Origin: Escherichia phage 121Q
Reading direction: 5' to 3' (one strand)
Sequence record: NC_025447.1
Length of the DNA stretch: 64,000 nt
The notes under the pieces: generated by a model
What the model saw: the letters and a program-made list of their open reading frames with translations, nothing else
What the model was told of the DNA's origin: nothing
Database searches by the model: none
In this document: one piece after another, positions 1-64,000 of the stretch
Layout of the letters: the number at the start of each line of letters is the position of its first letter
How positions within the stretch are numbered: the stretch's first letter is position 1
Position numbers and translations under genes: made by a program

Positions 1-815
1 GTCATAAACAATGGAGAACTATTAGGCAAAGTACTTACAGGAACTGCACGGAATGTAGTCGTACCTGAACTAAGAAAGTTTGGAGTTTGACCACATACGA
101 AATATGATGTACCATTATAGTAATTGAATGCATTACCACCAATGGCTGCATCGATTACACCAGAACTACGCAATCCCCAAGTGTTAATTTGTGTTTGGTT
201 CCCCGTACCATGCTGTCCACTACTATTCCATCCAGAACTATATAGCTTATTATCTAATGTAAGATACATACTATCATTCGCATTGGTCATTACTTTACGA
301 ACGTTCGTAGCACATTGAGTTAATGTGTAAATTGATGAGGAACCAATACCCAAAGAACCACGATATCCATTATCTCCTGCACCATAGAGTACTGAATTAG
401 TGCTAAGTACAAATATTAAACCATTTGTACATACAATATTAGCAATTTCACTTACTGGTATAGCATTGGTAAACCAATTAGTCCTTTCAACTAATACAGT
501 ACTGTAAGAAGTAGTTGTAGAAGATGAGAACCAGTACGTTTGACCTGATGTCCATATCGTATTATCATTTTTAATAATAACAAGTGTACGATCACCCACG
601 AAAAAATTAGAAACATCTGCACTTACTAATATCCATGAAGATACCGTGTTGGTATTACCATTTCCAGATTCACCACCTTGATTTCTACCTATGTAATATA
701 AATCATGTGAATCAGTCAATAAGAATTGACCTTGTGTAGAAGCACCAACTTTAATTATATTTTTAGGACCAGGTACAATATTTCCGTACTTAACCATTCT
801 TGCAAAAGGTAACAT
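1..815 (-). CDS. RCC1-like repeat (beta-propeller) protein, paralog A; 3' end lies beyond window edge
   Basis: Reverse ORF with no stop inside window; start codon rc at 813-815; N-terminus MLPFARMVKYGN shared with the two paralogs; repeated [YW]xxGxNxxGQxGxG blades; SD GGAGGG (rc of 821-826). Confidence 0.65.
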   Translation of the reverse strand, partial: MLPFARMVKYGNIVPGPKNIIKVGASTQGQFLLTDSHDLYYIGRNQGGESGNGNTNTVSSWILVSADVSNFFVGDRTLVIIKNDNTIWTSGQTYWFSSSTTTSYSTVLVERTNWFTNAIPVSEIANIVCTNGLIFVLSTNSVLYGAGDNGYRGSLGIGSSSIYTLTQCATNVRKVMTNANDSMYLTLDNKLYSSGWNSSGQHGTGNQTQINTWGLRSSGVIDAAIGGNAFNYYNGTSYFVCGQTPNFLSSGTTTFRAVPVSTLPNSSPLFM

Positions 816-889
816 AATTCCCTCCTTTATTCATTATACTATATTTAATACAAAAAAGAAAAGCCAGTATCAAGTACTGGCATATTACA
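816..889. repeat. 74-bp intergenic repeat, copy 1 (identical to 2033-2106)
   Basis: Same sequence aattccctcctttattcattatactatatttaatacaaaaaagaaaagccagtatcaagtactggcatat at both loci; carries SD, -10-like TATAAT (minus strand) and terminator hairpin. Confidence 0.85.
852..881 (-). terminator. Rho-independent terminator (minus strand) after gene 890-2032
   Basis: Hairpin GCCAGTA-TCAAG-TACTGGC followed on the minus strand by a U-rich run (plus-strand caaaaaagaaaa). Confidence 0.6.
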
Positions 890-2032
890 TTATTTCCACG
901 GTAGAAGGGAATCGGGGACTCTGGTTGGAACTCTCACGGCTGGAACATTTCCAAGTTCAGCCAAACCACTCATATACAAATTGTTATTTTCATCAATTAT
1001 CATTGAATAGAAATTATCAATTACGAAGCCTGAAATTCGTCTTCCTTCTAATGCATCAAGAACCATTTCGGTGAAAGTTAATATATTTTCGGATGTTTGA
1101 TTAACACCACATGCACCATAGGTATTTCGACCACAAGTATATAACTTATTATTATTTTTAACAACACATCCATTCCCTTCGTTGTTGGATAAACCACCCA
1201 CCAACTCTATTTCACCTTGGAATGATAAATTGGGAATTAATGTACTCATTGGTACTGCTGATACTCTACCTACACCAGCTTGACCATATGCATTTGGTGA
1301 AGCAACCTTCACTGAACCATCATTAAGAAATATATATGAAGTACGGTATGTATTTACAGCTTGTATAGCATTGGTGATCGTATTGTCTTTTGTAAAACTT
1401 AATATATTTGATGTTGTTGTACTACCAGGAGCAACAGTATTTCCTGCATACCAATAGGAACCATCATCAAGAACTAACCCAGTACTGAGCAAAGAACAGC
1501 CATAACTTTTAACATTTTCTATAGTGCTGTATCTGAACGATGTGACATTAGCTGTTGACGCGTTACCAAATACACCACCCTCGCCAGCACCACAGTAGAA
1601 CCATTTTCCATTTTTCAAAAATACACGCAAATTCTGTCCAACAGCAATACCATCAATATCATCAGCACTGACACCAAAATCAGTGAAGTACTGGGTTACA
1701 TCAATCCAAACCCCATTTGTATTTGTTCCGATTTGTGGCATTACTATACTAGCACCTGTGAACCAAATAGTTCCATCATTCTTAATGGCAATGGAACCAA
1801 GAACACCACCCCAGTAACGTTCAATATTATTATTCACACGGGTCCATACGGTGGATGATTGTAATGAACCATTACCACCTTGTCCAAATGAAGATGAACC
1901 ATACCAGTACAAGTCACCATTAACATGCAAATAAAAACGAGTATTATAATTTGCTTGTAATCTATTTTTAAATAGAGGTTTTGGTTCTGGTGCTTCATTT
2001 CCGTACTTAACCATTCTTGCAAAAGGTAACAT
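890..2032 (-). CDS. RCC1-like repeat (beta-propeller) protein, paralog B; possible virion fibre or host-interaction protein
   Basis: 380-aa ORF; N-terminus MLPFARMVKYGN; Gly/Asn/Ser/Thr-rich blades such as YxxGxNxxGQxG; SD upstream. Confidence 0.75.
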   Translation of the reverse strand: MLPFARMVKYGNEAPEPKPLFKNRLQANYNTRFYLHVNGDLYWYGSSSFGQGGNGSLQSSTVWTRVNNNIERYWGGVLGSIAIKNDGTIWFTGASIVMPQIGTNTNGVWIDVTQYFTDFGVSADDIDGIAVGQNLRVFLKNGKWFYCGAGEGGVFGNASTANVTSFRYSTIENVKSYGCSLLSTGLVLDDGSYWYAGNTVAPGSTTTSNILSFTKDNTITNAIQAVNTYRTSYIFLNDGSVKVASPNAYGQAGVGRVSAVPMSTLIPNLSFQGEIELVGGLSNNEGNGCVVKNNNKLYTCGRNTYGACGVNQTSENILTFTEMVLDALEGRRISGFVIDNFYSMIIDENNNLYMSGLAELGNVPAVRVPTRVPDSLLPWK

Positions 2033-2106
2033 AATTCCCTCCTTTATTCATTATACTATATTTAATACAAAAAAGAAAAGCCAGTATCAAGTACTGGCAT
2101 ATCAAA
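2033..2106. repeat. 74-bp intergenic repeat, copy 2
   Basis: Identical to 816-889. Confidence 0.85.
2064..2098 (-). terminator. Rho-independent terminator (minus strand) after gene 2107-3255
   Basis: Same hairpin plus U-run as 852-881. Confidence 0.6.
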
Positions 2107-3255
2107 TCACTGCAAAAATGACATATCGACTTCGGTATAATTAAGAACGTTCTGTCCAGCAATACCTCCCATTACTACAATTGAAGCCCCACAATAATAT
2201 AACTTCGAAGTGTCAGTAAGTATAAGTGAACCAGATGGGGTGCGTACCAAATTACACGAAGTATTAAACGAAGTATATGAAGGGGTATAAGAGTACTGAT
2301 TAATATTATTACCAACACCTAATTGACCAGACGAGTTGCTTCCAGATGCATAAAGTACTTCATCACCTTTAACTATATGTGACGCCATGTTACCAACACA
2401 AGTATATAAACTATAAACTCCTGAACTCAATAATGTTGGAGTTTTGTATTGTATATCTGTAGATGAAGAAGTACCACCTGTGCCAAATTCGTTCCCGTAT
2501 TGTGCACCGAACTGTTTACCACAAGCGTACAAATTATTATCCGATTTAATAAAAAATGTACTCTGATAACTGACATTACAATCTATAACATCCGAAGAAA
2601 TCATCGTCACCCCAGTAATAGAAGTTTGATTGCCTGTACCTAACTGATAGTAATAGTTAAAACCACAACCCCATAAAGTATTATCTTCTTTTAGGTATAT
2701 GTTACCAACTGCCTTTTTAACCGAAGTTATAGTATCTACCCTTTTGAATGTGTTAAAAGAATTAATGTTTGTACCATCACCAAATGATGATAGGTTAGAG
2801 TTATTGTTAGCTCCACAACAATACAATGTACCATCGTTTGTTATCAAATTTACCTTCATATCATTAAAACTACTCATGTATTTTATATCAGAAACATTAA
2901 TACCACCTGATGTTATCCATGTAGTACAGTCCGTCCACAAAGTTTTTCTATCAGTTACACCAGTGAATGCCTTCGTGTTGCCAGTGATAAAAACTTTTCC
3001 CGTACCTTTCTCTTCGTACAATTGACAATCACTACTGTTATCTTCCAATAGAACTCGTTTAACATTCTCCGCACAAAGAATAAATTTACTCGATGCTACA
3101 CCTGTTCCAGTACCCCAATTCGTCGCAGAAGATGCATACAACTTATCAGTATAAGTATCATGAAGATACATGGAATCACTGGAATATATTTTAAAACGTC
3201 CATCATCACCAGGGGCAATATTCCCGTACTTAACCATTCTTGCAAAAGGTAACAT
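2107..3255 (-). CDS. RCC1-like repeat (beta-propeller) protein, paralog C
   Basis: ORF track gives 2107-3291; start trimmed to the Met of MLPFARMVKYGN (rc ATG 3253-3255), which has the same SD context as the paralogs; blades such as YASGSNSSGQLGVGN and WGCGFNYYYQLGTGN. Confidence 0.7.
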   Translation of the reverse strand: MLPFARMVKYGNIAPGDDGRFKIYSSDSMYLHDTYTDKLYASSATNWGTGTGVASSKFILCAENVKRVLLEDNSSDCQLYEEKGTGKVFITGNTKAFTGVTDRKTLWTDCTTWITSGGINVSDIKYMSSFNDMKVNLITNDGTLYCCGANNNSNLSSFGDGTNINSFNTFKRVDTITSVKKAVGNIYLKEDNTLWGCGFNYYYQLGTGNQTSITGVTMISSDVIDCNVSYQSTFFIKSDNNLYACGKQFGAQYGNEFGTGGTSSSTDIQYKTPTLLSSGVYSLYTCVGNMASHIVKGDEVLYASGSNSSGQLGVGNNINQYSYTPSYTSFNTSCNLVRTPSGSLILTDTSKLYYCGASIVVMGGIAGQNVLNYTEVDMSFLQ

Positions 3256-3303
3256 AATTCCCTCCTTATTCATTATATCATATTTACCCAATAAAGAAAA
3301 CCC

Positions 3304-3332
3304 TTGACATCCTTTCAGTACTGTTGTACTAT
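3304..3332 (+). promoter_or_regulatory. sigma70-like promoter for small-gene array 1
   Basis: TTGACA, 17-nt spacer containing CAGTACTG, TACTAT; divergent from the RCC1 genes. Confidence 0.55.
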
Positions 3333-3357
3333 AGAAGGAATATAAGGAGAACTACAC

Positions 3358-3585
3358 ATGACAAATACTCTTAAGTACTACCTCAATACTCTAAATGAAC
3401 TAGAGTACGGGGAGTTTCTCTCGGATAGTTCGTGGCTAATTGAGCTAAAAAATTATAATAGTCCAGGATGCACCCTTATGATGAACAATGCAATTGATAC
3501 CCTCATTGTGAGTATTTTACACAGCAACATCTGCGGGGATAGCAATAAACAATTATCAAAAATCTTAGTACTGCTATCTATATGA
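3358..3585 (+). CDS. family-1 small protein (~60-75 aa tandem paralog)
   Basis: SD AAGGAG; first gene of array. Confidence 0.6.
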   Translation: MTNTLKYYLNTLNELEYGEFLSDSSWLIELKNYNSPGCTLMMNNAIDTLIVSILHSNICGDSNKQLSKILVLLSI

Positions 3586-3785
3586 ATATCGAACAGTACT
3601 ACATCGATGCACTACCAACAAAAGGTCTACGAGAAAGCCTACTGTATACACAAAATACTATTATACACTACAAACGTTGTCCTAAACTCCTGAACTCGTA
3701 CAGGAATAATATCATAAGAAATGCTTTACAAGGGGCAGAAAGTATGCAATACTATTATATCCTTGCCCTTTTAATCGAGTACTAA
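3582..3785 (+). CDS. family-1 small protein
   Basis: ATGA stop/start overlap; C-terminus ...LALLIEY. Confidence 0.6.
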   Translation: MNIEQYYIDALPTKGLRESLLYTQNTIIHYKRCPKLLNSYRNNIIRNALQGAESMQYYYILALLIEY

Positions 3786-3786
3786 T

Positions 3787-3996
3787 ATGAATACTGAACA
3801 TAAAGAATTCTACACCAAATACCTTAGCAACGAAGAACAATTGTTTCTAAGGAGTGTATCACCTTTAAGTATAGATACACCACACGCCAGAGATTGCTTT
3901 AATAATTGTATACGTAGTACTCTAGAAGCAATCGAATGTAATAACAAAAATATTATGTACTCTGGTTTAATAGGACTAATATATTTCTATGAATAA
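3787..3996 (+). CDS. family-1 small protein
   Basis: N-terminus MNTEHKEFY; abuts previous stop. Confidence 0.6.
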   Translation: MNTEHKEFYTKYLSNEEQLFLRSVSPLSIDTPHARDCFNNCIRSTLEAIECNNKNIMYSGLIGLIYFYE

Positions 3997-4183
3997 TCAT
4001 AAAGATTTCTATTGTAGTAAACTACCCAAACAAGAACAGCTATCATTCTCTTTAGCACCACCTATGAGAAAGGATAATCTGTATTATAATTACGATTTCA
4101 GGATGGTGACACGTTATGCAATAGAACATACGTTCCCTGCAACTAAGTACCGCTCTATCCTGAACCTCATCTTTAAGTTCTAA
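3989..4183 (+). CDS. family-1 small protein
   Basis: N-terminus MNNHKDFY; overlaps previous gene end. Confidence 0.6.
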   Translation: MNNHKDFYCSKLPKQEQLSFSLAPPMRKDNLYYNYDFRMVTRYAIEHTFPATKYRSILNLIFKF

Positions 4184-4235
4184 AAGGTACACCAGGGACC
4201 GAGTACTTTAATATAGTAAGGCTAATTACATTATA

Positions 4236-4421
4236 ATGAATCATATAAGCTACTACTACCAACAACTATCCGACAGAGACAAGTACAGTCACAACTCCCA
4301 TGTGTGGTACTACAAACGCGGCAGTATAAGAGACAAACAACATTACTTCTGTATTTCTATTAAAGAAGCACTAACAACTAAGTACACGTACCGAGCAGTA
4401 CTTAAACTTATTGAAATGTAA
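4236..4421 (+). CDS. family-1 small protein
   Basis: Array member; C-terminus KLIEM. Confidence 0.55.
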   Translation: MNHISYYYQQLSDRDKYSHNSHVWYYKRGSIRDKQHYFCISIKEALTTKYTYRAVLKLIEM

Positions 4422-4429
4422 GGAAGAAA

Positions 4430-4612
4430 ATGAATATAGAATTCTATTTAACTAAACTACAACACGCCGAAAGATTCAACTTCAATAAGTTCAATATTTT
4501 CTACAATTGCGGGAACAAAAAAGATAAACACACCTTCCTATATGTCGTCACAAGAGATGCACAAAACGAAAAGTACACATACAGAGAAGTAATGAAACTA
4601 ATCGCTATTTAA
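4430..4612 (+). CDS. family-1 small protein
   Basis: Array member; C-terminus MKLIAI. Confidence 0.55.
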   Translation: MNIEFYLTKLQHAERFNFNKFNIFYNCGNKKDKHTFLYVVTRDAQNEKYTYREVMKLIAI

Positions 4613-4620
4613 GGAATACT

Positions 4621-4800
4621 ATGCAACAATTCTATATAGAACGTATAACCATAAAAGACCGTTTCATGTACGACACCTTCGTTGATTACTACAACCTAGG
4701 AACAAAAAGTACTAAAAATATTAATCTCAATAGCTGCATTTATGCTGTACTAACACAAGATAATCCCTACAGGGAAATCCTCGCACTGGCATCTATATAA
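4621..4800 (+). CDS. family-1 small protein (59 aa, below ORF-track cutoff)
   Basis: ATG 4621 after SD AAGGAA; translated by hand MQQFYIERITIKD...ILALASI; fills a gap in the array. Confidence 0.5.
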   Translation: MQQFYIERITIKDRFMYDTFVDYYNLGTKSTKNINLNSCIYAVLTQDNPYREILALASI

Positions 4801-4810
4801 AGGAAACCAA

Positions 4811-5482
4811 ATGAAACTTAATGCACACAGCAAACAATACCTTAAGCACTTTAAGTACCTCAATAGTATTCAGGCAGAATCCGTTACATCTGCATATACG
4901 TATCACCCGAATGTACTAAAGAAACGAAATAAAAAGGAAAAATCCAGTACAAATGGAGTTAACGTATCAAAGAACCTTGAATTGTACATGAAGAAAAATA
5001 ATATAGCTGTTCATTATATGAATATCTATAATACTGATTTAAAAGTATTGAGTACTAATACGAGCACGAAGGTACTAAAGAACGCATCCTTCATCATCAA
5101 TATGCAGTTGGATAATACCCCGTGCACTTTAATGCTATACTTCGGGAATACATACTTCTTCGGGAATTGTAACACCTCCCACGATGTCAATACAGCACAA
5201 TTCCAAATGGGTGGCATATACTCTACTGATGCAGAAAAAGTACACGAGAATATGCACTTCTGGCAAGCACAACGTACAGAAGAAACTAAATCAATTGTAG
5301 ATTTCCTCAAAGAACTAGAACACAAAGAACTACAGGAAGAAGAACTATTCATGTACAGTACTGTAATCGATAATCCAGTACTCTATAAAAACGCGTACAA
5401 TCTGACAAAACATGTACAGGAAATTATCAGTACTAATAAGAAAATGCATCACCTCATTACGTATATTACAAACTATGTATAA
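4811..5482 (+). CDS. hypothetical protein (223 aa) embedded in array 1
   Basis: Long ORF; SD AAGGAAACC; no family motif recognised. Confidence 0.55.
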   Translation: MKLNAHSKQYLKHFKYLNSIQAESVTSAYTYHPNVLKKRNKKEKSSTNGVNVSKNLELYMKKNNIAVHYMNIYNTDLKVLSTNTSTKVLKNASFIINMQLDNTPCTLMLYFGNTYFFGNCNTSHDVNTAQFQMGGIYSTDAEKVHENMHFWQAQRTEETKSIVDFLKELEHKELQEEELFMYSTVIDNPVLYKNAYNLTKHVQEIISTNKKMHHLITYITNYV

Positions 5483-5657
5483 AGAATACTATATCTCTAA
5501 ACTACCCGTGCAGCAAAAATACTTTGCTGCATACAAAGTTCTTCTCATAACTCGTGCCGCTCGATCTAACTACATGAATAGCGTAAAACGTGCTATAGAA
5601 AATGATGACGCAATGAACCAGTACTATAACATTTTACTACTAATATATAAGTACTAA
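5475..5657 (+). CDS. family-1 small protein
   Basis: Start trimmed from 5412 to MYKEYYISKLP, overlapping the stop of the previous gene. Confidence 0.55.
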   Translation: MYKEYYISKLPVQQKYFAAYKVLLITRAARSNYMNSVKRAIENDDAMNQYYNILLLIYKY

Positions 5658-5667
5658 AGAGAACAAC

Positions 5668-5850
5668 ATGCACAAAGAATACTACAGGGATAAAATACCT
5701 ATGCATCTCCAGCACCATATACCAACAGAACCAATAGGAATAAAAGATCACGCAAAGATAATGTTCCAACAATGTACTAAGTACACGCTCATATACGATG
5801 ATAATCCATATATGCTGTACTACGTAGTAATGCTAACATTCAGGTACTAA
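5668..5850 (+). CDS. family-1 small protein
   Basis: MHKEYY...MLTFRY. Confidence 0.6.
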   Translation: MHKEYYRDKIPMHLQHHIPTEPIGIKDHAKIMFQQCTKYTLIYDDNPYMLYYVVMLTFRY

Positions 5851-5851
5851 T

Positions 5852-6043
5852 ATGAATAACCACAAAGAATACTACATAGAGAAACTCCCAATGTATCTCC
5901 AACACCTTGTACCAACAGAACCATTGGGTATAGAAAAAAACTACGAAAAAGACTACTTCATTCAGTGCACTAAATCCTCGATATATATTGAAGACTATAA
6001 TCGAGTACTGTATCACATCCTTTTACTAATATATAAGTACTAA
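5852..6043 (+). CDS. family-1 small protein
   Basis: MNNHKEYY...LLLIYKY. Confidence 0.6.
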   Translation: MNNHKEYYIEKLPMYLQHLVPTEPLGIEKNYEKDYFIQCTKSSIYIEDYNRVLYHILLLIYKY

Positions 6044-6044
6044 T

Positions 6045-6227
6045 ATGCACAAAGAATACTACACACAATTTCTCCCCAGCATTTTTGAACACTACGCCAG
6101 ATATAAAGTCCCTCTGGATAACGATTTGGCAGTACTGGGATTCAATAACTGCATAGAACGAAGTATAGAAAATAGTAGTAGTTATGACCAGCTATATAAC
6201 ACTATCCTACTTATATTCAGGTACTAA
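6045..6227 (+). CDS. family-1 small protein
   Basis: MHKEYY...ILLIFRY. Confidence 0.6.
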   Translation: MHKEYYTQFLPSIFEHYARYKVPLDNDLAVLGFNNCIERSIENSSSYDQLYNTILLIFRY

Positions 6228-6228
6228 C

Positions 6229-6417
6229 ATGCATAAAGAATACTACACAAAATATTTCCCAATGTACCTCAGAACTAATCTATTAGATAAACCTCGCGGT
6301 ATCAATGCACAAAATGATAAAGTGTATTTTACTATGTGCACTAAAGCATGTATACTAGATTTTGACAGCTACCATCGAGTACTGTATCATACCCTGTACC
6401 TAGCTTTCGTATTCTAA
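6229..6417 (+). CDS. family-1 small protein
   Basis: Start trimmed from 6184 to MHKEYYTKYFP, immediately after previous stop. Confidence 0.6.
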   Translation: MHKEYYTKYFPMYLRTNLLDKPRGINAQNDKVYFTMCTKACILDFDSYHRVLYHTLYLAFVF

Positions 6418-6426
6418 GAGAACAAT

Positions 6427-6612
6427 ATGCATAAAGAATTCTACTTAAGCCATCTGGATCTAAACTCCCAAATGCTTATACCACTAATCCCAATAGATAT
6501 CAAGGATAAGAAAAATACCGAACAATTCATTTACCATACACAGTGTGCGATCACCCCAAATTACATTCCATATGAATTGTACTACATTCTCGCCCTAATA
6601 TATAGGTACTAA
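6427..6612 (+). CDS. family-1 small protein
   Basis: MHKEFY...LALIYRY. Confidence 0.6.
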   Translation: MHKEFYLSHLDLNSQMLIPLIPIDIKDKKNTEQFIYHTQCAITPNYIPYELYYILALIYRY

Positions 6613-6613
6613 T

Positions 6614-6799
6614 ATGCATAGAGAATACTACACACAATTTGTTAAAGGGAACTACAAACATGCCGTACCCAGAACCCCTTTAAATTCTCATGACCCAAGT
6701 ACTATATTCTTGTTTAATGACGCAATACGTACAGTACTCAATACTAAAGATGAAGATGTGCAGTACGTATTCTTACTATTACTTATATACAGACACTAA
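6614..6799 (+). CDS. family-1 small protein
   Basis: MHREYY...LLLIYRH. Confidence 0.6.
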   Translation: MHREYYTQFVKGNYKHAVPRTPLNSHDPSTIFLFNDAIRTVLNTKDEDVQYVFLLLLIYRH

Positions 6800-6804
6800 C
6801 TAAT

Positions 6805-6987
6805 ATGAATAAAGAACATAAAGAATTCTATATAAGAAAACTAACATTCGTCCCCGTAAGAATATATAAAGAATGCGACCCAAGATTATACCTATGGCAC
6901 TTCAATGAGTGCATAAAAGATTCTATATACCCTAAGAACTATAAAGAACAATTGTGCTCAGTACTAACACTAGTACTATCATATTAA
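6805..6987 (+). CDS. family-1 small protein
   Basis: MNKEHKEFY...TLVLSY. Confidence 0.6.
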   Translation: MNKEHKEFYIRKLTFVPVRIYKECDPRLYLWHFNECIKDSIYPKNYKEQLCSVLTLVLSY

Positions 6988-7002
6988 TTAATAGAGAATA
7001 CT

Positions 7003-7194
7003 ATGTATAAAAACTTCTATATAAGTAAACTAAAAGAAAATGAACAAGTATGGATTAGATCTATAATTCCACTGGCATTTAATAGATATGCATTTAACAG
7101 ATGTACCGAGATTGCTATAGACCCTTATAATATTAAAGAGAATGTACAGTATAATCAGTACTACTATATCTTAATGCTTATATATAGGAAGTAA
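7003..7194 (+). CDS. family-1 small protein (last of array)
   Basis: MYKNFYISKL...LMLIYRK. Confidence 0.6.
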   Translation: MYKNFYISKLKENEQVWIRSIIPLAFNRYAFNRCTEIAIDPYNIKENVQYNQYYYILMLIYRK

Positions 7195-7289
7195 TTAAAC
7201 ACAAGTAGACAGGGGAAGCTCCTAGTGAACAACCTTTATGTACAGGCGAATTGTTAAAATTCAGCCTGGACAAATGCGATCACTAGGAT

Positions 7290-7400
7290 TCTCCCCAGGC
7301 TAAACCCCGTAATCATAGGTAGTCATAAGTAATCATATATAAACATTTAAGTAATCATTTATAATCACTGTAGTGATCAGTAGTGATCAGTAGTGAGTAC
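7290..7400. repeat. Cluster of short direct repeats (GTAATCA x4; AGTAGTGA x3)
   Basis: cgtaatcatagg...agtaatcatatat...agtaatcattta...gtagtgatcagtagtgatcagtagtgagtact. Confidence 0.6.
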
Positions 7401-7821
7401 TAGAGTACAGGAATGTTCACGTTTAATCAAGAACGTAGCAGTACTGATATGCCACTAAGTAGGCAGAGGAAGTCTGCCGTACTTTGTAGTTTCCAAGCTC
7501 CTTTTCCATTTTGCAAATTACATCAAATGTAATCAAAAGTAATCACGCAATGATTAGTACTGAATTATTACTTTCACCTTAATTTCAATTACCCCTTTAC
7601 CCTTCGGGGTAAAATTCAATTACCCCTTGAGGCTCCAGCAAAAAGTTGGTTAGTACTCCATCCTAAATCTCGATCCTAAAAATTTTGGAGTACCTATGAA
7701 ATAAAAGTTGGATCTTCGAAAGTTGAAATTTACGTTGGGACATATAGGATTTGTGGGATATAATGAGTTTTGTAGCGATACAGATTATACGATTTCAGTA
7801 CTGAATAATGAAAGAAAGCTA

Positions 7822-7849
7822 TTGACATTATGATTCAGTACTGTATAAT
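7822..7849 (+). promoter_or_regulatory. sigma70-like promoter with no obvious downstream ORF (possible non-coding transcript)
   Basis: TTGACA, 16-nt spacer containing CAGTACTG, TATAAT; no SD plus ORF of useful length follows. Confidence 0.4.
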
Positions 7850-8033
7850 GTTCTACATAGAGAGATGAGTTGCTGCGAACAATTCATTTACTCTACCTCC
7901 TGTCGTGAGACAGTACAGAAAAGATAGTTCCTCCTGTGGTGGTACATCTTTTTGAACCTCATATGAAAATCGTAATAACAGTACTGATATTAACAGAATG
8001 GTGTCAGTACTGATTTTAATCTAAAGCATTATG

Positions 8034-8053
8034 CCACCAGCTTGTGCTGGTGG
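8034..8053. repeat. Perfect hairpin carrying Chi in both orientations
   Basis: CCACCAGC-TTGT-GCTGGTGG. Confidence 0.6.
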
Positions 8054-8209
8054 ATTCCCTCTAACAGTATTCAGTACTACATGATAGTCTTCATCCTCCT
8101 ACAGTAACAGTGAGGGCTATTGTGGCAGTACTGAATACTCCCTTTCAAAAGATAGATCTATGGTATAGTACTGACGGATTTTGGGCGTAGTAACCCTAGG
8201 TTGAATTTA

Positions 8210-8355
8210 GACGTAGAGATGTCTAGACCTCCAGATGGCTGGAAGTAAAGATGGCTATCCCTCTAGGCGGCTGGATGGCTAGATTTCTAGATGGCTGTAC
8301 TGCTAGACGTTTGGACGGCTAAACGGCTAGATGGTTACACGTCTGGATGTATAGA
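8210..8355. repeat. Iteron-like array of short degenerate repeats (approx. CTRGAYGGCT), followed by an A/T-rich tract
   Basis: agatggct x4, gacggct x2, ggctag x3, tctaga/gtctagac palindromes within ~140 bp; then aaatcaaaatttttattttatttttt. Confidence 0.55.
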
Positions 8356-8520
8356 CGGCTAAATCAAAATTTTTATTTTATTTTTTCCAATAGTTCCCCT
8401 ACCGCGTGGGGATGGTTTCCCCGCAGTATCTGGAGTTAGATTTTTCTGAATCTGGAATCATTATCCCCGTTTTCGCCTGGTATGTCAACCGTCTGGATGA
8501 ATAATTTTAAAAAATAATCT

Positions 8521-8580
8521 AGTACTGAATTTTGGGCGTAACTATGCACCCGGTGGGCTAGAGTCTTTCTCGACTTGATA
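8521..8580. repeat. ~60-bp direct repeat, copy 1 (partner 8739-8800)
   Basis: agtactgaattttgggcgtaactatgcacccggtgggctagagtctttctcg versus tactgaattttgggcgtaattccgcaccccctggggtatccgctttctcg; both contain a degenerate inverted CCCAC-GGGTGC box. Confidence 0.5.
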
Positions 8581-8738
8581 AAAATATTATAGCAGTACTG
8601 AATTATAAAAGCAATAGCCTGGATGTAAAAAGTTTTAATTAATTTGCTTGTCATCCTGGGGCGTACTATGGTACTATGATTCAGTACTGAGAAAGTGCTA
8701 TGACCTGCTAAGGTGCGGGAGTGTATCCTTTTTAAATT

Positions 8739-8800
8739 TACTGAATTTTGGGCGTAATTCCGCACCCCCTGGGGTATCCGCTTTCTCGCGTCTATGTAGT
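8739..8800. repeat. ~60-bp direct repeat, copy 2
   Basis: See 8521-8580. Confidence 0.5.
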
Positions 8801-8893
8801 AATTATACGCTTTTTTAGTACTGAGTCAATAGCTAAAAACAAAATAATTGAAAATAATTTAACGCGTTTAAACGGCCCGTAAAGCCCTGGTTA

Positions 8894-8901
8894 GCTGGTG
8901 G
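8894..8901 (+). other. Chi octamer GCTGGTGG
   Basis: Exact match, intergenic. Confidence 0.6.
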
Positions 8902-9076
8902 CGGTGCAAATGTATAGCTTAGGTGTATTAATGCGTTAGAATGCGATTGAGGACGTTTTACGGGGTATAGTACTGATTCAGTACTGAATAGTAGTACTGA
9001 AAGATTGTTCTCCCTGGATTGTTCCAGTACTCCTATATAGAAAGAAAACTATTTTAAAAGTATTTGTAGAAAGTAC

Positions 9077-9104
9077 TTGCAAAGTATTGGGAAAGGTGTA
9101 GAAT
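9077..9104 (+). promoter_or_regulatory. early-type sigma70 promoter with leader hairpin
   Basis: aAAGTACTTGCAA, 16-nt spacer, TAGAAT; hairpin ACGGGGG..CTCCCGT at ~9118-9137. Confidence 0.55.
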
Positions 9105-9160
9105 GTTTTACATCGAGACGGGGGAAACGCTCCCGTTGCACTTTAAAAGAGATTAAAACG

Positions 9161-9523
9161 ATGGCGACTCAAATCAATACTATCATGCTTAACCTGGTTT
9201 CTTTCCGTGAAGAGATGAAAGATCTTCCCGCTGAGACTGTACGGATTCACATTGCAGCTTATCGGGAATTGATTGCAATGCTGCCGCTTAAGCGTGAACA
9301 GTATGCCGCTACTGCTATGCTCGATGCAATGATCCATAAGATGATCCAGACTGATTTAACGATGGCTTATCAGTACATGGGCGAAATGTTTGCAGTGTAT
9401 AGCAAGCCAGTACCAGGAATGGAAAGTACAGAAGTATTGCACGGCTTAAACTTAAAACAAGATGCATGGGATAATATGCCTCGTTTCCTGGTATGGGCTG
9501 ACAGTGGCAAGATTTACGAATAA
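9161..9523 (+). CDS. hypothetical protein (120 aa)
   Basis: Start trimmed from 9077 to ATG 9161 (MATQINTIM), downstream of promoter and hairpin. Confidence 0.6.
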   Translation: MATQINTIMLNLVSFREEMKDLPAETVRIHIAAYRELIAMLPLKREQYAATAMLDAMIHKMIQTDLTMAYQYMGEMFAVYSKPVPGMESTEVLHGLNLKQDAWDNMPRFLVWADSGKIYE

Positions 9524-9537
9524 GTTTAATAAAGTAC

Positions 9538-9565
9538 TTGCAAACTAAGTTTAAAAGCGTATAAT
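9538..9565 (+). promoter_or_regulatory. early-type promoter with leader hairpin
   Basis: TTGCAA, 16-nt spacer, TATAAT; hairpin GTGGGGAA..TTCCCCAC 9578-9596. Confidence 0.6.
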
Positions 9566-9617
9566 GTTTTATATCAGGTGGGGAATAGTTCCCCACTATA
9601 ATAAAGAGGATTTAAAA

Positions 9618-9857
9618 ATGGCTAAATCAAAAATGTTCTTAGGACACAAAAACAAAACTCATTGGAATGTTTCCTTATGGATTAATAATGACGAATCATT
9701 ATACCGGTTGGCCCAGGACTTTATTGCCGCTAACACTAATCGTAATGATGCGGCCCGTCATATGATGCTATTTTTAGAACAGACTGGACAAGATAAAACT
9801 CCAGACGGCTTTAAGTATAGCACTACTGCGATCCGTGCGGCGATGGTTGGAATGTAA
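9618..9857 (+). CDS. hypothetical protein (79 aa)
   Basis: ATG 9618 after SD AAAGAGGA; MAKSKMF... Confidence 0.65.
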   Translation: MAKSKMFLGHKNKTHWNVSLWINNDESLYRLAQDFIAANTNRNDAARHMMLFLEQTGQDKTPDGFKYSTTAIRAAMVGM

Positions 9858-9875
9858 GAGAATAGATTAAAAGTA

Positions 9876-9903
9876 CTATTGCACGGTGATAGTACTTTAT
9901 AAT
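9876..9903 (+). promoter_or_regulatory. promoter-like element (deletion variant of the 21921 promoter)
   Basis: aaagtactattgcacggtgatagtactttataat; -35 degenerate. Confidence 0.35.
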
Positions 9904-9940
9904 AAAGTTCTTTTTGTACAACAACGATAGGGGTAACAGC

Positions 9941-10207
9941 ATGACTATTACATATTTTGCAACGCGTGAACTTGCTCGGATTGCCGCACGCCAGGACGGG
10001 GCGACGTTTAAAGATATGGGCGTACAATCTGAACGTGGTAAACGTTGGGCCGTAGTAAAGCAAAGTACAGCCCGATCAATTCAGTACTGGCGAGCGGCTT
10101 TAAAGCGTCCTGATAGTGTATCGCGTCGCGTGGTAGAAATAAAGCACGACCGCAAGGGCAATCGCGTTACCGTGTACCGTACTAAAAAGATTGCAGTACT
10201 TGAATAA
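9941..10207 (+). CDS. hypothetical protein; paralog of 21998-22393
   Basis: MTITYFATRELARIAAR...HDRKGNRVTVY shared with 21998 protein (MITKFFATREQARIVAR...HDRKGNRVTVY); start trimmed to ATG 9941. Confidence 0.65.
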   Translation: MTITYFATRELARIAARQDGATFKDMGVQSERGKRWAVVKQSTARSIQYWRAALKRPDSVSRRVVEIKHDRKGNRVTVYRTKKIAVLE

Positions 10208-10214
10208 AAAGTAC

Positions 10215-10242
10215 TTGCAAACTATGTTTAATGGCGTATAAT
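10215..10242 (+). promoter_or_regulatory. early-type promoter with leader hairpin
   Basis: TTGCAA, 16-nt spacer, TATAAT; hairpin GCGGGAA-CAC-TTCCCGC 10257-10273. Confidence 0.6.
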
Positions 10243-10294
10243 GTTTTACATCGAGAGCGGGAACACTTCCCGCCTATAACCTGGAGTAATAAAA

Positions 10295-10525
10295 ATGACT
10301 AATATGTATATGACTGAAGTTAAAACCGTAAAAGATACTACCACGAATAAAACTACTTACTTACAGCGGATCTGCGGTGTATGGCAACGTATCAGCAAAT
10401 CAAAGTACTTTAAATTAACATCATATGCCAATCGTTCGGATTCATTCAGTACTGAAATAAAAGGTAATAAAGTACACCAATACGGCACTTATTATTATTA
10501 TAGCCTGGACGCGATTGCAGTATAA
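10295..10525 (+). CDS. hypothetical protein (76 aa)
   Basis: SD CTGGAGT; ATG 10295. Confidence 0.65.
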   Translation: MTNMYMTEVKTVKDTTTNKTTYLQRICGVWQRISKSKYFKLTSYANRSDSFSTEIKGNKVHQYGTYYYYSLDAIAV

Positions 10526-10555
10526 GTAGTTTACAAATCTTTACAATTGCCAGTA

Positions 10556-10584
10556 TTGACTTATTTTGTCAGTACTGGCATAAT
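10556..10584 (+). promoter_or_regulatory. promoter (rightward) of convergent pair flanking box element
   Basis: TTGACT, 17-nt spacer containing CAGTACTGG, CATAAT. Confidence 0.5.
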
Positions 10585-10607
10585 GTATCTATTGAAACGA
10601 ACAATTT

Positions 10608-10683
10608 GGCCCACGGGGTGCGGGAGTGTATCTATAGAAAAAGTAGTTTATTACAGTTACAATTGTGCACCCGGTGGGTTAGC
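10608..10683. repeat. Inverted pair of the 'CCCACNGGGTGC' box (candidate small structured RNA)
   Basis: ggcccacggggtgcgggagtgtatctatag ... tgtgcacccggtgggttagc: ~12-bp imperfect arms around a ~45-nt loop. Confidence 0.45.
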
Positions 10684-10699
10684 TGTTGTCATGGGGTAT

Positions 10700-10728
10700 A
10701 TTATGCCAGTACTTGATAATGCTGTCAA
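10700..10728 (-). promoter_or_regulatory. promoter (leftward) of convergent pair
   Basis: Minus strand reads TTGACA, 17-nt spacer, CATAAT (plus strand attatg...tgtcaa). Confidence 0.5.
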
Positions 10729-10775
10729 TACTTTTTTTTTACTATTCAGTACTGAAAACTATTTTTAAAAAGTAC

Positions 10776-10803
10776 TTGCAAACTATGTTTAAAGGCGTAT
10801 AAT
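10776..10803 (+). promoter_or_regulatory. early-type promoter (first of tandem pair)
   Basis: TTGCAA, 16-nt spacer, TATAAT; followed by conserved ~85-nt leader also present at 20777-20862. Confidence 0.55.
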
Positions 10804-10893
10804 GTTTTACATCAGGACGGGGAATGAAATAAGTAACTCCCTGTTAAGTAGTCCAGGAGTAAGACATACGAAAACCTCCCCTGATAAAATAGT

Positions 10894-10921
10894 TTGACAA
10901 AGATTTATAAAAGCGTATAAT
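10894..10921 (+). promoter_or_regulatory. early-type promoter (second of tandem pair)
   Basis: TTGACA, 16-nt spacer, TATAAT. Confidence 0.55.
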
Positions 10922-10953
10922 ACTTACATCAACTACTGAATGAGGGTTACAAA

Positions 10954-11565
10954 ATGAAAACTATCACTACTACTACTTTCGTTATGGCTTTTTCTGAACT
11001 GAACGCAGAACAACAAACGGCGGCTATCGAACTGGTTCGGGATCGGGAACGTGCAAGTGAGGATAATTTCTTTGCTGAGTCAGTACTGGAATACTATAAA
11101 GAAACAGTACTACCAGAATACGGCATAGATGAAGCTGAATTGCAATACAGTGGTTTTTGGTCGCAAGGTGACGGTGCATCAATCAGTACTGACCACGTTG
11201 ACGCTGAGAAGTTTTTACGCAAGGTTAAGGCGTTAACGAAATATCGTTCCATCCGTCACCTGTTGAACGAAGATGATTTGGAAATGAGTGTAGAACGTTC
11301 CCAATCGCGTTATGCACACGAAAACACGGTAGGCGGTTGCGTTGATACTCGCTACACTGATTTAACTGTAAAACAGGCGGCGTTAGCTGAGGAACTGGAA
11401 AATTTACTGACTGACACGATCCGAGAATTATCTTGTAAGCTGTACCGTGATTTAGAAAATGCTTATGAAGACCAGTTTACTACTGAAAACATTGTAGGAC
11501 TGATTGAGGGTAACGAATATCAATTTAATGTTATCGATGGTGTAGTAGAATCTATCGCATATTAA
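10954..11565 (+). CDS. hypothetical acidic protein (203 aa)
   Basis: SD GAGGGT; long ORF with even codon structure; acidic composition. Confidence 0.7.
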   Translation: MKTITTTTFVMAFSELNAEQQTAAIELVRDRERASEDNFFAESVLEYYKETVLPEYGIDEAELQYSGFWSQGDGASISTDHVDAEKFLRKVKALTKYRSIRHLLNEDDLEMSVERSQSRYAHENTVGGCVDTRYTDLTVKQAALAEELENLLTDTIRELSCKLYRDLENAYEDQFTTENIVGLIEGNEYQFNVIDGVVESIAY

Positions 11566-11623
11566 TTCAGTACTGAATCACTGGCGGGGAATGGTTCCCG
11601 CCTATATCCCAGGAGTAAGAGAA

Positions 11624-11860
11624 ATGATCGAACAAATCAAAACTACAACGCCAAACGTAACGGGTACAGTATCACACTTCATTGGTGACGATTCGCGGGG
11701 CGTTCCTTATTGTGCAGTACATGTAAACAAAAATGGCGACTACTGGCTAACGGTTTACGGTTCTTATTCTTTCGGGCGTAGTGCACACCAAAAGATCCTG
11801 GATAAAGTACAACCAACGGGTAAAAATATCACCGCTGAGATGTTTTATAAAAAGCACTAA
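11624..11860 (+). CDS. hypothetical protein (78 aa)
   Basis: Start trimmed to ATG 11624 after SD CCAGGAGTAAGAG; preceded by hairpin GGCGGGGAATGGTTCCCGCC. Confidence 0.6.
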   Translation: MIEQIKTTTPNVTGTVSHFIGDDSRGVPYCAVHVNKNGDYWLTVYGSYSFGRSAHQKILDKVQPTGKNITAEMFYKKH

Positions 11861-11867
11861 AAAGTAC

Positions 11868-11895
11868 TTGCAAAGTAATTAGATTAACGTATAAT
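11868..11895 (+). promoter_or_regulatory. early-type promoter with leader hairpin
   Basis: TTGCAA, 16-nt spacer, TATAAT; hairpin 11910-11926. Confidence 0.6.
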
Positions 11896-11945
11896 ACTTT
11901 ATATCGAGAGCGGGAATAGTTCCCGCCTTTACTGAGGATTATCTA

Positions 11946-12230
11946 ATGGGTAAAGTAATTAACTATACAGTACTAAGCAAGTCATTATCTATTAGCCAGT
12001 GCACCGATGGTTTTTGGCTGTACGATGAAACGCGTGGCATGAATTTAGCTATGCAGGAGAAAACTACTGATGCGGCATATCTTAAAGCACTGGAATACTA
12101 CCAGAAGCGTTTAAAGGAAGTAGAAAACGATTATAATAACCTGAAAGCGAAAGTAGATCATTTCGTCGGTCAATTCATTGACGATGACGAGGACGGGCAC
12201 TACTGCGACCGTTGCGGATCTTACAATTGA
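11946..12230 (+). CDS. hypothetical protein (94 aa)
   Basis: SD CTGAGGAT; ATG 11946. Confidence 0.65.
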   Translation: MGKVINYTVLSKSLSISQCTDGFWLYDETRGMNLAMQEKTTDAAYLKALEYYQKRLKEVENDYNNLKAKVDHFVGQFIDDDEDGHYCDRCGSYN

Positions 12231-12247
12231 GTACTGAGGATTATCTA

Positions 12248-12451
12248 ATGAGTGATTTAATTAAACGTATCAAAGAGCTTGAAGAAAAAGAATTGCAGTT
12301 GATCGGGTTACGGAATAAAGTATTCCATGATTTAGGTGGCTTCATTAATGCCTGGGATAGTGGCGATCCTGATGCGTTACCTGCTAACCGCCAGGCGATG
12401 ATCAATGATGTGCGTGGTGTCTTTGATTATGTTTTAAAGCAATTAAATTAA
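12248..12451 (+). CDS. hypothetical protein (67 aa)
   Basis: Start trimmed to ATG 12248; duplicated SD context actgaggattatctaatg as at 11946. Confidence 0.6.
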   Translation: MSDLIKRIKELEEKELQLIGLRNKVFHDLGGFINAWDSGDPDALPANRQAMINDVRGVFDYVLKQLN

Positions 12452-12459
12452 AAAAGTAC

Positions 12460-12487
12460 TTGCAATTAGTTTTCAGTACTGTATAAT
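12460..12487 (+). promoter_or_regulatory. early-type promoter with leader hairpin
   Basis: TTGCAA, 16-nt spacer (ttagttttcagtactg), TATAAT; hairpin ~12500-12518. Confidence 0.6.
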
Positions 12488-12537
12488 AGTTTACATCAAG
12501 GGGGAAATGGTTCTCCCCACTAATAAGGAGTTTTACA

Positions 12538-12759
12538 ATGGCTAATATCACTACTCTTTCCCAGCTTGAAGCACTGGTTAAATCTATGCGGGAACATGCC
12601 GACAATATCGGCGTAGAAGATCCGGCTGTATGTTTTTGCGACGAAATAAATGATGATACGCTCGTCATTGCAGAAGTACAAGACGTTTCTAACTATTCAT
12701 CGCGTTACACTGGCGGCGTAGCAAAGAAAGGTGATTTTTGTTTATATCTTACTAAGTAA
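12538..12759 (+). CDS. hypothetical protein (73 aa)
   Basis: SD TAAGGAG; MANITTL... Confidence 0.65.
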   Translation: MANITTLSQLEALVKSMREHADNIGVEDPAVCFCDEINDDTLVIAEVQDVSNYSSRYTGGVAKKGDFCLYLTK

Positions 12760-12766
12760 TAACCAG

Positions 12767-12792
12767 GGGGATCAAACGATCCCCTTTATTTT
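12767..12792 (+). terminator. Rho-independent terminator
   Basis: GGGGATC-AAAC-GATCCCC followed by TTTATTTT. Confidence 0.6.
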
Positions 12793-12818
12793 GCAGTACT
12801 GAATCATTTAATAGACGG

Positions 12819-12850
12819 ATCTATGCACCCTGTGGGTTAGTGACTATCTC
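12819..12850 (-). repeat. 'CCCACAGGGTGCA' box element, minus orientation, downstream of minus-strand promoter
   Basis: Plus strand atctatgcaccctgtgggttagtgactatctc is the reverse complement of the box seen at 16977. Confidence 0.5.
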
Positions 12851-12864
12851 GTCTTTATGTAGGT

Positions 12865-12893
12865 ATTATGCCAGTACTGGATGCAGTTGTCAA
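12865..12893 (-). promoter_or_regulatory. minus-strand promoter driving the box element
   Basis: Minus strand TTGACA, 17-nt spacer, CATAAT; transcript would end at the 12767-12792 hairpin. Confidence 0.5.
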
Positions 12894-12927
12894 GACTTTT
12901 TTTTCAAATACTTTTATATTAAAGTAC

Positions 12928-12955
12928 TTGATAATAGTTTTTAAACGCGTATAAT
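12928..12955 (+). promoter_or_regulatory. early-type promoter
   Basis: TTGATA, 16-nt spacer, TATAAT. Confidence 0.5.
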
Positions 12956-13005
12956 GTTTTACATCTAATCGGGAATACTCCCTAGTACTAACAAAGGATA
13001 TACAA

Positions 13006-13305
13006 ATGAAAACTGCAATCATCGCCCTGGCTTTATCTGTTTCCTCTTTCGCTGTTAACGCTTCCGTTGATGTACAGAAAGAAAAATTCATTCAGTGCAC
13101 TGTTGCAATGACTAACGAGGAAACGGCTGAGATCGTTACCAAATCCCTGGAACTGGCCCCTGCAATGTTTGCTAATGGCCCGTACCATGAAGAAGATGAT
13201 CAGGGTAGCACGACCATCTATTACGATGCAAAAAGTAAACGCGGTTCTGTCACTGTAATGGATACAGAGAAAGTTACATTCACTGGCGTAATTAATTGTT
13301 TATAA
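13006..13305 (+). CDS. small secreted/periplasmic protein (99 aa)
   Basis: N-terminus MKTAIIALALSVSSFAVNA-S resembles a Sec signal peptide; SD AAAGGA. Confidence 0.6.
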   Translation: MKTAIIALALSVSSFAVNASVDVQKEKFIQCTVAMTNEETAEIVTKSLELAPAMFANGPYHEEDDQGSTTIYYDAKSKRGSVTVMDTEKVTFTGVINCL

Positions 13306-13323
13306 TATAGTACTGAATCACTA

Positions 13324-13352
13324 GCCCACTATAAGGAGTGGGCTTTTTTTAT
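13324..13352 (+). terminator. Rho-independent terminator
   Basis: AGCCCACT..AGTGGGCT followed by TTTTTTT. Confidence 0.7.
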
Positions 13353-13401
13353 TGTAGGATTGTAGTACTGGTATACTTTGAAAATAGTTTTAAAAAAGTA
13401 G

Positions 13402-13429
13402 TTGACATTACCAGGGAAAAGCGTAGAAT
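13402..13429 (+). promoter_or_regulatory. early-type promoter
   Basis: TTGACA, 16-nt spacer, TAGAAT. Confidence 0.55.
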
Positions 13430-13543
13430 GTATTACATCAAGACGGGGAACATTAAGTAGACCGCCAGTAAGTCGAATGAAAAACTGGACACGTCAAACA
13501 AACTTTGATAAACTAACTTAAACTTTAATTGAGGATTTATAAA

Positions 13544-14026
13544 ATGGCTAATGTAAAATCATTTCTGAAAGCACTGATTTCTAACGATACTGTCATTGCT
13601 GCTGAATTGCTGGCTGACCTGGATAATGATACCATGAAAGCAGTACGCAACAATTTTAACATTGCTTACAGTGAAGCGAAAGAACTACAAGCCAAAAAGG
13701 TAGCAGAACTGGAAGAACAGAAAAAAGCCCGTGAAGCAGAACTGCAAGCAACAATAGAAAGTATTCAGGCGGCGGTGTCTGGTTTAGATCTGGAAGTGGT
13801 TATTGAAATGGCACATAAAGCCCTGGCGGTTAAGTACGGTGAAGATAAGCCGGAATCTAAGCCTAAAAAATGGATTCAAGAACGTGTTACGGTTGTCCTT
13901 GATAACGGGGAAGAACATTTGATTCCTGTACGCGGTAACTGCATTGCGGTAGTACTGGATGCTATCAAAGAAAGCGGTATGACTCGCGAGGAATGGATCG
14001 AATCTCACCGCAAAATTGAAGCATAA
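13544..14026 (+). CDS. hypothetical protein (160 aa), coiled-coil-rich
   Basis: Start trimmed to ATG 13544 (MANVKSF) after SD GAGGAT. Confidence 0.65.
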   Translation: MANVKSFLKALISNDTVIAAELLADLDNDTMKAVRNNFNIAYSEAKELQAKKVAELEEQKKAREAELQATIESIQAAVSGLDLEVVIEMAHKALAVKYGEDKPESKPKKWIQERVTVVLDNGEEHLIPVRGNCIAVVLDAIKESGMTREEWIESHRKIEA

Positions 14027-14047
14027 CATTTAAAGTACTGAATCACT

Positions 14048-14074
14048 AGCCCACTTATACAGTGGGCTTTTTTG
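14048..14074 (+). terminator. Rho-independent terminator
   Basis: AGCCCACT-TATAC-AGTGGGCT followed by TTTTTTG. Confidence 0.7.
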
Positions 14075-14154
14075 TGTCTATAGTATTCCATGCCGTCAGC
14101 ACCTCATAGAATCGATTCTAACGCATTAAACTGATTATCTGATGCATCGCCCTA

Positions 14155-14162
14155 GCTGGTGG
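14155..14162 (+). other. Chi octamer GCTGGTGG
   Basis: Exact match, intergenic, next to repeated cgttagaatgcgattgag element. Confidence 0.6.
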
Positions 14163-14227
14163 AGTTAAGGCCGTTAGAATGCGATTGAGAGCGTTTAAAG
14201 TATTTTGCAAAAAGTAATAAAAAGTAC

Positions 14228-14255
14228 TTGCACGATTCAGAGATTAGCGTATAAT
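14228..14255 (+). promoter_or_regulatory. early-type promoter
   Basis: TTGCAC, 16-nt spacer, TATAAT. Confidence 0.55.
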
Positions 14256-14300
14256 GTTTTACATCAAGGCGAAACACCTTAACTAACTGAGGATATAAAG

Positions 14301-14453
14301 ATGAATACTTATGAACTGGATTGTTTCACGTTACAAGTAATGTCAGTATGCAGCAAGAAAGATTGGTCATCAAAGGAATTTAAAGCAGTTATTGCGTGTG
14401 CAAAACACGGCAAGACTATCAATGAAACGGCATCAATCATTGATAAACTTTAA
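14301..14453 (+). CDS. hypothetical small protein (50 aa; below ORF-track cutoff)
   Basis: SD CTGAGGAT then ATG 14301; MNTYELDCFTLQVMSV... Confidence 0.5.
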   Translation: MNTYELDCFTLQVMSVCSKKDWSSKEFKAVIACAKHGKTINETASIIDKL

Positions 14454-14461
14454 AAAATAGT

Positions 14462-14489
14462 TTGACAATAGTTTTAAGTACTGTATAAT
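14462..14489 (+). promoter_or_regulatory. early-type promoter
   Basis: TTGACA, 16-nt spacer (atagttttaagtactg), TATAAT. Confidence 0.6.
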
Positions 14490-14522
14490 ATTTTACATCA
14501 ACTACTGAGAAGGATTTAAAAA

Positions 14523-14750
14523 ATGGCTATCATCATCACTTACGTATCTGGCACTACTGGCACTTCTAGCACTGTTGCAGTACTGACCAACAAGAAAGGT
14601 GCGGAACTTCATTCTGCAATGAATACCTGGGCGGTGAATGAGTTCGGTCAGTGGGCTAGTGTAGAATACATTGAAACCTATCAAGTGCCGTCTATTAGCT
14701 TAACTGATTTAGGTGTAGATCGTATCCTTTGCCTGGATGAATTAAACTAA
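14523..14750 (+). CDS. hypothetical protein (75 aa)
   Basis: SD GAGAAGGA; MAIIITYVSG... Confidence 0.65.
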   Translation: MAIIITYVSGTTGTSSTVAVLTNKKGAELHSAMNTWAVNEFGQWASVEYIETYQVPSISLTDLGVDRILCLDELN

Positions 14751-14766
14751 AAAGTACTTGCAAAGT

Positions 14767-14794
14767 AAATCGGATAAAGTATAATACATTACAT
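14767..14794 (+). promoter_or_regulatory. early-type promoter with leader hairpin
   Basis: TTGCAA, 16-nt spacer, TATAAT; hairpin GGGGAGAA-ATGA-TTCTCCCC 14807-14826. Confidence 0.6.
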
Positions 14795-14835
14795 CAAGGG
14801 GAGAAATGATTCTCCCCACTAAGAGGAAACTAAAA

Positions 14836-14979
14836 ATGAAAACTTGTCAATGTGGTAAAAAATCTATCACTGGTTTGAAACGGGGCGTTGCTCTTTGTCA
14901 GTATCACTATAACGCTCAAGTATGGGGTAAAGAGTGGGCAGACCAGGTGGAAGCTGTAAAGAAAGCAAAAAGTAAGTAA
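14836..14979 (+). CDS. small Cys-containing protein (47 aa; possible zinc ribbon)
   Basis: SD AAGAGGAAA then ATG 14836; MKTCQCGKKSITGLKRGVALCQYHY; the ORF-track minus-strand ORF 14830-15039 is judged antisense noise. Confidence 0.5.
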   Translation: MKTCQCGKKSITGLKRGVALCQYHYNAQVWGKEWADQVEAVKKAKSK

Positions 14980-14998
14980 AATTATTATCACAGTACTA

Positions 14999-15027
14999 TT
15001 GACATAGTTTGATAGTACTGGCATAAT
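14999..15027 (+). promoter_or_regulatory. early-type promoter (variant 2)
   Basis: TTGACA, 17-nt spacer (tagtttgatagtactgg), CATAAT. Confidence 0.55.
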
Positions 15028-15060
15028 AGATTTTATCAAGACAACTAAGAGGAAACAATA

Positions 15061-15273
15061 ATGGCTATCATTACTAAAATCAAAGTTAACAAATCACTGG
15101 TTAAACTTGAACAAGTGAAAGCAGGTTATAAAGTATCGTGGTGCGGTATGTATCGGATGTTCACCGATATAGACAATGCAATCAAGTACTACACTGACAC
15201 CGTTGCCTCATTCGTTCGTTCTGATGTAGTACTGGCAGTACATGCACATAAAGCAGCGAAAGAAAGTAAGTAA
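15061..15273 (+). CDS. hypothetical protein (70 aa)
   Basis: SD TAAGAGGAAA; MAIITKIKVN. Confidence 0.65.
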   Translation: MAIITKIKVNKSLVKLEQVKAGYKVSWCGMYRMFTDIDNAIKYYTDTVASFVRSDVVLAVHAHKAAKESK

Positions 15274-15292
15274 AAATATTATCACAGTACTA

Positions 15293-15321
15293 TTGATATA
15301 GTTTGATAGTACTGGCATAAT
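15293..15321 (+). promoter_or_regulatory. early-type promoter (variant 2)
   Basis: TTGATA, 17-nt spacer, CATAAT. Confidence 0.5.
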
Positions 15322-15364
15322 AGATTTTATCAAGACAACACATATTAATTTAAGGAATACTAAA

Positions 15365-15688
15365 ATGGCTAAAACTATCATCAACACCGTTTCCCTGGCT
15401 GCAATCCGTGCAATCAATGTTGACGGTAAACGTTGGACTGATTCATATGGCAATACTTATCATTCTTGTCATGTAAGCGTCGAACTGGATAACGGTTTGA
15501 ATGATCTGGCGGTTGAATCATTTACTTATGGCTATGAAGATGCATATCAACAAACGGCGTTATCTCTCTTAAAGGAATCAGTAGACGGGCTTAATACTGA
15601 TGAAACCTCCCTTACTCGTTTGTGCAATGATCTTAATATCCCGTTGCATTGTACTGTACAGAATGTTAAACGCAAAAAAGATCTTTAA
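15365..15688 (+). CDS. hypothetical protein; paralog of 21575-21898
   Basis: Shared core RWTDSYGNTYHSCHVS...FTYGY...VKRKKD with the 21575 protein. Confidence 0.7.
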   Translation: MAKTIINTVSLAAIRAINVDGKRWTDSYGNTYHSCHVSVELDNGLNDLAVESFTYGYEDAYQQTALSLLKESVDGLNTDETSLTRLCNDLNIPLHCTVQNVKRKKDL

Positions 15689-15768
15689 TTAGCTTTACTT
15701 TATGCAGATACTTTTATATAGTGTCTGCATAGGGGAAAGAAATTAAATTAACTTAAGAGGATCGTATA

Positions 15769-16038
15769 ATGAAAAATATCAGTACTTTAATCGATGCAGG
15801 TACACATGTTCGTCGGTCAATGGTTGCAACCAGTACTACAAAACAAGTAGCAAGCGGTTATCTTGTATTTGTACACGAAGGAAAGCTATTGGAACGTTCA
15901 ATCAATTTTGATGTTAAAAACAATTGCCGTTTTATTATTTTTAAGCGTGAACAATATAAAATTGATTTGCCAGCAAAGCCCATAAGCGGGGCGTACAACG
16001 TGCAATCATTGTTTGAGCGTCAACCATACACCTATTAA
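15769..16038 (+). CDS. hypothetical protein (89 aa)
   Basis: SD AAGAGGAT; ATG 15769. Confidence 0.6.
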   Translation: MKNISTLIDAGTHVRRSMVATSTTKQVASGYLVFVHEGKLLERSINFDVKNNCRFIIFKREQYKIDLPAKPISGAYNVQSLFERQPYTY

Positions 16039-16089
16039 TCAAAACATCGTTAGCGGTCGATTTAGGCCGCTTATATTGGGGATTATACC

Positions 16090-16260
16090 ATGAACGTTAA
16101 TCAAGTACTGAATGAAGTTGAAAGCATCATTAAACCAATGAAACGTATTGATGCTGTTCCTACACCGGAAGAATGCCGCCTTTATGAGCGTTACAGTGTG
16201 GAACAAGCCCAGGAAATGGCCCGTATCCGTCCGGTTGCCAGTACTGATAAGGCGGCGTAA
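16090..16260 (+). CDS. hypothetical small protein (56 aa)
   Basis: ATG 16090 after GGGGATTA; stop abuts next start. Confidence 0.45.
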   Translation: MNVNQVLNEVESIIKPMKRIDAVPTPEECRLYERYSVEQAQEMARIRPVASTDKAA

Positions 16261-16261
16261 T

Positions 16262-16471
16262 ATGCTTACTGTACAGGATAAGATCGACATCTTAAAGGTT
16301 AATATGTATGTGATTGATGCAGATCCTGAAAAAGTATTTGCATACGATGATTCTAATCGTAGTCCTTTTTATTGTAGTCATGTAGTTGGATACGTGCCGT
16401 TAGGGTATGTTATCGAAAGAGTGGTTGATGAAGCATACAAACATTTTTTAGAAAATAATACTTGCAATTAG
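16262..16471 (+). CDS. hypothetical protein (69 aa)
   Basis: Start trimmed from 16148 to ATG 16262 (MLTVQDKIDIL), directly after the stop of the upstream ORF. Confidence 0.5.
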   Translation: MLTVQDKIDILKVNMYVIDADPEKVFAYDDSNRSPFYCSHVVGYVPLGYVIERVVDEAYKHFLENNTCN

Positions 16472-16489
16472 TTTTCAGTACTGTATAAT
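16462..16489 (+). promoter_or_regulatory. early-type promoter with leader hairpin
   Basis: TTGCAA, 16-nt spacer, TATAAT; hairpin GGGGGGAATGGTTCTCCCC 16502-16520. Confidence 0.6.
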
Positions 16490-16538
16490 TGTTTACATAG
16501 AGGGGGGAATGGTTCTCCCCGATACTAGGAGAATCAAA

Positions 16539-16691
16539 ATGAAACAATACAACGCTCGGTTTGATGTTACTATCGGCAACGGCAAAGGTCAATTTTCTTT
16601 CAGTACTCGTAGGAGTTATACAGAAAACTTCCTGCGTAATTGTGCACTGACCGCCGCACAAATTAAACATTACTTTCAGGCTAAAAAATGA
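16539..16691 (+). CDS. hypothetical small protein (50 aa)
   Basis: Start trimmed to ATG 16539 after SD TAGGAGAA. Confidence 0.6.
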   Translation: MKQYNARFDVTIGNGKGQFSFSTRRSYTENFLRNCALTAAQIKHYFQAKK

Positions 16692-16777
16692 AATCATTGG
16701 CTTATTACAGTTCGGCCCTGGTCGGTGCATTGATCGCGGCATTGTTAGTAACTTATCTATTCTTTATGGTGATTTAA
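16688..16777 (+). CDS. 29-aa hydrophobic peptide (single predicted TM helix)
   Basis: ATGA overlap with upstream stop; MKSLAYYSSALVGALIAALLVTYLFFMVI. Confidence 0.4.
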   Translation: MKSLAYYSSALVGALIAALLVTYLFFMVI

Positions 16778-16915
16778 ATGAATCCTAACGGTTTAATTTA
16801 CAGTACTCCTAAAACGAAAGCAGATAAAGCGAAAGCACGTAAAGCGAAAGTAAAGCAGTACATCAAGCAAGGCATGACACGCAAAGCGGCATTGCTTAAA
16901 GCTAAAAATAAATGA
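16778..16915 (+). CDS. 45-aa lysine-rich basic peptide
   Basis: TAAATG junction with upstream peptide; MNPNGLIYSTPKTKADKAKARKAKVKQYIKQG... Confidence 0.4.
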   Translation: MNPNGLIYSTPKTKADKAKARKAKVKQYIKQGMTRKAALLKAKNK

Positions 16916-16924
16916 AAAAAGTGG

Positions 16925-16953
16925 TTGACTTCGGTCAGCCATTTTGCTATTAT
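16925..16953 (+). promoter_or_regulatory. promoter with embedded inverted repeat, driving the box element
   Basis: TTGACT, 17-nt spacer (tcggtcagccattttgc), TATTAT. Confidence 0.5.
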
Positions 16954-16976
16954 ATATTCATTGAGAGATAGCTCAC

Positions 16977-17007
16977 TAGCCCACAGGGTGCAGGAGTGTA
17001 TCTATTG
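16977..17007 (+). repeat. 'CCCACAGGGTGCA...GTATCTAT' box element
   Basis: tagcccacagggtgcaggagtgtatctattg; family also at 10608, 12819(-), 18658, 20666, 23969, 25888. Confidence 0.55.
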
Positions 17008-17057
17008 TATAATGATTGAGTACTGAAAACTATTTTAAAGTATTTGATAAAAAGTAC

Positions 17058-17085
17058 TTGCAAACTATCTCAATGAGCGTATAAT
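17058..17085 (+). promoter_or_regulatory. early-type promoter with leader hairpin
   Basis: TTGCAA, 16-nt spacer, TATAAT; hairpin GGAAACGGTTTCC ~17102-17114. Confidence 0.6.
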
Positions 17086-17138
17086 GTTTTATATCGCAAG
17101 GGGAAACGGTTTCCTCTCCAAATAAAAGGAATACCAAA

Positions 17139-17477
17139 ATGATCTCTATCGCTCAATCTAACTTTGAAAACGAAATCATCGCTCAGGCACTGCGTTTAAA
17201 TGATGGTCGGGCCGAAATCAATTACGGTTTCAATAGTGGTGGATGTGAAAAATATCAGTACTTTGTAACGGCTGATGGCTGTGTCCTGGGTATCAATACA
17301 GTTATTGTAAACATTCAGAAAATTAATTTCAATGATCCAGACGATAGCCAGTTTTACATCACGGGCGTAGACGTGAACTATGAGGATGACTCACTAACTG
17401 ATGATCACACTGGCGAGAAGTTAGAAAGTGCATACGGTGAAGATGATTATCAGTCAGTACCAGAAGATTTTGAATAA
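17139..17477 (+). CDS. hypothetical acidic protein (112 aa)
   Basis: SD AAAAGGAAT; ATG 17139. Confidence 0.65.
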   Translation: MISIAQSNFENEIIAQALRLNDGRAEINYGFNSGGCEKYQYFVTADGCVLGINTVIVNIQKINFNDPDDSQFYITGVDVNYEDDSLTDDHTGEKLESAYGEDDYQSVPEDFE

Positions 17478-17491
17478 TATTAAAAAATAGT

Positions 17492-17519
17492 TTGACAATA
17501 GTTTTTAGTACTGTATAAT
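17492..17519 (+). promoter_or_regulatory. early-type promoter with leader hairpin
   Basis: TTGACA, 16-nt spacer, TATAAT; hairpin GGGGAGAATAGTTCTCCCC 17532-17550. Confidence 0.65.
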
Positions 17520-17572
17520 TAATTACATCAAGGGGAGAATAGTTCTCCCCACTAACAGAGAGAGAAAACAAA

Positions 17573-17785
17573 ATGGCTAATATCCGCACTGTACTGAAAA
17601 ATGCAAAACAAGTTTTATTTTCTGATCATGAAAATTTCAACAAGGATATCACTGGCGTTCGGAATATCAAAGATGTAAAAAATGTTATGGGTATCTATTG
17701 CAATATGAAACGTGTTGGCACGTTCGGCGATAAAGTACTATACCAGGCAGGGGATTACAATTTTACACTGACTATCATTAACTAA
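17573..17785 (+). CDS. hypothetical protein (70 aa)
   Basis: SD AGAGAGAGAAAA; MANIRTVLKN. Confidence 0.65.
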   Translation: MANIRTVLKNAKQVLFSDHENFNKDITGVRNIKDVKNVMGIYCNMKRVGTFGDKVLYQAGDYNFTLTIIN

Positions 17786-17804
17786 AAATATTATCACAGT
17801 ACTA

Positions 17805-17833
17805 TTGACAACGTTTGATAGTACTGGCATAAT
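17805..17833 (+). promoter_or_regulatory. early-type promoter (variant 2)
   Basis: TTGACA, 17-nt spacer, CATAAT. Confidence 0.55.
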
Positions 17834-17876
17834 AACTTTTATCAAGACAACGCATATTAATTTAAGGAATACTAAA

Positions 17877-18056
17877 ATGGCTATTATCGCAAAAACTGAA
17901 ATCATCGGCCTGGATTCTATCATCATGACGTTTGAAGATCAAAAAGGGATGTATGTAGTTTCCTATGGTGATTATGTTCGGGAGTATGAAACAGTAGACG
18001 AAGCCTTTGAAAGTTACATTCGCCAGGTTAATAAAGCATACGACGATTACCGCTAA
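17877..18056 (+). CDS. hypothetical protein (59 aa)
   Basis: Start trimmed from 17805 (which lies in the promoter) to ATG 17877 after SD TAAGGAAT; MAIIAKTEII. Confidence 0.6.
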   Translation: MAIIAKTEIIGLDSIIMTFEDQKGMYVVSYGDYVREYETVDEAFESYIRQVNKAYDDYR

Positions 18057-18083
18057 AATATATTACCAGTACTATTAAATCTA

Positions 18084-18111
18084 TTGACAATGTTTGATAG
18101 TACTGTATAAT
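18084..18111 (+). promoter_or_regulatory. early-type promoter
   Basis: TTGACA, 16-nt spacer, TATAAT. Confidence 0.55.
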
Positions 18112-18155
18112 AAGTTTTATAAACAGTAGTTAACTTAACCTAAGAGAGAAAAATC

Positions 18156-18299
18156 ATGACAGCATTAGATTCATTCATCGACGCAGTACTGGCAAAAACT
18201 GGCGAGGATCTGACCGCAGAACAATACGCGATGATCGAACAATGTCAGCAAGACGGTAAATCGGTGAAAGATACTGTTAAGATTATCCGCAAGATGTAA
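18156..18299 (+). CDS. hypothetical small protein (47 aa)
   Basis: SD TAAGAGAGAAAAA then ATG 18156; MTALDSFIDAVLAKTGEDL...; followed by terminator. Confidence 0.5.
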   Translation: MTALDSFIDAVLAKTGEDLTAEQYAMIEQCQQDGKSVKDTVKIIRKM

Positions 18300-18305
18300 G
18301 ATTAT

Positions 18306-18337
18306 AGCCCACTGGTTAACGCTGGTGGGCTTTAATC
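18306..18337 (+). terminator. terminator-like hairpin containing a Chi octamer
   Basis: AGCCCAC..GTGGGCT stem, then TTTAATC (weak U-tract). Confidence 0.45.
18321..18328 (+). other. Chi octamer GCTGGTGG
   Basis: Exact match inside hairpin loop/arm. Confidence 0.6.
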
Positions 18338-18404
18338 ATTTACCCTATACAATGCCAGTACTAAACCGTTTAACTCGTTAGAATGCGTTACAGGACGTTT
18401 AACA

Positions 18405-18602
18405 ATGATTAGCATGAAATCAGTACAAAAACAAATAGAAACATTATCAAAAATTAAACGTAAACAGTACTCATTAGAATATACAATCAATGGTAACTAT
18501 CATCTAATGAAAGAAAATAATTTTATAGTCATTGATGAATCATTGCAGATCATTAGTATAGTACTGAAAGCATTAATCAATGACAGAAAAAAGTTAAAAT
18601 AA
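18405..18602 (+). CDS. hypothetical protein (65 aa), uncertain
   Basis: ORF without convincing SD; preceded by repeated cgttagaatgcg element. Confidence 0.3.
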   Translation: MISMKSVQKQIETLSKIKRKQYSLEYTINGNYHLMKENNFIVIDESLQIISIVLKALINDRKKLK

Positions 18603-18606
18603 TCTA

Positions 18607-18635
18607 TTGACAATATTATCCAGTACTGGCATAAT
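18607..18635 (+). promoter_or_regulatory. early-type promoter (variant 2) in front of a ~290-nt leader
   Basis: TTGACA, 17-nt spacer, CATAAT; leader holds box element and GATC cluster. Confidence 0.5.
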
Positions 18636-18657
18636 ACTTACATCAAGACGAGAACGT

Positions 18658-18691
18658 CACTAACCCATAGGGTGCACAAATGTAACTATAT
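18658..18691 (+). repeat. 'CCCATAGGGTGCA' box element
   Basis: cactaacccatagggtgcacaaatgtaactatat. Confidence 0.5.
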
Positions 18692-18697
18692 AATATC

Positions 18698-18768
18698 GAT
18701 CAATAAATGATCAAAAAAGTACTGGATCAATTTAGCATAAGGCGTATAATTCTGATCAAATCTTGATC
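18698..18768. repeat. Cluster of five GATCAA repeats (Dam-type GATC sites)
   Basis: cgatcaat, tgatcaaa, ggatcaat, tgatcaaa, tgatcaaa within ~70 bp. Confidence 0.5.
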
Positions 18769-18931
18769 AAAGGCAATAAACGTAGTTGAAATTATATAGA
18801 AAGTACAAAGGCGTTACCATTCGTGGTAATGCTGGGGAATATGTAGTATCATACGGTTTGAATAAAATCAGTACTAGTAGTATTATTGTAGCATTACAGT
18901 ACTATAGTATTTTTATAATGAGGTTAAAATA

Positions 18932-19189
18932 ATGGCTGTTGGATTCGCGAAGGACGGGGCCGAGCAAGACGAGATTAACGCAGTGATTCAGGCCGCTGTA
19001 AACCACGCTAGAACGCAAATTAACGCACAAATAGAATCACTGATACATTGCCTCGACTGCGGCGATAAAATCCCTGAGAATCGCCGCCTGGCCGTTAAGG
19101 GGTGTAAGTACTGCATCACTTGCCAGGCTGATCATGATAGCATATTCAAACGCAATCCCCGTAATTGTTGGCATAGATCTATGAGATAA
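18932..19189 (+). CDS. TraR/DksA-family C4 zinc-finger protein (candidate RNA-polymerase-binding modulator)
   Basis: CLDCGDKIPENRRLAVKGCKYCITCQ matches the C-x2-C-x17-C-x2-C spacing and the CxxCGxxIPExRR...C..CQ pattern of TraR/DksA zinc fingers; SD TGAGGT. Confidence 0.55.
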   Translation: MAVGFAKDGAEQDEINAVIQAAVNHARTQINAQIESLIHCLDCGDKIPENRRLAVKGCKYCITCQADHDSIFKRNPRNCWHRSMR

Positions 19190-19195
19190 AAAGTA

Positions 19196-19223
19196 TTGAC
19201 AGTACTGTTAGTTAGTGTATAAT
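19196..19223 (+). promoter_or_regulatory. early-type promoter
   Basis: TTGACA, 16-nt spacer, TATAAT. Confidence 0.55.
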
Positions 19224-19252
19224 ATTTTATATCTTAACTGAGGATTGAAATC

Positions 19253-19609
19253 ATGGGTATACAACATATCACGCGTACTACAGACAATGGTGAGATCACT
19301 GGCTATCAAGTACAAGGCAAAGTAGCACAATTGCAGTACTGGTTTGTTAAACGTGGCATTGTTGCACCGGATCTTGATTATGATCGTGTAGCGTTTATTG
19401 ATTCTCTTTATGTTGATCCCGATAATCGCGGTAACGGTGAAGGTACTGAGTTAATGAATGCCTTTATTGATGCCGCCGATGATTCAGATTGTATCATCTT
19501 AGAATGCGATACTGGAGAAGATAACGAGTTTAATCTTAAAGAATGGTATGAAGGTTTTGGATTTGAAGTACTGATTAACTGCGAATATCCTATAATGATT
19601 TTATCCTAG
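19253..19609 (+). CDS. possible GNAT-family N-acetyltransferase (118 aa)
   Basis: LYVDPDNRGNGEGTELMNAF resembles GNAT motif A (R-G-x-G-x-G); SD CTGAGGAT. Confidence 0.4.
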   Translation: MGIQHITRTTDNGEITGYQVQGKVAQLQYWFVKRGIVAPDLDYDRVAFIDSLYVDPDNRGNGEGTELMNAFIDAADDSDCIILECDTGEDNEFNLKEWYEGFGFEVLINCEYPIMILS

Positions 19610-19611
19610 TA

Positions 19612-19639
19612 CTTGCAATTAGTTTTAAGTACTGTATAA
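19612..19639 (+). promoter_or_regulatory. early-type promoter with leader hairpin
   Basis: TTGCAA, 16-nt spacer, TATAAT; hairpin 19652-19670. Confidence 0.65.
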
Positions 19640-19688
19640 TAGTTTACATGAAGGGGAGAATAGTTCTCCCCACTACAAGGAAAGACAA

Positions 19689-19877
19689 ATGCAAAACTTA
19701 TCAAGTATTTTAGTACAAGATGATTTCGGTAATCCTGGAAGTGCTATCATCGTTCGGGGCAATAAGGCAACGTTTGTTATTGCTGGTGGACCTGTACAGC
19801 GTAGCATTAAAAACAATGCAGTTACAATCAATAATGTTCGCTATCGCTTAGATAAAGAATTGATTCATAAACTTTAA
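19689..19877 (+). CDS. hypothetical protein (62 aa)
   Basis: SD AAGGAAAGA; ATG 19689. Confidence 0.6.
   Translation: MQNLSSILVQDDFGNPGSAIIVRGNKATFVIAGGPVQRSIKNNAVTINNVRYRLDKELIHKL
19782..19789 (+). other. Chi octamer GCTGGTGG (inside CDS)
   Basis: Exact match, codes IAGG. Confidence 0.55.
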
Positions 19878-19885
19878 AAAAGTAT

Positions 19886-19913
19886 TTGACAAAGCATTGT
19901 AGTACTGTATAAT
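19886..19913 (+). promoter_or_regulatory. early-type promoter with leader hairpin
   Basis: TTGACA, 16-nt spacer, TATAAT; hairpin 19926-19945. Confidence 0.65.
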
Positions 19914-19962
19914 AGTTTACATGAAGGGGAGAAATGATTCTCCCCACTAAGAGGAAAGAAAC

Positions 19963-20175
19963 ATGCAAGGTCAACTAATCGTTCGTAAATGGTCTGATAC
20001 TAACGAAAAACCGTGGGATGTTCAATATATCGGACCGGACGGTGTTTCACGTTATCAACCTGGCGTAACGCATAGTACTGAGCAATATGCCGCCGCTCAC
20101 CGCGAACGCCTGTTAGAATCTATGAAACAGGGATTCTGTGAAAAATTCATTCAAGATCATTGGCTGAAAGATTAA
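19963..20175 (+). CDS. hypothetical protein (70 aa)
   Basis: SD AAGAGGAAAGAA; ATG 19963. Confidence 0.65.
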   Translation: MQGQLIVRKWSDTNEKPWDVQYIGPDGVSRYQPGVTHSTEQYAAAHRERLLESMKQGFCEKFIQDHWLKD

Positions 20176-20194
20176 TATATAAGGAGTACAGCTT

Positions 20195-20287
20195 ATGCAA
20201 ATGAATCCGATGATTGTTGTGTTAGCTGTACTTATGATCATTCATGCCATCGTAGAAGTACTAACACAATCAGGAGTAATACAATGA
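20195..20287 (+). CDS. 30-aa hydrophobic peptide
   Basis: SD AAGGAG then ATG 20195; MQMNPMIVVLAVLMIIHAIVEVL...; ATGA overlap with next ORF. Confidence 0.4.
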   Translation: MQMNPMIVVLAVLMIIHAIVEVLTQSGVIQ

Positions 20288-20454
20288 TCCAAGTAGAATT
20301 ATCAGTACTGAAAGATCTGTTTTATCGGTTAGGCACTACTGGCGAATACCCTAAAGGGGATACTGCTAAACTATACATTGCATTGGATGTATGGCAACGT
20401 AATGAACTGGCTAACGCCTGGCGTAAAGGTAAATCAGAGGGGATTGCAGCATGA
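20284..20454 (+). CDS. hypothetical small protein (56 aa)
   Basis: Coupled start; MIQVELSVLKDLFYRLG... Confidence 0.4.
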   Translation: MIQVELSVLKDLFYRLGTTGEYPKGDTAKLYIALDVWQRNELANAWRKGKSEGIAA

Positions 20455-20600
20455 AAGAATTTTTATTCGAAGTAGTGTTCCAGGGCGTAGGAAGTAACCA
20501 ACTGATTCGATCAAGTGGTTACAATGTTAACCAGGCATGGAATAACATTAAACAAATGTACCCGAACGCTATCACATATCGCAACCCAAAACAAGTTTAA
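20451..20600 (+). CDS. hypothetical small protein (49 aa)
   Basis: ATGA coupling; MKEFLFEVVFQGVGSNQLIRS... Confidence 0.4.
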   Translation: MKEFLFEVVFQGVGSNQLIRSSGYNVNQAWNNIKQMYPNAITYRNPKQV

Positions 20601-20618
20601 AAAGAATAAAAAAAGGGA

Positions 20619-20647
20619 TTGACTCCGGTCAGTCCCTTTGCTATTAT
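20619..20647 (+). promoter_or_regulatory. promoter with embedded inverted repeat, driving box element
   Basis: TTGACT, 17-nt spacer (ccggtcagtccctttgc), TATTAT. Confidence 0.5.
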
Positions 20648-20665
20648 ATACGCATAGACAAAAAC

Positions 20666-20696
20666 TAGCCCACAGGGTGCATAAATGTATCTATTA
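20666..20696 (+). repeat. 'CCCACAGGGTGCA' box element
   Basis: tagcccacagggtgcataaatgtatctattat. Confidence 0.55.
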
Positions 20697-20699
20697 TAT

Positions 20700-20707
20700 G
20701 CTGGTGG
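20700..20707 (+). other. Chi octamer GCTGGTGG
   Basis: Exact match, intergenic, directly 3' of box element. Confidence 0.6.
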
Positions 20708-20747
20708 CTAGTACTATCAAGTACTGAAAACTATTTTTAAAAAGTAC

Positions 20748-20775
20748 TTGCATTGTACTTAGAATCAAGTATAAT
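20748..20775 (+). promoter_or_regulatory. early-type promoter (first of tandem pair)
   Basis: TTGCAT, 16-nt spacer, TATAAT; followed by conserved ~85-nt leader. Confidence 0.55.
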
Positions 20776-20862
20776 GTTTTACATCAGGACGGGGAACGAA
20801 ACAAGTAACCCCGTTAAGTAGTCCAGGAGTAAGACATACGAAAACCTCCCCTGATAAAATAG

Positions 20863-20890
20863 TTTGACAATAGAAATTAAACAAGTATAA
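20863..20890 (+). promoter_or_regulatory. early-type promoter (second of tandem pair)
   Basis: TTGACA, 16-nt spacer, TATAAT. Confidence 0.55.
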
Positions 20891-20921
20891 TACTTACATC
20901 AACCACAAAGAGGAATACAAA

Positions 20922-21122
20922 ATGAAACATTTTACTTTCGGTGTAGTAGGCTTTACAGTATCCAGCGGCGTTTATAAATCAGAACGCGGTGCTAAAAATG
21001 CAGCAAGTCGGGCGTATGGTTCACAGCGTGACTTACAGGTCGGTTATATTAGTAACATTAATAACATGTTTATTCCTGTTTCACAGCGTAAAGCGGGTAA
21101 CATGAAATGGGAAACAATTTGA
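20922..21122 (+). CDS. hypothetical protein (66 aa)
   Basis: SD AAGAGGAAT; ATG 20922. Confidence 0.65.
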   Translation: MKHFTFGVVGFTVSSGVYKSERGAKNAASRAYGSQRDLQVGYISNINNMFIPVSQRKAGNMKWETI

Positions 21123-21131
21123 TAAAATAGT

Positions 21132-21159
21132 TTGACAATAGTTTTTAGTACTGTATAAT
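21132..21159 (+). promoter_or_regulatory. early-type promoter with leader hairpin
   Basis: TTGACA, 16-nt spacer, TATAAT; hairpin GTGGGGAATAGTTCCCCAC 21173-21190. Confidence 0.65.
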
Positions 21160-21211
21160 ATTTTACATCAAGTGGGGAATAGTTCCCCACCTAACAAAGA
21201 GAGAAATTAAA

Positions 21212-21487
21212 ATGCGGATTCTACTGACAGCTAACGAAATCGAGCAAGTACTGACTACTAACCTGGAAGACTGGAAACGTGATGCAGATATCCAGGCGGT
21301 GCAATGGCTCAATGATAAGTTAACGCCGGATGATTTAAGTAAGATTGTAGATCCACAATTCTATGAAGATATTCACGACACGGCTTTAAGCGTCGAGGAT
21401 GTACTTGATAAGCACTACATTGATATTGATTTGCAGGTTTACGGTCGTAAAAACTTTATCACTATTCACGACATTTATAATAATTAA
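21212..21487 (+). CDS. hypothetical protein (91 aa)
   Basis: SD AAAGAGAGAAA; ATG 21212. Confidence 0.65.
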   Translation: MRILLTANEIEQVLTTNLEDWKRDADIQAVQWLNDKLTPDDLSKIVDPQFYEDIHDTALSVEDVLDKHYIDIDLQVYGRKNFITIHDIYNN

Positions 21488-21489
21488 GT

Positions 21490-21517
21490 ATTGACAAAGT
21501 ATCTTAGTACTGTATAA
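21490..21517 (+). promoter_or_regulatory. early-type promoter with leader hairpin
   Basis: TTGACA, 16-nt spacer, TATAAT; hairpin AGGGGAATGGTTCCCCT 21534-21550. Confidence 0.65.
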
Positions 21518-21574
21518 TAGTTTACATCAAGGCAGGGGAATGGTTCCCCTCCTAACTAAAAGAGAGAAATTAAA

Positions 21575-21898
21575 ATGACTATGATCCTTACCCAGAAAGT
21601 AGAAATGAAAATTGTAACTTCCTTTGACATTAAAGTCAATCGGTGGACTGATAGCCACGGCAATACTTACCACTCATGCTACGTGTCTGCATTGATTGGT
21701 GACCGCTGGGAAGACCTGGGACATGAAACCTTTACTTACGGTTACGGTACACAAGGCGAATACACGGGCTTGGAGATCATTAAAGAAACTGTAATAGGTT
21801 TCAACCCGAAAGAGAAAGTACTACACAGAATTGAGGATGAGATCAACAAAGAAATTACAGTTCGTTACTACGATGTAAAACGTAAGAAAGATATGTAA
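21575..21898 (+). CDS. hypothetical protein; paralog of 15365-15688
   Basis: Shared core NRWTDSHGNTYHSCYVS...FTYGY...VKRKKD. Confidence 0.7.
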   Translation: MTMILTQKVEMKIVTSFDIKVNRWTDSHGNTYHSCYVSALIGDRWEDLGHETFTYGYGTQGEYTGLEIIKETVIGFNPKEKVLHRIEDEINKEITVRYYDVKRKKDM

Positions 21899-21920
21899 TA
21901 GAATCCATTTAAAGTACTAT

Positions 21921-21949
21921 TTGACATTGCCCAGATAGTACTTTATAAT
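21921..21949 (+). promoter_or_regulatory. early-type promoter
   Basis: TTGACA, 17-nt spacer, TATAAT. Confidence 0.55.
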
Positions 21950-21997
21950 AGACTCTAACTTGTAGTACTAATTAACTTAACTAATAGGATGTACACC

Positions 21998-22393
21998 ATG
22001 ATTACTAAATTCTTCGCTACCCGTGAACAAGCTCGCATCGTTGCCCGTGAAGAAGGTGAAACATTTAAAGACATGGGCAAAGATGCACCGAAAGGACAAC
22101 GCTGGGCGGTACAGTTCAAAGAGATCTCTGATATTGTGAATTCACCTGAGCCTGTACTTACAGCAGCAGAACTAAAGCAAGCTCAAGAACTGGCTGAAGT
22201 ACTGAACGCTCAAGATGACTTTTTGAAAGGTTCTGATATTGAAGTTACAGTTAACGCAAATGCATGGACTCACGCGGATCACCTGGCAAACCTTAAGCGT
22301 CCAAGTGAACTGATTCGTAACCAGAAAGAGATCCGTCATGACCGTAAAGGAAACCGTGTAACAGTATACAGTAAACGCCGCCAGGTTATCTAA
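21998..22393 (+). CDS. hypothetical protein; paralog of 9941-10207
   Basis: Start set to second ATG (21998), which has SD AGGA 9 nt upstream; N- and C-terminal similarity to the 9941 protein. Confidence 0.65.
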   Translation: MITKFFATREQARIVAREEGETFKDMGKDAPKGQRWAVQFKEISDIVNSPEPVLTAAELKQAQELAEVLNAQDDFLKGSDIEVTVNANAWTHADHLANLKRPSELIRNQKEIRHDRKGNRVTVYSKRRQVI

Positions 22394-22416
22394 TAACTTT
22401 GCAGTACTAACAACAC

Positions 22417-22442
22417 GGCGGGAATATTTCCCGCCTTTTTTA
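22417..22442 (+). terminator. Rho-independent terminator
   Basis: GGCGGGAA-TAT-TTCCCGCC followed by TTTTTTAT. Confidence 0.7.
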
Positions 22443-22455
22443 TAGGATAAACAAA

Positions 22456-22710
22456 ATGATTAAGGTTCAACTATCAAACGATAATGTATTACGGGTACAC
22501 TATAAAGCTCCACAGAGAATCATCACAAAGGCCGTACAGCTTGCTAATGAGTTTATTAATGGTAGTCTATTGCCTAGGAAGTTAAGCAACGGGAAACTAC
22601 GTGTAATCGACGTAGACACTAACAATAGAATAGTGATCGAGAGTACTGGAAAAATTAATCTATATGAACACCAACAATACAATAAAAAAATAAAACTAAT
22701 ATCACGTTGA
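22456..22710 (+). CDS. hypothetical protein (84 aa)
   Basis: SD TAGGAT; ATG 22456. Confidence 0.6.
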   Translation: MIKVQLSNDNVLRVHYKAPQRIITKAVQLANEFINGSLLPRKLSNGKLRVIDVDTNNRIVIESTGKINLYEHQQYNKKIKLISR

Positions 22711-22735
22711 CAGTACTCAAATGTTTTAGTATTAT
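22707..22735 (+). promoter_or_regulatory. promoter (duplicated module, copy 1)
   Basis: TTGACA, 17-nt spacer (gtactcaaatgttttag), TATTAT; near-identical module at 22983. Confidence 0.55.
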
Positions 22736-22763
22736 GTATCTATACCAACACAGGAGAAACAAA

Positions 22764-22982
22764 ATGAAATTATCTAAAATCGAAAAGAAAACTATTGATG
22801 AAGCAGTGAAGCACGGTTATACCTTTCGTAATGATTCACACTTCACCAGTTTTCAACAGGGAAACCGTACCATCAAAAAACTCATTGATAAAGGTTTACT
22901 CACTAAGGTTGATAACGGGAACGGTGTAGAATATCAACCGACAGAAGACGCATTATCACTAAAGAAATATTCTATTATCTAA
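22764..22982 (+). CDS. hypothetical protein (72 aa)
   Basis: Start trimmed from 22707 (in the promoter) to ATG 22764 after SD CAGGAGAAACAAA. Confidence 0.6.
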   Translation: MKLSKIEKKTIDEAVKHGYTFRNDSHFTSFQQGNRTIKKLIDKGLLTKVDNGNGVEYQPTEDALSLKKYSII

Positions 22983-23011
22983 TTGACAGTACTCAAATGT
23001 TTTAGTACTAT
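22983..23011 (+). promoter_or_regulatory. promoter (duplicated module, copy 2)
   Basis: TTGACA, 17-nt spacer, TACTAT. Confidence 0.55.
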
Positions 23012-23039
23012 GTACGCATACCAACACGGGGAAAACAAA

Positions 23040-23282
23040 ATGATTACTTTAGAAAAACGTATCAAAGAGACTACAACGCTGGTGGAACTGTTAACCGTTC
23101 TTAAATGCCGGGTAACTCCATTCAGTACACCGGACTTTATCAACATGGTGGACGTTAACGGTCGCTATCGTATTGCGGTCGAACAAGGTACGGCAAAAGT
23201 ATTCAGTACTAAAAATACGCGTGAAGTATTCCACGCAGTTCAAGTAAAAAAAGTAGTTGCCATTGATAGTAAAGTACTGTAA
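23040..23282 (+). CDS. hypothetical protein (80 aa)
   Basis: Start trimmed to ATG 23040 after SD CGGGGAAAACAAA; shares promoter/leader but not protein sequence with 22764. Confidence 0.6.
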   Translation: MITLEKRIKETTTLVELLTVLKCRVTPFSTPDFINMVDVNGRYRIAVEQGTAKVFSTKNTREVFHAVQVKKVVAIDSKVL

Positions 23283-23313
23283 TATAGTTTCATTAACTCA
23301 AGGAGTCAACACA

Positions 23314-23898
23314 ATGCGTAACTATACTAAATTCATCCGTTCACTTCATGCAATGGAAACCAACAAAGAGATCCTTTCAGCTTGTCGGTTAGCTGGACTG
23401 GAGATCGTCGGTGCGGGTTCTTCCCGTATTGTATTCGCTTTAAATGATCGGTTAGTGATTAAGGTCGCGAATTGTGATGCGGGTGTAGAACAAAATGAAA
23501 CTGAATGTAAGGTATGGAATTTTTTAGATTATGACCGTCCGCACCTTAAACAGTTCTTTGCCAAGGTGCATATGCATTTATGCGATCCTGATAATCTGCT
23601 TATTGTTATGGATCGTTTGAGTACTGCAAGCAAAGGCAGTGTAAAGCACGTAACCGCATGTAATGAGTTAAAGTACAATATTAAACGTAACACTATTGAA
23701 CGCCATCACCATTTCGCTGATGCTCTCAATCACGTTGATGATACATTATCCACACTAACGATAAGAGATATCAGAAAACAGAATATCGGCCAGGATCGCA
23801 ACGGCTTGATTAAAGTACTTGATTACGGTTTAACCCGCAATATCTGGAATCAGTACTATAAAAAACGTGATGTTAACGCGATAACTATAACACGATAA
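23314..23898 (+). CDS. putative protein-kinase-like protein (194 aa)
   Basis: Motif order resembles a kinase core: Gly-rich loop GAGSSRIVF, lysine in LVIKVAN, catalytic-loop-like RDIRKQNIG, DFG-like DYG; start trimmed to ATG 23314 after SD CAAGGAGT. Confidence 0.4.
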   Translation: MRNYTKFIRSLHAMETNKEILSACRLAGLEIVGAGSSRIVFALNDRLVIKVANCDAGVEQNETECKVWNFLDYDRPHLKQFFAKVHMHLCDPDNLLIVMDRLSTASKGSVKHVTACNELKYNIKRNTIERHHHFADALNHVDDTLSTLTIRDIRKQNIGQDRNGLIKVLDYGLTRNIWNQYYKKRDVNAITITR

Positions 23899-23916
23899 AA
23901 AAGATTAAAAAAGGGA

Positions 23917-23945
23917 TTGACTCCAGTCAGTCCCTTTGCTATTAT
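23917..23945 (+). promoter_or_regulatory. promoter with embedded inverted repeat, driving box element
   Basis: TTGACT, 17-nt spacer, TATTAT. Confidence 0.5.
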
Positions 23946-23968
23946 ATATTCATTGAGAGATAACTCAC

Positions 23969-24000
23969 TGACCCATAGGGTGCGGAAGTGTATCTATTAT
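23969..24000 (+). repeat. 'CCCATAGGGTGCG' box element
   Basis: tgacccatagggtgcggaagtgtatctattat. Confidence 0.55.
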
Positions 24001-24039
24001 ATAAGTATTCAGTACTGAAAACTATTTTATAAAAAGTAC

Positions 24040-24067
24040 TTGCAAACTATCTCAATGAGCGTATAAT
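24040..24067 (+). promoter_or_regulatory. early-type promoter with leader hairpin
   Basis: TTGCAA, 16-nt spacer, TATAAT; hairpin ~24078-24098; the 23917-24067 cassette is near-identical to 16925-17085. Confidence 0.6.
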
Positions 24068-24122
24068 GTTTTATATCGAGAGGGGGAAATGGTTCTCCCT
24101 GGTACTAAAAGGAATCAAGACG

Positions 24123-24344
24123 ATGGCTACTATGACCTGCGTTCACGCTTCAAATCTTCTGAATGATGCAGCATTTAAAGCAGGTGAAGAATATCAATGC
24201 TATCGGGATGAAAATAAAAAAGTTTTCGTCGTTGATGCTAACGGTTTCCATATTGAATTGCAATCCGGTTTCACTGGCATTGATGGTAAATCTGTATGGG
24301 GCGTCCAGGACGATAACGGCACATATCATTTTAAACGTAATTAA
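24123..24344 (+). CDS. hypothetical protein (73 aa)
   Basis: Start trimmed to ATG 24123 after SD AAAAGGAAT. Confidence 0.6.
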   Translation: MATMTCVHASNLLNDAAFKAGEEYQCYRDENKKVFVVDANGFHIELQSGFTGIDGKSVWGVQDDNGTYHFKRN

Positions 24345-24345
24345 G

Positions 24346-24373
24346 TATTGACAAAGTATATCAGTACTGTATA
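24346..24373 (+). promoter_or_regulatory. early-type promoter with leader hairpin
   Basis: TTGACA, 16-nt spacer, TATAAT; hairpin 24387-24405. Confidence 0.65.
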
Positions 24374-24428
24374 ATAGTTTACATCAAGGGGAGAATAGTT
24401 CTCCCCACCAATAAAAGGAAACAAAATT

Positions 24429-24701
24429 ATGTCCAGCTACTCCGCTACTATGATTATTAAAGATATGAACGGTAATCCTACTTCTGCTGGTGGATCATTT
24501 GGTAACATTAATTTAGATGGGCGGTTATCAATTGAATCAGCCATCAATGCAGCGAAAGAAGTTTTTAAGAATGAATGTACTGTAAGCAAGCTGGATTATA
24601 TGGGCTTCGCTATCGAGAAAACTAATCGTTTTGTGGACTACAAAAAACCACTGATGATTGATACTAACCTGAAAGCAAACGAAGTGGAATACTTATTATG
24701 A
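24429..24701 (+). CDS. hypothetical protein (90 aa)
   Basis: SD AAAAGGAAA; ATG 24429. Confidence 0.65.
   Translation: MSSYSATMIIKDMNGNPTSAGGSFGNINLDGRLSIESAINAAKEVFKNECTVSKLDYMGFAIEKTNRFVDYKKPLMIDTNLKANEVEYLL
24485..24492 (+). other. Chi octamer GCTGGTGG (inside CDS)
   Basis: Exact match, codes SAGG. Confidence 0.55.
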
Positions 24702-24889
24702 CAGTAGAAGAAGTTAAAAAAGTACTGGCAGTACTACGCTATCATAATCATTGTAAGGTGAAGAATGATCCTGATTATCTTGATTCATCGCTGGAAGAGG
24801 ATACACTACAAGCAATAAGCCATATGCAAAAAATGCTTAAGCGTATGACCGAAAAGAACAGGCCGGACTATATCGGAAATAAAATTTAA
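24698..24889 (+). CDS. hypothetical protein (63 aa)
   Basis: ATGA coupling to upstream gene. Confidence 0.55.
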   Translation: MTVEEVKKVLAVLRYHNHCKVKNDPDYLDSSLEEDTLQAISHMQKMLKRMTEKNRPDYIGNKI

Positions 24890-24895
24890 AAAGTA

Positions 24896-24923
24896 CTTGC
24901 ATTGTAAGTAAAACAAAGTATAA
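24896..24923 (+). promoter_or_regulatory. early-type promoter with leader hairpin
   Basis: TTGCAT, 16-nt spacer, TATAAT; hairpin GGGGGAGATATCCTCCCCC 24934-24952. Confidence 0.6.
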
Positions 24924-24972
24924 TGTTTTACATAGGGGGAGATATCCTCCCCCACTAATAAGGAGTACTAAA

Positions 24973-25197
24973 ATGGCTAACTTTGATGAACTGATGCGGG
25001 AAGTAGCTACCCTGGCAGAAGAGAAGAAATCATTTGATTCTATCTATAACACCGCTTACAGTGATTCAGTACTGGCATGTACTCAGGATCAAAAAGATGA
25101 ACTGATCGCCACCTATCATGAAGCATGGAAGTATTACCGCCAATGGGAGAAAGAAGAAAGCGAGTCTACCATCAACGGCATCAATAATCTAATCTAA
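24973..25197 (+). CDS. hypothetical protein (74 aa)
   Basis: SD TAAGGAGT; MANFDELMREV. Confidence 0.65.
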   Translation: MANFDELMREVATLAEEKKSFDSIYNTAYSDSVLACTQDQKDELIATYHEAWKYYRQWEKEESESTINGINNLI

Positions 25198-25215
25198 AGT
25201 TTTATTTCAGTACTA

Positions 25216-25244
25216 TTGACAATGCGTGATAGTACTGATGTGAT
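25216..25244 (+). promoter_or_regulatory. promoter-like element (weak -10)
   Basis: TTGACA, ~17-nt spacer, TGTGAT. Confidence 0.35.
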
Positions 25245-25271
25245 AACTTTACTAACTAAAGGGGAAACATA

Positions 25272-25529
25272 ATGGAACAGTTCACACAATATCGGGTAAA
25301 TCCTCAAGCTATGGCCTACGTAGAAGACCATAAAACGTTACCAGTACTAACACCAATTAAAGGCCATATCTATCGTGCTATGCAGTGGAATAACGCCTAT
25401 AATGGCTATAAAGCGGTATCCGCTGCAATGTACTTAGGGGATGGCGAATGGTTTGATCCAAATAATCCTGGTGCACTCGATAGTACTGAAAAAATGACAT
25501 GGGCCGACTATATCGAAGATATCTCATAA
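25272..25529 (+). CDS. hypothetical protein (85 aa)
   Basis: SD AAAGGGGAAA; ATG 25272. Confidence 0.6.
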   Translation: MEQFTQYRVNPQAMAYVEDHKTLPVLTPIKGHIYRAMQWNNAYNGYKAVSAAMYLGDGEWFDPNNPGALDSTEKMTWADYIEDIS

Positions 25530-25536
25530 AAACTAT

Positions 25537-25564
25537 TTGACAGTACTACAAGATAATGTATAAT
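25537..25564 (+). promoter_or_regulatory. early-type promoter with leader hairpin
   Basis: TTGACA, 16-nt spacer, TATAAT; hairpin GCGGGGGAATAGTTCTCCCGC 25577-25597. Confidence 0.6.
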
Positions 25565-25617
25565 GTTTTACATAGAGCGGGGGAATAGTTCTCCCGCACC
25601 TTTAGGAGTAAAACATT

Positions 25618-25818
25618 ATGTCAATCGCTAACGAATTGGTTGCAGTACTGAATGAAGCAAAAGCCAACTGCATCGATGTACAGATCAAAGAGCTTGGCAA
25701 TGGCTTGATCGGCTGTACTTGTACAGTGCAAACGGCTACCGATTATCGGGAAGTGGAATCACTCGAATCACTGGTACGGTATATTAAAATCCTGGTAGAA
25801 GATTGGAGAATCATCTAA
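25618..25818 (+). CDS. hypothetical protein (66 aa)
   Basis: SD TTAGGAGT; ATG 25618. Confidence 0.65.
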   Translation: MSIANELVAVLNEAKANCIDVQIKELGNGLIGCTCTVQTATDYREVESLESLVRYIKILVEDWRII

Positions 25819-25840
25819 CAAAAAAGAATAAAAAAAGGGA

Positions 25841-25869
25841 TTGACTCCGGTCAGTCCCTTTGCTATTAT
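25841..25869 (+). promoter_or_regulatory. promoter with embedded inverted repeat, driving box element
   Basis: TTGACT, 17-nt spacer, TATTAT. Confidence 0.5.
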
Positions 25870-25887
25870 ATACGCATAGACAAAAAC

Positions 25888-25918
25888 TAGCCCACTGGGT
25901 GCAGAGAAGTATCTGTAA
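25888..25918 (+). repeat. 'CCCACTGGGTGCA' box element
   Basis: tagcccactgggtgcagagaagtatctgtaag. Confidence 0.5.
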
Positions 25919-25946
25919 GATAGTTAATAACGGTGAGTAACTATCT

Positions 25947-25954
25947 GCTGGTGG
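25947..25954 (+). other. Chi octamer GCTGGTGG
   Basis: Exact match, intergenic. Confidence 0.6.
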
Positions 25955-25991
25955 ATGTAATTCCAGTACTCAAAACTATTTCAAAAAAGTA

Positions 25992-26020
25992 TTGACAAAG
26001 TATAGCAGTACTGAGATAAT
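25992..26020 (+). promoter_or_regulatory. promoter-like element
   Basis: TTGACA, 16-nt spacer (aagtatagcagtactg), AGATAA/GATAAT. Confidence 0.45.
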
Positions 26021-26074
26021 GTATCTCGTAGGGCGGCAATAGTGCAGCCCACCTCCAAAAGAGCGAGATATAAA

Positions 26075-26290
26075 ATGGCGTTAACCAAACAAGAAATTAT
26101 CGACCGTATCAAAGAGTCAACTGGCTGGTATGTTGGGGACCGTTTAATTGTTAAAGTTCTCGATTATTCAAATAATCCTCTTGCACCGGAACCAGTGGCA
26201 TACAAATTATCCTGGATATCTGCGTTTAGCGGTAAGCGTGAAAGATGTGTGTACTATCCGAACACCGTCGGGCTACAGTTCTGTAAATAA
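26075..26290 (+). CDS. hypothetical protein (71 aa)
   Basis: Start trimmed to ATG 26075 after SD AAAAGAGCGAGA. Confidence 0.6.
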   Translation: MALTKQEIIDRIKESTGWYVGDRLIVKVLDYSNNPLAPEPVAYKLSWISAFSGKRERCVYYPNTVGLQFCK

Positions 26291-26308
26291 ATTTTAATAG
26301 AAAAAGTA

Positions 26309-26337
26309 TTGACAAAGTATATCAGTACTGCAATAAT
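26309..26337 (+). promoter_or_regulatory. promoter-like element
   Basis: TTGACA, 16-nt spacer, CAATAA; same architecture as 25992. Confidence 0.45.
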
Positions 26338-26390
26338 GTATCTCGTAGGGCGGCAATGGTGCGACGGCCCACAAAGTTAGGAGATTCAAA

Positions 26391-26717
26391 ATGAGTACTT
26401 CAATCGCTATCGTTAAAGCTTTCATCCGTACCAATTTCGACCGCATTACTGTTGATGGTAATGATCGGGAAGTAGAATACTCTTTCATTGTTGCACAAAC
26501 CGCAAACGGTGCACGCTATATCTTAAATGACAGTGAAGCTAACCACTACTTCTATAATAAAGGATTACACTACATCCCTAGCGAAGTAGTCTACACTAAG
26601 ATGAATAAGCTGGTAGACAAGATTAACGCTAAAGGTACTATCGATTTACAGTACTGGAGCGAAACCGAACCAGAATACGGATCACATCGTTACCTGAATC
26701 CAGGAATTAAAATGTAA
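26391..26717 (+). CDS. hypothetical protein (108 aa)
   Basis: SD TTAGGAGAT; ATG 26391. Confidence 0.65.
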   Translation: MSTSIAIVKAFIRTNFDRITVDGNDREVEYSFIVAQTANGARYILNDSEANHYFYNKGLHYIPSEVVYTKMNKLVDKINAKGTIDLQYWSETEPEYGSHRYLNPGIKM

Positions 26718-26724
26718 AAAGTAC

Positions 26725-26752
26725 TTGCATTGTACTTAGAATCAAGTATAAT
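26725..26752 (+). promoter_or_regulatory. early-type promoter with leader hairpin
   Basis: TTGCAT, 16-nt spacer, TATAAT; hairpin 26766-26786. Confidence 0.6.
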
Positions 26753-26806
26753 GTTTTACATAGAGAGGGGGAAATGGTTCTCCCTCCTAAATTAAGGAGT
26801 TTTATC

Positions 26807-27208
26807 ATGACCTTCTCAATCACTTCCTTCGCTGACGTTTTAGTACTGGCTCGGACTTTTGGTAAAGATGCACTGGAGTACGCTGTAAGTAATGGCACTC
26901 TCCAACCGGAACAATGCCGCATCATTGGAAACTGTAAACGTTGGGCGGTATCCAATACTATTGCACTAGAAAACTTCAACGATGGTAACAATGAGTATTC
27001 AGTTGATGCAGTATTCGAAGCCGTTGATCTTGGCGGTATCTATAACACTAACCTAAATGATGTGCGTATCGTTCGCACGGGGTTCGGTGCTTATGATGTA
27101 TCTATCCGTGAAGCTATGAACACCGGATACATTAGTAAGGACTTACTTGCTCACATCATGCAGCTATGGACGGAACGTAACGAAGCACGCACTATCTTAG
27201 GACTATAA
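26807..27208 (+). CDS. hypothetical protein (133 aa)
   Basis: Start trimmed to ATG 26807 after SD TTAAGGAGT. Confidence 0.65.
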   Translation: MTFSITSFADVLVLARTFGKDALEYAVSNGTLQPEQCRIIGNCKRWAVSNTIALENFNDGNNEYSVDAVFEAVDLGGIYNTNLNDVRIVRTGFGAYDVSIREAMNTGYISKDLLAHIMQLWTERNEARTILGL

Positions 27209-27276
27209 GCATTACACATCACCAAACATCATAGGCCGCTCTCTAGCGGCCTTAACTATATCAGGAGTACATACAT

Positions 27277-27486
27277 ATGTTCTATACAGTATACAGCGTT
27301 CTAGGTACTATTGCTGGCGTACATGATAACGTCGCTGATGCTATGCGTACAGTACTAACACAAGTCCCCCTCAAGCCTAAGACTGTTAAGCAGATGACAG
27401 CTAGACTTACCAGGGCTGGCGATGGCGTGGAAGTATGGCAGGACTACGGGGATACACAGATAATCGTTAGCGTAACGAAGGATTAA
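27277..27486 (+). CDS. hypothetical protein (69 aa)
   Basis: SD CAGGAGTA; preceded by hairpin GGCCGCTCTCTAGCGGCC. Confidence 0.6.
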   Translation: MFYTVYSVLGTIAGVHDNVADAMRTVLTQVPLKPKTVKQMTARLTRAGDGVEVWQDYGDTQIIVSVTKD

Positions 27487-27514
27487 TGCGTAAAGGGATC
27501 TAGTACTGATTCAG

Positions 27515-27580
27515 AAAAAAGTCAAGGCGTTTTTAAAATTATGCGTTAAAAAAATGCATAGGTAATCCCTTGACTTTTTT
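27515..27580. repeat. Long inverted repeat at the boundary between early region and array 2 (possible bidirectional terminator)
   Basis: aaaaaagtcaagg ...~40 nt... ccttgactttttt. Confidence 0.5.
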
Positions 27581-27677
27581 GAAATAAAAGGGATTGGACT
27601 ATGGCAAAATGCGTGGGGGGCTAAAGTGCGGGTAACCTTAGCGACTTCGATAAAGGGGTATTACGAATAAAATGTTA

Positions 27678-27707
27678 TTGACTTTTTATACAATTCATAT
27701 ATTATAT
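27678..27707 (+). promoter_or_regulatory. promoter-like element upstream of array 2
   Basis: TTGACT, 17-nt spacer, ATTATA. Confidence 0.4.
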
Positions 27708-27735
27708 GATTGATATTATTTTCAAGGGAGTCCCT

Positions 27736-27933
27736 ATGCGTATTTTAACTCAAGCAGAACACCACGAAAGACTTATCAATAACATGGCTATGATAATGTA
27801 TAAGTCACATGAACGTGGTATTGCCTATAAGCGTGAATTAATTATGGCACTATTCATTGGAACTAACTTTCAGGAAAGGTATGTCAAGGATTGGATTTGG
27901 TATTTAATTGAAGATGTAACGAGTAAACTATGA
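27736..27933 (+). CDS. family-2 small protein (~70 aa)
   Basis: Start trimmed to ATG 27736 after SD AGGGAG; core FIGTNFQERYV. Confidence 0.6.
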   Translation: MRILTQAEHHERLINNMAMIMYKSHERGIAYKRELIMALFIGTNFQERYVKDWIWYLIEDVTSKL

Positions 27934-28130
27934 AAATGCGTAAATTAACCGAAAAAGAATATCAAGCACTGTTACGTAAAAACTTCACAAAGATTTATAA
28001 TACAGACTCACACGTAGAACGAATGGAGTTATACCTTTTGATTACATTGGGAACTAACTATCAGGATGCATGGGTAACGAAATATGTGGATACATTGAAA
28101 AATGAAATTTTGTCCACGAGGAAACAATGA
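27930..28130 (+). CDS. family-2 small protein
   Basis: ATGA coupling; core LGTNYQDAWV. Confidence 0.65.
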   Translation: MKMRKLTEKEYQALLRKNFTKIYNTDSHVERMELYLLITLGTNYQDAWVTKYVDTLKNEILSTRKQ

Positions 28131-28336
28131 AAACTATAACACGAACCCAATCATTCGGACTTATCTTGTAATACATGGACTTAATGGTGGATATCAGCAA
28201 AGACCTGCCTAAAACTGCAATTGAAGTTGCAAGAGCAGAGATCCGCATGTTGGCTGTACTGAACACAAACCATCAGGAAGAGTATGTTGACGATTGGATT
28301 CGATTTTTAATAGAAGATATTAAGAGTAAACTATGA
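28127..28336 (+). pseudogene. family-2 member interrupted by in-frame TAA
   Basis: Family-like frame starts at ATG 28127 (MKTITRTQSFGLIL), hits TAA at 28169-28171, then continues in the same frame to a family C-terminus (...MLAVLNTNHQEEYVDDWIRFLIEDIKSKL). Confidence 0.45.
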
Positions 28337-28545
28337 TTATATTAACACCTGAAGAATATAAGAAACGTTTTAAATCTGTCCAGGCTGAAATATTACTTAT
28401 ATACCTTTCAAATGCAGATCTTAACTTATCAAGGGTAATGGAGAAGGATTTACTTATGGGTGCATTTTTGGATACAGACTTTCAGGAGTATTATGTAGGG
28501 GAATACTTTATTGCACTTCAGAACCACATTAAGAGTAAACTATGA
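28333..28545 (+). CDS. family-2 small protein
   Basis: ATGA coupling; core FLDTDFQEYYV. Confidence 0.65.
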   Translation: MIILTPEEYKKRFKSVQAEILLIYLSNADLNLSRVMEKDLLMGAFLDTDFQEYYVGEYFIALQNHIKSKL

Positions 28546-28757
28546 TTATTCTAGAAAAATCATATCAATATACTGAACGCATCGCTGCCAGACAACTTGA
28601 AATCCTCATAATATACGAAGATACTTCTGATTTAAACTTAGCTGAGGTATTGGAAAATGAAATACTTTTGGGTGCATTCTTGGGAACAGACTATCAGGAG
28701 TATTATGAGGAAAAGTATTTGTCATCTCTTGAGAAATACATCAGGAGCAAATTATGA
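28542..28757 (+). CDS. family-2 small protein
   Basis: Coupled; core FLGTDYQEYY. Confidence 0.65.
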   Translation: MIILEKSYQYTERIAARQLEILIIYEDTSDLNLAEVLENEILLGAFLGTDYQEYYEEKYLSSLEKYIRSKL

Positions 28758-28990
28758 AAGTCATTACTGACTTTGAATATAAGGCTCGCTCAGTGAGTGC
28801 AGCGAAGAAAGAGAACACCATCTACCTCACGATGCAAGACATAGAATGGGATAAAATTGAAGAGATGGTTGCTGAAGTATGGCTTGACGCGTTCATGGAT
28901 ACACAGTATCAAAATACGTTCATAGGTAAGTATCTAAATGTTATTATGAAGCACATAGAAAGGAAATCAGCAAATGCGTCACTTAAATGA
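28754..28990 (+). CDS. family-2 small protein
   Basis: Coupled; core FMDTQYQNTF. Confidence 0.6.
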   Translation: MKVITDFEYKARSVSAAKKENTIYLTMQDIEWDKIEEMVAEVWLDAFMDTQYQNTFIGKYLNVIMKHIERKSANASLK

Positions 28991-29231
28991 TGATGAATAT
29001 TCAAAAAGAGTCAAAAAACTTACTCCGAATGCAAGACTAATCTACGATGACGGTGAACTTTCATGGAACGAGATGAAAGTGAAAGTTCATGAGCTATGGT
29101 TGCTGTACTTTATTGGGACTCAATATCAAGAGAAATATTGCACAGACTTCATAGAACAACTAATGGAACTTATACAGGAAAAAGTAAATGAAAGCATCAT
29201 CGCAAAATATAAAAACTTTATCAAGCACTGA
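28974..29231 (+). CDS. family-2 small protein
   Basis: Core FIGTQYQEKY. Confidence 0.6.
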   Translation: MRHLNDDEYSKRVKKLTPNARLIYDDGELSWNEMKVKVHELWLLYFIGTQYQEKYCTDFIEQLMELIQEKVNESIIAKYKNFIKH

Positions 29232-29460
29232 GTATCAAACTGCCCTCTTCTCCCTTCTAAACACTCTCCGCACGAACAATAAACTTTATAATTCCCGTGA
29301 AGCTGATATCGTCAACGGTGATGTGTTTCTTATGAAATTTATAGGAACGAACTATCAAGAAATGTTTGTTCTACGATACATCTCTGCACTGAGAAATCAA
29401 GTTCAAGAAAAAACCCGCCAAGCCCAAAGAGAATGGAAGAGACAATGCAACAAAGACTAA
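29188..29460 (+). CDS. family-2 small protein (start uncertain)
   Basis: Core FIGTNYQEMFV; the 44-nt overlap with the upstream gene suggests a later start. Confidence 0.5.
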   Translation: MKASSQNIKTLSSTEYQTALFSLLNTLRTNNKLYNSREADIVNGDVFLMKFIGTNYQEMFVLRYISALRNQVQEKTRQAQREWKRQCNKD

Positions 29461-29696
29461 ATCACAAAATGTATTTTAAACTATTACAGAATCTGGGACA
29501 AAAACACTATGATACAGTATCTGAAATATTACCCTATGATATCATGCGTTTAATTCATAGTGAGGCAGAGATGCTTGTACTGATGACAGGCACTGATAAA
29601 ACAGCAATTACCAAATCTATAGATATGTTCATCGATGCACACTGCCAACACATTAGAACCGAGATATGGAGACGTGAGAATGAAAATCCTGACTGA
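29433..29696 (+). CDS. family-2 small protein (divergent)
   Basis: Core MTGTDKTAITK; array position. Confidence 0.5.
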   Translation: MEETMQQRLNHKMYFKLLQNLGQKHYDTVSEILPYDIMRLIHSEAEMLVLMTGTDKTAITKSIDMFIDAHCQHIRTEIWRRENENPD

Positions 29697-29895
29697 GCAT
29701 GAGTATTACAATAGGTTAAGAACTATACAAGGAAAAGTCTCGTGGACTTTTTTAGATAATTCTATTGCAGAAGCGGACCGATGTGTTATAATAGCTGAAA
29801 TGAAGCTATTACTCTTCATTGGGACAAACTATCAAAGTATCTACATAGACGCATGGTTAAGCAGCTTACGTCTGAAGTCGGTGAGTTTAAAATGA
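29680..29895 (+). CDS. family-2 small protein
   Basis: Start trimmed to ATG 29680 (MKILTEHEY); core FIGTNYQSIY. Confidence 0.6.
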   Translation: MKILTEHEYYNRLRTIQGKVSWTFLDNSIAEADRCVIIAEMKLLLFIGTNYQSIYIDAWLSSLRLKSVSLK

Positions 29896-30110
29896 GAAAA
29901 TTAATAGGTTTCGAATATGTTAAGCTTCTACAAACCTGTGGAATCAGAAGGAGAATGATTCAAAAGGATAAAAGAATTGCCGAAGAACGAAAGTATATAA
30001 TGATAACTGAACTTTATGTCTTAACACTCTTAGGCACAAACTATCAACACACTTATGTAGACCTATGGATCGATGCACTACAGAAAGAGGTTAAAAGTAA
30101 ATGCAAATGA
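29892..30110 (+). CDS. family-2 small protein
   Basis: Start trimmed to ATG 29892 (MRKLIGFEY); core LLGTNYQHTYV. Confidence 0.6.
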   Translation: MRKLIGFEYVKLLQTCGIRRRMIQKDKRIAEERKYIMITELYVLTLLGTNYQHTYVDLWIDALQKEVKSKCK

Positions 30111-30331
30111 TTATTTTAACTTACATTGAATATCAAAAACGTTTAAATGCATCCAGAGACATAAGGATTCAAATATTCAATAACAAAAGATTGAAGCCTG
30201 ATATCAGGAAAATCAAAATCATAGAAGCAGAGTTGTGCAACTTTCTAGGGACGAACTATCAGGCAGGTAAGGTAGAAAACTATCTTATAGAACTCATGAA
30301 TAGTATTGAAAATAAATGTAAGGGTAATTAA
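30101..30331 (+). CDS. family-2 small protein
   Basis: Core FLGTNYQAGKV. Confidence 0.6.
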   Translation: MQMIILTYIEYQKRLNASRDIRIQIFNNKRLKPDIRKIKIIEAELCNFLGTNYQAGKVENYLIELMNSIENKCKGN

Positions 30332-30332
30332 C

Positions 30333-30599
30333 ATGAAAATGATCAATTTAAGTAAAGATGAATATAACGAGCGACGTGCAAAAATCTCAACTAAACGCAC
30401 CGAAATCTATTACAGCGAAGAAATCAAACACGACAAGAAGATGATTATGATACGTGAGTTGATAATGGGTGCTATGCTAGGAACTAACTATCAAGAACAA
30501 GAGGTACAACTCGTATTAAATGAATTACTAATGGAAATCAGAGGTAAGCTGTACTTTCATCAAATGACCCGCCCACTAAGGTGTACTAGGAATGATTAA
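30333..30599 (+). CDS. family-2 small protein
   Basis: Start trimmed to ATG 30333; core MLGTNYQEQEV. Confidence 0.6.
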   Translation: MKMINLSKDEYNERRAKISTKRTEIYYSEEIKHDKKMIMIRELIMGAMLGTNYQEQEVQLVLNELLMEIRGKLYFHQMTRPLRCTRND

Positions 30600-30807
30600 C
30601 ATCACATTACAAGAAAGGTTCATACGCATCAACTATGCAATTTCCAAATTAGATGCTACAATAGGATTTCAAAGTCTACCATTCAAAACAAGAATGATAT
30701 TAGAGTGTGAAGCCAAGTTAGGTGTACTGTTAGGGACGCAACACCAACAACGATATGTGGAAATCTGGATTGACCTTTTAACCCAAAATATATATGAGAG
30801 AATGTAA
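30592..30807 (+). CDS. family-2 small protein
   Basis: Core LLGTQHQQRYV. Confidence 0.6.
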   Translation: MINITLQERFIRINYAISKLDATIGFQSLPFKTRMILECEAKLGVLLGTQHQQRYVEIWIDLLTQNIYERM

Positions 30808-31044
30808 ATGCAAAATGAAATGATATACTTAACACCTGCTGAGTTAACAGAAAGACTAGTTAAATCCAGAAGATATACAAATCAACTTCCTCACAACCCA
30901 AACCAGACCCCAGCCGAAAGGAGTGCAGAAGTTTTATTCCAATCACTACCATACCTTCTTGGAACTAATAGACAAGAGTATCATATCGAACGTATAATTA
31001 AATATCTTAAAATTACTATTAAGGAAAAAGTAAATGCAAAATGA
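30808..31044 (+). CDS. family-2 small protein (recent duplicate of 31034-31279)
   Basis: MQNEMIYLT...LPYLLGTNRQEYHIERIIKYLKITIKEK, near-identical to next gene. Confidence 0.65.
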   Translation: MQNEMIYLTPAELTERLVKSRRYTNQLPHNPNQTPAERSAEVLFQSLPYLLGTNRQEYHIERIIKYLKITIKEKVNAK

Positions 31045-31279
31045 AATGATATACTTAACATATAATGAATACGTCGAGAGATTAGTTAGTGCCAAGAGAT
31101 ATGCCAATCAACTTCCTAATGATCCAAACCAAACCCCAGAGGAAAAGAATGCGGAAGCTCTATTCCAAGCACTACCATACCTTCTTGGAACTGATAGGCA
31201 GGAGTATCACGTTGAACGTATAATTAAATCTCTTAAAATCACTATTAAGGAAAAGATACATGAAACACTTGACAGATGA
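31034..31279 (+). CDS. family-2 small protein (recent duplicate of 30808-31044)
   Basis: MQNEMIYLT...LPYLLGTDRQEYHVERIIKSLKITIKEK. Confidence 0.65.
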   Translation: MQNEMIYLTYNEYVERLVSAKRYANQLPNDPNQTPEEKNAEALFQALPYLLGTDRQEYHVERIIKSLKITIKEKIHETLDR

Positions 31280-31490
31280 TGAACATGGGCTTATAGTAAT
31301 GGATGTAATCAACATCGAATACAAAAAGTTGATACGCTACCGTTGTTATGAAGATAAGCAACTAGTTCTAGCAGAACAGAAGTTGTTTCGACTCTTAAAC
31401 ACAAACTACCAAGCACAATACGAAGAATCGTATATGTACCTTTTGGCGAGGAAAGCAAAAAGAGATTATGAAAATTTTAAGCAAAGGTGA
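31260..31490 (+). CDS. family-2 small protein
   Basis: Core LLNTNYQAQY. Confidence 0.6.
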   Translation: MKHLTDDEHGLIVMDVINIEYKKLIRYRCYEDKQLVLAEQKLFRLLNTNYQAQYEESYMYLLARKAKRDYENFKQR

Positions 31491-31689
31491 TTCAGTAATA
31501 TTACTTATAGAGAGTTCAAGTAAATTCTTAAACATAACACTGTCTGATATAGATGAAGATGATAAAGAAGTACTGAGAGCAGATTTAAGAGTACTGTTAC
31601 ATCTCGGAACAAACCTACAAGAAGAATATGTAGAGTGCTACATCAATGAACTTAAAGAATCAGTACTGAGAAGATGCAAATGCAAATGA
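31468..31689 (+). CDS. family-2 small protein
   Basis: Core HLGTNLQEEYV. Confidence 0.6.
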   Translation: MKILSKGDSVILLIESSSKFLNITLSDIDEDDKEVLRADLRVLLHLGTNLQEEYVECYINELKESVLRRCKCK

Positions 31690-31907
31690 AAATGATTACC
31701 GACGAAGAATACCTAACAATTATAAATGGATTGTTTTTGAAGTTGTTTGTTATTAACACATCAGATATACCAGATATGGATAAAATTATTAAGAGAAATG
31801 AAATCTATGTTCTAGCTACCCTGGGAACTAACTATCAAGAATACGATATTAATGATTATATTAATACACTTAAACGAGCGATTGAACTAAAATGCCAAAA
31901 CCACTAG
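31674..31907 (+). CDS. family-2 small protein
   Basis: Core TLGTNYQEYDI. Confidence 0.6.
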   Translation: MQMQMKMITDEEYLTIINGLFLKLFVINTSDIPDMDKIIKRNEIYVLATLGTNYQEYDINDYINTLKRAIELKCQNH

Positions 31908-32107
31908 GAACAGCAGAATACATTGAACTCATGGGATTACACTTCTCATCCTTTCAGAAACTTATGCGAGAATCAAAGAATGATTTAGAATATACCATCA
32001 GAGGTTCAGATTTAAGAATGCTTCTCACCCTAGACACAGATTCCCAAGAGCGTTTTGTCAATGAGCACATTAGAGCACTTTTAATGGAAATTCAAAGTAA
32101 ACTATGA
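31892..32107 (+). CDS. family-2 small protein
   Basis: Core TLDTDSQERFV. Confidence 0.6.
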   Translation: MPKPLGTAEYIELMGLHFSSFQKLMRESKNDLEYTIRGSDLRMLLTLDTDSQERFVNEHIRALLMEIQSKL

Positions 32108-32319
32108 AGGTAATATCAAACCAAGAGTACTTGGCACTATTCAGGAAGAATAATCACAAATATATGGCACTTGATTCAAGAACTGATATAAGTGAACTTG
32201 AAAAAAATCTTTTGCGTTCAGAGATGATAGTACTGACACTCTTAGGAACACAGCATCAAGAAAGAACTGTTAATTCACACATAGAAATACTTAAGAAGCT
32301 TATACAGGAAAAGTTATGA
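32104..32319 (+). CDS. family-2 small protein
   Basis: Core LLGTQHQERTV. Confidence 0.6.
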   Translation: MKVISNQEYLALFRKNNHKYMALDSRTDISELEKNLLRSEMIVLTLLGTQHQERTVNSHIEILKKLIQEKL

Positions 32320-32537
32320 GAATCATAACACAACAAGATATTCTTAAGTTCACAAGGGTTCATGCATCTGAATTTGATGCTATATTATCAAAAAGTTACA
32401 ACAACCCTTATACAGAAGATGTACACTACAATGAATTATGGGTGTATATACTTTTAGGTACAGATCATCAAGAGCAAGCCGTACAGAGGTATTTGAGTGC
32501 TTTAAGTACTGCTACTGCTAATGGAGTATGTGTTTAA
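32316..32537 (+). CDS. family-2 small protein
   Basis: Core LLGTDHQEQAV. Confidence 0.6.
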   Translation: MRIITQQDILKFTRVHASEFDAILSKSYNNPYTEDVHYNELWVYILLGTDHQEQAVQRYLSALSTATANGVCV

Positions 32538-32538
32538 T

Positions 32539-32781
32539 ATGAAAGTACTATCTGAATTAGAAATGCATAATAGATTATACAAGTACTACCATTTACTTAA
32601 ACCTATACAGAGGATTAAGTGTCCCTTTGAAGTGAAACAGGTTTTAATTTATGAGCATAAGTTCTTTGTATCATTAGGTACGAACCATCAAGAGTACTTT
32701 TTGAAGTTGTACTTGATTACATTAATAGATTTAATTCACTATAAAACCAAACAAGCTAATAAAGAGAAATATGAAAACTAA
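32539..32781 (+). CDS. family-2 small protein
   Basis: Start trimmed to ATG 32539; core SLGTNHQEYFL. Confidence 0.6.
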   Translation: MKVLSELEMHNRLYKYYHLLKPIQRIKCPFEVKQVLIYEHKFFVSLGTNHQEYFLKLYLITLIDLIHYKTKQANKEKYEN

Positions 32782-33112
32782 AATTCAACTCAGGGTATAC
32801 ATATCGTATGAAAATATATACGTTAAAAGTAGTCTATGTAAAGATGTAATGGACTACAAAGGTAAACCATTCACAGTTACTTACAGTTTAACAGGAGGTT
32901 TATATATCTCTTTTGCTAATTACGAAAATAATATGTACGAACACATTGACATTGAAGATTTAAGTACTTTATCACCAGAGGAATACTTTCAGGAATCATT
33001 AGTATGGGATTTAGAGTTTCCTATGCCATTAGTACATAAGATGATAGTACTAATGAAAGAATCTAAACAGGAGCCTAATGGTGATTATGAAGAACACATT
33101 ATTGAGTATTAA
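32771..33112 (+). CDS. family-3 protein (EExYFQxS core)
   Basis: Core LSPEEYFQESLVWD. Confidence 0.6.
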   Translation: MKTKIQLRVYISYENIYVKSSLCKDVMDYKGKPFTVTYSLTGGLYISFANYENNMYEHIDIEDLSTLSPEEYFQESLVWDLEFPMPLVHKMIVLMKESKQEPNGDYEEHIIEY

Positions 33113-33144
33113 GAGTTCTGATAGTACTGATAGTACAAATGTTC

Positions 33145-33173
33145 TTGACAGTACTTTTCATTACTGATATAGT
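33145..33173 (+). promoter_or_regulatory. sigma70-like promoter inside array 3
   Basis: TTGACA, 17-nt spacer, TATAGT. Confidence 0.5.
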
Positions 33174-33202
33174 GCACCAACGTTAATCATAGGGTACAGA
33201 TT

Positions 33203-33448
33203 ATGTTAAAATTTTTAAATTTCCTTATCGTCTTGTGTATTGTTCTTGGAATTGCACCGTTTGTATTAGCGTATCTGGATTCAGATGAAATGCAGAAGAT
33301 GAATTGCACAAAGACAGGACAGAGTAGAGAAGAGACGGTTATGATGCCTGTAACGGTTATTGTGAATAACATACCAATTACGAACATGATTCCTACCCTA
33401 ACGACAACGTACCAGTACTCTTGTACAGATGGAGAGAGGTGGAGATGA
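33203..33448 (+). CDS. small membrane protein (81 aa)
   Basis: SD AGGGTACAGATT; hydrophobic N-terminus MLKFLNFLIVLCIVLGIAPFVLAYL. Confidence 0.5.
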   Translation: MLKFLNFLIVLCIVLGIAPFVLAYLDSDEMQKMNCTKTGQSREETVMMPVTVIVNNIPITNMIPTLTTTYQYSCTDGERWR

Positions 33449-33765
33449 AATTTAATATAGCAAAAACATCGAATGTATGTATATTTGGTTATGCAGATGA
33501 GTTAGGTGATATTGACATTCTTTTGTACAAAAAGGATGGTGTTATGCATTTCAAGTACCAGGATGAAGAGGCAGACAATTATCCTTTACCTAATTTAGTA
33601 CAAATGCAGGAAGAGGAATTATTCCAGTACAGCTTAGTATATGACATTGATATTTGCACGATGCCAGTACTAATTAATATTCAAAAAGTGATGCTCGATG
33701 TGTTTGATAGGCTAATACAAGGCACACAAGGAAGAACCATATATGTCAATGTACAAGACAATTAA
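33445..33765 (+). CDS. family-3 protein
   Basis: Start trimmed to ATG 33445 after SD GGAGAGGTGGAG; core QEEELFQYSLVYD. Confidence 0.6.
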   Translation: MKFNIAKTSNVCIFGYADELGDIDILLYKKDGVMHFKYQDEEADNYPLPNLVQMQEEELFQYSLVYDIDICTMPVLINIQKVMLDVFDRLIQGTQGRTIYVNVQDN

Positions 33766-33958
33766 TCAAGAATGGAAGACCCAAAAGTACAGGGAATTCA
33801 GTACTAGTTTAACAAAAGATGCATTGAATTTAAAAAGAACAGAGTTTGATATGTTTATTTTTCTTGGAACACGTTCACAGGAACAATACATTCATTATTA
33901 TATAAGTTCATTGCGAACGGAGATCGTATGCAAAACACAGGGTATTATAAAAAAGTAA
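33743..33958 (+). CDS. family-2-like small protein (outlier copy inside array 3)
   Basis: Core FLGTRSQEQYI. Confidence 0.55.
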   Translation: MSMYKTINQEWKTQKYREFSTSLTKDALNLKRTEFDMFIFLGTRSQEQYIHYYISSLRTEIVCKTQGIIKK

Positions 33959-34194
33959 ACCAATATTTGTACGCTACAAAGTACAGGGATTTTTGTTTAA
34001 AGGGTGGTGATGAAGATTTTTCTTTGCGATTATCAGAATTTAATCTGTTATTTTATCTTGGTACATCGGAACAAGAAGAAATGGCACAGAAATTTATCAA
34101 GCACCTTGAACAAAAAATTCATATGCAAATTTTGATGCTTAAGGTACATAATGAGATAAACAAATATGAACCCAACAATAGTACAGGATCTTAA
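33928..34194 (+). CDS. family-2-like small protein
   Basis: Core YLGTSEQEEMA. Confidence 0.55.
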   Translation: MQNTGYYKKVNQYLYATKYRDFCLKGGDEDFSLRLSEFNLLFYLGTSEQEEMAQKFIKHLEQKIHMQILMLKVHNEINKYEPNNSTGS

Positions 34195-34552
34195 ACAAGT
34201 AATATTCCTTTTGAATACAAGAAGTGAATTGTATACAGAGTTAGAAGAGATTAATGCATTTTATCAGAATTTTGTAATTCAAGAGTTCAGTGATTTAATT
34301 ACAGATGCATTATTTGAATTCTCGGAGAAATACAAAGGAACAGAGTTCAGTGTTAAGAATGTTATTCGTCCAATTACAAGGAAAATTATATTATCACATT
34401 TTACATTTGACAATAAAGATTTATTCAGTCATAATCCAAGTACAGCTTTATATTTTATTCCTGATTCAGACAAAAATCATCCTATTCATTACGGATGGAT
34501 TTTGTCGTACATAGTACAAGGAAAGGAGTATCCTATTAAATGGAACGATTAG
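34166..34552 (+). CDS. hypothetical protein (128 aa)
   Basis: ORF in array; family motif not evident. Confidence 0.5.
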   Translation: MNPTIVQDLKQVIFLLNTRSELYTELEEINAFYQNFVIQEFSDLITDALFEFSEKYKGTEFSVKNVIRPITRKIILSHFTFDNKDLFSHNPSTALYFIPDSDKNHPIHYGWILSYIVQGKEYPIKWND

Positions 34553-34700
34553 GGCGATTAGATTATTACACAATTAATACAAATTATTTGTTGCGTAATA
34601 TAAAATCCGATTACAAAATATGGATAAAGAACAGAGATAGTATGTGTTATGAATTTTATTTAGATTATGCCATCAAACGCTTTTTAAGAGAAGAACATTA

Positions 34701-34892
34701 ATGCACACCACGCACACAGAGCACAAAAATACAAAAACGATAAATGTTTTAAATGATTCTTTATTGGTGAGTATAAATTTATATTATAAAATTCATTTAA
34801 ATGGTGGTATTGAAAATTTTAGTTATTATTTGAGTACAATATCGCAAGAGCATTTAATATACCAAGATCATTTATTGCACCCGAATCCATAA
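34701..34892 (+). CDS. hypothetical protein (63 aa), uncertain
   Basis: ORF in a 350-bp gap; no clear SD. Confidence 0.3.
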   Translation: MHTTHTEHKNTKTINVLNDSLLVSINLYYKIHLNGGIENFSYYLSTISQEHLIYQDHLLHPNP

Positions 34893-34900
34893 GGCAAATT

Positions 34901-35446
34901 ATGAATGATATAGAATTATTAGCACACAAGATTAGTACAATAATGCTTATCCTCAATAACAACCATCCTATATCGAAGATAGATGGAATCCTGAGTCAGA
35001 GGACAGGTGGTAGTTTATATTTGACATTAACAGAGGTTATCGCAAGGAATTACATTGATATTGAAATCGAGAACAGTGATGCATCAGGAAAGGTTGATGT
35101 AGGTGCATTAATCAGTTCAAATCCAGTATCAGCATCCCCATTGACCAAAGGTGTTAGTACAGGATTCGAAGGGTATTTGTGGTACAATACCAATGATGAT
35201 TATTTTATATATCAGCATTCCAATACAAATTATGATGAAGACAAATTTCAGTTCATAGACCCTTATGATGAAGCTGAAGTATTTCAAAAATCATTAATCA
35301 CAAAACCGCATGAGATGATGTATCTAATGTTATTCAGTACAATGCATTTGAATCCATTAATTAAAGGTTTAAAATTTTATATTCAATTGAATTTAGTCCA
35401 TGTAGTTTATGATTTATTAATGCAAGGATATAGTTATGAAGTATAA
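34901..35446 (+). CDS. family-3 protein
   Basis: Core EAEVFQKSLI. Confidence 0.6.
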   Translation: MNDIELLAHKISTIMLILNNNHPISKIDGILSQRTGGSLYLTLTEVIARNYIDIEIENSDASGKVDVGALISSNPVSASPLTKGVSTGFEGYLWYNTNDDYFIYQHSNTNYDEDKFQFIDPYDEAEVFQKSLITKPHEMMYLMLFSTMHLNPLIKGLKFYIQLNLVHVVYDLLMQGYSYEV

Positions 35447-35753
35447 AATGCTTAATACAGTATCAGGGGTATATGTAGAATTAGAATCCGATTATTCAGA
35501 TGGATGGAATTTTATTAAACGACACGATAGAAATACATGGTACATGGCACATTTGGATAATGACGTAATAATAGATAATTTTGTCGATTTTAATACATTA
35601 TCAGAAGAAGAATTTTTCCAAATGCAATTTGTGCTTGATACAAATGGATTTGATTTGCTATTATTAAGGAATATTCAGAAAGCGGTTAATGAATTCATAA
35701 TCCAAAATAATTCAGGTAAAATGGGGATGTTCCATGATCTGGAAGTACAATGA
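35436..35753 (+). CDS. family-3 protein
   Basis: Core SEEEFFQMQFVLD. Confidence 0.6.
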   Translation: MKYKMLNTVSGVYVELESDYSDGWNFIKRHDRNTWYMAHLDNDVIIDNFVDFNTLSEEEFFQMQFVLDTNGFDLLLLRNIQKAVNEFIIQNNSGKMGMFHDLEVQ

Positions 35754-36291
35754 AATTCAGTACACCTACGCTAATGCAATCCTTATGGGACAAAAGTTAG
35801 CTTGTATTGTTGCAGCCTTATATAATGCCCAGAAATATCACAAGCGTCATTTCCACAAATGTATTGGTATTATTCCATCGAAGTACAATACATATATTGC
35901 GTGCACGAGTCATTTTGATAAACGATTCAATACACCTGATACCCCAAATGCCAGTAGTGTTATTGGTCTTTTGGATTTCGCACCTGGTGCTGTTATTGGA
36001 AAGAATGATTTAGAGTACACATGGTATAATAAAAATGCCCCGTTAGTAATGGTAAAATATGATACAGAAACGAATAAAACAATAGAGTACAATACATATA
36101 AATCAGAGGAAGAATTTTTCCAAGGTTCATTGCTTGTGCCAGTGCGTTTGTTGTTTTATAATGTCCTTATTAGTACAGTACACAATAGTCCATTACACAA
36201 GAATCACAAAATTAATTTCAATTTTTGTGCTTATGCGATTGATGGTGTGTATGAGTGTTTAATGGAGGTATTGAGTTATGAAGCTGAATAA
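35734..36291 (+). CDS. family-3 protein
   Basis: Core SEEEFFQGSLLV. Confidence 0.6.
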   Translation: MIWKYNEIQYTYANAILMGQKLACIVAALYNAQKYHKRHFHKCIGIIPSKYNTYIACTSHFDKRFNTPDTPNASSVIGLLDFAPGAVIGKNDLEYTWYNKNAPLVMVKYDTETNKTIEYNTYKSEEEFFQGSLLVPVRLLFYNVLISTVHNSPLHKNHKINFNFCAYAIDGVYECLMEVLSYEAE

Positions 36292-36619
36292 TACATTTGA
36301 TATTAATAAGTTAAGAGAATGGTTTTATAGTATTGAAATTGAAGCCATCCCGTATCATAGATATGAACAATATAATTTAACCAGTATTGATATCAGTGAG
36401 TTGTACGCGTATTATCAAAGTGCATTAGAGATGCATAAGTTATTTTTGAGTACAGATTTTGTTCTAAATTACAATTTTGAGGAATTTAATAATTATAATT
36501 TAGTACAGAAATATGTAGTAGCAAAGTATATGTACCTTCAAGGAATTACAAGTAATTTGGAATTCAATACAGTCCTTGCTTTAGTTGAGGTAATTTTATG
36601 CAGTACATGTATGATTTAG
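36278..36619 (+). CDS. family-3-like protein (degenerate core)
   Basis: ELYAYYQSALEM. Confidence 0.5.
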   Translation: MKLNNTFDINKLREWFYSIEIEAIPYHRYEQYNLTSIDISELYAYYQSALEMHKLFLSTDFVLNYNFEEFNNYNLVQKYVVAKYMYLQGITSNLEFNTVLALVEVILCSTCMI

Positions 36620-37104
36620 AGTTCAGCTTAGATGCTGCATTTAAATATGTTCACAAGATAGAAACAATATACAGTACATTATGTGCAATACAATCAGTAT
36701 CATCTGAGTTTGATGTTGGTGAAAAATATCAGGTATGGAATAATACATTTCTAAACAAAGAACGTTGCTCTACGGGGTTTAATATTTTAACATTTAATCC
36801 CAGCAATTGTTACCCAGAGAAGCATGAACGTTATCCGAATGACGACATGTGGTTTGATTACACAAAAGATGGTGATATGTCATCCCTTGTAGTTCCTGAT
36901 GATTTTAATGCCGAAGATTTAACGGAAGAGTGGTGGTTTCAACAGAATTTAGTACACGATGATATTGATTTATTTTTTTATGTAGTATTTAAAATGCTTT
37001 ACCACAACAATATATTAAAAGATAGTGTGTTTTTTTCATGTCTATATATTGATGATTTGTACAATGAAATCCAAATCAACATTCCCAGCACGCCTGTATC
37101 GTAA
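36598..37104 (+). CDS. family-3 protein
   Basis: Core TEEWWFQQNLVHDD. Confidence 0.6.
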   Translation: MQYMYDLEFSLDAAFKYVHKIETIYSTLCAIQSVSSEFDVGEKYQVWNNTFLNKERCSTGFNILTFNPSNCYPEKHERYPNDDMWFDYTKDGDMSSLVVPDDFNAEDLTEEWWFQQNLVHDDIDLFFYVVFKMLYHNNILKDSVFFSCLYIDDLYNEIQINIPSTPVS

Positions 37105-37129
37105 GATATGGGCTTTTTTCGTTTTGGTA

Positions 37130-37158
37130 TTGACAAAGAAGTGCAAAGCTGTTATCAT
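37130..37158 (+). promoter_or_regulatory. internal sigma70-like promoter in array 3
   Basis: TTGACA, 17-nt spacer, TATCAT; followed by SD AAGGAGAACAT. Confidence 0.5.
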
Positions 37159-37186
37159 GTGTAATCATTTTAAAGGAGAACATATA

Positions 37187-37687
37187 GTGAGTTTCATAAT
37201 CCCAAGTACATACGAAGATGCATCAAGTGCAGTTCATAAGATTCATTATATTTTTAATTTAATTATTAGATCTGCAAAAATTAAAATGTATGCACCTCTT
37301 GTGACAAATAATCGAAATGAAGAAATTTTTATTAGCACAGACAAAATTATTTTTCCATATTTCAATGAAGATAGATTGTGGTTCATACATTTAGCTGCAT
37401 TACAAAAATATAAGATGTCAATTCGTAATAATTTGGTTATACCGTTATATCATCCCGATATTGGAGAGGATGAGTATTTTCAGTACAGCACAGTACACCA
37501 CCATGAAGATATCTTTGCTGCTATGCTTATTGCTAAATTGAACACCGTTGATTTGGAGCAGTACAAATACAATAATAAATCATGTAAGATCATAATCCCT
37601 GCATTCATAGCTCTTTATGATTATGTGGTGCATAACAAAAAAGATGATACATATGCTTTCAATGAAGAGTATTTGAATTTTTTTTAA
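37187..37687 (+). CDS. family-3 protein (probable GTG start)
   Basis: ORF track gives 37025; start moved to GTG 37187 after SD AAGGAG (the next gene uses the same SD with ATG); core GEDEYFQYSTVHH. Confidence 0.5.
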   Translation: MSFIIPSTYEDASSAVHKIHYIFNLIIRSAKIKMYAPLVTNNRNEEIFISTDKIIFPYFNEDRLWFIHLAALQKYKMSIRNNLVIPLYHPDIGEDEYFQYSTVHHHEDIFAAMLIAKLNTVDLEQYKYNNKSCKIIIPAFIALYDYVVHNKKDDTYAFNEEYLNFF

Positions 37688-37696
37688 GGAGAACAT

Positions 37697-38224
37697 ATGA
37701 GCAGTGACGTGCAGAAATCAATGACATTCAATGAAATTGGTGCATTTAAAGATAAGATCATTGATTGTCTTGAATACATGATTTGTAGTAATATCGAAAG
37801 TATCGAGATATTTAACAAGACAAATCGCTCTTACCATATGATGTACATTGCAAACAATAATGGTATCATTCCATTTATTTCGGATAGTACAATATGGTAC
37901 GCATGTGATACGAAAAAAACCACAATAGGTTTACATTTATTTGAGACACATTATGATCTAATTATTCCTGAACATTGTATGCAAGAAGAAGAATATTTTC
38001 AAATGCAATGTATACATTCACCATTAGTGTTGTTTAGTTTATATATTATACCTTATATCACCAAATGTGTTCATGAGAATAAAGCTCCGTGGAATCATGA
38101 ATTTGTATCGTTGAAGTTATTGTATAATGTATTAGTAGAATATTATGATTACAGGCACAATGGTACAATCAGTGATGTATGGGATTTTGAATCGCTAAGG
38201 GTGAAAACATACACAGGTGAATGA
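37697..38224 (+). CDS. family-3 protein
   Basis: SD AAGGAGAACAT; core QEEEYFQMQCIH. Confidence 0.65.
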   Translation: MSSDVQKSMTFNEIGAFKDKIIDCLEYMICSNIESIEIFNKTNRSYHMMYIANNNGIIPFISDSTIWYACDTKKTTIGLHLFETHYDLIIPEHCMQEEEYFQMQCIHSPLVLFSLYIIPYITKCVHENKAPWNHEFVSLKLLYNVLVEYYDYRHNGTISDVWDFESLRVKTYTGE

Positions 38225-38840
38225 TATGACCAGAATTAAAATGTATGATTTGATGCAGTACAGTAAAATTGCCATTCCAGTGCTTAATAAAGTGCTGGAT
38301 GCATTCATTGCCAAATACCCTGAGAATTCAGTGTTATGTATTCCATTTAGTGTTCCAGATAAAGATGATATATTCCAAGTGAATGTCAGTACACGTGGTA
38401 TTACATTGCAGCAGAAATACATGGATACGGAATATTATGGAATAAAGTTGGATTCAGTACAGGGTTCAAAATCAGCCTATGATTTTTTTGTTCCTAATAA
38501 TATAGAGTCATGGGAAACAAACATTTCAAAGAAAGATGAAAATGATGTTCCTATTAGTGGTGTGTTCAACAATAAAGTTTTTTATTATTACGAAACCGAC
38601 AAATTCCCTGAAGAGTTATATTACAATTCAGAAATGAGTGAGGATATAGATGCATTCATGTTTCAATTATCTTTAGTACATGATATCATTGATGTTCAAG
38701 AGTTAAGAGCAGAAATCAATTTAGCTAAAGAGTTATCGGACATGCTGCCACCGTTTAGTATGCTTTTTTGTGAAGGAGGTTATTTTTCAAAAGAAGTGTT
38801 TGAACATTTCGTAGATGTTGTAAAAGGGTTGGATATATAG
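38217..38840 (+). CDS. family-3 protein
   Basis: Core DIDAFMFQLSLVHD. Confidence 0.6.
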   Translation: MNDMTRIKMYDLMQYSKIAIPVLNKVLDAFIAKYPENSVLCIPFSVPDKDDIFQVNVSTRGITLQQKYMDTEYYGIKLDSVQGSKSAYDFFVPNNIESWETNISKKDENDVPISGVFNNKVFYYYETDKFPEELYYNSEMSEDIDAFMFQLSLVHDIIDVQELRAEINLAKELSDMLPPFSMLFCEGGYFSKEVFEHFVDVVKGLDI

Positions 38841-38841
38841 T

Positions 38842-39036
38842 ATGCTTATAATTGATATTAAACAAAAATACCGTAAGTTTGATTGGTTCACCGATAGTTT
38901 CCAGCTTGAATTATTACATATGAATATCAGTGAAACATTATGTGCAGAAACACAAGATGAATTTGATGATAGAGTGATGAACATAGTAATGCTTTCTTGC
39001 TTTAAACATTTTGGTTATTTTTTCGGACAGAATTGA
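38842..39036 (+). CDS. hypothetical small protein (64 aa)
   Basis: Array position; weak core. Confidence 0.45.
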   Translation: MLIIDIKQKYRKFDWFTDSFQLELLHMNISETLCAETQDEFDDRVMNIVMLSCFKHFGYFFGQN

Positions 39037-39045
39037 GGTAAAAAA

Positions 39046-39561
39046 ATGCATCAACACAAGCATCATTCATATGATTTTGCAATTAACATTATGAAGTTCA
39101 TTCGAGCGTTGGAGGATGGGAAGCTTAGTCATAAGTACAGGAAAGAGGGTAACAATTGGTTCAGAAATGATTCCGAGTTCAGTTGTCATAAAATCGTGTA
39201 TAGTAATCAGTACAGTGCCAATTACCTACAAGATGTAGTGATGTGTTTTGAATACGTGTTGCAGTTCAGGGGTTCAATCCAAGATGAGTTGATGGAGAAC
39301 ATGTACATCCGATACCTTCCAATGCTCAAAGATGAAAATGTATTATTAAATTCAATATACCAACGAGTTCGTGAAATTGAGTGCAGGGATATATTAGATA
39401 CAGAAGAATCGTATTTCCAGCATTCCCTGATTTATTCACCTGATTTATTACAGGTACATAATTTGTTTAATACATTACGTCAGAACATCAGTACAGACAT
39501 ATTTTTGTCATTATCGGATTATGATACATTTGTCAAAGATTTAGAGGAAATAGGTTTATGA
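39046..39561 (+). CDS. family-3 protein
   Basis: Core TEESYFQHSLIY. Confidence 0.6.
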   Translation: MHQHKHHSYDFAINIMKFIRALEDGKLSHKYRKEGNNWFRNDSEFSCHKIVYSNQYSANYLQDVVMCFEYVLQFRGSIQDELMENMYIRYLPMLKDENVLLNSIYQRVREIECRDILDTEESYFQHSLIYSPDLLQVHNLFNTLRQNISTDIFLSLSDYDTFVKDLEEIGL

Positions 39562-39899
39562 GTCGATTTTCGGTTTGTGTGGTAAACATAAAAAGTGATG
39601 GTAGTTTAATTGAATTAGATGTATATGATGATGATAATGCATATGGTATTAAAGTACAGGACAATGATGTGCAGTTCAGTTCAAGAACAAATTTTGAAAA
39701 TCCAGTCCAAGTTCCTAATTTCATAGAAGATGAAGCAGCACGTTTCCAATACGAAACGGCATATGACAATGTACATATGCATATTATTATGCAACAAAGT
39801 TTAGTTCAATTAGTTCCTTTGTTCAGACAAAATATATATGTACATGAATTGTCGATCAATGACGTTCGCAGTTCCGTATTGTTCGATACAAATATGTAA
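39558..39899 (+). CDS. family-3 protein
   Basis: Core DEAARFQYETAYD. Confidence 0.55.
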   Translation: MSRFSVCVVNIKSDGSLIELDVYDDDNAYGIKVQDNDVQFSSRTNFENPVQVPNFIEDEAARFQYETAYDNVHMHIIMQQSLVQLVPLFRQNIYVHELSINDVRSSVLFDTNM

Positions 39900-39909
39900 G
39901 GAAAGTACA

Positions 39910-40461
39910 ATGAGTTCAATGAGTTTATTAGATACATTAGAAAAAGACAGAAGTGCAATTAAGCGTTTAAAAGAGCAAGTACAAAAGATTGTATACAACG
40001 TTGATAAGTTTGAAGTCCCAGGAAGATTTGGTGATATTTCCCATACGGAGATCAAATCCCTTAAGTCAGATTTGTTGATTAAAAATAAAAATGGGTTGAT
40101 TTTAGTTTTGAGTTCAGATATGATGGGGGCAACACATAGTTATAATGCAGTATCGGTGCGTTCCGAGTGTGAAGGTATATATCTATCACAGGGTTTCAAT
40201 AGCGAGACACAGGTTTGTTTTTGTGATGCAGTACATGATCCTATGAAGTTCACGAGAAGTGAAGCCCAAGCGTTATTAGAGCTATCAGACGAGAGTTTGT
40301 TTCAGTACAGTACAATGTATGACAATGATAAGCTTCGTTGTATGTACGCTGTAAAGCATTATACACAGGAGTTTTCTGGATTTGCATACCTTTTAGTTAG
40401 AACCAATACCAGATATATTGATATGTTAGAAGATTACATCGATAAAGTTGTTAATGTATGA
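39910..40461 (+). CDS. family-3 protein
   Basis: Start trimmed to ATG 39910 after SD AAGGAAAG; core DESLFQYSTMYD. Confidence 0.6.
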   Translation: MSSMSLLDTLEKDRSAIKRLKEQVQKIVYNVDKFEVPGRFGDISHTEIKSLKSDLLIKNKNGLILVLSSDMMGATHSYNAVSVRSECEGIYLSQGFNSETQVCFCDAVHDPMKFTRSEAQALLELSDESLFQYSTMYDNDKLRCMYAVKHYTQEFSGFAYLLVRTNTRYIDMLEDYIDKVVNV

Positions 40462-40482
40462 TTTTGTGATGGGATGATGCTA

Positions 40483-40653
40483 ATGAAAGAGTTATTTGAA
40501 GATCAGTTCAATACATATGTGGATAATATTCTTTATTCCAGTCGTGCCAGTCAACGAGGAAATCGTGCTTACAATATTGATTACCTATTGGTGGTGCTGA
40601 GTTCACAGTACACCAATGCGGTACAAAGGGTTTATTATGAAAAGTGCAAGTAA
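40483..40653 (+). CDS. hypothetical small protein (56 aa; below ORF-track cutoff)
   Basis: Hand-translated MKELFEDQFNTYVDNILYSS...; fills gap. Confidence 0.4.
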   Translation: MKELFEDQFNTYVDNILYSSRASQRGNRAYNIDYLLVVLSSQYTNAVQRVYYEKCK

Positions 40654-40846
40654 TAGTGATATTGCAAAGGAGAAGTTTAAGTGCAGTTTAGATTACGGTT
40701 TAAATGATTTTCTTACATGCACAATGTACAGGAATGATGATTATGAGCAATCCGTAATTTCGTTGCACAGATATTTCGAAATAATTTACGCAAGATATCT
40801 TAGAAGGTTAGAGGGAATAGGGGATTGGAATTATGATTACGTTTGA
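40637..40846 (+). CDS. hypothetical protein (69 aa)
   Basis: Start trimmed to ATG 40637. Confidence 0.45.
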   Translation: MKSASNSDIAKEKFKCSLDYGLNDFLTCTMYRNDDYEQSVISLHRYFEIIYARYLRRLEGIGDWNYDYV

Positions 40847-41069
40847 AGAACCAGAAACAATGAGTCCATATACGATGAAAGGTTTTGAATTCATGATGGA
40901 TTCGATTTTGAAGAATTCGTGTTTAGTACACAATCCTGAGCGTGCAACAGTGAGGGAATATCAGGACAATGCATTACAGCGTGTAATGAATATGTACAGG
41001 AATACGAGTCGCAAGCTTTGTGCGTTGAAAAGGATTGAAGAAATCAAGGTTTCTAGGCTGAATAAATAG
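40833..41069 (+). CDS. hypothetical protein (78 aa)
   Basis: Coupled ORF. Confidence 0.5.
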   Translation: MITFEEPETMSPYTMKGFEFMMDSILKNSCLVHNPERATVREYQDNALQRVMNMYRNTSRKLCALKRIEEIKVSRLNK

Positions 41070-41268
41070 AGACGTTTCATTTTGACAGGCCGCAGGGGGG
41101 GTCAAAAAAATTTCCGCTGAAAAACATGCTAAGGTATATGTTTAATATAAAGTTTTATATTGTGTTTTTCAGAGTACAGTTCATGTTTCCTGAAACAAAA
41201 AAAATACCCCGCCACCGAACGTGCTCTTTATATTGGAGTTTACCTTATTAATTATAGTAGAGATTAAG

Positions 41269-41646
41269 ATGGAAATAAAATATAATGAATTTTGTGCAAG
41301 GACATGGATGTACACTGGTGAGTTAGTTACGCACTCTAACTTATACAAGGGTGATTTAAACTACGCCAGGGACAAGATTTTAAAGTACTGGAATGCTGAC
41401 TTTTATTTGATGGATTTTAGTACTGGGTTTAGGGGTAAAGCAACCGAGATGTTGGACTATACAGTACTTGATGATGCTGCACTGTTTCAGGAGGCATTAG
41501 TATTTGATAAGAAGTACATCTGTACATTAGAAGAGATGATTGAATTACAGCGTAGAATTAAATGTATTCACAGGGAATGTATAGATATCTGGTGCAGTAC
41601 TGGTGAAGATAATTTTTGTAATCATTTCAATCTAGGGGAAGTGTGA
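41269..41646 (+). CDS. family-3 protein
   Basis: Start trimmed to ATG 41269; core DDAALFQEALVFDKKYICT. Confidence 0.6.
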   Translation: MEIKYNEFCARTWMYTGELVTHSNLYKGDLNYARDKILKYWNADFYLMDFSTGFRGKATEMLDYTVLDDAALFQEALVFDKKYICTLEEMIELQRRIKCIHRECIDIWCSTGEDNFCNHFNLGEV

Positions 41647-41870
41647 TGGAATTTGATTTTTTAATATCAGTACATACGGTCAAGGGTGCACCTCAGTACC
41701 TTTGTAATTTAAACAAAGGTGATTTGATTATGGATACAGATACAGAGGTTGTATACAGTTCTAATGTTCTGTGCAAGGAATTTCAGAATTCGAAAATGCT
41801 TGAGTTATTGTGCATTGCTGATTGTAATATTCTGTACAAATTCAGTACTAATCTGAAGGAGATTTTATGA
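41643..41870 (+). CDS. hypothetical protein (75 aa); N-terminus paralogous to 42235
   Basis: MEFDFLISVHTVKG...CNLNKGDL as in the 42235 protein. Confidence 0.55.
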   Translation: MMEFDFLISVHTVKGAPQYLCNLNKGDLIMDTDTEVVYSSNVLCKEFQNSKMLELLCIADCNILYKFSTNLKEIL

Positions 41871-42235
41871 AAAAAGAAATTAGAATCCAATTCGGTATGA
41901 GGAAAAAAGAGGTCATCTGTACACTGAATCATGCGGACGTGGAAATGGGTGGTGCATTACAAAAATTCTCACATTTTGTTCTTGTACTATATGAAAATGG
42001 GTCTTTTAAAATCTTCACATATGATGATTCAAAAAATTACCGTAATGATTTTGTAAATCTTACAGTACTGTCAGAAGAGGAATTCTTTCAGGAAAGTACT
42101 GTCTGGAATTTACAAGGAGCACCAATTGAATACGTCCGTGCTACACAGGTAGAGATGATCAAAACAATGCAGAACTATCCAGAAGATTATATGACTAAGT
42201 TTCATGAATCTTTTAATGTAGAGGTTGAGTACTGA
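41867..42235 (+). CDS. family-3 protein
   Basis: Core SEEEFFQESTVWN. Confidence 0.6.
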   Translation: MKKEIRIQFGMRKKEVICTLNHADVEMGGALQKFSHFVLVLYENGSFKIFTYDDSKNYRNDFVNLTVLSEEEFFQESTVWNLQGAPIEYVRATQVEMIKTMQNYPEDYMTKFHESFNVEVEY

Positions 42236-42591
42236 TGGAATTTGATTTTTTAATATCAGTACATTCTTTTAAGCACAGTTTTCAGTACTTTTGTAATTTA
42301 AACAAAGGTGATTTAATGCACAGTGCGAATGAGTATATTCATTTTACTGATGGTAAATTCTCATTTATTGATTACAGTTCATTAGATTTTCCATACACTG
42401 ATATGCCGGACTATACATTGATGGATGCTGGTGAACTATTTCAAGCTGCATTAGTATTTGACAAGAAGTACATCTGTACATTTGAAGAAGTAATTACTAT
42501 ACAAAATGAAATGAAGGTGTATGCATCGTTGAATAAACCTAATGAATGTATTAATCAAGAATACAAATTCAATATAGGAATTCCAAAATGA
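42235..42591 (+). CDS. family-3 protein
   Basis: Core DAGELFQAALVFDKKYICTFEE. Confidence 0.6.
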   Translation: MEFDFLISVHSFKHSFQYFCNLNKGDLMHSANEYIHFTDGKFSFIDYSSLDFPYTDMPDYTLMDAGELFQAALVFDKKYICTFEEVITIQNEMKVYASLNKPNECINQEYKFNIGIPK

Positions 42592-42947
42592 CATATGATT
42601 ATTCTATGTACTATTATAAGTTACCTAAAGGATGGGACTTGTGCTGTAATCTTATTAAGGGAGACTCGGAACATGAGTTGAGTTTATATATGCACTACAA
42701 AGATTCTTGTTTTAAATTTATTCATGTATTACATGATGGCTATGACTATGAATCTGAGAGTCTTATAGATTATACAGTACTGGACGATGGTGAACTATTT
42801 CAGGAAGCATTAGTGTTTGATAAGAATAAGTACTCCTGTACATTTGAAGAAATGGTTTCTTTGCAAAATGAAATGAAGAGATTTGAAAAAGAAAACGTAT
42901 TTAATCCATCCCCATCAAGAACGAATAATTATTATTTCAATATATGA
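42588..42947 (+). CDS. family-3 protein
   Basis: Core DDGELFQEALVFDKNKYSCTFEE. Confidence 0.6.
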   Translation: MTYDYSMYYYKLPKGWDLCCNLIKGDSEHELSLYMHYKDSCFKFIHVLHDGYDYESESLIDYTVLDDGELFQEALVFDKNKYSCTFEEMVSLQNEMKRFEKENVFNPSPSRTNNYYFNI

Positions 42948-42956
42948 GATTATAAA

Positions 42957-43451
42957 ATGACATTACAGAGTTCATTGGAAAAAGCAAAGAAGATTCATGA
43001 GTACATGAATATGGTAAAAGAAGGTTCAGTTTACGGTGTTTTCAAAGACACAAGTACTCAATATTATGTGCCAGATAACCTCCTTTATAATGACTGCTCA
43101 GATACAGAAACGTGCGTACTGGATACAGAAACGTGTGTACTGGATACCGACCCTAATGATTATGAATGTTTCATTGATATGCATAATGAGTACATGGTCT
43201 ATATTAATGATGCAGATATTACCATATACAGTACTGACTGCGATTCCGATGACATTATAATTCCGAGTGAAGTACTAGAAGGTCAGTGGGATAGTGAAGA
43301 GTATTACTTCCAACAAAGTACTGTTTACGATGATGAAGTACTTGATGTTATTATAATTATGTGGTACTTTAAAAGTATTGGTTCTGGGAACTTCTATTTC
43401 GATTACAAATACGTAAAGAAAACTGTAGATAACGGTATTAACAGGTGTTGA
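42957..43451 (+). CDS. family-3 protein (subfamily SEEYYFQQSTVYDDEVLD)
   Basis: Core plus internal 21-bp tandem duplication (DTETCVL x2). Confidence 0.65.
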   Translation: MTLQSSLEKAKKIHEYMNMVKEGSVYGVFKDTSTQYYVPDNLLYNDCSDTETCVLDTETCVLDTDPNDYECFIDMHNEYMVYINDADITIYSTDCDSDDIIIPSEVLEGQWDSEEYYFQQSTVYDDEVLDVIIIMWYFKSIGSGNFYFDYKYVKKTVDNGINRC

Positions 43452-43452
43452 A

Positions 43453-43923
43453 ATGAGTTTAGAAAGAGCATTAGAGATTGCGAAGTTAATTGATTTATGC
43501 AGCAAAGAAATTGTATCAAATTGTCTCAATGGATATCTATTCAAGGAAGGTAAATCATATTGTCGAATGATATACGATGACAGTAGTGAATATATCCATA
43601 TGTATGAAGAAAACTTAGATTCTTCTGAAACAACACTCAATGGGTGTGATGTTAATTTGGAAGATAATTACATGTACTTCTGTCGTGATGCTGATATTTT
43701 AATACAAGATTCTGACATTCTAACTGGTGGTGAAGAGAAACATCTTCCGTATTCAGTACTGGATAATAACTGGGGTAGTGAAGATTACTATTTCCAGCAG
43801 AGTACTATATATAATGAAGATATACTTGACAAACTTGTTATTTCTTGGTACTTTCATAACACGGATTATAGTAGCTTCTACATAGACTTGGATCTACTAA
43901 GAGTACTTAAAGAGGATATATGA
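43453..43923 (+). CDS. family-3 protein (same subfamily)
   Basis: Core SEDYYFQQSTIYNEDILD. Confidence 0.65.
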   Translation: MSLERALEIAKLIDLCSKEIVSNCLNGYLFKEGKSYCRMIYDDSSEYIHMYEENLDSSETTLNGCDVNLEDNYMYFCRDADILIQDSDILTGGEEKHLPYSVLDNNWGSEDYYFQQSTIYNEDILDKLVISWYFHNTDYSSFYIDLDLLRVLKEDI

Positions 43924-44360
43924 GTTTAGAAAAAGCACTAGAACTAGCCAACAAAATACATCAGTACCATGATAAAATAAAAAGTGGGTTCTATGCTGAT
44001 AAAGTACATGCATATGGGAATGAATATTACCTCACTGGAGTAAAGAGATACTCTAATGATATTTTACTTATGGGTCATGATAAAGACAATAATATACAGT
44101 ACTCTTCATGTAGTCAATATACTAGTTTTATGGTATATATTCCTGGTACTAAGATTACTTTTGACACATCAAATACACCTGTTGACTTCGAGGTACTTGA
44201 TGGCCCGTGGGGTACTGAAGAGTATTACTTCCAACAGAGTCTCATTTTTAACCAAGAAATGCTTGATTCCTTGGTTGTGTTGTGGTACTTTAAGGAATTG
44301 AATTTTGAACCATTCTTTCTTGACTGGGGATCATGTGAGTATTTAATTTCAGGGGAATAA
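43920..44360 (+). CDS. family-3 protein (same subfamily)
   Basis: Core TEEYYFQQSLIFNQEMLD. Confidence 0.65.
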   Translation: MSLEKALELANKIHQYHDKIKSGFYADKVHAYGNEYYLTGVKRYSNDILLMGHDKDNNIQYSSCSQYTSFMVYIPGTKITFDTSNTPVDFEVLDGPWGTEEYYFQQSLIFNQEMLDSLVVLWYFKELNFEPFFLDWGSCEYLISGE

Positions 44361-44362
44361 TA

Positions 44363-44851
44363 ATGTCATTACAAAGTGCGTTGAAAGAAGCAAAGAAGAT
44401 TCATGAGTACATGATTATGGTACAGGAAGGTTCAGTACCAGGTGTATACAAAACATCAGATACGGAATTCTTCGTTAAGGATAGAGATGATTATGACGAT
44501 TCAGAGGTATGTGCAGAAACATTAGTACTGCACACTGATACTGGTGACAGTGATAACTGTGAATATCATATGTACAATCAGTACATTAGTTATTGCCGTA
44601 ATGAAGATATTACCATCTACAACACAGATAGTGATGCTGATGACACTATCATTCCTTATTCAGTTCTGGAAGGTCAGTGGGATAGTGAAGAATATTACTT
44701 CCAGAATAGTACTATCTACAATGAAGAAGAACTGGATGTTATTGTGATTATGTGGTATTTCAAAAGTATTGACTCCAGTAGTTTCTATTTTGATTATGAA
44801 TATGTAGAGAATACAGTAGGAGAAGGTAATGTCATTACAAAGTGCTCTTGA
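44363..44851 (+). CDS. family-3 protein (same subfamily)
   Basis: Core SEEYYFQNSTIYNEEELD. Confidence 0.65.
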   Translation: MSLQSALKEAKKIHEYMIMVQEGSVPGVYKTSDTEFFVKDRDDYDDSEVCAETLVLHTDTGDSDNCEYHMYNQYISYCRNEDITIYNTDSDADDTIIPYSVLEGQWDSEEYYFQNSTIYNEEELDVIVIMWYFKSIDSSSFYFDYEYVENTVGEGNVITKCS

Positions 44852-45281
44852 AAAAGCAAAAGAACTACATGGATACTTTGAAGATATAAAGGCCGGAAAG
44901 TTCAAAGAAGTGTACAAAGCCGAGAACGGTAACTACTACAAAGATGAAATGTATAATAACTCCGTTGGTGTAAGGGTTATTCTTGGGTTGAATTCCAATA
45001 GCCCAGTGTCGTATTCGGAATACAATAGAGATGCAGAATTCATTAGTTATGTTGAAAATGGTAGCATTCGTTTTATTAATAGACAAAAACCATTAACATT
45101 GAATTGTGAAGTACTGAATGGTCCGTGGAATAGTGAAGAGTATTACTTCCAAAACAGTACTGTATATGATGATGAAGTACTTGAAGCATTAGTTATTATG
45201 TGGTACTTCAAGAGTGTTAGCTGTCCTCGATTTTATTTGGATTTCGAAGATCTTCGTAAAGTACCAGAAGGTATAGAATGA
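44829..45281 (+). CDS. family-3 protein (same subfamily)
   Basis: Core SEEYYFQNSTVYDDEVLE. Confidence 0.65.
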   Translation: MSLQSALEKAKELHGYFEDIKAGKFKEVYKAENGNYYKDEMYNNSVGVRVILGLNSNSPVSYSEYNRDAEFISYVENGSIRFINRQKPLTLNCEVLNGPWNSEEYYFQNSTVYDDEVLEALVIMWYFKSVSCPRFYLDFEDLRKVPEGIE

Positions 45282-45592
45282 AAAACTTATTCAGTGTTCA
45301 GTACGTTCCTGGTGAAATTGGTTTATTGTATCTATTTGACCATGATAATTCATTATTACTAGTAGTGAAGAAATGCCAAGCTAGTTCGTTTGTTGAATAC
45401 ATTCACGATAGTGAATACATTCCTGATTTCCTAGAGTGTGATTATCACGATGAACATGAATCATTTATTTTTCAGGAATCACTCGTATGGGATAAATCGA
45501 TCAACTTCTTTACGTTAATTGAATTACAAAAGCAGGTGAAGTATTATTGGGATTACTTAATTACACAGGATTACATTGAGATTGAAACATAA
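45278..45592 (+). CDS. family-3 protein
   Basis: Core HESFIFQESLVWD. Confidence 0.6.
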   Translation: MKNLFSVQYVPGEIGLLYLFDHDNSLLLVVKKCQASSFVEYIHDSEYIPDFLECDYHDEHESFIFQESLVWDKSINFFTLIELQKQVKYYWDYLITQDYIEIET

Positions 45593-45900
45593 TGACAAAA
45601 AATGAATTTGATTCACTTTGTACGGTTTATAATTCATTGACAGAAATACCTGACTTTATTAATTACATTTCAGCTTTAAATCAAATTATGAATAGTTTTG
45701 AACAATCGTTTGAAGAGAAATATGCAGGTAGAAAAGTTCTATGTCATATGTCAATGTACTTGGGAGATGGTGAGCCTTACACTACCAGTACTACATGTGA
45801 AATAAAAAAATATAATATATTATTGGGCACAATAGAATTCACAGTATCCAATGGTGGTAGTTATATGTACTTTAGAGATGGAGTGGTTGAATTATTATGA
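45592..45900 (+). CDS. hypothetical protein (102 aa)
   Basis: Coupled ORF; no family core. Confidence 0.5.
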   Translation: MTKNEFDSLCTVYNSLTEIPDFINYISALNQIMNSFEQSFEEKYAGRKVLCHMSMYLGDGEPYTTSTTCEIKKYNILLGTIEFTVSNGGSYMYFRDGVVELL

Positions 45901-46346
45901 GTTACGAAAGTGCAATCAAGAAAGCAAATGATATTCTAAAAGTTGTTCAGTTCTTCAAAGAAAATCCTGAATACTTAGCTGATGAAAACCATGATCACGA
46001 TGAGAGATTGAGACGAAAAATTGTCGCTTTATTTGACACTAATGCGGATAATTATAGTCTAATTGAGTTAGCATACGATTATATTTCATTGAACCGAAAC
46101 GGACATTTAGTTAATATAGAAAGACATGCGAGTGAAGAATCTTTTAAAATTTCAGACATTTTATCCCTGAGTACTGAAGAAGGGTACTTCCAGGGTAGTA
46201 CTGTTTATGAACAAGGAACACTTGACAATCTATGCACATTCAGTGTAATATATCAGAAATCAGTACTGGATGTATTTTATCTTGACACTGCTGAACTGGA
46301 TACACTAATCAATTTTGTTACTACTGAAGAGGCCACATTTGAGTGA
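45897..46346 (+). CDS. family-3 protein
   Basis: Core TEEGYFQGSTVYE. Confidence 0.6.
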   Translation: MSYESAIKKANDILKVVQFFKENPEYLADENHDHDERLRRKIVALFDTNADNYSLIELAYDYISLNRNGHLVNIERHASEESFKISDILSLSTEEGYFQGSTVYEQGTLDNLCTFSVIYQKSVLDVFYLDTAELDTLINFVTTEEATFE

Positions 46347-46879
46347 TGAAAGTTAACATCAATGACTTTGATGCATTACAAGATTTATCAAAAAAGATTC
46401 GCATAATCGTACCAGTACTCAAAAAATGCAGTACTGGTTTAATTGATCCTAGTACTGTTGTTAATGAGAAGTACAATTTTCATCGTGTATTACAGGGTAC
46501 AGGTGCATTTCAGAAGTGTGATGTACGTGAGAAACACGTAATTGATACATCATTGTTTTCTATTGGTGCACCTGTGTCGAATAATTCTATTTTCCTGGAT
46601 AACGCAGGAAATATTCAACAATTAACATTTAAGAAAAGGAAAAAGAACAATAACATTGGTGTGTACGCGATGAAGTGGGGTCAACCTGATTTGAAGCGTG
46701 AAATTCACATCCCTAAGTACAATTACAATGCATTTGACGAACAGTGTTTTCAACTATCGTGTACTGACCCTGACTATGCAATCATTCAGTTCTATATGGA
46801 ATTGCAGATAGCATTTAACAGTAATTTATATATTAACTTGTTGGCAATGAACATCGATGAAGTATTCAAAAACATTTAA
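46343..46879 (+). CDS. family-3 protein
   Basis: Core DEQCFQLSCTD. Confidence 0.55.
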   Translation: MMKVNINDFDALQDLSKKIRIIVPVLKKCSTGLIDPSTVVNEKYNFHRVLQGTGAFQKCDVREKHVIDTSLFSIGAPVSNNSIFLDNAGNIQQLTFKKRKKNNNIGVYAMKWGQPDLKREIHIPKYNYNAFDEQCFQLSCTDPDYAIIQFYMELQIAFNSNLYINLLAMNIDEVFKNI

Positions 46880-47075
46880 TCGAATTGAATACATGAGAAC
46901 TGTGAGTGCAGTGTGGGACATATGGTTCACTACTAAACCAAAAATGGATTACCATGACTTTAAGCTCTTGTTCTTCGTTGGCTCTAACAAACAGGATGTT
47001 GCAATGAAGGGTTATATTCAGCACTTACAGGAACTAATACAGAAGAGGGTTAATGAAAATAATAGACCAAGATGA
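46857..47075 (+). CDS. family-2-like small protein (outlier copy)
   Basis: Core FVGSNKQDVAMKGYIQHLQ. Confidence 0.55.
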   Translation: MKYSKTFNRIEYMRTVSAVWDIWFTTKPKMDYHDFKLLFFVGSNKQDVAMKGYIQHLQELIQKRVNENNRPR

Positions 47076-47244
47076 TATTGCTAAACTATTCAATATATAT
47101 TCTACTAGAATGATGCAAACAGACTCATATAGTACTGAATTCAAAGAGTTGAAAGTACTGATGTACTTGGGAACCCAATATCAGGAACAAGTTATTTTGG
47201 AATATATTAATTCGTTGAAGAAGGATATCCGTTATGTACGATGA
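47053..47244 (+). CDS. family-2-like small protein
   Basis: Core YLGTQYQEQVI. Confidence 0.55.
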   Translation: MKIIDQDDIAKLFNIYSTRMMQTDSYSTEFKELKVLMYLGTQYQEQVILEYINSLKKDIRYVR

Positions 47245-47794
47245 TTTAGATCTTGCGTTTGAACGTATGGTAATTTTAATGCAATGTGCAGAAATGCATG
47301 AAACAATCCGTCGCACCAAAGGGATTGAATATACAAGTAAACTATTCTCATACGAAAGTCGTCGAGGGATGGATCATTTTTACTGCACTGATTGTTCAAA
47401 GTTTTCAGTACTGAAATATTATCATCCTACTGTTTCCAATAATAGTTTAATATCCACATATGACGGTGATCTGTTTAGTGTAATGTATGACACATTACAT
47501 CCATCAATTTCAATCTATAAAGATTGCGATAGTAGTTTATCGTATATAATTGAAGATTACTTATCTCCTAATACTGAAGAGAATATTTTTCAGAACAGTG
47601 TGTTGCATGATGAATTAAGTATAAAATGCATCTATATGTTCAATAAGTTAAAAGAGTACGCCGATAATAATTACTTCATTGATGATTTAGCGGTATTGTC
47701 TGTTTCCGTTTTTAATACAAATGATATTGATATGAAATACTATAATGAGATTTGTAAAGTACATCATATGTATAAGGAACTATTATGTCAATAA
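47234..47794 (+). CDS. family-3 protein
   Basis: Core TEENIFQNSVLHD. Confidence 0.6.
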   Translation: MYDDLDLAFERMVILMQCAEMHETIRRTKGIEYTSKLFSYESRRGMDHFYCTDCSKFSVLKYYHPTVSNNSLISTYDGDLFSVMYDTLHPSISIYKDCDSSLSYIIEDYLSPNTEENIFQNSVLHDELSIKCIYMFNKLKEYADNNYFIDDLAVLSVSVFNTNDIDMKYYNEICKVHHMYKELLCQ

Positions 47795-48387
47795 ATGCAA
47801 ATAAATGTTGTAGTGCAGATGTGCATTTGTTTTTTAAGAAATTAGCAAATGATATTATATATATGCAGGAAATGATTTATCACAAACGAGCGGATTTAGA
47901 AAAAGCATTAGTACAGTTCTCATTTATGCTTGATGGTGATATATTTCTAGAGAGTGATGCATTGCAAATAGTATTAGACAAAAATGCTAAAAGATTTTTA
48001 TTTCATATAGATAATAAATTATGTTCCTCCGTATGTCGTACTTTTTATAATCGTGATTCGGACTTATATCAATTCCTTTATTCTAAAGGTGCAGTAGAAG
48101 CATCATATGGTGATGGTTATGCCCTAGGAAAGAGTATTCCATTTATGAAATCATTTAAAATAGAACACATCAGTACTGATGAAGATGCAATGTTCACAAA
48201 TGATATAACTATGGGACGTGAAGATGCAATGCGATATATTACAAATTCTATGCATACATTCTTTCAACGAACAGAATTTGATAATGTATATATATCAAAT
48301 GTAAATATTTTCAATGACCTGTGTCAGTACTTGAGAAGTGTTTGTAATTTCGATGAAAGCTATTGTAAGCTATATACTGAGGTATAA
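47785..48387 (+). CDS. hypothetical protein (200 aa)
   Basis: Coupled ORF; core degenerate. Confidence 0.5.
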   Translation: MSINANKCCSADVHLFFKKLANDIIYMQEMIYHKRADLEKALVQFSFMLDGDIFLESDALQIVLDKNAKRFLFHIDNKLCSSVCRTFYNRDSDLYQFLYSKGAVEASYGDGYALGKSIPFMKSFKIEHISTDEDAMFTNDITMGREDAMRYITNSMHTFFQRTEFDNVYISNVNIFNDLCQYLRSVCNFDESYCKLYTEV

Positions 48388-48392
48388 AACAA

Positions 48393-48755
48393 ATGAACAC
48401 ATTAAGTATTACATACTATACAACTAAAAAATTAGTTACTTGTTTAATATCTTTGAAGACAAACCATGATGATATGTTTGATATGGCTGCATATGAATTA
48501 GAATTATCAGAAGATGGCTTCAAGAGCTATGAAGTATATAGCTATGTCCGTGAAGATGTAATTGACACTACACTAATGCAAGAGGATGAGTTATTCCAAG
48601 AAAGTTTAGTATGGGATAATAAGTACGATTGTAACTTTGATTTCTTATGTTTAATCCAGAAAGAAATGAAAAGAATCTTTGATAATTATCCAATCAAACG
48701 TTTCAGTACTGCACCTGAGCAATATAAAAGGATTATATTCACCTATGAAGATTGA
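48393..48755 (+). CDS. family-3 protein
   Basis: Core QEDELFQESLVWDNKYDC. Confidence 0.6.
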   Translation: MNTLSITYYTTKKLVTCLISLKTNHDDMFDMAAYELELSEDGFKSYEVYSYVREDVIDTTLMQEDELFQESLVWDNKYDCNFDFLCLIQKEMKRIFDNYPIKRFSTAPEQYKRIIFTYED

Positions 48756-49122
48756 ATTTGAAGTTATTACATATAGTATAGGTGATGGTATCCGTTGCTA
48801 TGTACAAGCAAGGCATATGGTTCCTGATGATAAACTGTCACCCAAAAGCTTCTGTATCACACAAGATCTCTTAGATATCAACGGAGAGTACAAGTACATA
48901 TATTATCTTACTAAGGGTTATTGTAGTACACGTGGTTTTAATATTGTAGCTGTTTCTAGAGATGAAATTGATGATTTAACTGAGTACGGGGAAGAAGAGA
49001 TGTTCCAGTACAGTACTGTTTTTAATGAACTGGATGTGTTTCTGTTACGAAAAATACAACACATTATGCAAGAATGTTTGCATCATAAGAGAGGTATGGT
49101 ATGCGACGTGAATCTGAATTAG
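48745..49122 (+). CDS. family-3 protein
   Basis: Start trimmed to ATG 48745; core GEEEMFQYSTVFN. Confidence 0.6.
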   Translation: MKIEFEVITYSIGDGIRCYVQARHMVPDDKLSPKSFCITQDLLDINGEYKYIYYLTKGYCSTRGFNIVAVSRDEIDDLTEYGEEEMFQYSTVFNELDVFLLRKIQHIMQECLHHKRGMVCDVNLN

Positions 49123-49442
49123 TTAAAGTAATGTACGCTACTCATATTAAACTACTACTTGTTAAATTTGATTATAATAAAAAACATAATGATTTCTATA
49201 CTTTAATTCGTGATGAAAATACATTCTCCTTGCGATGCAACAATATACCCTTGAAGATAAATGATTTTACTTCACTTGACGAGGGGGAATTATTTCAAGA
49301 ATCATTAGTTTTTAATAGTAATATAAAAATTGATATAGAAGTTATTAAAAAATACCAGATTCTATTGAACAAAATTATGAATTGTTATCCATGTGAAATA
49401 GGTGGTCATATGCAGTTCAAATCAAAAATGTATGAATTATGA
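49101..49442 (+). CDS. family-3 protein
   Basis: Core DEGELFQESLVFN. Confidence 0.6.
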   Translation: MRRESELVKVMYATHIKLLLVKFDYNKKHNDFYTLIRDENTFSLRCNNIPLKINDFTSLDEGELFQESLVFNSNIKIDIEVIKKYQILLNKIMNCYPCEIGGHMQFKSKMYEL

Positions 49443-49449
49443 GGTTTAT

Positions 49450-49986
49450 ATGTTAGATAAAAAAATGAACTCTGGAACCCAATATAATCATCTTAAGTTG
49501 GATACATTCGAATCAGCTATCAGTACAGCACAAGATATAATTGATATTATCAAGTTCATTAAAGAAGATAAGTTCAAATGTTTGAAAATACTAAATCGTT
49601 CAATGTACCGTGATAAAAATATTCATGTATCAGTACGTAGACCGAAAGATCAAGAAAGTGGGAGAGATTTCTATAACAACAGTGAGCAGTTCGAATGTGA
49701 ATATGATCCAGAATTTAGAGGTGGTTTCATGTGTTACTGTATGAAGGATACCTCACACATTGAGATACGTTCATCGAAAGGTGGCATACGTACATTAGAG
49801 TTTATTGATATAGTTTTAAATCAGGAATACTACTTTCAACTATCATTATTGTTTCCTGCATACGATTTAGGAGTTCTATTCATGTATAAGTACTTTCATG
49901 AGCACTGGAATGAAGACTTCTATCTGGACTTAGAAGATTACCAATTAGTTTGGAAAGAAATGGTAGAACTTCGCAACCCATCTTGA
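49450..49986 (+). CDS. family-3 protein
   Basis: Start trimmed to ATG 49450; core NQEYYFQLSLLF. Confidence 0.6.
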   Translation: MLDKKMNSGTQYNHLKLDTFESAISTAQDIIDIIKFIKEDKFKCLKILNRSMYRDKNIHVSVRRPKDQESGRDFYNNSEQFECEYDPEFRGGFMCYCMKDTSHIEIRSSKGGIRTLEFIDIVLNQEYYFQLSLLFPAYDLGVLFMYKYFHEHWNEDFYLDLEDYQLVWKEMVELRNPS

Positions 49987-50012
49987 CACCCTCCGATTCT
50001 TTGTGATATAAT
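49983..50012 (+). promoter_or_regulatory. internal promoter with extended -10
   Basis: TTGACA, 18-nt spacer, TGaTATAAT. Confidence 0.5.
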
Positions 50013-50045
50013 CTCTTTATATTAATTGTAAAGGGTTATATCACA

Positions 50046-50522
50046 ATGTCCAAAGACCTATCATTTAGCAATGCACAAAAAATAGCAAAAGACATTATCA
50101 GGGTTTATAAATTCCTTACAAATGTTACTGAAGATTTTTCCGTGGGCAAACATACAGTCAAAAAACGAAATGGATACCTTTCCTTTATGGATGGGTTACT
50201 CTATAGTTCAGATGAATCAACTTGTAGTATTAGAGTGCTTGATGAAGTACCAAGTGGTGATTTTATTTCATACCATTTCCCAAGTTCAGATAATTTCAAA
50301 TACTACAATCATCATCTTATAAATGAAGGATTTGATACGGCTGAAATTAACACTGAAGAAGAGTTCTTCCAGTACAGTACTGTGTATCCAGAGAGGATTG
50401 TTTTCAGTTCAGTGATTTACACTGCCCTTAAAAATGAACTAAATTCAGATAGTGATCATTTCTACTTGGACCTGAACAATCTCGATTGTATTATTGAGTA
50501 CCTGGAGAAAAATGGTTTATGA
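50046..50522 (+). CDS. family-3 protein
   Basis: Core TEEEFFQYSTVYP. Confidence 0.65.
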   Translation: MSKDLSFSNAQKIAKDIIRVYKFLTNVTEDFSVGKHTVKKRNGYLSFMDGLLYSSDESTCSIRVLDEVPSGDFISYHFPSSDNFKYYNHHLINEGFDTAEINTEEEFFQYSTVYPERIVFSSVIYTALKNELNSDSDHFYLDLNNLDCIIEYLEKNGL

Positions 50523-51013
50523 TTACTACAGAATATGATTACGATGGTGTTTTAGAATTTGCAGACAATATCTATCGCATTGCAAAGGAGTTCAGAAGTC
50601 CTGACCCATTTGGTGGTATGTTCGAATACGATGAGTTTAGTTCATCCAAAGGAAGACTTGCGTTTACTAATGAAAGAGGTAATCAAATCTATGCCGAGTA
50701 CTTTGATGACAATGACTTTCATTACAAAGCCGGATACATTTCATATTGCCCTGGGTCTGATTTGAAGATTAATATTGACAATTATAGAGAAGCAGTATTT
50801 GTTAAGTATGATGATTTAGTGTTCATGTCAGAGGAAATGTACTTTCAGGGTTCTTGTATTCATGATGTAAAAGTACTTAATGCTATGTTATTTTATGGTG
50901 CACTACTTCATCATTACAAATACAAACAACGATTCTTTTTAGATTTAGTAGTATACTATAAATGCGTGGATTATTTGAATGCAAAATACGACAACAATTC
51001 AGTACATGACTGA
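50519..51013 (+). CDS. family-3 protein
   Basis: Core SEEMYFQGSCIHD. Confidence 0.6.
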   Translation: MITTEYDYDGVLEFADNIYRIAKEFRSPDPFGGMFEYDEFSSSKGRLAFTNERGNQIYAEYFDDNDFHYKAGYISYCPGSDLKINIDNYREAVFVKYDDLVFMSEEMYFQGSCIHDVKVLNAMLFYGALLHHYKYKQRFFLDLVVYYKCVDYLNAKYDNNSVHD

Positions 51014-51341
51014 TGGTACTGAATACTTTGTTTCAAGATATGTAATCAGACACAATCATTATGTAACCTATATTCCAGAATACAATCAATTTTATATCCA
51101 GATTTATCAAGACAATGGAAAGATAAATGATATATATTCAGAAATAAAAATCCCTGATTATAGTACTTTATCAGAAGAGGAATTGTTTCAGCAGAGCACT
51201 ATCAGTACTGAAGATGTGTACAAAATAATGGAATACCAGAAGGTACTTAAATATTTTCATGAAGTACAGGATATACAAATAGATATTCTTACTGCGTGGA
51301 GTTATATCACACACGAGGTAAATTATGTTCGAAATGATTAA
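51006..51341 (+). CDS. family-3 protein
   Basis: Start trimmed from 50979; core SEEELFQQSTIS. Confidence 0.55.
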   Translation: MTDGTEYFVSRYVIRHNHYVTYIPEYNQFYIQIYQDNGKINDIYSEIKIPDYSTLSEEELFQQSTISTEDVYKIMEYQKVLKYFHEVQDIQIDILTAWSYITHEVNYVRND

Positions 51342-51738
51342 AATTATGCAACGATGTGTTGTTGACCAACACGGGATATATGGATATCGTTTAAGTGCTC
51401 CTATTGACAAAAATAAAACAACCTATGTAAGCTATAATGCTGTACAAGGATTTGATATATTCATTAGTACTAATTATCAAATCAATCAAGCTAAAGATGT
51501 GTCTATAATGACCCCTGATGAGTTATTTCAGTACAGCTTAGTCTTTCCTTCATGTATCGATTTACAACGTCTAGGAGCGATACAGAAGGTTTTACGCGAA
51601 CATAAAGTACAACCCAATAAAGTCACACACATTCCAGAAACAATCTTCAAAACCATAGAAGTAGAAACTCCTGATTATATGTTAAGTGATGATGAGTACT
51701 ACGAGAAACACTTCCCTGGTAAAGTTTGGAGAGATTGA
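51325..51738 (+). CDS. family-3 protein
   Basis: Core TPDELFQYSLVF. Confidence 0.6.
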   Translation: MFEMIKIMQRCVVDQHGIYGYRLSAPIDKNKTTYVSYNAVQGFDIFISTNYQINQAKDVSIMTPDELFQYSLVFPSCIDLQRLGAIQKVLREHKVQPNKVTHIPETIFKTIEVETPDYMLSDDEYYEKHFPGKVWRD

Positions 51739-52229
51739 TGAACCGAAAGTACAGAGAAACTATGAAGTTCGCTAGGGAGTGTTTAGAAGTGTTTGAGTTC
51801 ATCAATGCTCATAAAGATTTACTCCATAGATACATTGCAATCAGTGAGACAGATGACCATAGGTACATATGTTCTCGAATTCAAGATAAGATATATAAGA
51901 TTGTGTTCTCGGAAACATACACAGATACATCTAATTCACTATATGATTTTGCACGTACTGATTACGTTTCATACAAATCTTGGTCTGATAGTATTAAAAT
52001 TGTGCACAAGCAAAATACATTTTATTCTTTTCTTACGGACATTTCCGAAGAAAGTTACTTTCAAAACAGTTTAATTTATACAGAAAAAGAACTCAAAATG
52101 TTATATATTATGTCGTACTTTAAAAAGTACTGCAAATTTAATACATTATCTTTTGAGATTTCTGCAATGAAAGTATTCATTAAAAATGTAAAAGAACTAA
52201 AGAGGGCTTTTAATGTACATAGAAAATGA
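51726..52229 (+). CDS. family-3 protein
   Basis: Core SEESYFQNSLIY. Confidence 0.6.
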   Translation: MERLMNRKYRETMKFARECLEVFEFINAHKDLLHRYIAISETDDHRYICSRIQDKIYKIVFSETYTDTSNSLYDFARTDYVSYKSWSDSIKIVHKQNTFYSFLTDISEESYFQNSLIYTEKELKMLYIMSYFKKYCKFNTLSFEISAMKVFIKNVKELKRAFNVHRK

Positions 52230-52755
52230 GAATGTAAAATGCATTACTGAAATTTGTATAAAATTAATGAAAATTTTCATTAACCCAAAATACAAAAAAC
52301 GTTCATTACATCATAATATTGATGAGCATTGTACCATTAATATACTAGGTAGTATTCTTGATGTAAAATATGATGGTAGAATGTTATTTGGCATAAGAGA
52401 AGAGAAAATAGATGATGCATTCTTTTCCTGTAAAGATAAATTTGAACCTTCTGATTATAAAGTAATTATTCGTGATGATAGCATCTACATTAGTAGTGAT
52501 TATTCAAATTACTTCGATAAAATATACAATGAAAACGTTGACTACCATTATGAAATGATAGATTTACCAGTAACAGACATTGATATGGAGAGAATCAAAT
52601 TTTCATTATCAGATAATGAGTACTTAGGTATACAAACATATTATTCACTACAAGGAAAGATTCCACCTGCTATGTATATAAGGATTGAGATTGGTAATGT
52701 ATTCAATGATAAGGTTATATCTATTGCTGATAAAATATTGAGGGTTGAATTATGA
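52213..52755 (+). CDS. hypothetical protein (180 aa)
   Basis: Coupled ORF; core degenerate. Confidence 0.5.
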   Translation: MYIENENVKCITEICIKLMKIFINPKYKKRSLHHNIDEHCTINILGSILDVKYDGRMLFGIREEKIDDAFFSCKDKFEPSDYKVIIRDDSIYISSDYSNYFDKIYNENVDYHYEMIDLPVTDIDMERIKFSLSDNEYLGIQTYYSLQGKIPPAMYIRIEIGNVFNDKVISIADKILRVEL

Positions 52756-53315
52756 ATATCAATGATTACCAATTTCATAGGCTTGAATTTCGTCATTGTG
52801 TTGCATTTGCAAAAACATTGATGTGCATCATTGACACTCTTTCATCCAAACAATTTCGTAAGGATAATGATTTATTTCTGAAAAAAGGTCGTGTAACATC
52901 AACCGATATCGGTATTGAACTATTTGTTGATATCAGTGTTGATACCGGAGACAGTACAAGGGTTGGTTGTATAGGTCATATTGGTACACATTGCTTCACA
53001 TGGAATCCAAATACAAGTCAAGTACGAGTTGATTATAGAAATTCACGTTGGGTTGATCTTAGTACTGAATCAGATTTAGAATCAGCTATGTTCCAGCTAA
53101 GTTTAATTCACAATCCTAATGAACTTCTTTACATTATTACTTTCAGTTATCTGTTACAAAACTACGATAATCCATCAGGATTTTTCATAGAATCAGATAT
53201 AGATGAAATTATGGAAGAGATTCCCAGTTTAAAGAATATTCTCGAAGAAAAAGATTTCTATGAAGACTTCAGAGATTTATACGACATGCACTTGGAGTTA
53301 TTTAAGAATGGATAA
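52752..53315 (+). CDS. family-3 protein
   Basis: Core LESAMFQLSLIHN. Confidence 0.6.
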   Translation: MNINDYQFHRLEFRHCVAFAKTLMCIIDTLSSKQFRKDNDLFLKKGRVTSTDIGIELFVDISVDTGDSTRVGCIGHIGTHCFTWNPNTSQVRVDYRNSRWVDLSTESDLESAMFQLSLIHNPNELLYIITFSYLLQNYDNPSGFFIESDIDEIMEEIPSLKNILEEKDFYEDFRDLYDMHLELFKNG

Positions 53316-53826
53316 AGATGATATTCTAATTAGACTAATTAATAGTTTAATAAAGTTCTCAAATAATGATGTCGATACATACAAAGTGGGGGATATTGAA
53401 TTTAAATCATTTGGTATGTACGGTGAGGATAAAACATATTATGCGTCAATGAAATTTCAAGATTTTCACGAGATGTTAATATCGTTATCATATGAAGATG
53501 TTGATCCAAGATGGAGTTCCAGTATTTCACTATCGAGAATGGTAATTCGTAGTAAGCATCGTTATATTTCGTCAAAGAATACTCCTAACTTGATTAATAT
53601 TGTGTTGAATGAAAATACAAATCCCCTATCTAAACATGATATCGTACCGTTAACCGATGAAGTTCTTTTTCAATTGAGTACCATTTGTGATGAAGATGTG
53701 ATATCATGTATGAAAATTTATGAGAAGGTTGGGAGTGATATTCCCATGAACTATTACCTAACTATAGATGGAACGTACCTTCGAGATGAGGTTCTAGCGT
53801 ACATTGACAGTGTTTTACCAAAATAA
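53308..53826 (+). CDS. family-3 protein
   Basis: Start trimmed to ATG 53308; core TDEVLFQLSTICD. Confidence 0.55.
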   Translation: MDKDDILIRLINSLIKFSNNDVDTYKVGDIEFKSFGMYGEDKTYYASMKFQDFHEMLISLSYEDVDPRWSSSISLSRMVIRSKHRYISSKNTPNLINIVLNENTNPLSKHDIVPLTDEVLFQLSTICDEDVISCMKIYEKVGSDIPMNYYLTIDGTYLRDEVLAYIDSVLPK

Positions 53827-53847
53827 AGACCCGTATGGGTCTTTTTG
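53827..53847 (+). terminator. Rho-independent terminator
   Basis: AGACCC-GTAT-GGGTCT followed by TTTTTG. Confidence 0.65.
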
Positions 53848-53858
53848 TGTTTATGGCT

Positions 53859-53886
53859 TTACAAGAGCATTCAGGTGTGTTATACT
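53859..53886 (+). promoter_or_regulatory. promoter-like element
   Basis: TTACAA, 16-nt spacer, TATACT. Confidence 0.4.
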
Positions 53887-53913
53887 TGATTTTAACTAGA
53901 GTTGGAGGAATCT

Positions 53914-54480
53914 ATGAGTACTGAATTAATTAAAGAAGTCACATTACTTCTGAAGCATTGTTTTAAGTTCATTCCTGATACTGGCTCACGCCAGTACATT
54001 AAAGTTAATGAGAAATATAACATCAATATCCTTGTATCTGAAACTGCGAGCAGTTATGCTAACATTGAGTTGGATTCTGAAGAAAAATATACAGTATTAC
54101 AAATCATAGCAGATGTACAACGTAAACAAGATTATCGTTCTTCATTTTACAACGATTATCTGTGCGTTTGCTCAAACTTCAGTGAGAATAAAATTGTGTA
54201 TAAGAATTTATACACACATGAAGTGATTGATACATATAATTATAAAATTTCATCTGATGAATACAATGTTCTAATGTTCAACGCAAACCTTTTGTATGAT
54301 GCCAGTACTGTACGCTGTTTAGAGTTAGCATATAAAATTCCAAAGATCATGGAAAGAAAAGATTTGATTCACTTTAAAACAATTTTAAAATACAGTACAA
54401 AAGAATTAGAGGATTTAGTACAGGCTCTTAAGAATTTCATTAATGAACATGTACCTGTTAAATTCGAGGATGCACAATGA
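53914..54480 (+). CDS. hypothetical protein (188 aa), family-3-like
   Basis: Start trimmed to ATG 53914 after SD GGAGGAAT. Confidence 0.55.
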   Translation: MSTELIKEVTLLLKHCFKFIPDTGSRQYIKVNEKYNINILVSETASSYANIELDSEEKYTVLQIIADVQRKQDYRSSFYNDYLCVCSNFSENKIVYKNLYTHEVIDTYNYKISSDEYNVLMFNANLLYDASTVRCLELAYKIPKIMERKDLIHFKTILKYSTKELEDLVQALKNFINEHVPVKFEDAQ

Positions 54481-55061
54481 ACCATATCAGAACTAAAATT
54501 TTGAGACTCATGCATGACATTGCAGAACTTTCAGAGATTCATGACATTACGGAAATTGTTGAATTTGATAATTATCGACTGAAAATTGAAAACAAATCCA
54601 AACATCGTTTTGGTTCAGTTCAGTTGGATGTATATAAAACTTATGAATTTTCTAAAAAAATTAAAAGTTCATGGGATACGATTACTATGTACATTCGCAC
54701 ATCCAGAAATCGTGAACGTATTGGTTCTATTTCTTCTAATATGGTATTTGCGAATGCATTACATGAAAAAATGAATAAAATTGTAGAATCTGATTTCAGT
54801 GAAGATGATGGTTTTATTGGGTTGGATGTTCCACCAGAATTAGACCAAAGTGAAGATATTCGAGATGCATTCATTTTCCAGAAATCATTGTTGGACAATT
54901 ACAAAGAATTCGAGTACTTAATGCTTTGTTACGATACTGCAAAAATTCTTGATTGTGGTGAACTAGTTATGTACAATGATTTTATCAATTGCAAGACTGA
55001 TGTTCTGAATACACTACTTCAAAATATAGAATCTGTTAAGGAAAAATATGAACGCTTATAG
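54477..55061 (+). CDS. family-3 protein
   Basis: Core RDAFIFQKSLLDN. Confidence 0.6.
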   Translation: MNHIRTKILRLMHDIAELSEIHDITEIVEFDNYRLKIENKSKHRFGSVQLDVYKTYEFSKKIKSSWDTITMYIRTSRNRERIGSISSNMVFANALHEKMNKIVESDFSEDDGFIGLDVPPELDQSEDIRDAFIFQKSLLDNYKEFEYLMLCYDTAKILDCGELVMYNDFINCKTDVLNTLLQNIESVKEKYERL

Positions 55062-55629
55062 TTATATGACAGAACGCCATCAGTTATTATATGATATCAG
55101 TAAAAAAATGCTATCAATTGTTGGTAGTGCGAAAGAAATTGAAAAACAATATCTCATCCGTGATGTAGCAATTTCATCTAAATGTTGGTCAAATGAATAT
55201 TACGACCACGGTATTCTTACTATTTCTGGGGCTAGAAATATTTGTATTGTAAAAAATAAAAGTAAAAGTAATGAAGAGTGTGAGATTAGAACCGATATAC
55301 AAATTAAGGATGATGGAAGTTTTTCACACCACCCATTCCATATTAGTACTATTGGTGTTTTATATAATATTAAAGTACTATTCGGTGATGAAGAGTATGT
55401 GTTAAAAGCTATCAATCCAGATTCAAGTACAGTTGAAGAAGAACTGTTCCAGATGAGCACTGTTATACCTGAAGAGGTTCTTAGTACTGTTGTTTTTTGT
55501 AGTTTAATTTATCATACATACAAAAAGAACCAATTCGATTTCCACATTTTAGGAACGTACATCTTCAATACTTTGAATGTTGATCGTTTAAAAGCATTAA
55601 ATGCAGCAATGGATAAGGTGCTACAATGA
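55048..55629 (+). CDS. family-3 protein
   Basis: Core VEEELFQMSTVIP. Confidence 0.6.
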   Translation: MNAYSYMTERHQLLYDISKKMLSIVGSAKEIEKQYLIRDVAISSKCWSNEYYDHGILTISGARNICIVKNKSKSNEECEIRTDIQIKDDGSFSHHPFHISTIGVLYNIKVLFGDEEYVLKAINPDSSTVEEELFQMSTVIPEEVLSTVVFCSLIYHTYKKNQFDFHILGTYIFNTLNVDRLKALNAAMDKVLQ

Positions 55630-56054
55630 CAAGAGATGATTGTTTGTACATATGGGATATAATTGAAACTACACTTTCAAATCCAGAAAATTATAAAACA
55701 AAAAAAAGACAACGACACAAAATATGGATAGATTTGTTCGTTGAGGGCATACACGCAGTGACTATTTGGGATTCACCGAGGGCATCAGCATCTACTCTAT
55801 TGGACAATGAATGCATTGATTGCATTAATTCCACTTTTCATCTCTACGGTACTACATTTTTCGGTACATTTCTGGATATTGAAAGTAAAGATGATATTGA
55901 TTCACTTGCGTTACAATACCAAGTACTGTATAATACTAAATTAATTTACGATTTAGTACTAGCTTCTTATGTGTATAAATTAATGATGAAATATAATCAT
56001 ATTTCTGTTTCAGTTTATACTAAGGATATTCTTTCATTAAGAGACAAAACATGA
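55626..56054 (+). CDS. hypothetical protein (142 aa)
   Basis: Coupled ORF; core degenerate. Confidence 0.5.
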   Translation: MTRDDCLYIWDIIETTLSNPENYKTKKRQRHKIWIDLFVEGIHAVTIWDSPRASASTLLDNECIDCINSTFHLYGTTFFGTFLDIESKDDIDSLALQYQVLYNTKLIYDLVLASYVYKLMMKYNHISVSVYTKDILSLRDKT

Positions 56055-56560
56055 GTTTATTAAATGCACGCGAATTAGTTGAGATGTATGAGATTTTGTC
56101 TTCATATAAAAATTCTCATGGAGATGTGATTCTCGACAAAAAGTTCCATGTCAGTGTTGAACATATATCAAATATAGATATGATTTCTTTGGTGGAAAGT
56201 AATAAGTCAGGTCTTGAACGCGATATCATGCGTTTGATTTATATTCCCAAACCATCATATACTAATGATAGTTCAATTAGTAATGAGACATTCATGTATA
56301 GTCCTGGTACGGATTCTACTATAGTATCGCTGTCCAATAAATCAATGGGTACTTTCCAATTCATCTATACCAGTACTGATAACATTGAAGAAATTGAATT
56401 TCAAAACAATACATTAAGTCCATGTAGTAGTGTTATAACCTTTATGTCATATCTATGGTCAACTAAAACAAGTGCTGTTGTATATAGTTCAAATTATACA
56501 CAAGATAGTATTGTTGAATCATATAAAGTTCTAAAGGAATACTATGAAAATAACAAATGA
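56051..56560 (+). CDS. family-3 protein
   Basis: Core IEEIEFQNNTLS. Confidence 0.55.
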   Translation: MSLLNARELVEMYEILSSYKNSHGDVILDKKFHVSVEHISNIDMISLVESNKSGLERDIMRLIYIPKPSYTNDSSISNETFMYSPGTDSTIVSLSNKSMGTFQFIYTSTDNIEEIEFQNNTLSPCSSVITFMSYLWSTKTSAVVYSSNYTQDSIVESYKVLKEYYENNK

Positions 56561-57125
56561 TTTTATTAAAAGTGTAGTACACCCTATGCTTAGTATTATG
56601 AAAAAAATACAGAATCTACCGGAAGATAACGATTACAAGTTTAATCGTTTTGATTCAGATGTGTTTTGTATTGAAATTGAAATTAATAACAATCGCAATT
56701 TACATTTAAAATTCAAAGAATCGTCAAGTCCGTACTACAACTTTGATATGAATTTTAAAATAGATACTGACATTGAAGAAAACGTAATATCAAATCATAC
56801 TAGCAAAAATGGTTTTATGCATAGAACTACTATGTACAATAATAAAAATAGTATTATATCTAAATGGAATCATCAATTCACTAAAATTTGTGAAATTGAA
56901 TATAGTGATTTTGGTGAAGAGAATTACTTTCAGTTAAGTACAATTCATGAACTTCCACCGTATGATTATGTTAAAACATGGTTTGATATTCATAATATAA
57001 TTGATGATGCAATCAAACTTCCTTTTGGTGTGTCAATATCATATACTGCTCCTAAAACATTTGTTTTTACTGAAGATATGATTATGAAAAAGATATGGGC
57101 AATTATCCCACTTATGATGGATTAA
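56544..57125 (+). CDS. family-3 protein
   Basis: Core GEENYFQLSTIHE. Confidence 0.6.
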   Translation: MKITNDFIKSVVHPMLSIMKKIQNLPEDNDYKFNRFDSDVFCIEIEINNNRNLHLKFKESSSPYYNFDMNFKIDTDIEENVISNHTSKNGFMHRTTMYNNKNSIISKWNHQFTKICEIEYSDFGEENYFQLSTIHELPPYDYVKTWFDIHNIIDDAIKLPFGVSISYTAPKTFVFTEDMIMKKIWAIIPLMMD

Positions 57126-57130
57126 ATTCG

Positions 57131-57157
57131 TACCAGGGGTTGACTCTGGTATTTTTG
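57131..57157 (+). terminator. terminator-like hairpin
   Basis: TACCAG..CTGGTA followed by TTTTTG. Confidence 0.45.
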
Positions 57158-57186
57158 TATGATACATTGTCCTAAAGGAGAATTTT

Positions 57187-57738
57187 ATGAACTACAATCA
57201 TGATCTTTTTACATTATGTGCATCCAAATGTGTTGATGGATGGACAGATAAAATCAATACCATAATTCATCGATATCTGGTCTTTAGTTCTCGTGCACGA
57301 AGTGAGGGGGCTATGGATTTCAAATATACACTATCTATTGATGGTGTAACTATCCATGCAGACGAAGAACGTCTGAGCATTAATTTGTATGATTCATGTG
57401 TATTTGCTATTCACCAAAAGATGGGGAAAGGATGGGGTTGTAATAACATTAACTCAAAAGCTATCTTTTGGGTTGGTCACCACCAGACAGTACTTGATCC
57501 TTCAATCAAATCTAATCTTTTATCCGATAATATGGTTTATGATTTATTGTACTCCGAAGAACAACATTTTCAGTTAAGTACATTACATGATCTGGCACAG
57601 TACGAGGATTGTTACAAAACATTAGAACTATGCCATTCCCTTGAACTTAAAGATAAATTGATACAAGTTTACCCTTCATTCTTTCATGAAGAAGTACAAA
57701 GTACACTAGATCATATTTTATATGGATACGATAAATGA
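57187..57738 (+). CDS. family-3 protein
   Basis: SD AAAGGAGAAT; core SEEQHFQLSTLHD. Confidence 0.65.
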   Translation: MNYNHDLFTLCASKCVDGWTDKINTIIHRYLVFSSRARSEGAMDFKYTLSIDGVTIHADEERLSINLYDSCVFAIHQKMGKGWGCNNINSKAIFWVGHHQTVLDPSIKSNLLSDNMVYDLLYSEEQHFQLSTLHDLAQYEDCYKTLELCHSLELKDKLIQVYPSFFHEEVQSTLDHILYGYDK

Positions 57739-58337
57739 GAAAAAGTTATCAAGAAGCTATTGACTTAATTCGTGAAGTTATCAAGGTGGCTCCTGCTGCT
57801 ATTGAGTTCAAGAAGTCCATATACAAGAAGTATGGTTCAATGTCGAGTATGTGCTTTCAAAAGAAACGTAGAGCATTCACTACCCAGTACTGGAATGATT
57901 CTATCATCCTGAGCAATGAGACTCAGCGTATTTTAACACTAGAATCTGAACCTAATGAGTACGGGGAAGGGAACATTTGTGTACCTGATTATGATGAAAT
58001 TAACTTCAACTGCGGTGATTTTGAAACAACATTATTACTTCATGAGGGTTATCCAGAAGGTGATGTATTAGCTGAGTACAATCCAAAAACTAAAATTCTC
58101 AAAAGAGGAATCCAGTTCACTATTAATAACAAAGATGATGTTCAAGCAGCACTGATGCAACTGAGTACAAGTGAACCTATCACTATTAGTGTAGAAGAGT
58201 TATGGGGAATTATTTCAGTACTCAATGAGTGCTACAAAGTAAAATCATTGCGTAAACACAGCATTATATTACATACCAATATGGCAAATATAAAATGTAA
58301 GCACATTCAAGAAATGGTGGTTCCAGATGGACTTTAA
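57735..58337 (+). CDS. family-3 protein
   Basis: Core QAALMQLSTSEP. Confidence 0.55.
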   Translation: MRKSYQEAIDLIREVIKVAPAAIEFKKSIYKKYGSMSSMCFQKKRRAFTTQYWNDSIILSNETQRILTLESEPNEYGEGNICVPDYDEINFNCGDFETTLLLHEGYPEGDVLAEYNPKTKILKRGIQFTINNKDDVQAALMQLSTSEPITISVEELWGIISVLNECYKVKSLRKHSIILHTNMANIKCKHIQEMVVPDGL

Positions 58338-58911
58338 AGAAATTGAAAGTAAATTAAAGTACTTCAAAGATATCAAACTTCTTTGGAAAAAGTATAAAGT
58401 TGATTACAATTTCAGTGATGATGAGACAATAAAATACATTGAGATTAATATCAAAATCAAGTTCAAGAATAATAATTATGGTGAAGTAACCTTAAATCAT
58501 ACTGGTATATCACTCAAGGACTATGATGGTACAACACTCGCATATTTTGACTTCACACCAGAACCAGGTGAAACACTACTTAGTGAGATAAATTCCTATG
58601 ACATGGAAGTGTTCGGCGGGAATCCGTTACTGTTCCGACTTTCTGAAGAGTGGAGTGAAGAGTACTACACTTACAAAGATGGTGTAGTACTTGACATTCA
58701 TGGAGAAGTTGTGAATGACTTGGAAGAACGTTTGTTCCAAGAATTGTGTGTTTCAAATACTTCATATGCATACAATCATATCCTTGACATGTTTGATTTA
58801 TATAGTAAAATAGATGCTGAAATGAAGGCACATGGTATTCATTACCTTACAATTAACGACTATGCTCAACTCGAAACCGCTGTGAAAGCATTGACTAAAG
58901 TACTGAAATAG
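58327..58911 (+). CDS. family-3 protein
   Basis: Core LEERLFQELCVSN. Confidence 0.55.
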   Translation: MDFKEIESKLKYFKDIKLLWKKYKVDYNFSDDETIKYIEINIKIKFKNNNYGEVTLNHTGISLKDYDGTTLAYFDFTPEPGETLLSEINSYDMEVFGGNPLLFRLSEEWSEEYYTYKDGVVLDIHGEVVNDLEERLFQELCVSNTSYAYNHILDMFDLYSKIDAEMKAHGIHYLTINDYAQLETAVKALTKVLK

Positions 58912-58920
58912 GAATGAAAT

Positions 58921-59334
58921 ATGAAACTGTATCATGCGAGTACTGTAAAAATTGATAACTTTTATATCCCGTATGGTGGTCTTCATATGGGAGGTAAACA
59001 CAGTGCTTTGGAAGCTGCATTACGCAAGCTGAGAAGCCCACTGAACGTAGTAGACGCATGTACAGTATACTTGCATACCTTAGAAGTTGATGTTGATAAC
59101 GTGCTTCTGTGTGAAGATTTAGGCAGTGATGATGAGTGGCGTTCACTTATTGAGAATTGCACTGCTCAAGGTTATGATGCTGTTCAGTACAAAAATGATT
59201 ACGAGCCAGACAATGTTCCTAGCTTTATGATTTGGGATGCATCTAAAGTTCGCATCATTGAAGTTGATGCTATGCATATGGATGAAGCTGAAATGATTAT
59301 CGAAGATTTTCTTGATGAATATGAAGGTGTATAA
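58921..59334 (+). CDS. hypothetical protein (137 aa), not family 3
   Basis: SD AATAGGAATGAAAT; ATG 58921. Confidence 0.6.
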   Translation: MKLYHASTVKIDNFYIPYGGLHMGGKHSALEAALRKLRSPLNVVDACTVYLHTLEVDVDNVLLCEDLGSDDEWRSLIENCTAQGYDAVQYKNDYEPDNVPSFMIWDASKVRIIEVDAMHMDEAEMIIEDFLDEYEGV

Positions 59335-59870
59335 TGTCTGACCCGATGGTAGCACTGGCACGTACAAAATTACTATTAAAGATTGGTGAGATTTTTACGG
59401 TTCTTCTGTCCAATAATATTGATATCACTGAGCTAGATATTAAGCAACCGTGGGAAGTGACTATGTTCTCGGCGTTCCACCGATTGTCATATAAAGGTGA
59501 AAGTGTTCTTGATTTTAACCCTAAAGCAAAATTCATAGATTATGCTGCGTTGTACAGAGAGTTGCACCGAAATATTTATTCCGGTTGTATAACCAATAAC
59601 TTCAAAGAAATTAAAGTTCAAACTGCATCACATGAGTTCAATGATTTACTTTATCCAGAATTTAATCTAACGGAAGAATTACTCTTTCAGTACTCGTTAA
59701 TTCTCACAAATCTCGAAACGCTAGAGTACTACAAAGAGTTAGTAGATATTTTTATGAATACACGACTTTCAAAAGATATTGTGATATTCTGGTATACAGA
59801 GCATGTTACGGAGGAATTGCTTACTGAATTTCTTCTAAATATGACAGCTATAAAGGAGAAGTTATGTTAG
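59334..59870 (+). CDS. family-3 protein
   Basis: Core TEELLFQYSLIL. Confidence 0.6.
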   Translation: MSDPMVALARTKLLLKIGEIFTVLLSNNIDITELDIKQPWEVTMFSAFHRLSYKGESVLDFNPKAKFIDYAALYRELHRNIYSGCITNNFKEIKVQTASHEFNDLLYPEFNLTEELLFQYSLILTNLETLEYYKELVDIFMNTRLSKDIVIFWYTEHVTEELLTEFLLNMTAIKEKLC

Positions 59871-60337
59871 ATATTTTAGGAAACATCGATACTGCAAATT
59901 ATTTTATCCAGGACGCACTGTTCAATACAGTTCAACAAGGATTAGAAGTTCGTCATAACGTTTACCAAGGTGATGGTTATTTCGTTGATATTGTTGAGGC
60001 ACGAAAGAATACGTTTAATGTTAACATTACAACACTGGGTAGACAGAACATTGCACGAATTTTAGTAAGTAAAGATGAAATTGTATTGAGATACAGTGCT
60101 AAGTTTATGTTGACTTATAAGAAAAAAACTGATATGTTCAGTACTAATTTATTTGATGAACCATTTGACCTTGAAGATATTGAAGCTACTTTCTTTACTC
60201 AAAGTACTATGGTAAAATACACTGATGTTCAATTTTCTGCTGATGTAATGTCAGAAACATTACAAATGATCAAGGTATTATTTTATGCATTTGAGCAATT
60301 TAGAGAAGAAAGAAACAAGGTTAACAACCACAGATGA
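59864..60337 (+). CDS. family-3 protein
   Basis: Core EATFFTQSTMV. Confidence 0.55.
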   Translation: MLDILGNIDTANYFIQDALFNTVQQGLEVRHNVYQGDGYFVDIVEARKNTFNVNITTLGRQNIARILVSKDEIVLRYSAKFMLTYKKKTDMFSTNLFDEPFDLEDIEATFFTQSTMVKYTDVQFSADVMSETLQMIKVLFYAFEQFREERNKVNNHR

Positions 60338-60698
60338 ACTAATAGAGGCGATCACTAAGGAGTCAAAATACCACAAAGGGATTCGTCTATATTTTATAGA
60401 TATTGGTTCAATGGAAGGCATATACATTTATGGTTCACAATCTTTATCTTATGATGTAATGCCAAAAAAACATGTAAAAATCTTTTTAGGTTCAAATAAA
60501 AAAACTTTCTTGACAATTAATGATAAAAACGTTATTATGAATTCGTTGGGTCATGATAAGGTGGAAATTGATCTAAACACGCTTGAGGATATTGATTTTT
60601 TTCAATACGAGTGTTTAGGTGTTGACTTACATGGCATTAGTAGCGATAAGATAAAATCATTAATCAAATATTTCGAAGGTGTTCATAAATGTATCTAA
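60285..60698 (+). CDS. family-3 protein (start uncertain)
   Basis: Core EDIDFFQYECLGVD; the 53-nt overlap with the upstream gene suggests a later start. Confidence 0.5.
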   Translation: MHLSNLEKKETRLTTTDELIEAITKESKYHKGIRLYFIDIGSMEGIYIYGSQSLSYDVMPKKHVKIFLGSNKKTFLTINDKNVIMNSLGHDKVEIDLNTLEDIDFFQYECLGVDLHGISSDKIKSLIKYFEGVHKCI

Positions 60699-61186
60699 CT
60701 AAATCAATGAAAAATTCATTTGATAAAATCAAGAGTTGTCTTGATGGGGAAAATATTACAAGTGTTACACAAACTGCTGACCAAATTCAAAGCAGTTCAA
60801 ATGATTGTACTGTTATTTTAGGTTTACATAGTCTACGTTTATCAATAGTAAATAATATTGACAACACTGCTATTGTAATCACACCATGCCATATTCAAAA
60901 TGAGAATGGTGTATATCTTCATCACATGGGAACAGTATTTCATATTTTCAATACAAACGAAAACATTGTTAAGGAATACAAATCTCTTAATATTGATTCA
61001 GGTGAATTATTTCAAATGAGTACTTTGTACTCATGTAATTTTACAGATACTTCATGTATTTTGCCATTTTTCTTGGAAATTATTAAGAAAATGGAAAATT
61101 TAAAACGTGAATACAATAAAGAAATGGTTCCTGAAGCTATATTAAATATTACTAATGCTATAGAGAAGTATAATGCAGTGACTTAA
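60689..61186 (+). CDS. family-3 protein
   Basis: Core DSGELFQMSTLYS. Confidence 0.6.
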   Translation: MYLTKSMKNSFDKIKSCLDGENITSVTQTADQIQSSSNDCTVILGLHSLRLSIVNNIDNTAIVITPCHIQNENGVYLHHMGTVFHIFNTNENIVKEYKSLNIDSGELFQMSTLYSCNFTDTSCILPFFLEIIKKMENLKREYNKEMVPEAILNITNAIEKYNAVT

Positions 61187-61228
61187 TAAAAACGCACATG
61201 GAGTGCATTAGAAGATCAAGGATAGATC

Positions 61229-61702
61229 ATGGAGATTAAAACTGTTGAAAATGGGAAAATTGATGACATTTTAGAGTTGGACGCATTCAAAGTTCATGAT
61301 ATAATGTTTAATGTGAAGGACATTATTCAATGTCTATTTTTGTGTAGCAAGACAATGCATGATTTTTTTCACAACCCAAATACTAACGTTTTTATACTAA
61401 CAATCAGTACTGAAAACTCGTTTATCATGGGTATGCCTATGAGTACAAATGAACAATATATTGATTGTGTTATTCGTAATAACGATAGTATTACGCCACA
61501 ATCTGAAGTACGTAAAAAGAAAAACACCTACACAATCAAAGATGATAAAATTATGATGTGCTGTAGTAAAGGGTTTATATTAGATAATTTTATCGTCAAA
61601 GACAGTTATCATGACTTTAAAGTGTCTGAAAATCAATCCAATGTAGTTCTTTATGCGAGTGACATAGAAAGTCTAACAGTTAAAGACCCCAGTTTGGAGT
61701 AA
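61229..61702 (+). CDS. hypothetical protein (157 aa)
   Basis: ORF after short gap; no family core. Confidence 0.55.
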   Translation: MEIKTVENGKIDDILELDAFKVHDIMFNVKDIIQCLFLCSKTMHDFFHNPNTNVFILTISTENSFIMGMPMSTNEQYIDCVIRNNDSITPQSEVRKKKNTYTIKDDKIMMCCSKGFILDNFIVKDSYHDFKVSENQSNVVLYASDIESLTVKDPSLE

Positions 61703-61705
61703 GTA

Positions 61706-61837
61706 TGGCTAAGAAAGTAAACAATTTCGTACAGAAACACATGAATGAGTTTAACAAGCCTCAGACACATGTGGATCGTAAAAAAGAAATGAAAAATGGT
61801 AAAGTAAAACACAAGTCGAGATTTATTCTCGACTAAT
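61706..61837 (+). CDS. small basic protein (43 aa; below ORF-track cutoff)
   Basis: SD GGAGTAAGT then ATG 61706; MAKKVNNFVQKHMNEFNKPQTHVDRKKEMKNGKVKHK... Confidence 0.45.
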
Positions 61838-61859
61838 TTTTTGTCTAAATTTATGAGGA

Positions 61860-62714
61860 TTGTATATGTTAGACATTTCAGATTTTCTTAATTTTAAAAA
61901 ATATTCAGTACTTGAACATATCAACGAATTTCTGAATTCTACTACACCATTTGGTATCAGTACATCAGATGCATACGATGGATATACAATCTTCCCATAC
62001 AATGACTTTCAAATTTCCGTCAAAAAAGGTTTTACAAAAGAAGTTGCAATTCGTGATGTAGTAATGTATAGCGATTCTTCTATTTCTTACTGTCATGACG
62101 TGAACAAGTTTGAATCTCTTTCAACACCTAATTGTTCATACTACAAATCCCATGACACGATGATGTATAAAGAACAACATATTAATGGTGTTTCGTTCTA
62201 TAAAACTAGCAGTGATAAATCATATACATCTAGAGATGATTTTGGAAAATACACATGTACTATGCACACGGATAATGAAAAAACAAATTACACTCATTCA
62301 TTCGAGTCCAAATTCCAAGAGAGTGAAGTTTCAAATATCACTATACAAGAACAGGTTTCAGAAGGCATTGTATATCGTAGTACTGCATTCTTTCGCATGA
62401 AAGATATTGCCACAGGCAGACCAATGATGTACAATATTGACATATACATGAAAGGTGATATATCCGAAGTAGTGATTAGTACTGGTTATCGTGAAAAATA
62501 TACAGTTACAATGGAATCACCAGATGCATCATTAGTTCACCTCTTTAACAATTTATATACATTCCAATTCGAACTTAGTTTCGATCCAAATGAATATCAA
62601 ATATTTGATATATTAAAAAGTAATATTATTAATAAGTTAGAATATTACTACAAGTTAGGTGGTAAGATGTGCATAGTTAATACTATGTTACATAACATAA
62701 AAGAAACATTATAA
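61860..62714 (+). CDS. hypothetical protein (284 aa)
   Basis: SD TGAGGATT; long ORF. Confidence 0.65.
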   Translation: MYMLDISDFLNFKKYSVLEHINEFLNSTTPFGISTSDAYDGYTIFPYNDFQISVKKGFTKEVAIRDVVMYSDSSISYCHDVNKFESLSTPNCSYYKSHDTMMYKEQHINGVSFYKTSSDKSYTSRDDFGKYTCTMHTDNEKTNYTHSFESKFQESEVSNITIQEQVSEGIVYRSTAFFRMKDIATGRPMMYNIDIYMKGDISEVVISTGYREKYTVTMESPDASLVHLFNNLYTFQFELSFDPNEYQIFDILKSNIINKLEYYYKLGGKMCIVNTMLHNIKETL

Positions 62715-62730
62715 ATCTGGAGGATTTGGT

Positions 62731-63027
62731 ATGGATACTAAATTCAAAATTATTTTTAAAACTAAGCCGTATATTCCACATACAGCAGAACGTTTTATAC
62801 CACATGGTGCTGAGGAAATTATTCACCAAGATGGTACTAAGTTATACCTTGTTCCTTGTTCTTATGAACGTGCAGTAGAAATGTTACTAATGAATGCTAG
62901 ACTATGCAAAAACAAGTACATTAGTTACCTATACAATGAACATATTTTAGATTTCAATGATGAAAATATGTTCATTCTAGCAATTGAGGATTTTGATAAC
63001 TGGTACAATATTATTAAAATCCAATGA
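62731..63027 (+). CDS. hypothetical protein (98 aa)
   Basis: SD TGGAGGATT; ATG 62731. Confidence 0.6.
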   Translation: MDTKFKIIFKTKPYIPHTAERFIPHGAEEIIHQDGTKLYLVPCSYERAVEMLLMNARLCKNKYISYLYNEHILDFNDENMFILAIEDFDNWYNIIKIQ

Positions 63028-63034
63028 AAATAAT

Positions 63035-63063
63035 GTGAACATATTAGATTCTTGTGATATAAT
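63035..63063 (+). promoter_or_regulatory. promoter with extended -10, overlapping a hairpin
   Basis: TGaTATAAT at 63055-63063; inverted repeat TGTGAACAT..ATGTTCACA plus T8 could also act as terminator for the upstream gene. Confidence 0.45.
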
Positions 63064-63096
63064 GTTCACATCTTTTTTTTGATAACGGAGATATAG

Positions 63097-63483
63097 ATGA
63101 ATACAAGTTCAGTCCTAAAAGCAATTGGTGGTGTTTTACTCATTGAAGTAAAAGGTGAGCCAAAGCTATGCTGTTTAGAAGATATGAAGAATACAAAACA
63201 CTTCAGTACTGGTCAGATTTTCAATGCCATTCGTATTCTAAATGACAAATCCATTGCTGATTATGGAAAAGTTTGGCCTGTATATCAAAATGCTGATGGT
63301 GATATCAGTACTGATTGGAAAACAATTGAGGCGGTACGACAAAGTTGTGAGAGTGATTGGGACTTCATTGTTGAAGTTTGTGATCAACTACAAGAAGATG
63401 TTCCAGAAATTGTTGAACGAAAAGAAGTTCTAGCACGACTTGAAAAATTCCGTCACGGAACACTACAGTATGACACAATCTAA
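63097..63483 (+). CDS. hypothetical protein (128 aa)
   Basis: SD AACGGAGATATAG; ATG 63097. Confidence 0.65.
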   Translation: MNTSSVLKAIGGVLLIEVKGEPKLCCLEDMKNTKHFSTGQIFNAIRILNDKSIADYGKVWPVYQNADGDISTDWKTIEAVRQSCESDWDFIVEVCDQLQEDVPEIVERKEVLARLEKFRHGTLQYDTI

Positions 63484-63532
63484 TCTGCTTATTAAAAATA
63501 TCTAATTAACATTATATAAAAGGAATTTAAAA

Positions 63533-63838
63533 ATGGAAGACAATGGAATGAAATTTGATATGTTTGAAGGTGTACCAGAGTTCGATTTCAACAAACTTGA
63601 AGAAGGTGAGGAATCAGAACTAGTTAGTGTTACGCTTAAAGCAGATTCTAAAAAGAAATATTCATCATCAGTACGTTCACGTTCACAAGAAGAATACGAA
63701 ACATTTATTGAAAGTATTCATTATGAAACATTCCATCACGCAGATGGAACTCCATATGAAGTACGTGTAACAGTACTGAAGCCTGAAGTAAATCCAATGG
63801 AAAATCTACGTCCTGTTTACTGCTGGGCAAGTCACTAA
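63533..63838 (+). CDS. hypothetical acidic protein (101 aa)
   Basis: SD AAAGGAAT; ATG 63533. Confidence 0.65.
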   Translation: MEDNGMKFDMFEGVPEFDFNKLEEGEESELVSVTLKADSKKKYSSSVRSRSQEEYETFIESIHYETFHHADGTPYEVRVTVLKPEVNPMENLRPVYCWASH

Positions 63839-63846
63839 TAAACCAA

Positions 63847-63878
63847 AGGACGGGATTTGTTATCTCGTCCTTTTTTTG
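63847..63878 (+). terminator. Rho-independent terminator
   Basis: AGGACGGGA..TCGTCCT followed by TTTTTTTG. Confidence 0.6.
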
Positions 63879-63889
63879 TCTGGAGATGT

Positions 63890-64000
63890 ATGAAACTTTA
63901 TCTAATCGTTGACTACAATAAGGATTATGCTGGTAACTTCACCGAAGATTCGGATGGATATTGCACATCGACTAATGTCAATGTACGTAGCAGTAGTGCT
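63890..64000 (+). CDS. hypothetical protein, 5' fragment (runs off window end)
   Basis: SD GGAG then ATG 63890; open frame to position 64000 (MKLYLIVDYNKDYAGNFTEDSDGYC...). Confidence 0.5.
   Translation, partial: MKLYLIVDYNKDYAGNFTEDSDGYCTSTNVNVRSSSA

Follow-up and report, generated by a model that had tools for sequence, protein, structure and literature searches.

The early kinase of phage T7 (T7K, gp0.7; PF27024) is a broad anti-defence weapon; its kinase domain occupies residues 1–242 with a DPV motif at residues 213–215, homologues have been reported in the jumbo phages G17 and Munch, and the jumbo-phage homologues lack the C-terminal shut-off/DNA-binding domain of T7K (PMC13645617). 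The minimal kinases OspG and NleH are defined by the absence of subdomains VIII–XI (PMC12756638). ArkI, once a 'hypothetical Ser/Thr kinase' similar in size to the protein described here, is a tRNA 2'-kinase (PMC9095486).

We compare these systems with a 194-residue protein, here called the mini-kinase, that is encoded by a jumbo phage. Its kinase-like nature is already public: orthologues are annotated as 'putative protein kinase' in Munch, Muenster, SE_PL and fENko-Kae01, as 'protein kinase' in K64-1, as 'serine/threonine-protein kinase' in Turkey3, Turkey5 and fEgEco12, and as 'protein kinase domain-containing protein' in ph0011 and in UniProt entry L7TKF0 (PBECO4), and the orthologue is mentioned in the Sharanji paper. 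The mini-kinase is therefore a well-supported, already-annotated putative kinase; we focus on its family, its relation to the described systems and its possible function.

The gene and its flanking sequences

The 64-kb stretch of DNA that we analysed (the window) is an Asteriusvirus-group sequence, that is, it belongs with the ~350-kb E. coli jumbo myophages phAPEC6, PBECO4, G17 and Sharanji (92% identity to phAPEC6 by megablast). The coding sequence of the mini-kinase, a putative minimal protein-kinase-like enzyme, is located on the + strand at 23314–23898 (ATG at 23314, TAA at 23896–23898; 194 amino acids plus stop); all of the features described below are on the same strand. A Shine-Dalgarno sequence, AAGGAG, can be read at 23300–23305, 8 nt 5' of the ATG. 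Just 5' of the coding sequence is a weak σ70-like promoter (TTGCCA-17-TAATAT, 9/12; 23257–23285); the stronger matches are found 300–600 bp 5' of the gene, and these candidate promoters (11/12 at 22707–22735 and 10/12 at 22983–23011) could also drive it, all three being identified by their match to the consensus. The TTG of the −35 box also produces spurious TTG-start ORFs at 22707 and 22983, with near-identical N-termini (MTVLKCFS...). Directly 3' of the stop codon is a 12-bp stem-loop without a T-run (23910–23937); it overlaps the −35 hexamer (TTGACT) of the extended −10 promoter of the next gene (23917–23945), which means that a hairpin resembling a terminator overlaps a promoter. The 64-kb window contains neither a paralogue of the mini-kinase nor a gene of the T7K type, and no tRNA genes were found near the ORF.

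A kinase-like fold with a short C-lobe

A sequence-only reading of this ORF had proposed that four motifs occur in the order and spacing of a protein-kinase-like fold, and all four are present in the 194-residue product in that order: the Gly-rich loop GAGSSRIVF (residues 33–41; 23410–23436), LVIKVAN with K50 as the equivalent of the β3 'VAIK' lysine (23461–23463; aligned to K93 of T7K), RDIRKQNIG with the catalytic loop D152-I-R-K-Q-N157 (23767–23784; aligned to the HRD...N loops of MKK4 and CTR1), and VLDYGL, in which D170-Y-G is the equivalent of the Mg-binding DFG motif (23821–23829). The spacing is also kinase-like, with 102 residues separating K50 from D152 and 18 separating D152 from D170; the equivalent distances in PKA are 94 and 18. 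We add two features to that reading: the αC glutamate E64 (23503–23505), located in the motif G57-x-x-Q60-N61-x-x-E64 (23482–23505), whose G, Q and N are specific to the family, and the end of the protein only 24 residues past the Asp of DYG.

The best Pfam matches are PK_Tyr_Ser-Thr (PF07714; E=5e-4, 19.8 bits) and Pkinase (PF00069; E=2.4e-3, 17.8 bits); both span the catalytic core in register and both fall below the gathering thresholds (23.1 and 31.7, respectively). Among 48 relatives, only six have a Pkinase match at E≤0.01. A phmmer search of the PDB sequences gave 76 matches at E≤10, the best 60 of which are all protein kinases, and a profile built from 12 close homologues gave 261 matches at E≤1, the best 60 again being all protein kinases. 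The best of the profile matches is MKK4 (E=1.6e-4), whose catalytic loop pairs with RDIRKQN and whose DFG pairs with DYG. The ORF also matches the HMM of PHROG 4301 (phrog_4301; E=2.2e-42, residues 1–190), which is annotated as 'unknown function'; an NCBIfam search returned nothing meaningful. Membership in PD-T4-6 was rejected, the PADLOC matches being weak, generic to the kinase loop and with E-values of 0.004–0.04.

AlphaFold2, given an alignment of 48 sequences, produced a confident model (pLDDT 93.1, pTM 0.88). The model is bilobal, with an N-lobe of β-sheet and αC and a C-lobe that contains αE, the catalytic loop and the metal-binding loop, that is, the architecture of the protein-kinase-like (PKL) superfamily. 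From the N-terminus, the predicted elements are two helices (residues 4–12 and 17–26), β1/Gly-loop/β2 (30–42), β3 with K50 (47–52), a long αC with E64 (55–73), β5 (96–100), αD (107–120), αE (129–145), the catalytic loop from D152 to N157, β7 and β8 (158–168), D170-Y-G, and a single C-terminal helix (175–193; 23836–23895) that closes the protein. Subdomains VIII–XI are missing from the predicted structure of this 194-residue protein, which has neither an activation segment nor an APE motif and lacks the substrate-docking helices αF–αI. A Foldseek search of the PDB with the model placed human PRPK/Bud32 first (6wqx_D; TMq 0.49), followed by APH(2''), Legionella Lpg2603, IRAK4 and the 162-residue effector kinase NleH2. 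The predicted structure, the profile matches in the PDB and the invariance of the catalytic residues (see below) thus support the earlier proposal that the product has a PKL fold; the outcomes of structure prediction and profile search had been named beforehand as possible grounds for abandoning the kinase reading, and neither told against it.

The canonical Ser/Thr kinases (PF00069/PF07714; e.g., MKK4 and PknB) provide the best sequence matches, with subdomains I–VII in register; however, the mini-kinase departs from them in its sub-threshold Pfam scores, the absence of subdomains VIII–XI, and loops that are not GxGxxG and HRDxKxxN. OspG and NleH1/2 share with it a minimal kinase fold of about 160–200 residues without subdomains VIII–XI. 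The only link to these proteins is the recovery of NleH2 (4lrk, 4o96) by Foldseek at E about 1e-3 with low TM-scores (0.38–0.47); no relation was detected at the level of sequence. Their settings also differ: OspG and NleH are T3SS effectors that act inside eukaryotic cells, and activation of OspG depends on ubiquitin/E2~Ub, whereas the mini-kinase is encoded in the putative early region of a lytic phage.

Conservation and family signature

Conservation was counted over 167 non-redundant copies of the domain. R38, K50, E64 and D170 are present in every copy; D152 (164/167), G57, Q60, N61, G159 and G172 (166/167) are conserved in 98–99%, and G35 is found in 160/167. These positions define the signature GxGSSRxV[FY] ... 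VxKxA ... GxxQNxxE ... D[LI]xxx[HNSQ]xG ... LDYG, in which the middle position of DYG is Y or F in 146/167 copies. N157 is invariant among the jumbo-phage orthologues and H, N, S or Q across the whole family. The invariant R38 replaces the third Gly of the GxGxxG P-loop, and neither R38 nor the nearly invariant Q60 and N61 has a counterpart in the ePKs; conversely, the His and Arg of HRD and the Lys at D+2 are not conserved in the family.

The dN/dS values among the Asteriusvirus orthologues are 0.04–0.18, as expected for purifying selection. In the 126 single-domain members, the tail past the DYG Asp has a median length of 24 residues and is ≤45 residues in 88%. We rejected truncation or pseudogene formation as the cause of the short C-terminus, because the short tail is a family trait that is maintained under purifying selection.

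That the motif match is fortuitous, that is, that the ORF encodes another ATP-utilising fold (e.g., SAICAR-synthase-like) or a protein without enzymatic function, is very improbable: the conservation of K50, E64 and D170 in all 167 copies and of D152 in 98%, the PDB matches and the dN/dS values place the match beyond chance, and the conservation and the PDB matches, together with the Foldseek matches, effectively refute this explanation. A SAICAR-synthase reading of the ORF was rejected.

A second alternative makes the mini-kinase a switch that binds ATP, an ATPase or a scaffold; it would resemble Bud32/PRPK or a pseudokinase and would act by binding a host or phage partner instead of by phosphorylation. 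PRPK/Bud32 is the first Foldseek match in the PDB, NleH binds RPS3 independently of its own kinase activity, and Bud32 in KEOPS works mainly as an ATPase. However, the residues for phosphotransfer are strictly conserved (D152 in 98%; K50, E64 and D170 in 100%), and this completeness of the catalytic set makes a pseudokinase unlikely; an ATPase would need the same residues, so sequence separates this alternative from a kinase only in part. Neither a partner similar to Kae1 or Cgi121 nor any other conserved neighbour was found: KEOPS components (Kae1, Cgi121/TPRKB) are absent from the surroundings of the ORF and of the three distant members examined below, and none of 48 members matches Pfam RIO1 or Kdo/Bud32 at E≤0.01. 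Bud32/PRPK and RIO also differ from the mini-kinase in their loop motifs, and their KEOPS or ribosome-biogenesis partners are missing here. We consider the switch, ATPase or scaffold reading improbable. The mini-kinase is very probably an active, ATP-dependent phosphotransferase with the PKL fold.

Relation to the T7 kinase

T7K and the mini-kinase have several features in common: both are phage-encoded, both kinase domains end about 25–30 residues past the DFG-equivalent Asp and lack an activation segment, and both genes are near a genome end behind host-type promoters. Comparison of the two families with hhalign gave a probability of 66% (E 5.5e-5) with the register kept at the Gly-loop, the Lys, the catalytic Asp/Asn and the metal Asp, and T7-type kinases are among the structural matches in BFVD (E about 1e-5 to 1e-6). 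Pairwise comparison by BLASTP shows no similarity (E=5.6 with T7K; E=0.036 with gp144 of Sharanji), and the precomputed Pfam assignment is '-' for the mini-kinase family and PF27024 for the relatives of T7K.

The two also differ. The mini-kinase has DYG and T7K-type kinases have DPV/DPx, the signatures of the Gly-loop (GSSR) and αC (QNxxE) are not those of T7K, and the 194-residue mini-kinase lacks the C-terminal shut-off/DNA-binding domain of T7K. Moreover, a T7-type kinase is encoded separately: gp144 of Sharanji (WNN14432.1; L004:21183-21857) has 224 residues, an E-value of 4e-8 to T7 gp0.7 and a TDP motif, and is located about 46 kb from the mini-kinase in the same phages; the Sharanji annotation calls it a 'hypothetical protein' and that of ph0011 a 'protein kinase'. 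Because the same phages carry both genes, these are not orthologues. Their distributions also differ: the mini-kinase identified 58 records, mainly of jumbo phages, whereas a gp144 query identified 768, mostly of Autographiviridae. From these comparisons, the mini-kinase and T7K appear to be remote superfamily relatives that share a 'short C-lobe' design and yet are separate, co-resident families. The homologues reported in G17 and Munch are most probably of the gp144 type, given that a DP-type motif is described for them (PMC13645617) and that gp144 both matches T7K and has a DP motif.

Distribution of the family

The 58 phage records identified by tblastn with the mini-kinase protein include no T7-like phage; 57 are Rak2-like jumbo phages (310–386 kb) of Escherichia, Salmonella, Klebsiella, Yersinia, Erwinia, Pectobacterium and Xanthomonas, and the remaining record, of 51.8 kb, is from a Klebsiella phage. 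The orthologues include WNN14351.1 (Sharanji) and XMR01560.1 (Turkey5). In phage CMSTMSU (MH494197.1, 116446–117023), a region with 70.6% identity in two pieces carries no annotated feature; this copy may have diverged or been disrupted.

An exhaustive HMMER search identified 233 cluster representatives at E≤1e-3. In a profile search of a 5.8-billion-protein collection, none of the matches had a name or a Pfam assignment related to kinases, and the structural matches in BFVD are small (140–260 residues), uncharacterised proteins from many large phages. Many long metagenomic relatives are tandem arrays with two to four complete copies of the ~200-residue module (e.g., four copies in 923 residues); no kinase-related Pfam domain and no Pfam partner domain was found in the multi-domain relatives, only tandem copies of the same module. 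Array-type relatives include P0036, P0030, P0020, P0024 and P0037, and P0159 (3248 residues) has two copies at 653–1040.

Three distant members, on contigs of 119–208 kb, are located among genes of T4-like phages (Portal_T4, Gp23, Peptidase_S77, gp13/gp15), and no conserved neighbour or partner gene was found around them. In two of these contexts (L006:8001-8669 and L008:8001-8729), the member is within or beside the head-gene cluster (portal, S77 prohead protease and Gp23) and not in an early block. Some members of the family could possibly be packaged and injected. The family appears to be phage-borne.

Genomic position and expression timing

The orthologue in vB_Ec-M-J (EcMJ_042) is inside an annotated direct terminal repeat of 21,525 bp, and the Muenster and fENko-Kae01 records also annotate a terminal repeat that covers the orthologue. 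Position 1 of vB_Ec-M-J, its physical left end, aligns to position 7458 of the window and the end of the repeat to about 27,640. With this mapping, the block at 7458–27640 (+ strand) that matches the 21.5-kb repeat, with its co-directional small genes and dense consensus σ70 promoters, contains the mini-kinase gene about 15.9 kb from the genome end. The window appears to span the junction of the genome termini, and 1–7457 would belong to the other end of the unique region. Beyond the repeat the gene organisation changes, and the + strand at 28333–34194 contains tightly packed, overlapping ORFs of about 70–90 residues; alignments to vB_Ec-M-J by BLAST overlap there (30025–31262 and 30798–31874), which suggests an array of paralogous small genes.

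Thirteen perfect (12/12) TTGACA-16/17-TATAAT promoters are found on the + strand between 7.8 and 25.6 kb, in a dense series that extends from about 6300 to 26400, with roughly one perfect promoter for every one or two small genes. Over the whole window, the + strand has 78 matches of at least 10/12 and the − strand has 30; shuffled sequences would give about 26. Given the location of the gene in the terminal-repeat block behind host-type σ70 promoters, host RNA polymerase probably transcribes the mini-kinase gene as an immediate-early gene. A transcriptome paper on this phage group was not found among the top results of a literature search.

Proposed function and substrate

In the mechanism that we propose, a two-helix N-terminal extension would precede a five-strand N-lobe with the GxGSSR nucleotide loop and a K50–E64 pair; the C-lobe would consist of αD/αE, the D152 catalytic loop and the D170-Y-G metal site, and would be closed by a single helix. 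Without an activation segment or peptide-docking helices, the enzyme would be either constitutively active with poor selectivity or dependent on a partner for specificity. Host RNA polymerase would transcribe the gene from host-type σ70 promoters immediately after DNA entry, and the mini-kinase would then phosphorylate macromolecules of the host, with Ser/Thr residues of proteins as the most probable targets, and in this way contribute to takeover or disarm defences alongside the T7-type kinase that the same phages encode separately.

A protein substrate is favoured because the mini-kinase is closest in sequence to true protein kinases and, by analogy, because other kinases of reduced design (OspG/NleH, T7K and Bud32) act on proteins. 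The absence of a C-terminal subdomain that could form a pocket points in the same direction: in the small-molecule kinases APH, ChoK and MTRK, a large helical C-terminal subdomain forms the substrate pocket. The best sequence matches and the missing subdomain also argue against an active kinase with a non-protein substrate, for which the candidates would be RNA or tRNA (with 2'-OH phosphorylation similar to ArkI), the ends of DNA, a defence signal derived from a nucleotide, or small molecules (similar to APH/MTR kinase); neither tRNA genes nearby nor a conserved partner gene was found. ArkI (COG2112/AQ578) is archaeal or thermophile-specific and linked to tRNA, whereas the mini-kinase has no tRNA context, and membership in the ArkI family was not detected by sequence. 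As ArkI shows, however, RNA can be the target of such an enzyme, and the mini-kinase has no substrate-binding region from which a protein substrate could be deduced; we regard a non-protein substrate as rather unlikely, with an appreciable chance of being correct.

Several other observations weigh against the complete proposal, that is, a protein kinase that functions in takeover or counter-defence. The Pfam scores are below threshold, the Lys that Ser/Thr kinases typically have at D+2 is not retained, and N157 differs among family members; the promoter just 5' of the gene is a weak match (9/12), and in the distant T4-like relatives the gene is among head genes. In addition, in a comparison modelled on the T7K study, the proteins of the early terminal-repeat block show no clear depletion of S/T/Y (17.0% vs 18.8%, p=0.05), unlike those of phages with T7K. 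We infer the complete proposal with a confidence close to even, tipped slightly in its favour.

Implications

In the annotations, Pfam/PHROGs and the literature that we searched, the mini-kinase is not recognised as a member of a distinct, apparently phage-borne family with its own signature; the separation from the T7K lineage, the minimal C-lobe as a family trait and the tandem-array relatives are not reported, and functional data on the family were not found. Tentatively, and at a likelihood well short of even, jumbo phages may have in the mini-kinase a second, kinase-based arm of counter-defence whose mechanism does not depend on the T7-type kinase; the enzyme would come from an apparently phage-borne family with its own signature and would be either another hyper-promiscuous protein kinase or active on a non-protein target, e.g., RNA or a signalling nucleotide of a defence system.

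The Rak2-like jumbo coliphages are candidates for phage therapy, and they carry both a T7-type kinase and, in the terminal repeat, the unrelated-looking mini-kinase. Should the mini-kinase also modify proteins of the host or of its defences, or a target other than protein, counter-defence by kinases would reach beyond the T7K lineage; the family would also provide a very small kinase module (about 190 residues) that is sufficient by itself and has an unusual Arg in its P-loop, and such a module would bear on the minimal requirements of the kinase fold.

Follow-up and report, generated by a model that had tools for sequence, protein, structure and literature searches.

The window, which here means the whole analysed stretch of 64,000 nt from Escherichia phage 121Q (NC_025447.1), belongs to Asteriusvirus, jumbo coliphages of the PBECO4/121Q/slurp01 type with genomes of ~350 kb. 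Within it, a long perfect inverted repeat occupies the non-coding space between a small gene for a 69-aa protein and the first array of small open reading frames (ORFs), and all ORFs flanking the repeat are on the + strand (Table 1). Upstream, a sigma-70-like promoter is presumed to drive the last three genes of the early region as one operon (26391-26717, 26774-27208, and the 69-aa gene). Downstream, a promoter-like site precedes the array, the first gene of which spans 27736-27933. No ORF of at least 20 aa was found on either strand over 27490-27700, and a coding role for the repeat region was rejected on that ground.

The arms of the repeat are 13 nt each, 100% complementary, and 40 nt apart, with the left arm beginning 29 nt past the stop of the preceding gene (27486). 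The inner palindrome of the spacer folds into a 9-bp helix in + strand RNA, two G-U pairs included. A reading of the DNA made earlier without database searches, hereafter the sequence-only reading, had described 13-bp arms around a ~40-nt A/T-rich spacer with inner palindromes, placed after the last early gene and before the array promoter; the description is accurate, and the placement holds according to the ORF list and the promoter scan.

Table 1. Features around the inverted repeat and the ends of the terminal repeat, located by window coordinates or, for blocks compared among lineages, by distance from the DNA cut (marked by a caret in motifs).
Feature	Position	Strand	Basis or remark
Direct terminal repeat (DTR), ~20.2 kb	7458..27638	+	alignment to linear records
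Short hairpin GGCAGA-GGAAG-TCTGCC	7462..7478	+	4 nt inside left physical end
Sigma-70-like promoter TTGACA-17-AATAAT with TG	26309..26337	+	consensus scan
Last DTR gene, 69-aa protein, phrog_17833	27277..27486	+	ORF list, homolog search
Non-coding DTR tail, 152 nt	27487..27638	+	no ORF of at least 20 aa
Left arm AAAAAAGTCAAGG	27515-27527	+	repeat finder; inverted copy of TTGACT block
Spacer, 40 nt, 75% A+T	27528-27567	+	contains inner hairpin 27539-27561
Block AAATGCATAGGTAATCCCTT	27552..27571	+	20 nt identical to Pectobacterium phage CBB
Right arm CCTTGACTTTTTT	27568-27580	+	repeat finder; T-run doubles as U-tract
GATTGGACTATG box	27592..27603	+	ACTATG starts 41 nt before cut; single copy in window
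Cut-site motif GGGTAACCT^TAGCG	27630..27643	+	right end after 27638; single copy in window
GGGGTATTAC block	27655..27664	+	just outside DTR; read from sequences by eye
Promoter-like site TTGACT-16-TATTAT	27678..27705	+	consensus scan; 40 nt outside DTR
Second TTGACTTTT	starts 96-97 nt before cut		5/12 lineages
GGTAATC-type block	starts 76-78 nt before cut		12/12 lineages, including variant
CCAATAC variant of GGTAATC-type block	73-74 nt before cut		JNE01/A4
TT(G/A)AC(T/A)TTT block	starts 68-70 nt before cut		9/12 lineages
(A/C)CTATG block	starts 40-41 nt before cut		11/12 lineages

The 3.5 kb from 26000 to 29500 match 40 Asteriusvirus-type records at 80-95% identity. The linear record of phage vB_Ec-M-J carries an annotated DTR of 21,525 bp (1..21525), which ends in the homologous intergenic region. 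In alignment, position 1 of this record corresponds to window position 7458, and both its annotated DTR end and its last base correspond to 27638; 5′ of 7458, the window has, without a break, the sequence found ahead of the right-hand DTR copy. The window is therefore a collapsed assembly holding a single copy of the DTR, with unique sequence on either side, that of the right end up to 7457 and that of the left end from 27639 on. Five more linear records from other laboratories (CRJP21, fEgEco12, BF17, E9.1, and, in reverse orientation, G17) stop at the identical base, ...GCGGGTAACCT, 152 nt past the stop codon of the 69-aa gene. The record of BAU.Micro_ELP-22 ends 24 nt past that gene and, as it disagrees with the six concordant records, its end was set aside as an arbitrary record boundary. 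The ends of fEgEco12 were determined by PhageTerm and restriction digests, and repeats of ~20 kb are found in the few relatives with known ends (PMC13070987); repeats of ~20-22 kb, inferred from read depth, are given in the papers on G17 and CBB. The right edge of the DTR, between 27638 and 27639, is the physical right end of virion DNA. The proposed boundary between an early region and paralog arrays is thus real, as it is this edge of the DTR, and the repeat lies 58-123 nt inside it, with its right arm ending 58 nt from the cut.

At the left DTR boundary, ^TAG(C/T)G likewise stands directly outside, on the bottom strand, in the window, vB_Ec-M-J, fENko-Kae01, and CBB, and the copies at the two boundaries are inverted relative to each other. 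GTAATC motifs form a cluster at the left boundary alone; a single further copy lies at 27562, in the block beside the right arm. vB_Ec-M-J has an extra T at both boundaries. At the place of the short left-end hairpin of the window, fENko-Kae01 has an 8-bp hairpin of unrelated sequence.

The 64-kb window contains three perfect inverted repeats with arms of at least 13 nt and loops of 3-60 nt, whereas first-order shuffles contain 0.16 on average and never more than one, and the odds of one falling in a given 250-nt intergenic region are therefore ~1e-3. An Rfam scan of the repeat gave nothing at or above the gathering threshold; its sole match, bglG-cis-reg, scored 28.4 bits versus a gathering score of 80 and was rejected as chance. 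The sequence TTGACTTTTT is found in three copies within 170 nt (27516 on the minus strand, 27570 and 27678 on the + strand). The TTGACT of the two arms faces outward from an A+T-rich center, and the repeat might be read as back-to-back sigma-70 promoters, or as a decoy for RNA polymerase, with the spacer as a shared UP element. The minus-strand TTGACT-17-TAGATC even resembles the early layout TTGACA-N10-CAGTACTG-TATAAT, but the rightward -10 candidate, ATTGGA, is a 1/6 match, the leftward candidate, TAGATC, is without the essential -7 T, and leftward transcription would be antisense to every gene of the DTR, so that such an arrangement is highly improbable. The promoter scan called neither arm, and a promoter reading of the arms was rejected for want of a -10.

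Homologs of the 69-aa protein were found by tblastn in Asteriusvirus, the Munch/fENko group, RaK2, CBB, GAP32, BF, Yen9-04, XbC2, Kaldavass, and Hallingskeid. Across a wide set of Rak2-like jumbo phages this gene is the last of the DTR, with proteins only ~30-45% identical between groups. Searches of IMG/VR found no relatives with the 69-aa protein, no matches to the DNA pattern GGATTGGACTATG..GGGTAACCTTAGC, and, for GCATAGGTAATCCCTT, only CBB and nine unrelated chance matches, so that the comparative evidence is drawn entirely from phage records in GenBank. The tails that follow the gene were compared in 12 lineages spanning at least five genera: five of Asteriusvirus (the window type, the vB_Ec-M-J type, JNE01/Turkey5, A4, and EJP2), one of the Klebsiella/Salmonella group (fENko-Kae01, with Munch identical over the tail), two of Mimasvirus (CBB and XbC2), two of Eneladusvirus (Serratia BF and Yersinia fHe-Yen9-04), and two Erwinia phages (Kaldavass and Hallingskeid). 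RaK2 was unusable as a comparison tail, as its 69-aa homolog is directly followed by another gene, with no such tail.

Counted from the stop codon's first base up to the cut, the tail is 148-169 nt long in all 12 lineages (155 in the window on that count) and ends at GTAAyGCT^TAGC, or in Asteriusvirus at GTAACCT^TAGC. The DTR ends determined by PhageTerm in fENko-Kae01 and from read depth in CBB fall at this same position, as do the physical record ends of Kaldavass and Hallingskeid. The right arm and its neighboring blocks keep a fixed register to the cut, whereas the left arm, and hence the dyad, does not. The core of the right arm, TTGACTTTT, starts 69 nt before the cut in the window and shares the last four bases of AAATGCATAGGTAATCCCTT, which itself ends 67 nt before the cut in both the window and CBB; like GATTGGACTATG, GGTAACCTTAGCG is present once in the window. 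By eye, GGGGTAT(A.GTAT)TAC sequences resembling the GGGGTATTAC block were seen in BF, Yen9-04, XbC2, and CBB. Comparison of the junction in relatives, put forward by the sequence-only reading as a check, thus returned a divided answer: the right arm is retained at its distance from the cut in 9/12 lineages, but the left arm in only about half.

The left arm repeats the right-arm block in inverted orientation, and its GTCAA is found 98-129 nt before the cut in six lineages. The pairing partner differs among them: it is the TTGAC copy at -97 in Kaldavass, A4, and CBB, across gaps of 11, 7, and 27 nt, respectively, and the copy at -69 in the window clade, Hallingskeid, and fENko/Munch, across gaps of 44, 39, and 23 nt, respectively. 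The stem of A4 has 11 bp and is perfect, and the hairpin is followed by TTTT in every dyad lineage except A4. The long-gap dyads are reinforced, in the window clade by 13 perfect pairs and the inner hairpin, and in Hallingskeid by an outer GAGUCAA/UUGACUU stem around an unrelated 14-bp inner hairpin, with -22.4 kcal/mol in all and a U4CU tail. A complete dyad is missing from JNE01/Turkey5, EJP2, BF, Yen9-04, and XbC2; JNE01/Turkey5 keep the left-arm remnant AGTCA, with the right arm replaced by CCTTAGCG, and JNE01, Turkey5, and EJP2 all keep the cut motif and neighboring blocks without a dyad. The dyad therefore cannot be essential for making the DTR end.

Within Asteriusvirus, the dyad exists in two haplotypes only, which differ by one uncompensated change in an arm, and in vB_Ec-M-J and its clade the inner helix is disrupted. 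No compensatory substitutions were seen in the arms or the inner helix of these haplotypes, and covariation thus lends no evidence for the stem. RNAalifold found no consensus structure in the 12-lineage tail alignment, a result that does not exclude lineage-specific hairpins, as the 5′ half of the alignment is unreliable. Given the blocks in fixed register, the identity with CBB, and this lack of a consensus structure, the distal ~100 nt are conserved as primary sequence.

These patterns bear on whether the dyad does anything at all. It could be a by-product of duplicated or decaying -35 fragments in an A+T-rich spacer, persisting only since one arm is otherwise constrained. Such an origin would suit the three neighboring copies of TTGACTTTTT, one of which is also the -35 of the array promoter at 27678, the lack of a usable -10 at either arm, the absence of compensatory changes, and the loss of the dyad in several lineages. 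A 13/13 perfect match is, however, improbable by drift, complementarity exceeds the shared 5-mer well in precisely the two long-gap lineages (the window clade and Hallingskeid), and six lineages have a dyad, formed with differing partners. A dyad without a function of its own is therefore judged quite unlikely.

The main rival to the reading preferred below assigns the dyad, together with AAATGCATAGGTAATCCCTT, TTGACTTTT, GATTGGACTATG, and GTAAyCT^TAGCG, to a DNA-level element of the site at which genome ends mature. As a cruciform, a single-strand hairpin, or a pair of inverted protein-binding sites, it would assist the terminase or accessory proteins in recognizing, bending, or cutting the right DTR boundary, or would assist in duplicating the DTR at concatemer junctions. 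In six Asteriusvirus records, an end maps 58-123 nt away from the repeat, and fENko-Kae01, CBB, Kaldavass, and Hallingskeid terminate in the same cut motif. The right arm and blocks hold their register (68-70, 76-78, and 40-41 nt) across at least five genera with proteins 30-45% identical, the 20-nt block is identical in the window and CBB, the blocks are single-copy in the window, and conservation is of primary sequence without a consensus structure. The inverted ^TAG(C/T)G outside both DTR boundaries, the GTAATC cluster at the left one with its further copy in the block at 27562, and an IHF-like match (12/13) on the right arm point the same way. The dyad itself fits less well: it is absent, or lacks its left arm, in JNE01, Turkey5, EJP2, BF, Yen9-04, and XbC2, and the preference of the hairpin for the + strand, described below, is not expected from duplex recognition. 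Helical phasing of the half-sites was hinted at by two phages (44 versus 23 nt) and failed with A4, CBB, Kaldavass, and Hallingskeid (7, 27, 11, and 39 nt, respectively), so that a dimeric binder is a poor fit to the gaps. Overall, a DNA-level role for the dyad is unlikely, though to be taken seriously. The recombination or structural site suggested by the sequence-only reading has indirect support only. The cut and the conserved blocks adjoin the repeat, and they overlap its right arm only; as stated, the suggestion is not supported, given the phages that have lost the dyad.

A bolder form of this idea would make the dyad a working part of a cis-acting site at the right end of Rak2-like jumbo phage genomes, hitherto undescribed and shared across genera. 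The proposed site would extend from ~120 nt inside to ~30 nt outside the DTR edge, with the blocks AAATGCATAGGTAATCCCTT / TTGACTTTT / ACTATG / GTAAyCT^TAGCG and the inverted ^TAGYG at the left edge, and a hairpin or cruciform of inverted TTGACT copies would aid sequence-specific cutting by a T4-type terminase, duplication of the 20-kb repeat, or a pause in DNA entry once the early module is inside. This is considered rather unlikely. The conserved end region is not described in the papers cited above on fEgEco12, G17, and CBB.

On the + strand, the core hairpin GUCAAGG..CCUUGAC has -15.9 kcal/mol and is directly followed by U6 (27575-27580); with the A/U tracts included, the hairpin reaches -22.7 to -23.6 kcal/mol (z = -5.8 for unconstrained folds versus shuffles). 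Canonical hairpin and T-run terminators in this DTR have -12.9 to -14.5 kcal/mol. The minus strand of the window core has only -9.9 kcal/mol, and the transcribed strand also folds better than its complement in vB_Ec-M-J (-13.9 versus -9.8), Kaldavass (-7.5 versus -4.4), and Hallingskeid (-14.6 versus -13.4), that is, in all four lineages with substantial hairpins, because of G-U pairs. The U-tract after CCUUGAC is UUUUUU in the window and UUUUAU in the vB_Ec-M-J clade.

The repeat is, on the present evidence, best explained as an intrinsic (factor-independent) terminator that closes the last operon of the DTR and is built on a conserved element near the terminus, a reading that is favored tentatively and falls a little short of an even chance. 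The repeat lies 3′ of a same-strand gene and before the next promoter at 27678, its + strand stem-loop is stable, and a U-tract follows immediately. What the sequences show is the repeat, where it lies with respect to the mapped end, how stably it is predicted to fold, and how it varies among relatives; that transcription actually stops there is inferred. That the dyad is kept while its geometry shifts fits a nucleic-acid hairpin, in which the loop may vary, better than a dimeric protein site. The parallel compound design of Hallingskeid, with its unrelated inner hairpin, is likewise taken as supporting termination. Against the terminator stand the 40-nt interior in place of a short loop of about 3-10 nt, the low G+C content of a core stem in which the G+C-rich part is only 7 bp with four G-C pairs, the lack of compensatory changes, and the lack of an RNAalifold consensus. 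The standard terminator scan (loop 3-8 nt) did not call the repeat, because of its 40-nt interior. Hairpins at the tail site are weak or absent in JNE01, Turkey5, fENko/Munch, BF, Yen9-04, and XbC2, and in A4 the bases after the strong hairpin are rich in A instead of U, so that not every lineage needs a terminator at this place. Of the bidirectional terminator originally suggested, the rightward half is credible as a predicted hairpin (-15.9 kcal/mol, U6), but bidirectionality fits neither the flanking genes, which are all on the + strand, nor the weak fold of the minus strand.

As an intrinsic terminator, the repeat would close the last rightward early transcription unit (promoter at ~26309, genes over 26391-27486) and would thereby insulate the DTR from the separately promoted small-ORF array, which starts 40 nt past the DTR edge. 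RNA polymerase would transcribe the A6-GUCAAGG left arm, the 40-nt spacer would pre-fold into its own small hairpin, and the emerging CCUUGAC would then pair with the left arm immediately 5′ of the U6 tract, destabilizing the elongation complex 29-95 nt past the stop codon. A terminator has no need of a constant spacing between right arm and cut, which counts against this reading and points to a constraint at the DNA level. Since the 3′ arm is the TTGACTTTT block, kept 69 nt away from the terminase cut throughout many genera, some bases of the terminator also belong to a conserved DNA element, the own job of which is probably recognition of the genome end.

The repeat itself is of little direct importance, since it is most probably an ordinary terminator, albeit one of odd shape. 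The DTR of this genus is already published, and the more original result is a by-product of the analysis, namely the conserved non-coding end region that surrounds the repeat in at least five genera. The context ties a module boundary to the physical end of the genome and exposes a short, unique, and deeply conserved non-coding region around the right DTR cut of Rak2-like jumbo phages. This region bears on how T4-type terminases yield exact ends with ~20-kb repeats, and its conserved blocks and the inverted ^TAGYG offer mutable targets for studies of terminase recognition. The blocks could also be used for placing genome starts in new assemblies and for phage engineering.

Among known systems, intrinsic terminators typically have loops of 3-8 nt. 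The repeat is like them in being a stem-loop with A6 before it and U6 directly after it, just 3′ of a stop codon, and in having a stability comparable to that of canonical terminators in the same DTR. It is unlike them in its partly self-folded 40-nt interior and in the four G-C pairs of its 7-bp core, in the constraint set on its 3′ arm by the distance to a DNA cut, and in having no convergent gene. Closer at hand, composite terminator-promoter hairpins in the same DTR (16918, 20612, 23910, and 25834) embed a TTGACT -35 beside A- and T-tracts straight after stop codons, and by analogy these supply a local precedent that supports the terminator reading. They share with the repeat an A-tract, a TTGACT hairpin, and a T-rich tail after a stop codon, but they carry TTGACT in the 5′ arm, with a 4-nt loop and a TATTAT -10 at 17 nt, whereas the repeat carries it in the 3′ arm, with a 40-nt interior and no -10 following.

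In phage T5, the left terminal repeat carries an untranslated repeat region, or injection stop signal, at its right end (bioRxiv 10.1101/866236). By comparison with T5, the tail at the right edge of the left DTR copy could halt ejection after the ~20-kb early module, allowing host takeover before the remaining genome enters. The likeness lies in a long DTR with small early genes and strong sigma-70 promoters, including 13 perfect TTGACA-N16/17-TATAAT sites, and in a non-coding, dyad-bearing stretch at its right end that is better conserved than neighboring ORFs. The Asteriusvirus tail, however, is ~ten times shorter, with 152 nt and one main dyad against the ~1.2-1.6 kb of nested repeats in T5, and it has no nested repeat families. 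No DnaA boxes (TTWTNCACA, at most one mismatch) were found in the 152-nt tail, the dyad is missing in close relatives, and two-step entry is not reported in the papers cited above on fEgEco12, G17, and CBB. Its size and the lack of DnaA boxes mean that the repeat is not an injection stop signal of the T5 type, and a T5-like pause in DNA entry is judged very unlikely.

The phages compared here encode a T4-like large terminase (CBB paper), and their DTRs of ~20 kb set them apart from phages with cohesive ends or 160-bp repeats. They differ further in that the dyad is dispensable in several relatives. Terminase recognition and cleavage regions are represented by cosN/cosB of lambda, with its IHF site, and by the concatemer-junction signals of T7 and T3; in T7, a transcription pause or termination signal and a hairpin-forming repeat near the junction are linked to maturation. 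The Asteriusvirus end is like these in its unique conserved blocks at fixed distances on both sides of the cut, in the inverted ^TAGYG at the two boundaries, and in the IHF-like match, and the conserved blocks around the cut look, from the tails compared, like a putative recognition and cleavage region of the cos/pac type.

Both edges of the direct terminal repeat (DTR) carry the motif TAG(C/T)G, which lies directly outside the repeat in inverted orientation at the two ends, and the same inverted arrangement is found outside both DTR boundaries in vB_Ec-M-J, fENko-Kae01, and the Pectobacterium phage CBB, with an extra T at both boundaries in vB_Ec-M-J. On the + strand, GTAATC clusters only around the left boundary, where 5 of the window's 19 copies fall within 230 nt, and one further copy, at 27562, lies inside the conserved block close to the right boundary. 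The sequence CATAGGTA(A/G)TC is present at 7314 and 27557. The coordinates of these and other features are collected in the table.

The right tail of the DTR (27552-27643) is conserved in at least five genera, with blocks held in fixed register to the cut at distances of 76-78, 68-70, and 40-41 nt, and one 20-nt block is identical in the window's coliphage and CBB. An unannotated 66-aa ORF of CBB, homologous to the last DTR gene, also lies just 5′ of the DTR end. In Turkey5, a tandem duplication of ∼80 nt covers the start of the tail and takes in the end of the 69-aa gene (L011, the Turkey5 sequence, 428-590). JNE01 and A4 (L012 and L021) have AACCAATACCTTA at the position homologous to that of the fENko/Munch block TAAGGTATTGGTT (760-772 of the corresponding sequence, L017), and the two blocks are exact reverse complements of each other, a relationship that may reflect either a small inversion or a site that is independent of orientation.

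At the left physical end, a short hairpin, GGCAGA-GGAAG-TCTGCC, starts 4 nt inside the DTR, and an unrelated 8-bp hairpin, TATCTTCT-CTGTATA-AGAAGATA, is located at the same place in fENko-Kae01 (L022, the sequence of that phage, 471-493). Besides the pair at 27515-27527/27568-27580, the window contains two further perfect 13-nt inverted repeats, one of them made of the CAGTACTG-type motif.

Across the whole window, no other 6-nt palindrome is nearly as over-represented as AGTACT, which has 265 copies compared with 21.5 expected from base composition (12-fold), and CAGTACTG occurs 61 times compared with 0.6 expected. This motif sits in the spacer of strong early promoters, in the layout TTGACA-N10-CAGTACTG-TATAAT, but coding regions throughout contain it as well, and CBB, fENko-Kae01, and BF likewise show it in their tails and junctions. 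Within the DTR, 13 perfect-consensus sigma-70 promoters (TTGACA-16/17-TATAAT; 7822-25564) all lie on the + strand, most with a 5′-UTR hairpin downstream. The repeated composite element AAAGGGATTGACTCCGGTCAGTCCCTTTGCTATTATAT, listed at four sites in the window, consists of a 12-bp hairpin directly preceded by a stop codon and an A-tract; the 5′ arm of the hairpin bears the -35 hexamer (TTGACT) of the next promoter, with TATTAT as the -10, and the whole looks like a terminator fused with a promoter.

Coordinates of boundary motifs, repeats, hairpins, and composite elements (window positions unless stated)
Feature	Position	Strand	Detail
Right DTR boundary	27638/27639		CCT/TAGCG
Left DTR boundary	7457/7458	bottom	ACT/TAGTG
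GTAATC cluster, left boundary	7309, 7329, 7351, 7529, 7539	+
Left-end hairpin	7462-7478
AGTACT/CAGTACTG, example positions	7836, 12474, 16476, 24362, 26006, 26323		whole window
Perfect 13-nt inverted repeat	8066-8078/8127-8139		CAGTACTG-type; ∼600 nt inside left DTR end
Perfect 13-nt inverted repeat	62935-62947/62964-62976
Composite AAAGGGATTGACTCCGGTCAGTCCCTTTGCTATTATAT	16918-16955, 20612-20649, 23910-23947, 25834-25871
CBB 66-aa ORF	192-392 of L023 (CBB sequence)		CBB record 22091-22291

Alignment of the window with Salmonella phages SD-1, SD-2, SD-6, and SD-15 and with PBECO4 and BF17 breaks or becomes gapped within ∼12-20 nt of passing the DTR edge (from about 27650), from which we infer that the unique region adjoining the right edge is a mosaic breakpoint.

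Follow-up and report, generated by a model that had tools for sequence, protein, structure and literature searches.

An old and selectively maintained tandem protein family with a Phe-Gln motif in a Rak2-like jumbo coliphage

Escherichia phage 121Q, an Asteriusvirus and Rak2-like jumbo coliphage with a genome of 350 kb, harbors a large array of tandem paralogs within the window, the 64,000-nucleotide stretch of DNA that was analysed. The paralogs are all homologous and are predicted to adopt a single fold, and the family that they form is real, old and under selection. The family is specific to the lineage of Rak2-like jumbo phages, namely Asteriusvirus, Alcyoneusvirus and uncultured relatives.

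Membership and layout of the array

The gene map, composed of non-nested plus-strand open reading frames (ORFs) of at least 50 aa, places 67 genes in the array (Table 1). Iterated profile-HMM searches assign 39 of these to the family, together with one outlier elsewhere in the window, at E-values of 1e-10 to 1e-35, and all 39 array members have Phe-Gln at the aligned position. A strict form of the motif, [FYWLM][FYLW]Q.[STA][STLC][VILM], is found in 32 of the 67 genes, as against a mean of 0.18 and a maximum of 3 in 1000 shuffles of the proteins, and in none of the 95 plus-strand genes of the window outside the array. The initial annotation had described one tandem family with a shared motif, and both counts bear this out. 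Around ten more ORFs (46343-60698, and one at 39558) have the motif region as their top profile-profile match, weakly (best E 6.6e-4, probability 27%); the earlier figure of at least about 45 paralogs was slightly generous, as 40 members are secure and the total may reach about 50. The family is thus real, but the interval is not purely that family, since four of the genes there (33743, 33928, 46857, 47053) come from a family of small ORFs unrelated to this one and about 20 other ORFs have no detectable relation to it.

The genes overlap or abut at 51 of the 66 junctions, most commonly by -4 (ATGA), and 19 of the 39 member starts follow a Shine-Dalgarno sequence matched over 4 nt or more, compared with 7% at random positions, in line with their being real genes. 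Paralog arrays, the first of which lies 68 bp past the inner edge of the terminal repeat, are read away from the repeat. In the relative fEgEco12, the termini have been verified by restriction digests (PMC13070987).

Table 1. Coordinates of the array, its members and the associated signals (E, E-value)
Feature	Sequence	Position	Strand	Evidence or remark
Array		32771..61186	+	67 head-to-tail genes, 39 of the family (18.6 kb of 28.4 kb)
Direct terminal repeat, 20-kb (context)		7458..27638	+	mapped to both ends of G17 record
Member, short form	LSPEEYFQESLVWD	32771..33112	+	HMM E 1e-18
Member, short form	MQEEELFQYSLVYD	33421..33765	+	HMM E 3.6e-19; TTG start from first-start rule, tentative
Member	YDEAEVFQKSLITK	34901..35446	+	E 4.3e-28
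Member, short form	LSEEEFFQMQFVLD, Q in place of S	35436..35753	+	E 1.9e-16
Member	KSEEEFFQGSLLVP	35734..36291	+	E 4.3e-29
Member	LTEEWWFQQNLVHD	36598..37104	+	E 4.2e-24
Member	IGEDEYFQYSTVHH	37025..37687	+	E 3.4e-17; PHROG match begins at residue 45; real start probably near 37157, beyond terminator and promoter
Member	MQEEEYFQMQCIHS	37697..38224	+	E 3.3e-24; reciprocal ortholog in EC.P1 not found
Member	DIDAFMFQLSLVHD	38217..38840	+	E 9.6e-21
Member	DTEESYFQHSLIYS	39046..39561	+	E 1.3e-24
Member	LSDESLFQYSTMYD	39838..40461	+	E 9.7e-19
Member, short form	LDDAALFQEALVFD	41221..41646	+	E 1e-19; start probably 3' of the GTG
Member, short form	LSEEEFFQESTVWN	41867..42235	+	E 5e-18
Member, short form	MDAGELFQAALVFD	42235..42591	+	E 7.3e-21; AlphaFold model pLDDT 79.9, pTM 0.78
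Member, short form	LDDGELFQEALVFD	42588..42947	+	E 3.1e-17
Member, long form	DSEEYYFQQSTVYD	42957..43451	+	E 1.3e-35; AlphaFold model pLDDT 87.8, pTM 0.84
Member	GSEDYYFQQSTIYN	43453..43923	+	E 1.1e-27
Member	GTEEYYFQQSLIFN	43920..44360	+	E 2.4e-29
Member	DSEEYYFQNSTIYN	44363..44851	+	E 1.6e-35; 61% identity to 42957
Member	NSEEYYFQNSTVYD	44829..45281	+	E 3.1e-34
Member, short form	EHESFIFQESLVWD	45278..45592	+	E 2.2e-10
Member	STEEGYFQGSTVYE	45897..46346	+	E 1.2e-22
Member	NTEENIFQNSVLHD	47234..47794	+	E 8.7e-19
Member, short form	MQEDELFQESLVWD	48393..48755	+	E 2.6e-16
Member	YGEEEMFQYSTVFN	48679..49122	+	E 2.8e-22; TTG start tentative
Member, short form	LDEGELFQESLVFN	49101..49442	+	E 8.5e-14
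Member	LNQEYYFQLSLLFP	49402..49986	+	E 6.8e-31
Member	TEEEFFQYSTVYP	50046..50522	+	E 1.4e-27
Member	MSEEMYFQGSCIHD	50519..51013	+	E 3.3e-26
Member, short form	LSEEELFQQSTIST	50979..51341	+	E 8.8e-18
Member, short form	MTPDELFQYSLVFP	51325..51738	+	E 6.7e-18
Member	ISEESYFQNSLIYT	51726..52229	+	E 7.4e-29
Member	DLESAMFQLSLIHN	52752..53315	+	E 3.8e-24
Member	LTDEVLFQLSTICD	53260..53826	+	E 1.3e-20
Member	TVEEELFQMSTVIP	55048..55629	+	E 8.1e-25
Member	FGEENYFQLSTIHE	56544..57125	+	E 7.3e-24
Member	YSEEQHFQLSTLHD	57187..57738	+	E 1e-18
Member	LTEELLFQYSLILT	59334..59870	+	E 1.2e-13
Member	IDSGELFQMSTLYS	60689..61186	+	E 4.8e-11
Outlying member	LQEEELFMYSTVID, M in place of Q	4811..5482	+	E 2.5e-16, second HMM round only; across terminal repeat from array; annotated as gene G17_00061 in G17
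Probable degenerate member	DLEERLFQELCVS	58327..58911	+	hhalign E 6.6e-4 at motif region; EC.P1 ortholog matches family HMM at 2.7e-5
Possible degenerate member	IRDAFIFQKSLLD	54477..55061	+	HMM E 0.008; hhalign E 0.012 at motif
Possible degenerate member	AFDEQCFQLSCTD	46343..46879	+	HMM E 0.059; motif where expected
Possible degenerate member	IEDEAARFQYETAYD	39558..39899	+	HMM E 0.037; hhalign E 0.021
Possible degenerate member	NIEEIEFQNNTLS	56051..56560	+	hhalign E 0.0042 at motif region
Possible degenerate member	LEDIDFFQYECLG	60285..60698	+	hhalign E 0.0051 at motif region
Possible degenerate member	DDVQAALMQLSTS	57735..58337	+	hhalign E 0.028 at motif region
Sigma-70-type promoter	TTGACA-17-TATAGT with TG	33145..33173	+	in one of five gaps > 40 bp
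Intrinsic-terminator-like hairpin with T run		37092..37113	+	invariant in EC.P1 and phAPEC6
Promoter	TTGACA-17-TATCAT with TG	37130..37158	+	-35 hexamer invariant in three phages
Weaker promoter-like site	TTGACA-18-AAAAAT	41082..41111	+	sequence
Perfect promoter	TTGACA-18-TATAAT with TG	49983..50012	+	sequence
Terminator-like hairpin		53825..53844	+	conserved
Promoter	TTTACA-17-TATACT with TG	53858..53886	+	sequence
Terminator-like hairpin		57130..57152	+	sequence

The motif and the predicted fold

The members are soluble, mostly acidic, single-domain proteins of about 105-220 aa, with a median pairwise identity of 16%. The pI is below 6 in 35 of the 40 (median 4.78; neighboring genes 7.9), and membrane segments are absent from the members except for two artefacts of over-long start calls. 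In its corrected form the motif reads [ST]-[ED]-[ED]-x-[YLF]-F-Q-x-S-[TL]-[VIL]-[YHFW]-[DN], and it is found 40-75 residues, mostly 44-62, from the C-terminus. Within four genomes, Phe is kept in 140 of 141 members and Gln in 139. Synonymous codons vary freely at these invariant positions (TTT 24, TTC 15; CAG 23, CAA 16), with Ser encoded by AGY and TCN alike, and selection therefore acts at the level of the protein.

Long and short forms are predicted to share an alpha+beta core, in which the motif helix comes after an antiparallel beta-sheet and is followed by a long helix and then a closing strand; to this core the long forms add an extra N-terminal and an extra C-terminal helix. That the members adopt one fold is supported by HMM matches that span most of each member and by two AlphaFold models (Table 1) with an identical order of elements. 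The first core helix is predicted to begin, N-capped, with the motif, in which Phe-Gln is nearly invariant and Ser conserved. The variable positions of this helix are 116 and 120, i.e. i and i+4, and we infer burial or exposure of Phe and Gln from helical periodicity only. No convincing match to the fold was found in the PDB, there were zero matches in Pfam, NCBIfam and PADLOC, and the PHROGs entries for the members are all of unknown function. The searches thus assigned the members to no known structural or other family, and no likeness to characterised anti-defence or takeover proteins was found.

Promoters, selection and age

Most of the few intergenic gaps hold near-consensus sigma-70-type promoters, generally with an extended -10, and these conserved elements would divide the array into operons. 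The array promoters are 88-94% conserved across phages whose flanking genes have a protein identity of 58-71%; a 91-bp alignment across the gap at 49983..50012, where the flanking proteins fall in this range, shows 94% conservation among three phages. Early expression is suggested by the promoter sequences together with the position in the genome, as has also been proposed for the RpoD-promoter region of phage CBB (PMC5259590).

Among the members, dN/dS ranges from 0.07 to 0.49, with a median of 0.24. The sheet region (dN 0.27, omega 0.36) evolves faster than the motif and helices (dN 0.13-0.15, omega 0.20-0.26), in keeping with the initial description of a short core that hardly varies within otherwise divergent sequences. 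At the resolution of pairwise dN/dS there is no sign of an arms race, with net purifying selection everywhere.

Phage EC.P1 has 43 copies, and 60-70% of members find their best match in another genome. The expansion is ancient rather than recent, since Klebsiella phage RaK2 has at least 27 copies in the syntenic place with a colinear gene order and an uncultured relative has 31 copies in 20.6 kb. It largely predates the Asteriusvirus/Alcyoneusvirus split. Even the genes at 42957-45281, once taken for recent duplicates, share only 30-61% amino-acid identity (best nucleotide match 70.7%), and each has its own EC.P1 ortholog.

Possible roles of the family

We tentatively regard the members as early cytoplasmic host-binding proteins, with a fixed scaffold and a faster-evolving sheet, that would constitute a host-takeover or anti-defence repertoire. 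Host sigma-70 RNA polymerase would transcribe the array early, in six or seven operons that start just inside the terminal repeat, and the products would act in the cytoplasm by one-to-one binding of host macromolecules. The helical part would provide the fixed scaffold, the faster-evolving sheet and loops the member-specific binding surface, and the array would have arisen via old tandem duplications, each copy being maintained. The acidity of the members may point to basic or nucleic-acid-binding targets, and the stable orthology between genera would favor conserved host targets over strain-variable ones. An effector or anti-defence arsenal, as first suggested, would fit proteins that are acidic and missing from virions and whose genes lie just inside the terminal repeat behind conserved sigma-70-type promoters. 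However, anti-defence genes tend to be patchy, so that colinear orthology this stable between genera is unusual for them, and the near-absolute invariance of Gln is more than a scaffold usually needs.

This invariance might instead reflect an exposed F-Q helix that docks onto one shared partner, either a protein of the phage itself or a host hub, for instance a protease, a chaperone or RNA polymerase, while the variable sheet brings in different targets. F, Q and S are conserved far above other core positions at so low a pairwise identity, the conserved polar E, E, Q, S and D/N are gathered around one helix-loop, and constant and variable parts are clearly separated. Nevertheless, we consider a docking role unlikely, as the conserved positions extend roughly two thirds of the way around the helix, leaving only the two variable ones, and with the hydrophobic T/L-V/I-aromatic stretch after them look like a helix packed on the sheet.

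The E-E/F-Q/S cluster could also form a catalytic site or a pocket for a small molecule, as in a sponge for a nucleotide signal. Ligand pockets typically contain invariant aromatic and polar residues, and known phage sponge proteins are similar in size to the members. This is distinctly improbable, given that no enzyme or sponge family matches by sequence or fold, that the same pocket forty times per genome would be redundant, and that conservation of the Glu positions reaches only 74-77%.

It has also been suggested that tandem duplication is a ratchet-like route to jumbo genomes (Hua et al. 2017, PMC5646251, who mention an array of > 30 genes in 121Q), with which the phAPEC6 authors concur. 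The array could then be filler, with duplicates of little function per copy fixed as a larger capsid tolerates or needs extra DNA. We hold this to be highly improbable: omega is below 0.5 in every tested copy, positional orthologs at 20-30% identity persist between genera and show no pseudogenisation, F and Q show zero changes in 36 ortholog pairs, and the promoters are conserved.

Finally, the notion that the proteins are packaged and cut at a site of the TEV/3C type (E-x-x-Y-F-Q / x-S), or that the motif is a capsid-targeting signal, is scarcely credible and largely refuted. The likeness to E-x-x-Y-x-Q/(G,S) (e.g. EEMYFQGS, EENYFQLS) is superficial, the motif is a predicted helix within a compact domain (pLDDT 96-97, the highest in the model), and the residue after Gln varies (Y, L, E, Q, M or N in most members, also G) with the conserved Ser one position further. 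Mass spectrometry of the phAPEC6 virion identified 62 proteins, none of them from gp404c-gp466c, the same array in that phage, and the sole protease listed for that virion is the prohead protease gp227c. We know of no glutamine-specific 3C-like protease in phages.

Of these readings, the one with a shared docking partner may be likened to the poxvirus ankyrin/PRANC or BTB-Kelch families, in that targets are recruited to a common partner.

Membership, motif and predicted fold of family A

Family A, the small acidic paralogs that share a Phe-Gln motif and lie head-to-tail at 32771-61186, is an unusually large, ancient and motif-anchored jumbo-phage paralog family, tandem arrays as such being already known. 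Counting every + strand ORF of 50 aa or more that is not nested in another, the interval contains 67 genes, which overlap or abut at 51 of 66 junctions, most commonly with an overlap of 4 nt, and only five gaps exceed 40 bp. A strict form of the motif is found in 32 of these genes and in 0 of the 95 + strand genes that lie outside the interval; shuffled proteins gave a mean of 0.18 and a maximum of 3 in 1000. A profile-HMM seeded with the 32 genes converged after two rounds on 40 ORFs (E 1e-10 to 1e-35), 39 in the interval and one outlying at 4811-5482, and its matches cover the greater part of every member. In the alignment, each of the 39 members within the array carries Phe-Gln at the motif, and pairwise identity within the family has a median of 16% and a maximum of 61%. 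Around ten more ORFs harbor a degenerate F-Q-like stretch in the right place, their best profile-profile alignment falling at the motif region with weak scores. The rest of the interval consists of four copies of family B, a second tandem family, and ORFs without detectable relation.

Some individual ORFs stand out. A 75-aa ORF at 41643-41870 looks like a truncated duplication remnant, its 5' portion being a copy of the corresponding portion of 42235-42591 (83% over 89 nt); the Sharanji GenBank record is arbitrarily cut near this position. The ORF at 58921-59334 (137 aa) is a non-member inside the array, with 89% identity to EC.P1 and an omega (dN/dS) of 0.17; it belongs to phrog_11632, of unknown function in PHROGs, and has no Pfam match. 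Directly after the promoter at 33145, an 81-aa ORF (33203-33448) with a hydrophobic N-terminus (MLKFLNFLIVLCIVLGIAPFVLAYL) may encode a small membrane protein located among the array genes. The outlying family A member stands alone among genes of family C, a third tandem family, on the far side of the terminal repeat.

The motif was examined over 141 members pooled from the window, EC.P1, RaK2 and one uncultured contig. It comprises S/T at position 113 (88/141), Glu at 114 (105/141) and 115 (109/141), Y/L/F at 117 (108/141), Phe at 118 (140/141), Gln at 119 (139/141), Ser at 121 (121/141), T/L at 122 (131/141) and V/I/L at 123 (129/141), followed by an aromatic residue or His at 124 and D/N at 125, with 116 and 120 variable. 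Codons at the invariant positions are mixed (TTT 24 and TTC 15; CAG 23 and CAA 16; Ser AGY 23 and TCN 10), and since synonymous codons vary, the constraint is on the protein; a DNA- or RNA-level cause of the motif is thus ruled out.

In the AlphaFold2 model of a long form, 42957-43448 (pLDDT 87.8, pTM 0.84), the chain opens with a helix at 3-22 and six strands lying between residues 35 and 102. After a short helix come the motif helix at 114-121, another helix (126-140), one strand (146-149) and a last helix (151-158). The motif helix (EEYYFQQS) is the most confident part of the model, with pLDDT 96-97. The short form 42235-42588 (pLDDT 79.9, pTM 0.78) is modeled with five strands and a closing strand, between which lie the motif helix (residues 65-74) and a long helix (83-99); this is the predicted long-form core minus its terminal helices. 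The 40 HMM members, together with the same predicted core in these two divergent sequences, bear out the proposal of the initial annotation that the array holds one homologous family with one predicted fold. In the models the motif is an N-capped helix, in which Ser/Thr and two acidic residues precede the aromatics. As the variable positions 116 and 120 lie one helical turn apart, the predicted helix suggests a single exposed stripe, with the remainder packed against the sheet. The proteins are acidic, with a pI below 6 in 35/40 members (median 4.78) and net charges down to -26; the median pI of neighboring genes is 7.9. Membrane segments were absent from family A except for two artefacts of over-long start calls.

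The best-supported reading of these proteins is that they would be early-expressed, cytoplasmic, non-structural binders forming a host-takeover or anti-defence repertoire, in which a fixed scaffold would carry a faster-evolving sheet surface for binding. Their acidity suggests that the targets may be basic or nucleic-acid-binding, and the stable orthology between genera suggests that host targets may be conserved. The main rival explanation has every member docking onto a single common partner through the exposed part of the invariant helix, a reading that would fit the almost absolute conservation of a polar residue, Gln, within it.

Selection and descent among jumbo phages

Reciprocal orthologs in EC.P1 are found for 36 family A members, with amino-acid identities of 45-97%. 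Across these 36 pairs dN/dS ranges from 0.07 to 0.49 with a median of 0.24, similar to the 0.20 of the region's non-family genes. By structural element, dN is 0.27 and omega 0.36 in the sheet region, compared with a dN of 0.13-0.15 and an omega of 0.20-0.26 in the N-terminal helix, the motif and the C-terminal helices; F and Q show zero differences between orthologs. Compared across related phages, the array has 43 members in EC.P1, at least 27 in the Klebsiella phage RaK2 (Alcyoneusvirus), where the syntenic array precedes dam, rnlA and pseT, and 31 within 20.6 kb of an uncultured contig that lacks nucleotide similarity. The idea that the array is genome filler is contradicted both by this selection, which holds even at the highest ratio, and by the retention of orthologs across species.

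For 60-70% of members the best BLAST match lies in another genome. Gene order is colinear, RaK2 positions 27428, 31327, 34108 and 35563 corresponding to window positions 52752, 56544, 59334 and 60689, and only 12 short segments show nucleotide self-similarity within the array, reaching at most 70.7% over 485 nt. Taken together, these observations indicate that the expansion is old and that each copy has been maintained. The recent duplicates proposed in the initial annotation are therefore not borne out, and recent duplication or gene conversion can be ruled out; the few gains and losses between species show a slow birth-and-death process. The Salmonella phage SD-1_S14 (OR699183.1) looked like a natural deletion series, but was set aside as evidence of dispensability because it is annotated as a large number of tiny CDS fragments. 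The Salmonella 'SD-' Asteriusvirus records, of 310-326 kb, span the array only piecewise and with many CDSs of 90-150 bp, and the gaps in these records look like assembly or frameshift problems rather than true deletions.

Sequence searches of Pfam, NCBIfam, PADLOC and the PDB with family A returned nothing above noise, no characterized anti-defence or defence family matched it in sequence or fold, and in PHROGs it is spread over at least 8 groups, every one of unknown function. A profile search of 1.84 billion cluster representatives recovered only 141 proteins, of 65-210 aa, 103 of them with the motif; all named relatives are hypothetical proteins from E. coli jumbo phages or E. coli assemblies (~350-kb contigs). 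In tblastn searches with single members and the HMM consensus, all matches fell in jumbo phages of Escherichia and Klebsiella, apart from four Asteriusvirus records whose host of isolation was Salmonella. Foldseek against viral models (BFVD) returned only uncharacterized Rak2-like phage proteins, the matches to proteins of GAP32, Serratia BF and Yersinia fHe-Yen9-03 being too weak to be counted, and a search by RnlA synteny for the GAP32 or CBB locus was swamped by T4-like matches.

Genome setting, expression and virion status

The source phage, a Rak2-like jumbo myovirus infecting E. coli, belongs to Asteriusvirus. The segment 42000-52000 matches phages SHEFM2K, G17 and Sharanji at 97.1% identity over its full length, and the 34 records matched are without exception jumbo phages of Escherichia or Salmonella, ~310-385 kb in size. 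The terminal-repeat length reported for Sharanji equals that mapped here, and the termini of the relative fEgEco12 were confirmed via restriction digests (PMC13070987). From ~8 kb to 64 kb every gene lies on the + strand, with a positive GC skew; transcription therefore proceeds from the repeat through family B (27706-32781) into 32771-61186. No tRNA or Rfam element was found.

Features of the window (coordinates in window positions)
Feature	Position	Strand	Remarks
Family C	3787-7194	+	third tandem family; 10-12 ORFs of ~60 aa, start M-[HY]-K-E-[YF]-Y
Outlying family A member	4811-5482		basic, pI 8.95; F-M replaces F-Q; recruited in second HMM round only
Direct terminal repeat	~7458-27638		20.7 kb, ~20.2 kb here; maps to both ends of G17 record, which has repeat twice
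Family B	27706-32781, 33743-34194, 46857-47244		second tandem family; 26 ORFs, 63-97 aa
Family A array	32771-61186	+	head-to-tail
Promoter, sigma-70-type	33145	+
Terminator-like hairpin	37092		followed by promoter 37130
Promoter, sigma-70-type	37130	+	after terminator 37092
Promoter, perfect	49983	+	TTGACA-18-TATAAT, 12/12 with TG
Terminator-like hairpin	53825		followed by promoter 53858
Promoter, sigma-70-type	53858	+	after terminator 53825
Terminator-like hairpin	57130

The terminal repeat itself carries ~45 small genes on the + strand, of which the majority each have a promoter and a terminator of their own; it also contains perfect TTGACA-16/17-TATAAT sequences in 14 intergenic gaps, and an intergenic module of ~90-100 bp repeated ~24 times. 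Family B begins 68 bp past the repeat, behind a promoter-like site at 27678, and is characterized by the motif [FL]L-G-T-[NDQ]-[YH]-Q-E, and family C directly precedes the right-hand repeat copy in the packaged genome; they correspond to phrog_4148 and phrog_11711, respectively, both of unknown function in PHROGs. That families B and C are truncated relatives of family A is ruled out by an hhalign probability of <1%. At 1-3291 on the - strand, three paralogous RCC1-like genes, annotated as 'regulator of chromosome condensation' or 'DNA condensation protein', form part of a larger tandem set, and phAPEC6 proteins with the same annotation (gp003-gp010, gp549, gp551) were detected in the virion by mass spectrometry.

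Within the array, most of the few intergenic gaps harbor terminator-like hairpins and sigma-70-type promoters, mostly of the extended -10 kind. Alignments spanning the gaps at 49987-50045 and 53827-53901 are 94% and 88% conserved among three phages, and the genes flanking them share just 58-71% protein identity. Sigma-70-type promoters with both hexamers, conserved in relatives, are thus present as in early genes, and the authors of the CBB study drew the same 'early, host takeover' inference for a region of RpoD promoters (PMC5259590). The orthologous array of phAPEC6 (gp404c-gp466c) contributes 0 of 62 virion proteins identified by mass spectrometry, a survey that low-abundance proteins could escape (PMC7247149). 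Family A is therefore likely to be expressed early and to be non-virion, and the suggestion that its motif acts as a packaging signal is contradicted by the same proteome.

The motif had also been likened to a 3C/TEV-type protease site, E-x-x-Y-x-Q/(G,S), a likeness that resides in the letters E-E-x-Y-F-Q and is contradicted on several counts. In both models the motif is predicted as a buried-looking helix, of high confidence in the long form, and not as an extended accessible segment. The small P1' residue (G/S/A) that such proteases require is not conserved, P1' among the 141 members being Y (41), L (22), E (19), Q (16), M (11), N (10) or G (7), among others, and the conserved Ser is at P2', not P1'. 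No cognate Gln-specific protease occurs in the window, the one protease entered in the phAPEC6 virion table is the prohead protease, and no sign of processing was seen.

Significance and relation to known systems

Rak2-like phages devote ~5% of a 350-kb genome to family A (18.6 kb here), and more with the neighboring paralog arrays, and have kept it for as long as the Escherichia and Klebsiella phage lineages have been separate. Nonetheless, every member is annotated as a 'hypothetical protein'. Recognition of the family turns ~40 ORFans per genome into one testable problem, with F, Q and S as clear targets for point mutants. If the members do bind host proteins, they would represent a ready-made set of inhibitors for enterobacterial proteins, and a bacterial-virus case of a mode of multigene-family evolution documented so far mainly in large eukaryotic viruses.

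The literature on Rak2-like phages mentions the paralogs in single lines, with no described function and no transcriptome found. Hua et al. (PMC5646251) devote one sentence to tandem paralog arrays in 121Q and phage G, and the studies of CBB (PMC5259590), phAPEC6 and RaK2 likewise note such arrays in single sentences. The arrays of Hua et al. come from the same phage group, are probably in part the same genes, lie head-to-tail and were attributed to tandem duplication; their 'very similar genes' suit family B better, because the median identity in family A is only 16%. These earlier papers lack a family definition, motif, fold, selection analysis, map position and function, and no description of family A, its motif, fold or map position was encountered in the literature searched.

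Among large dsDNA viruses, the MGF360/505 families of ASFV and the ankyrin/PRANC and Kelch families of poxviruses comprise dozens of divergent paralogs near the genome ends. They are non-structural, combine a conserved scaffold or motif with a variable part, act in host interaction, and display a marked 'accordion' turnover in copy number. Family A appears analogous in its divergent paralogs near the ends, its non-structural character and its scaffold with a variable part; however, there is no homology, and its array is largely colinear between genera. It is conceivable, if rather unlikely, that the array is the phage counterpart of these terminal multigene families: ~40 hard-wired binders on a previously undescribed alpha+beta scaffold, whose invariant E-E-x-Y-F-Q-x-S helix would dock all of them to one host or phage hub while the variable sheet picks differing targets. 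Were this so, a single motif would link dozens of host proteins to one common takeover machinery.

In other phages, the T5 pre-early region, the SPO1 host-takeover module and the T4 early ORFan clusters place early takeover genes near or inside terminal repeats. Like family A, they consist of small, non-essential-looking genes with strong sigma-70-type promoters near the terminal redundancy, and the family A array similarly precedes early genes of T4-like type, namely dam here and rnlA and pseT in the syntenic RaK2 region. In those regions, however, the genes are unrelated and single, whereas family A is 40 copies of one fold. Other folds that place helices on a beta-sheet platform, namely the RNA polymerase beta lobe, the polo-box, the MHC-like platform and Mam33/p32, were also compared; for Mam33/p32, family A showed neither Pfam membership nor a strong fold match. 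Finally, divergent arrays of immunity genes are found at polymorphic-toxin loci, for example the T7SS immunity strings (PMC9484751) and the SUKH and Imm families. Like family A, they are rows of non-identical small alpha+beta paralogs, each of which is presumed to neutralize a different partner by binding.
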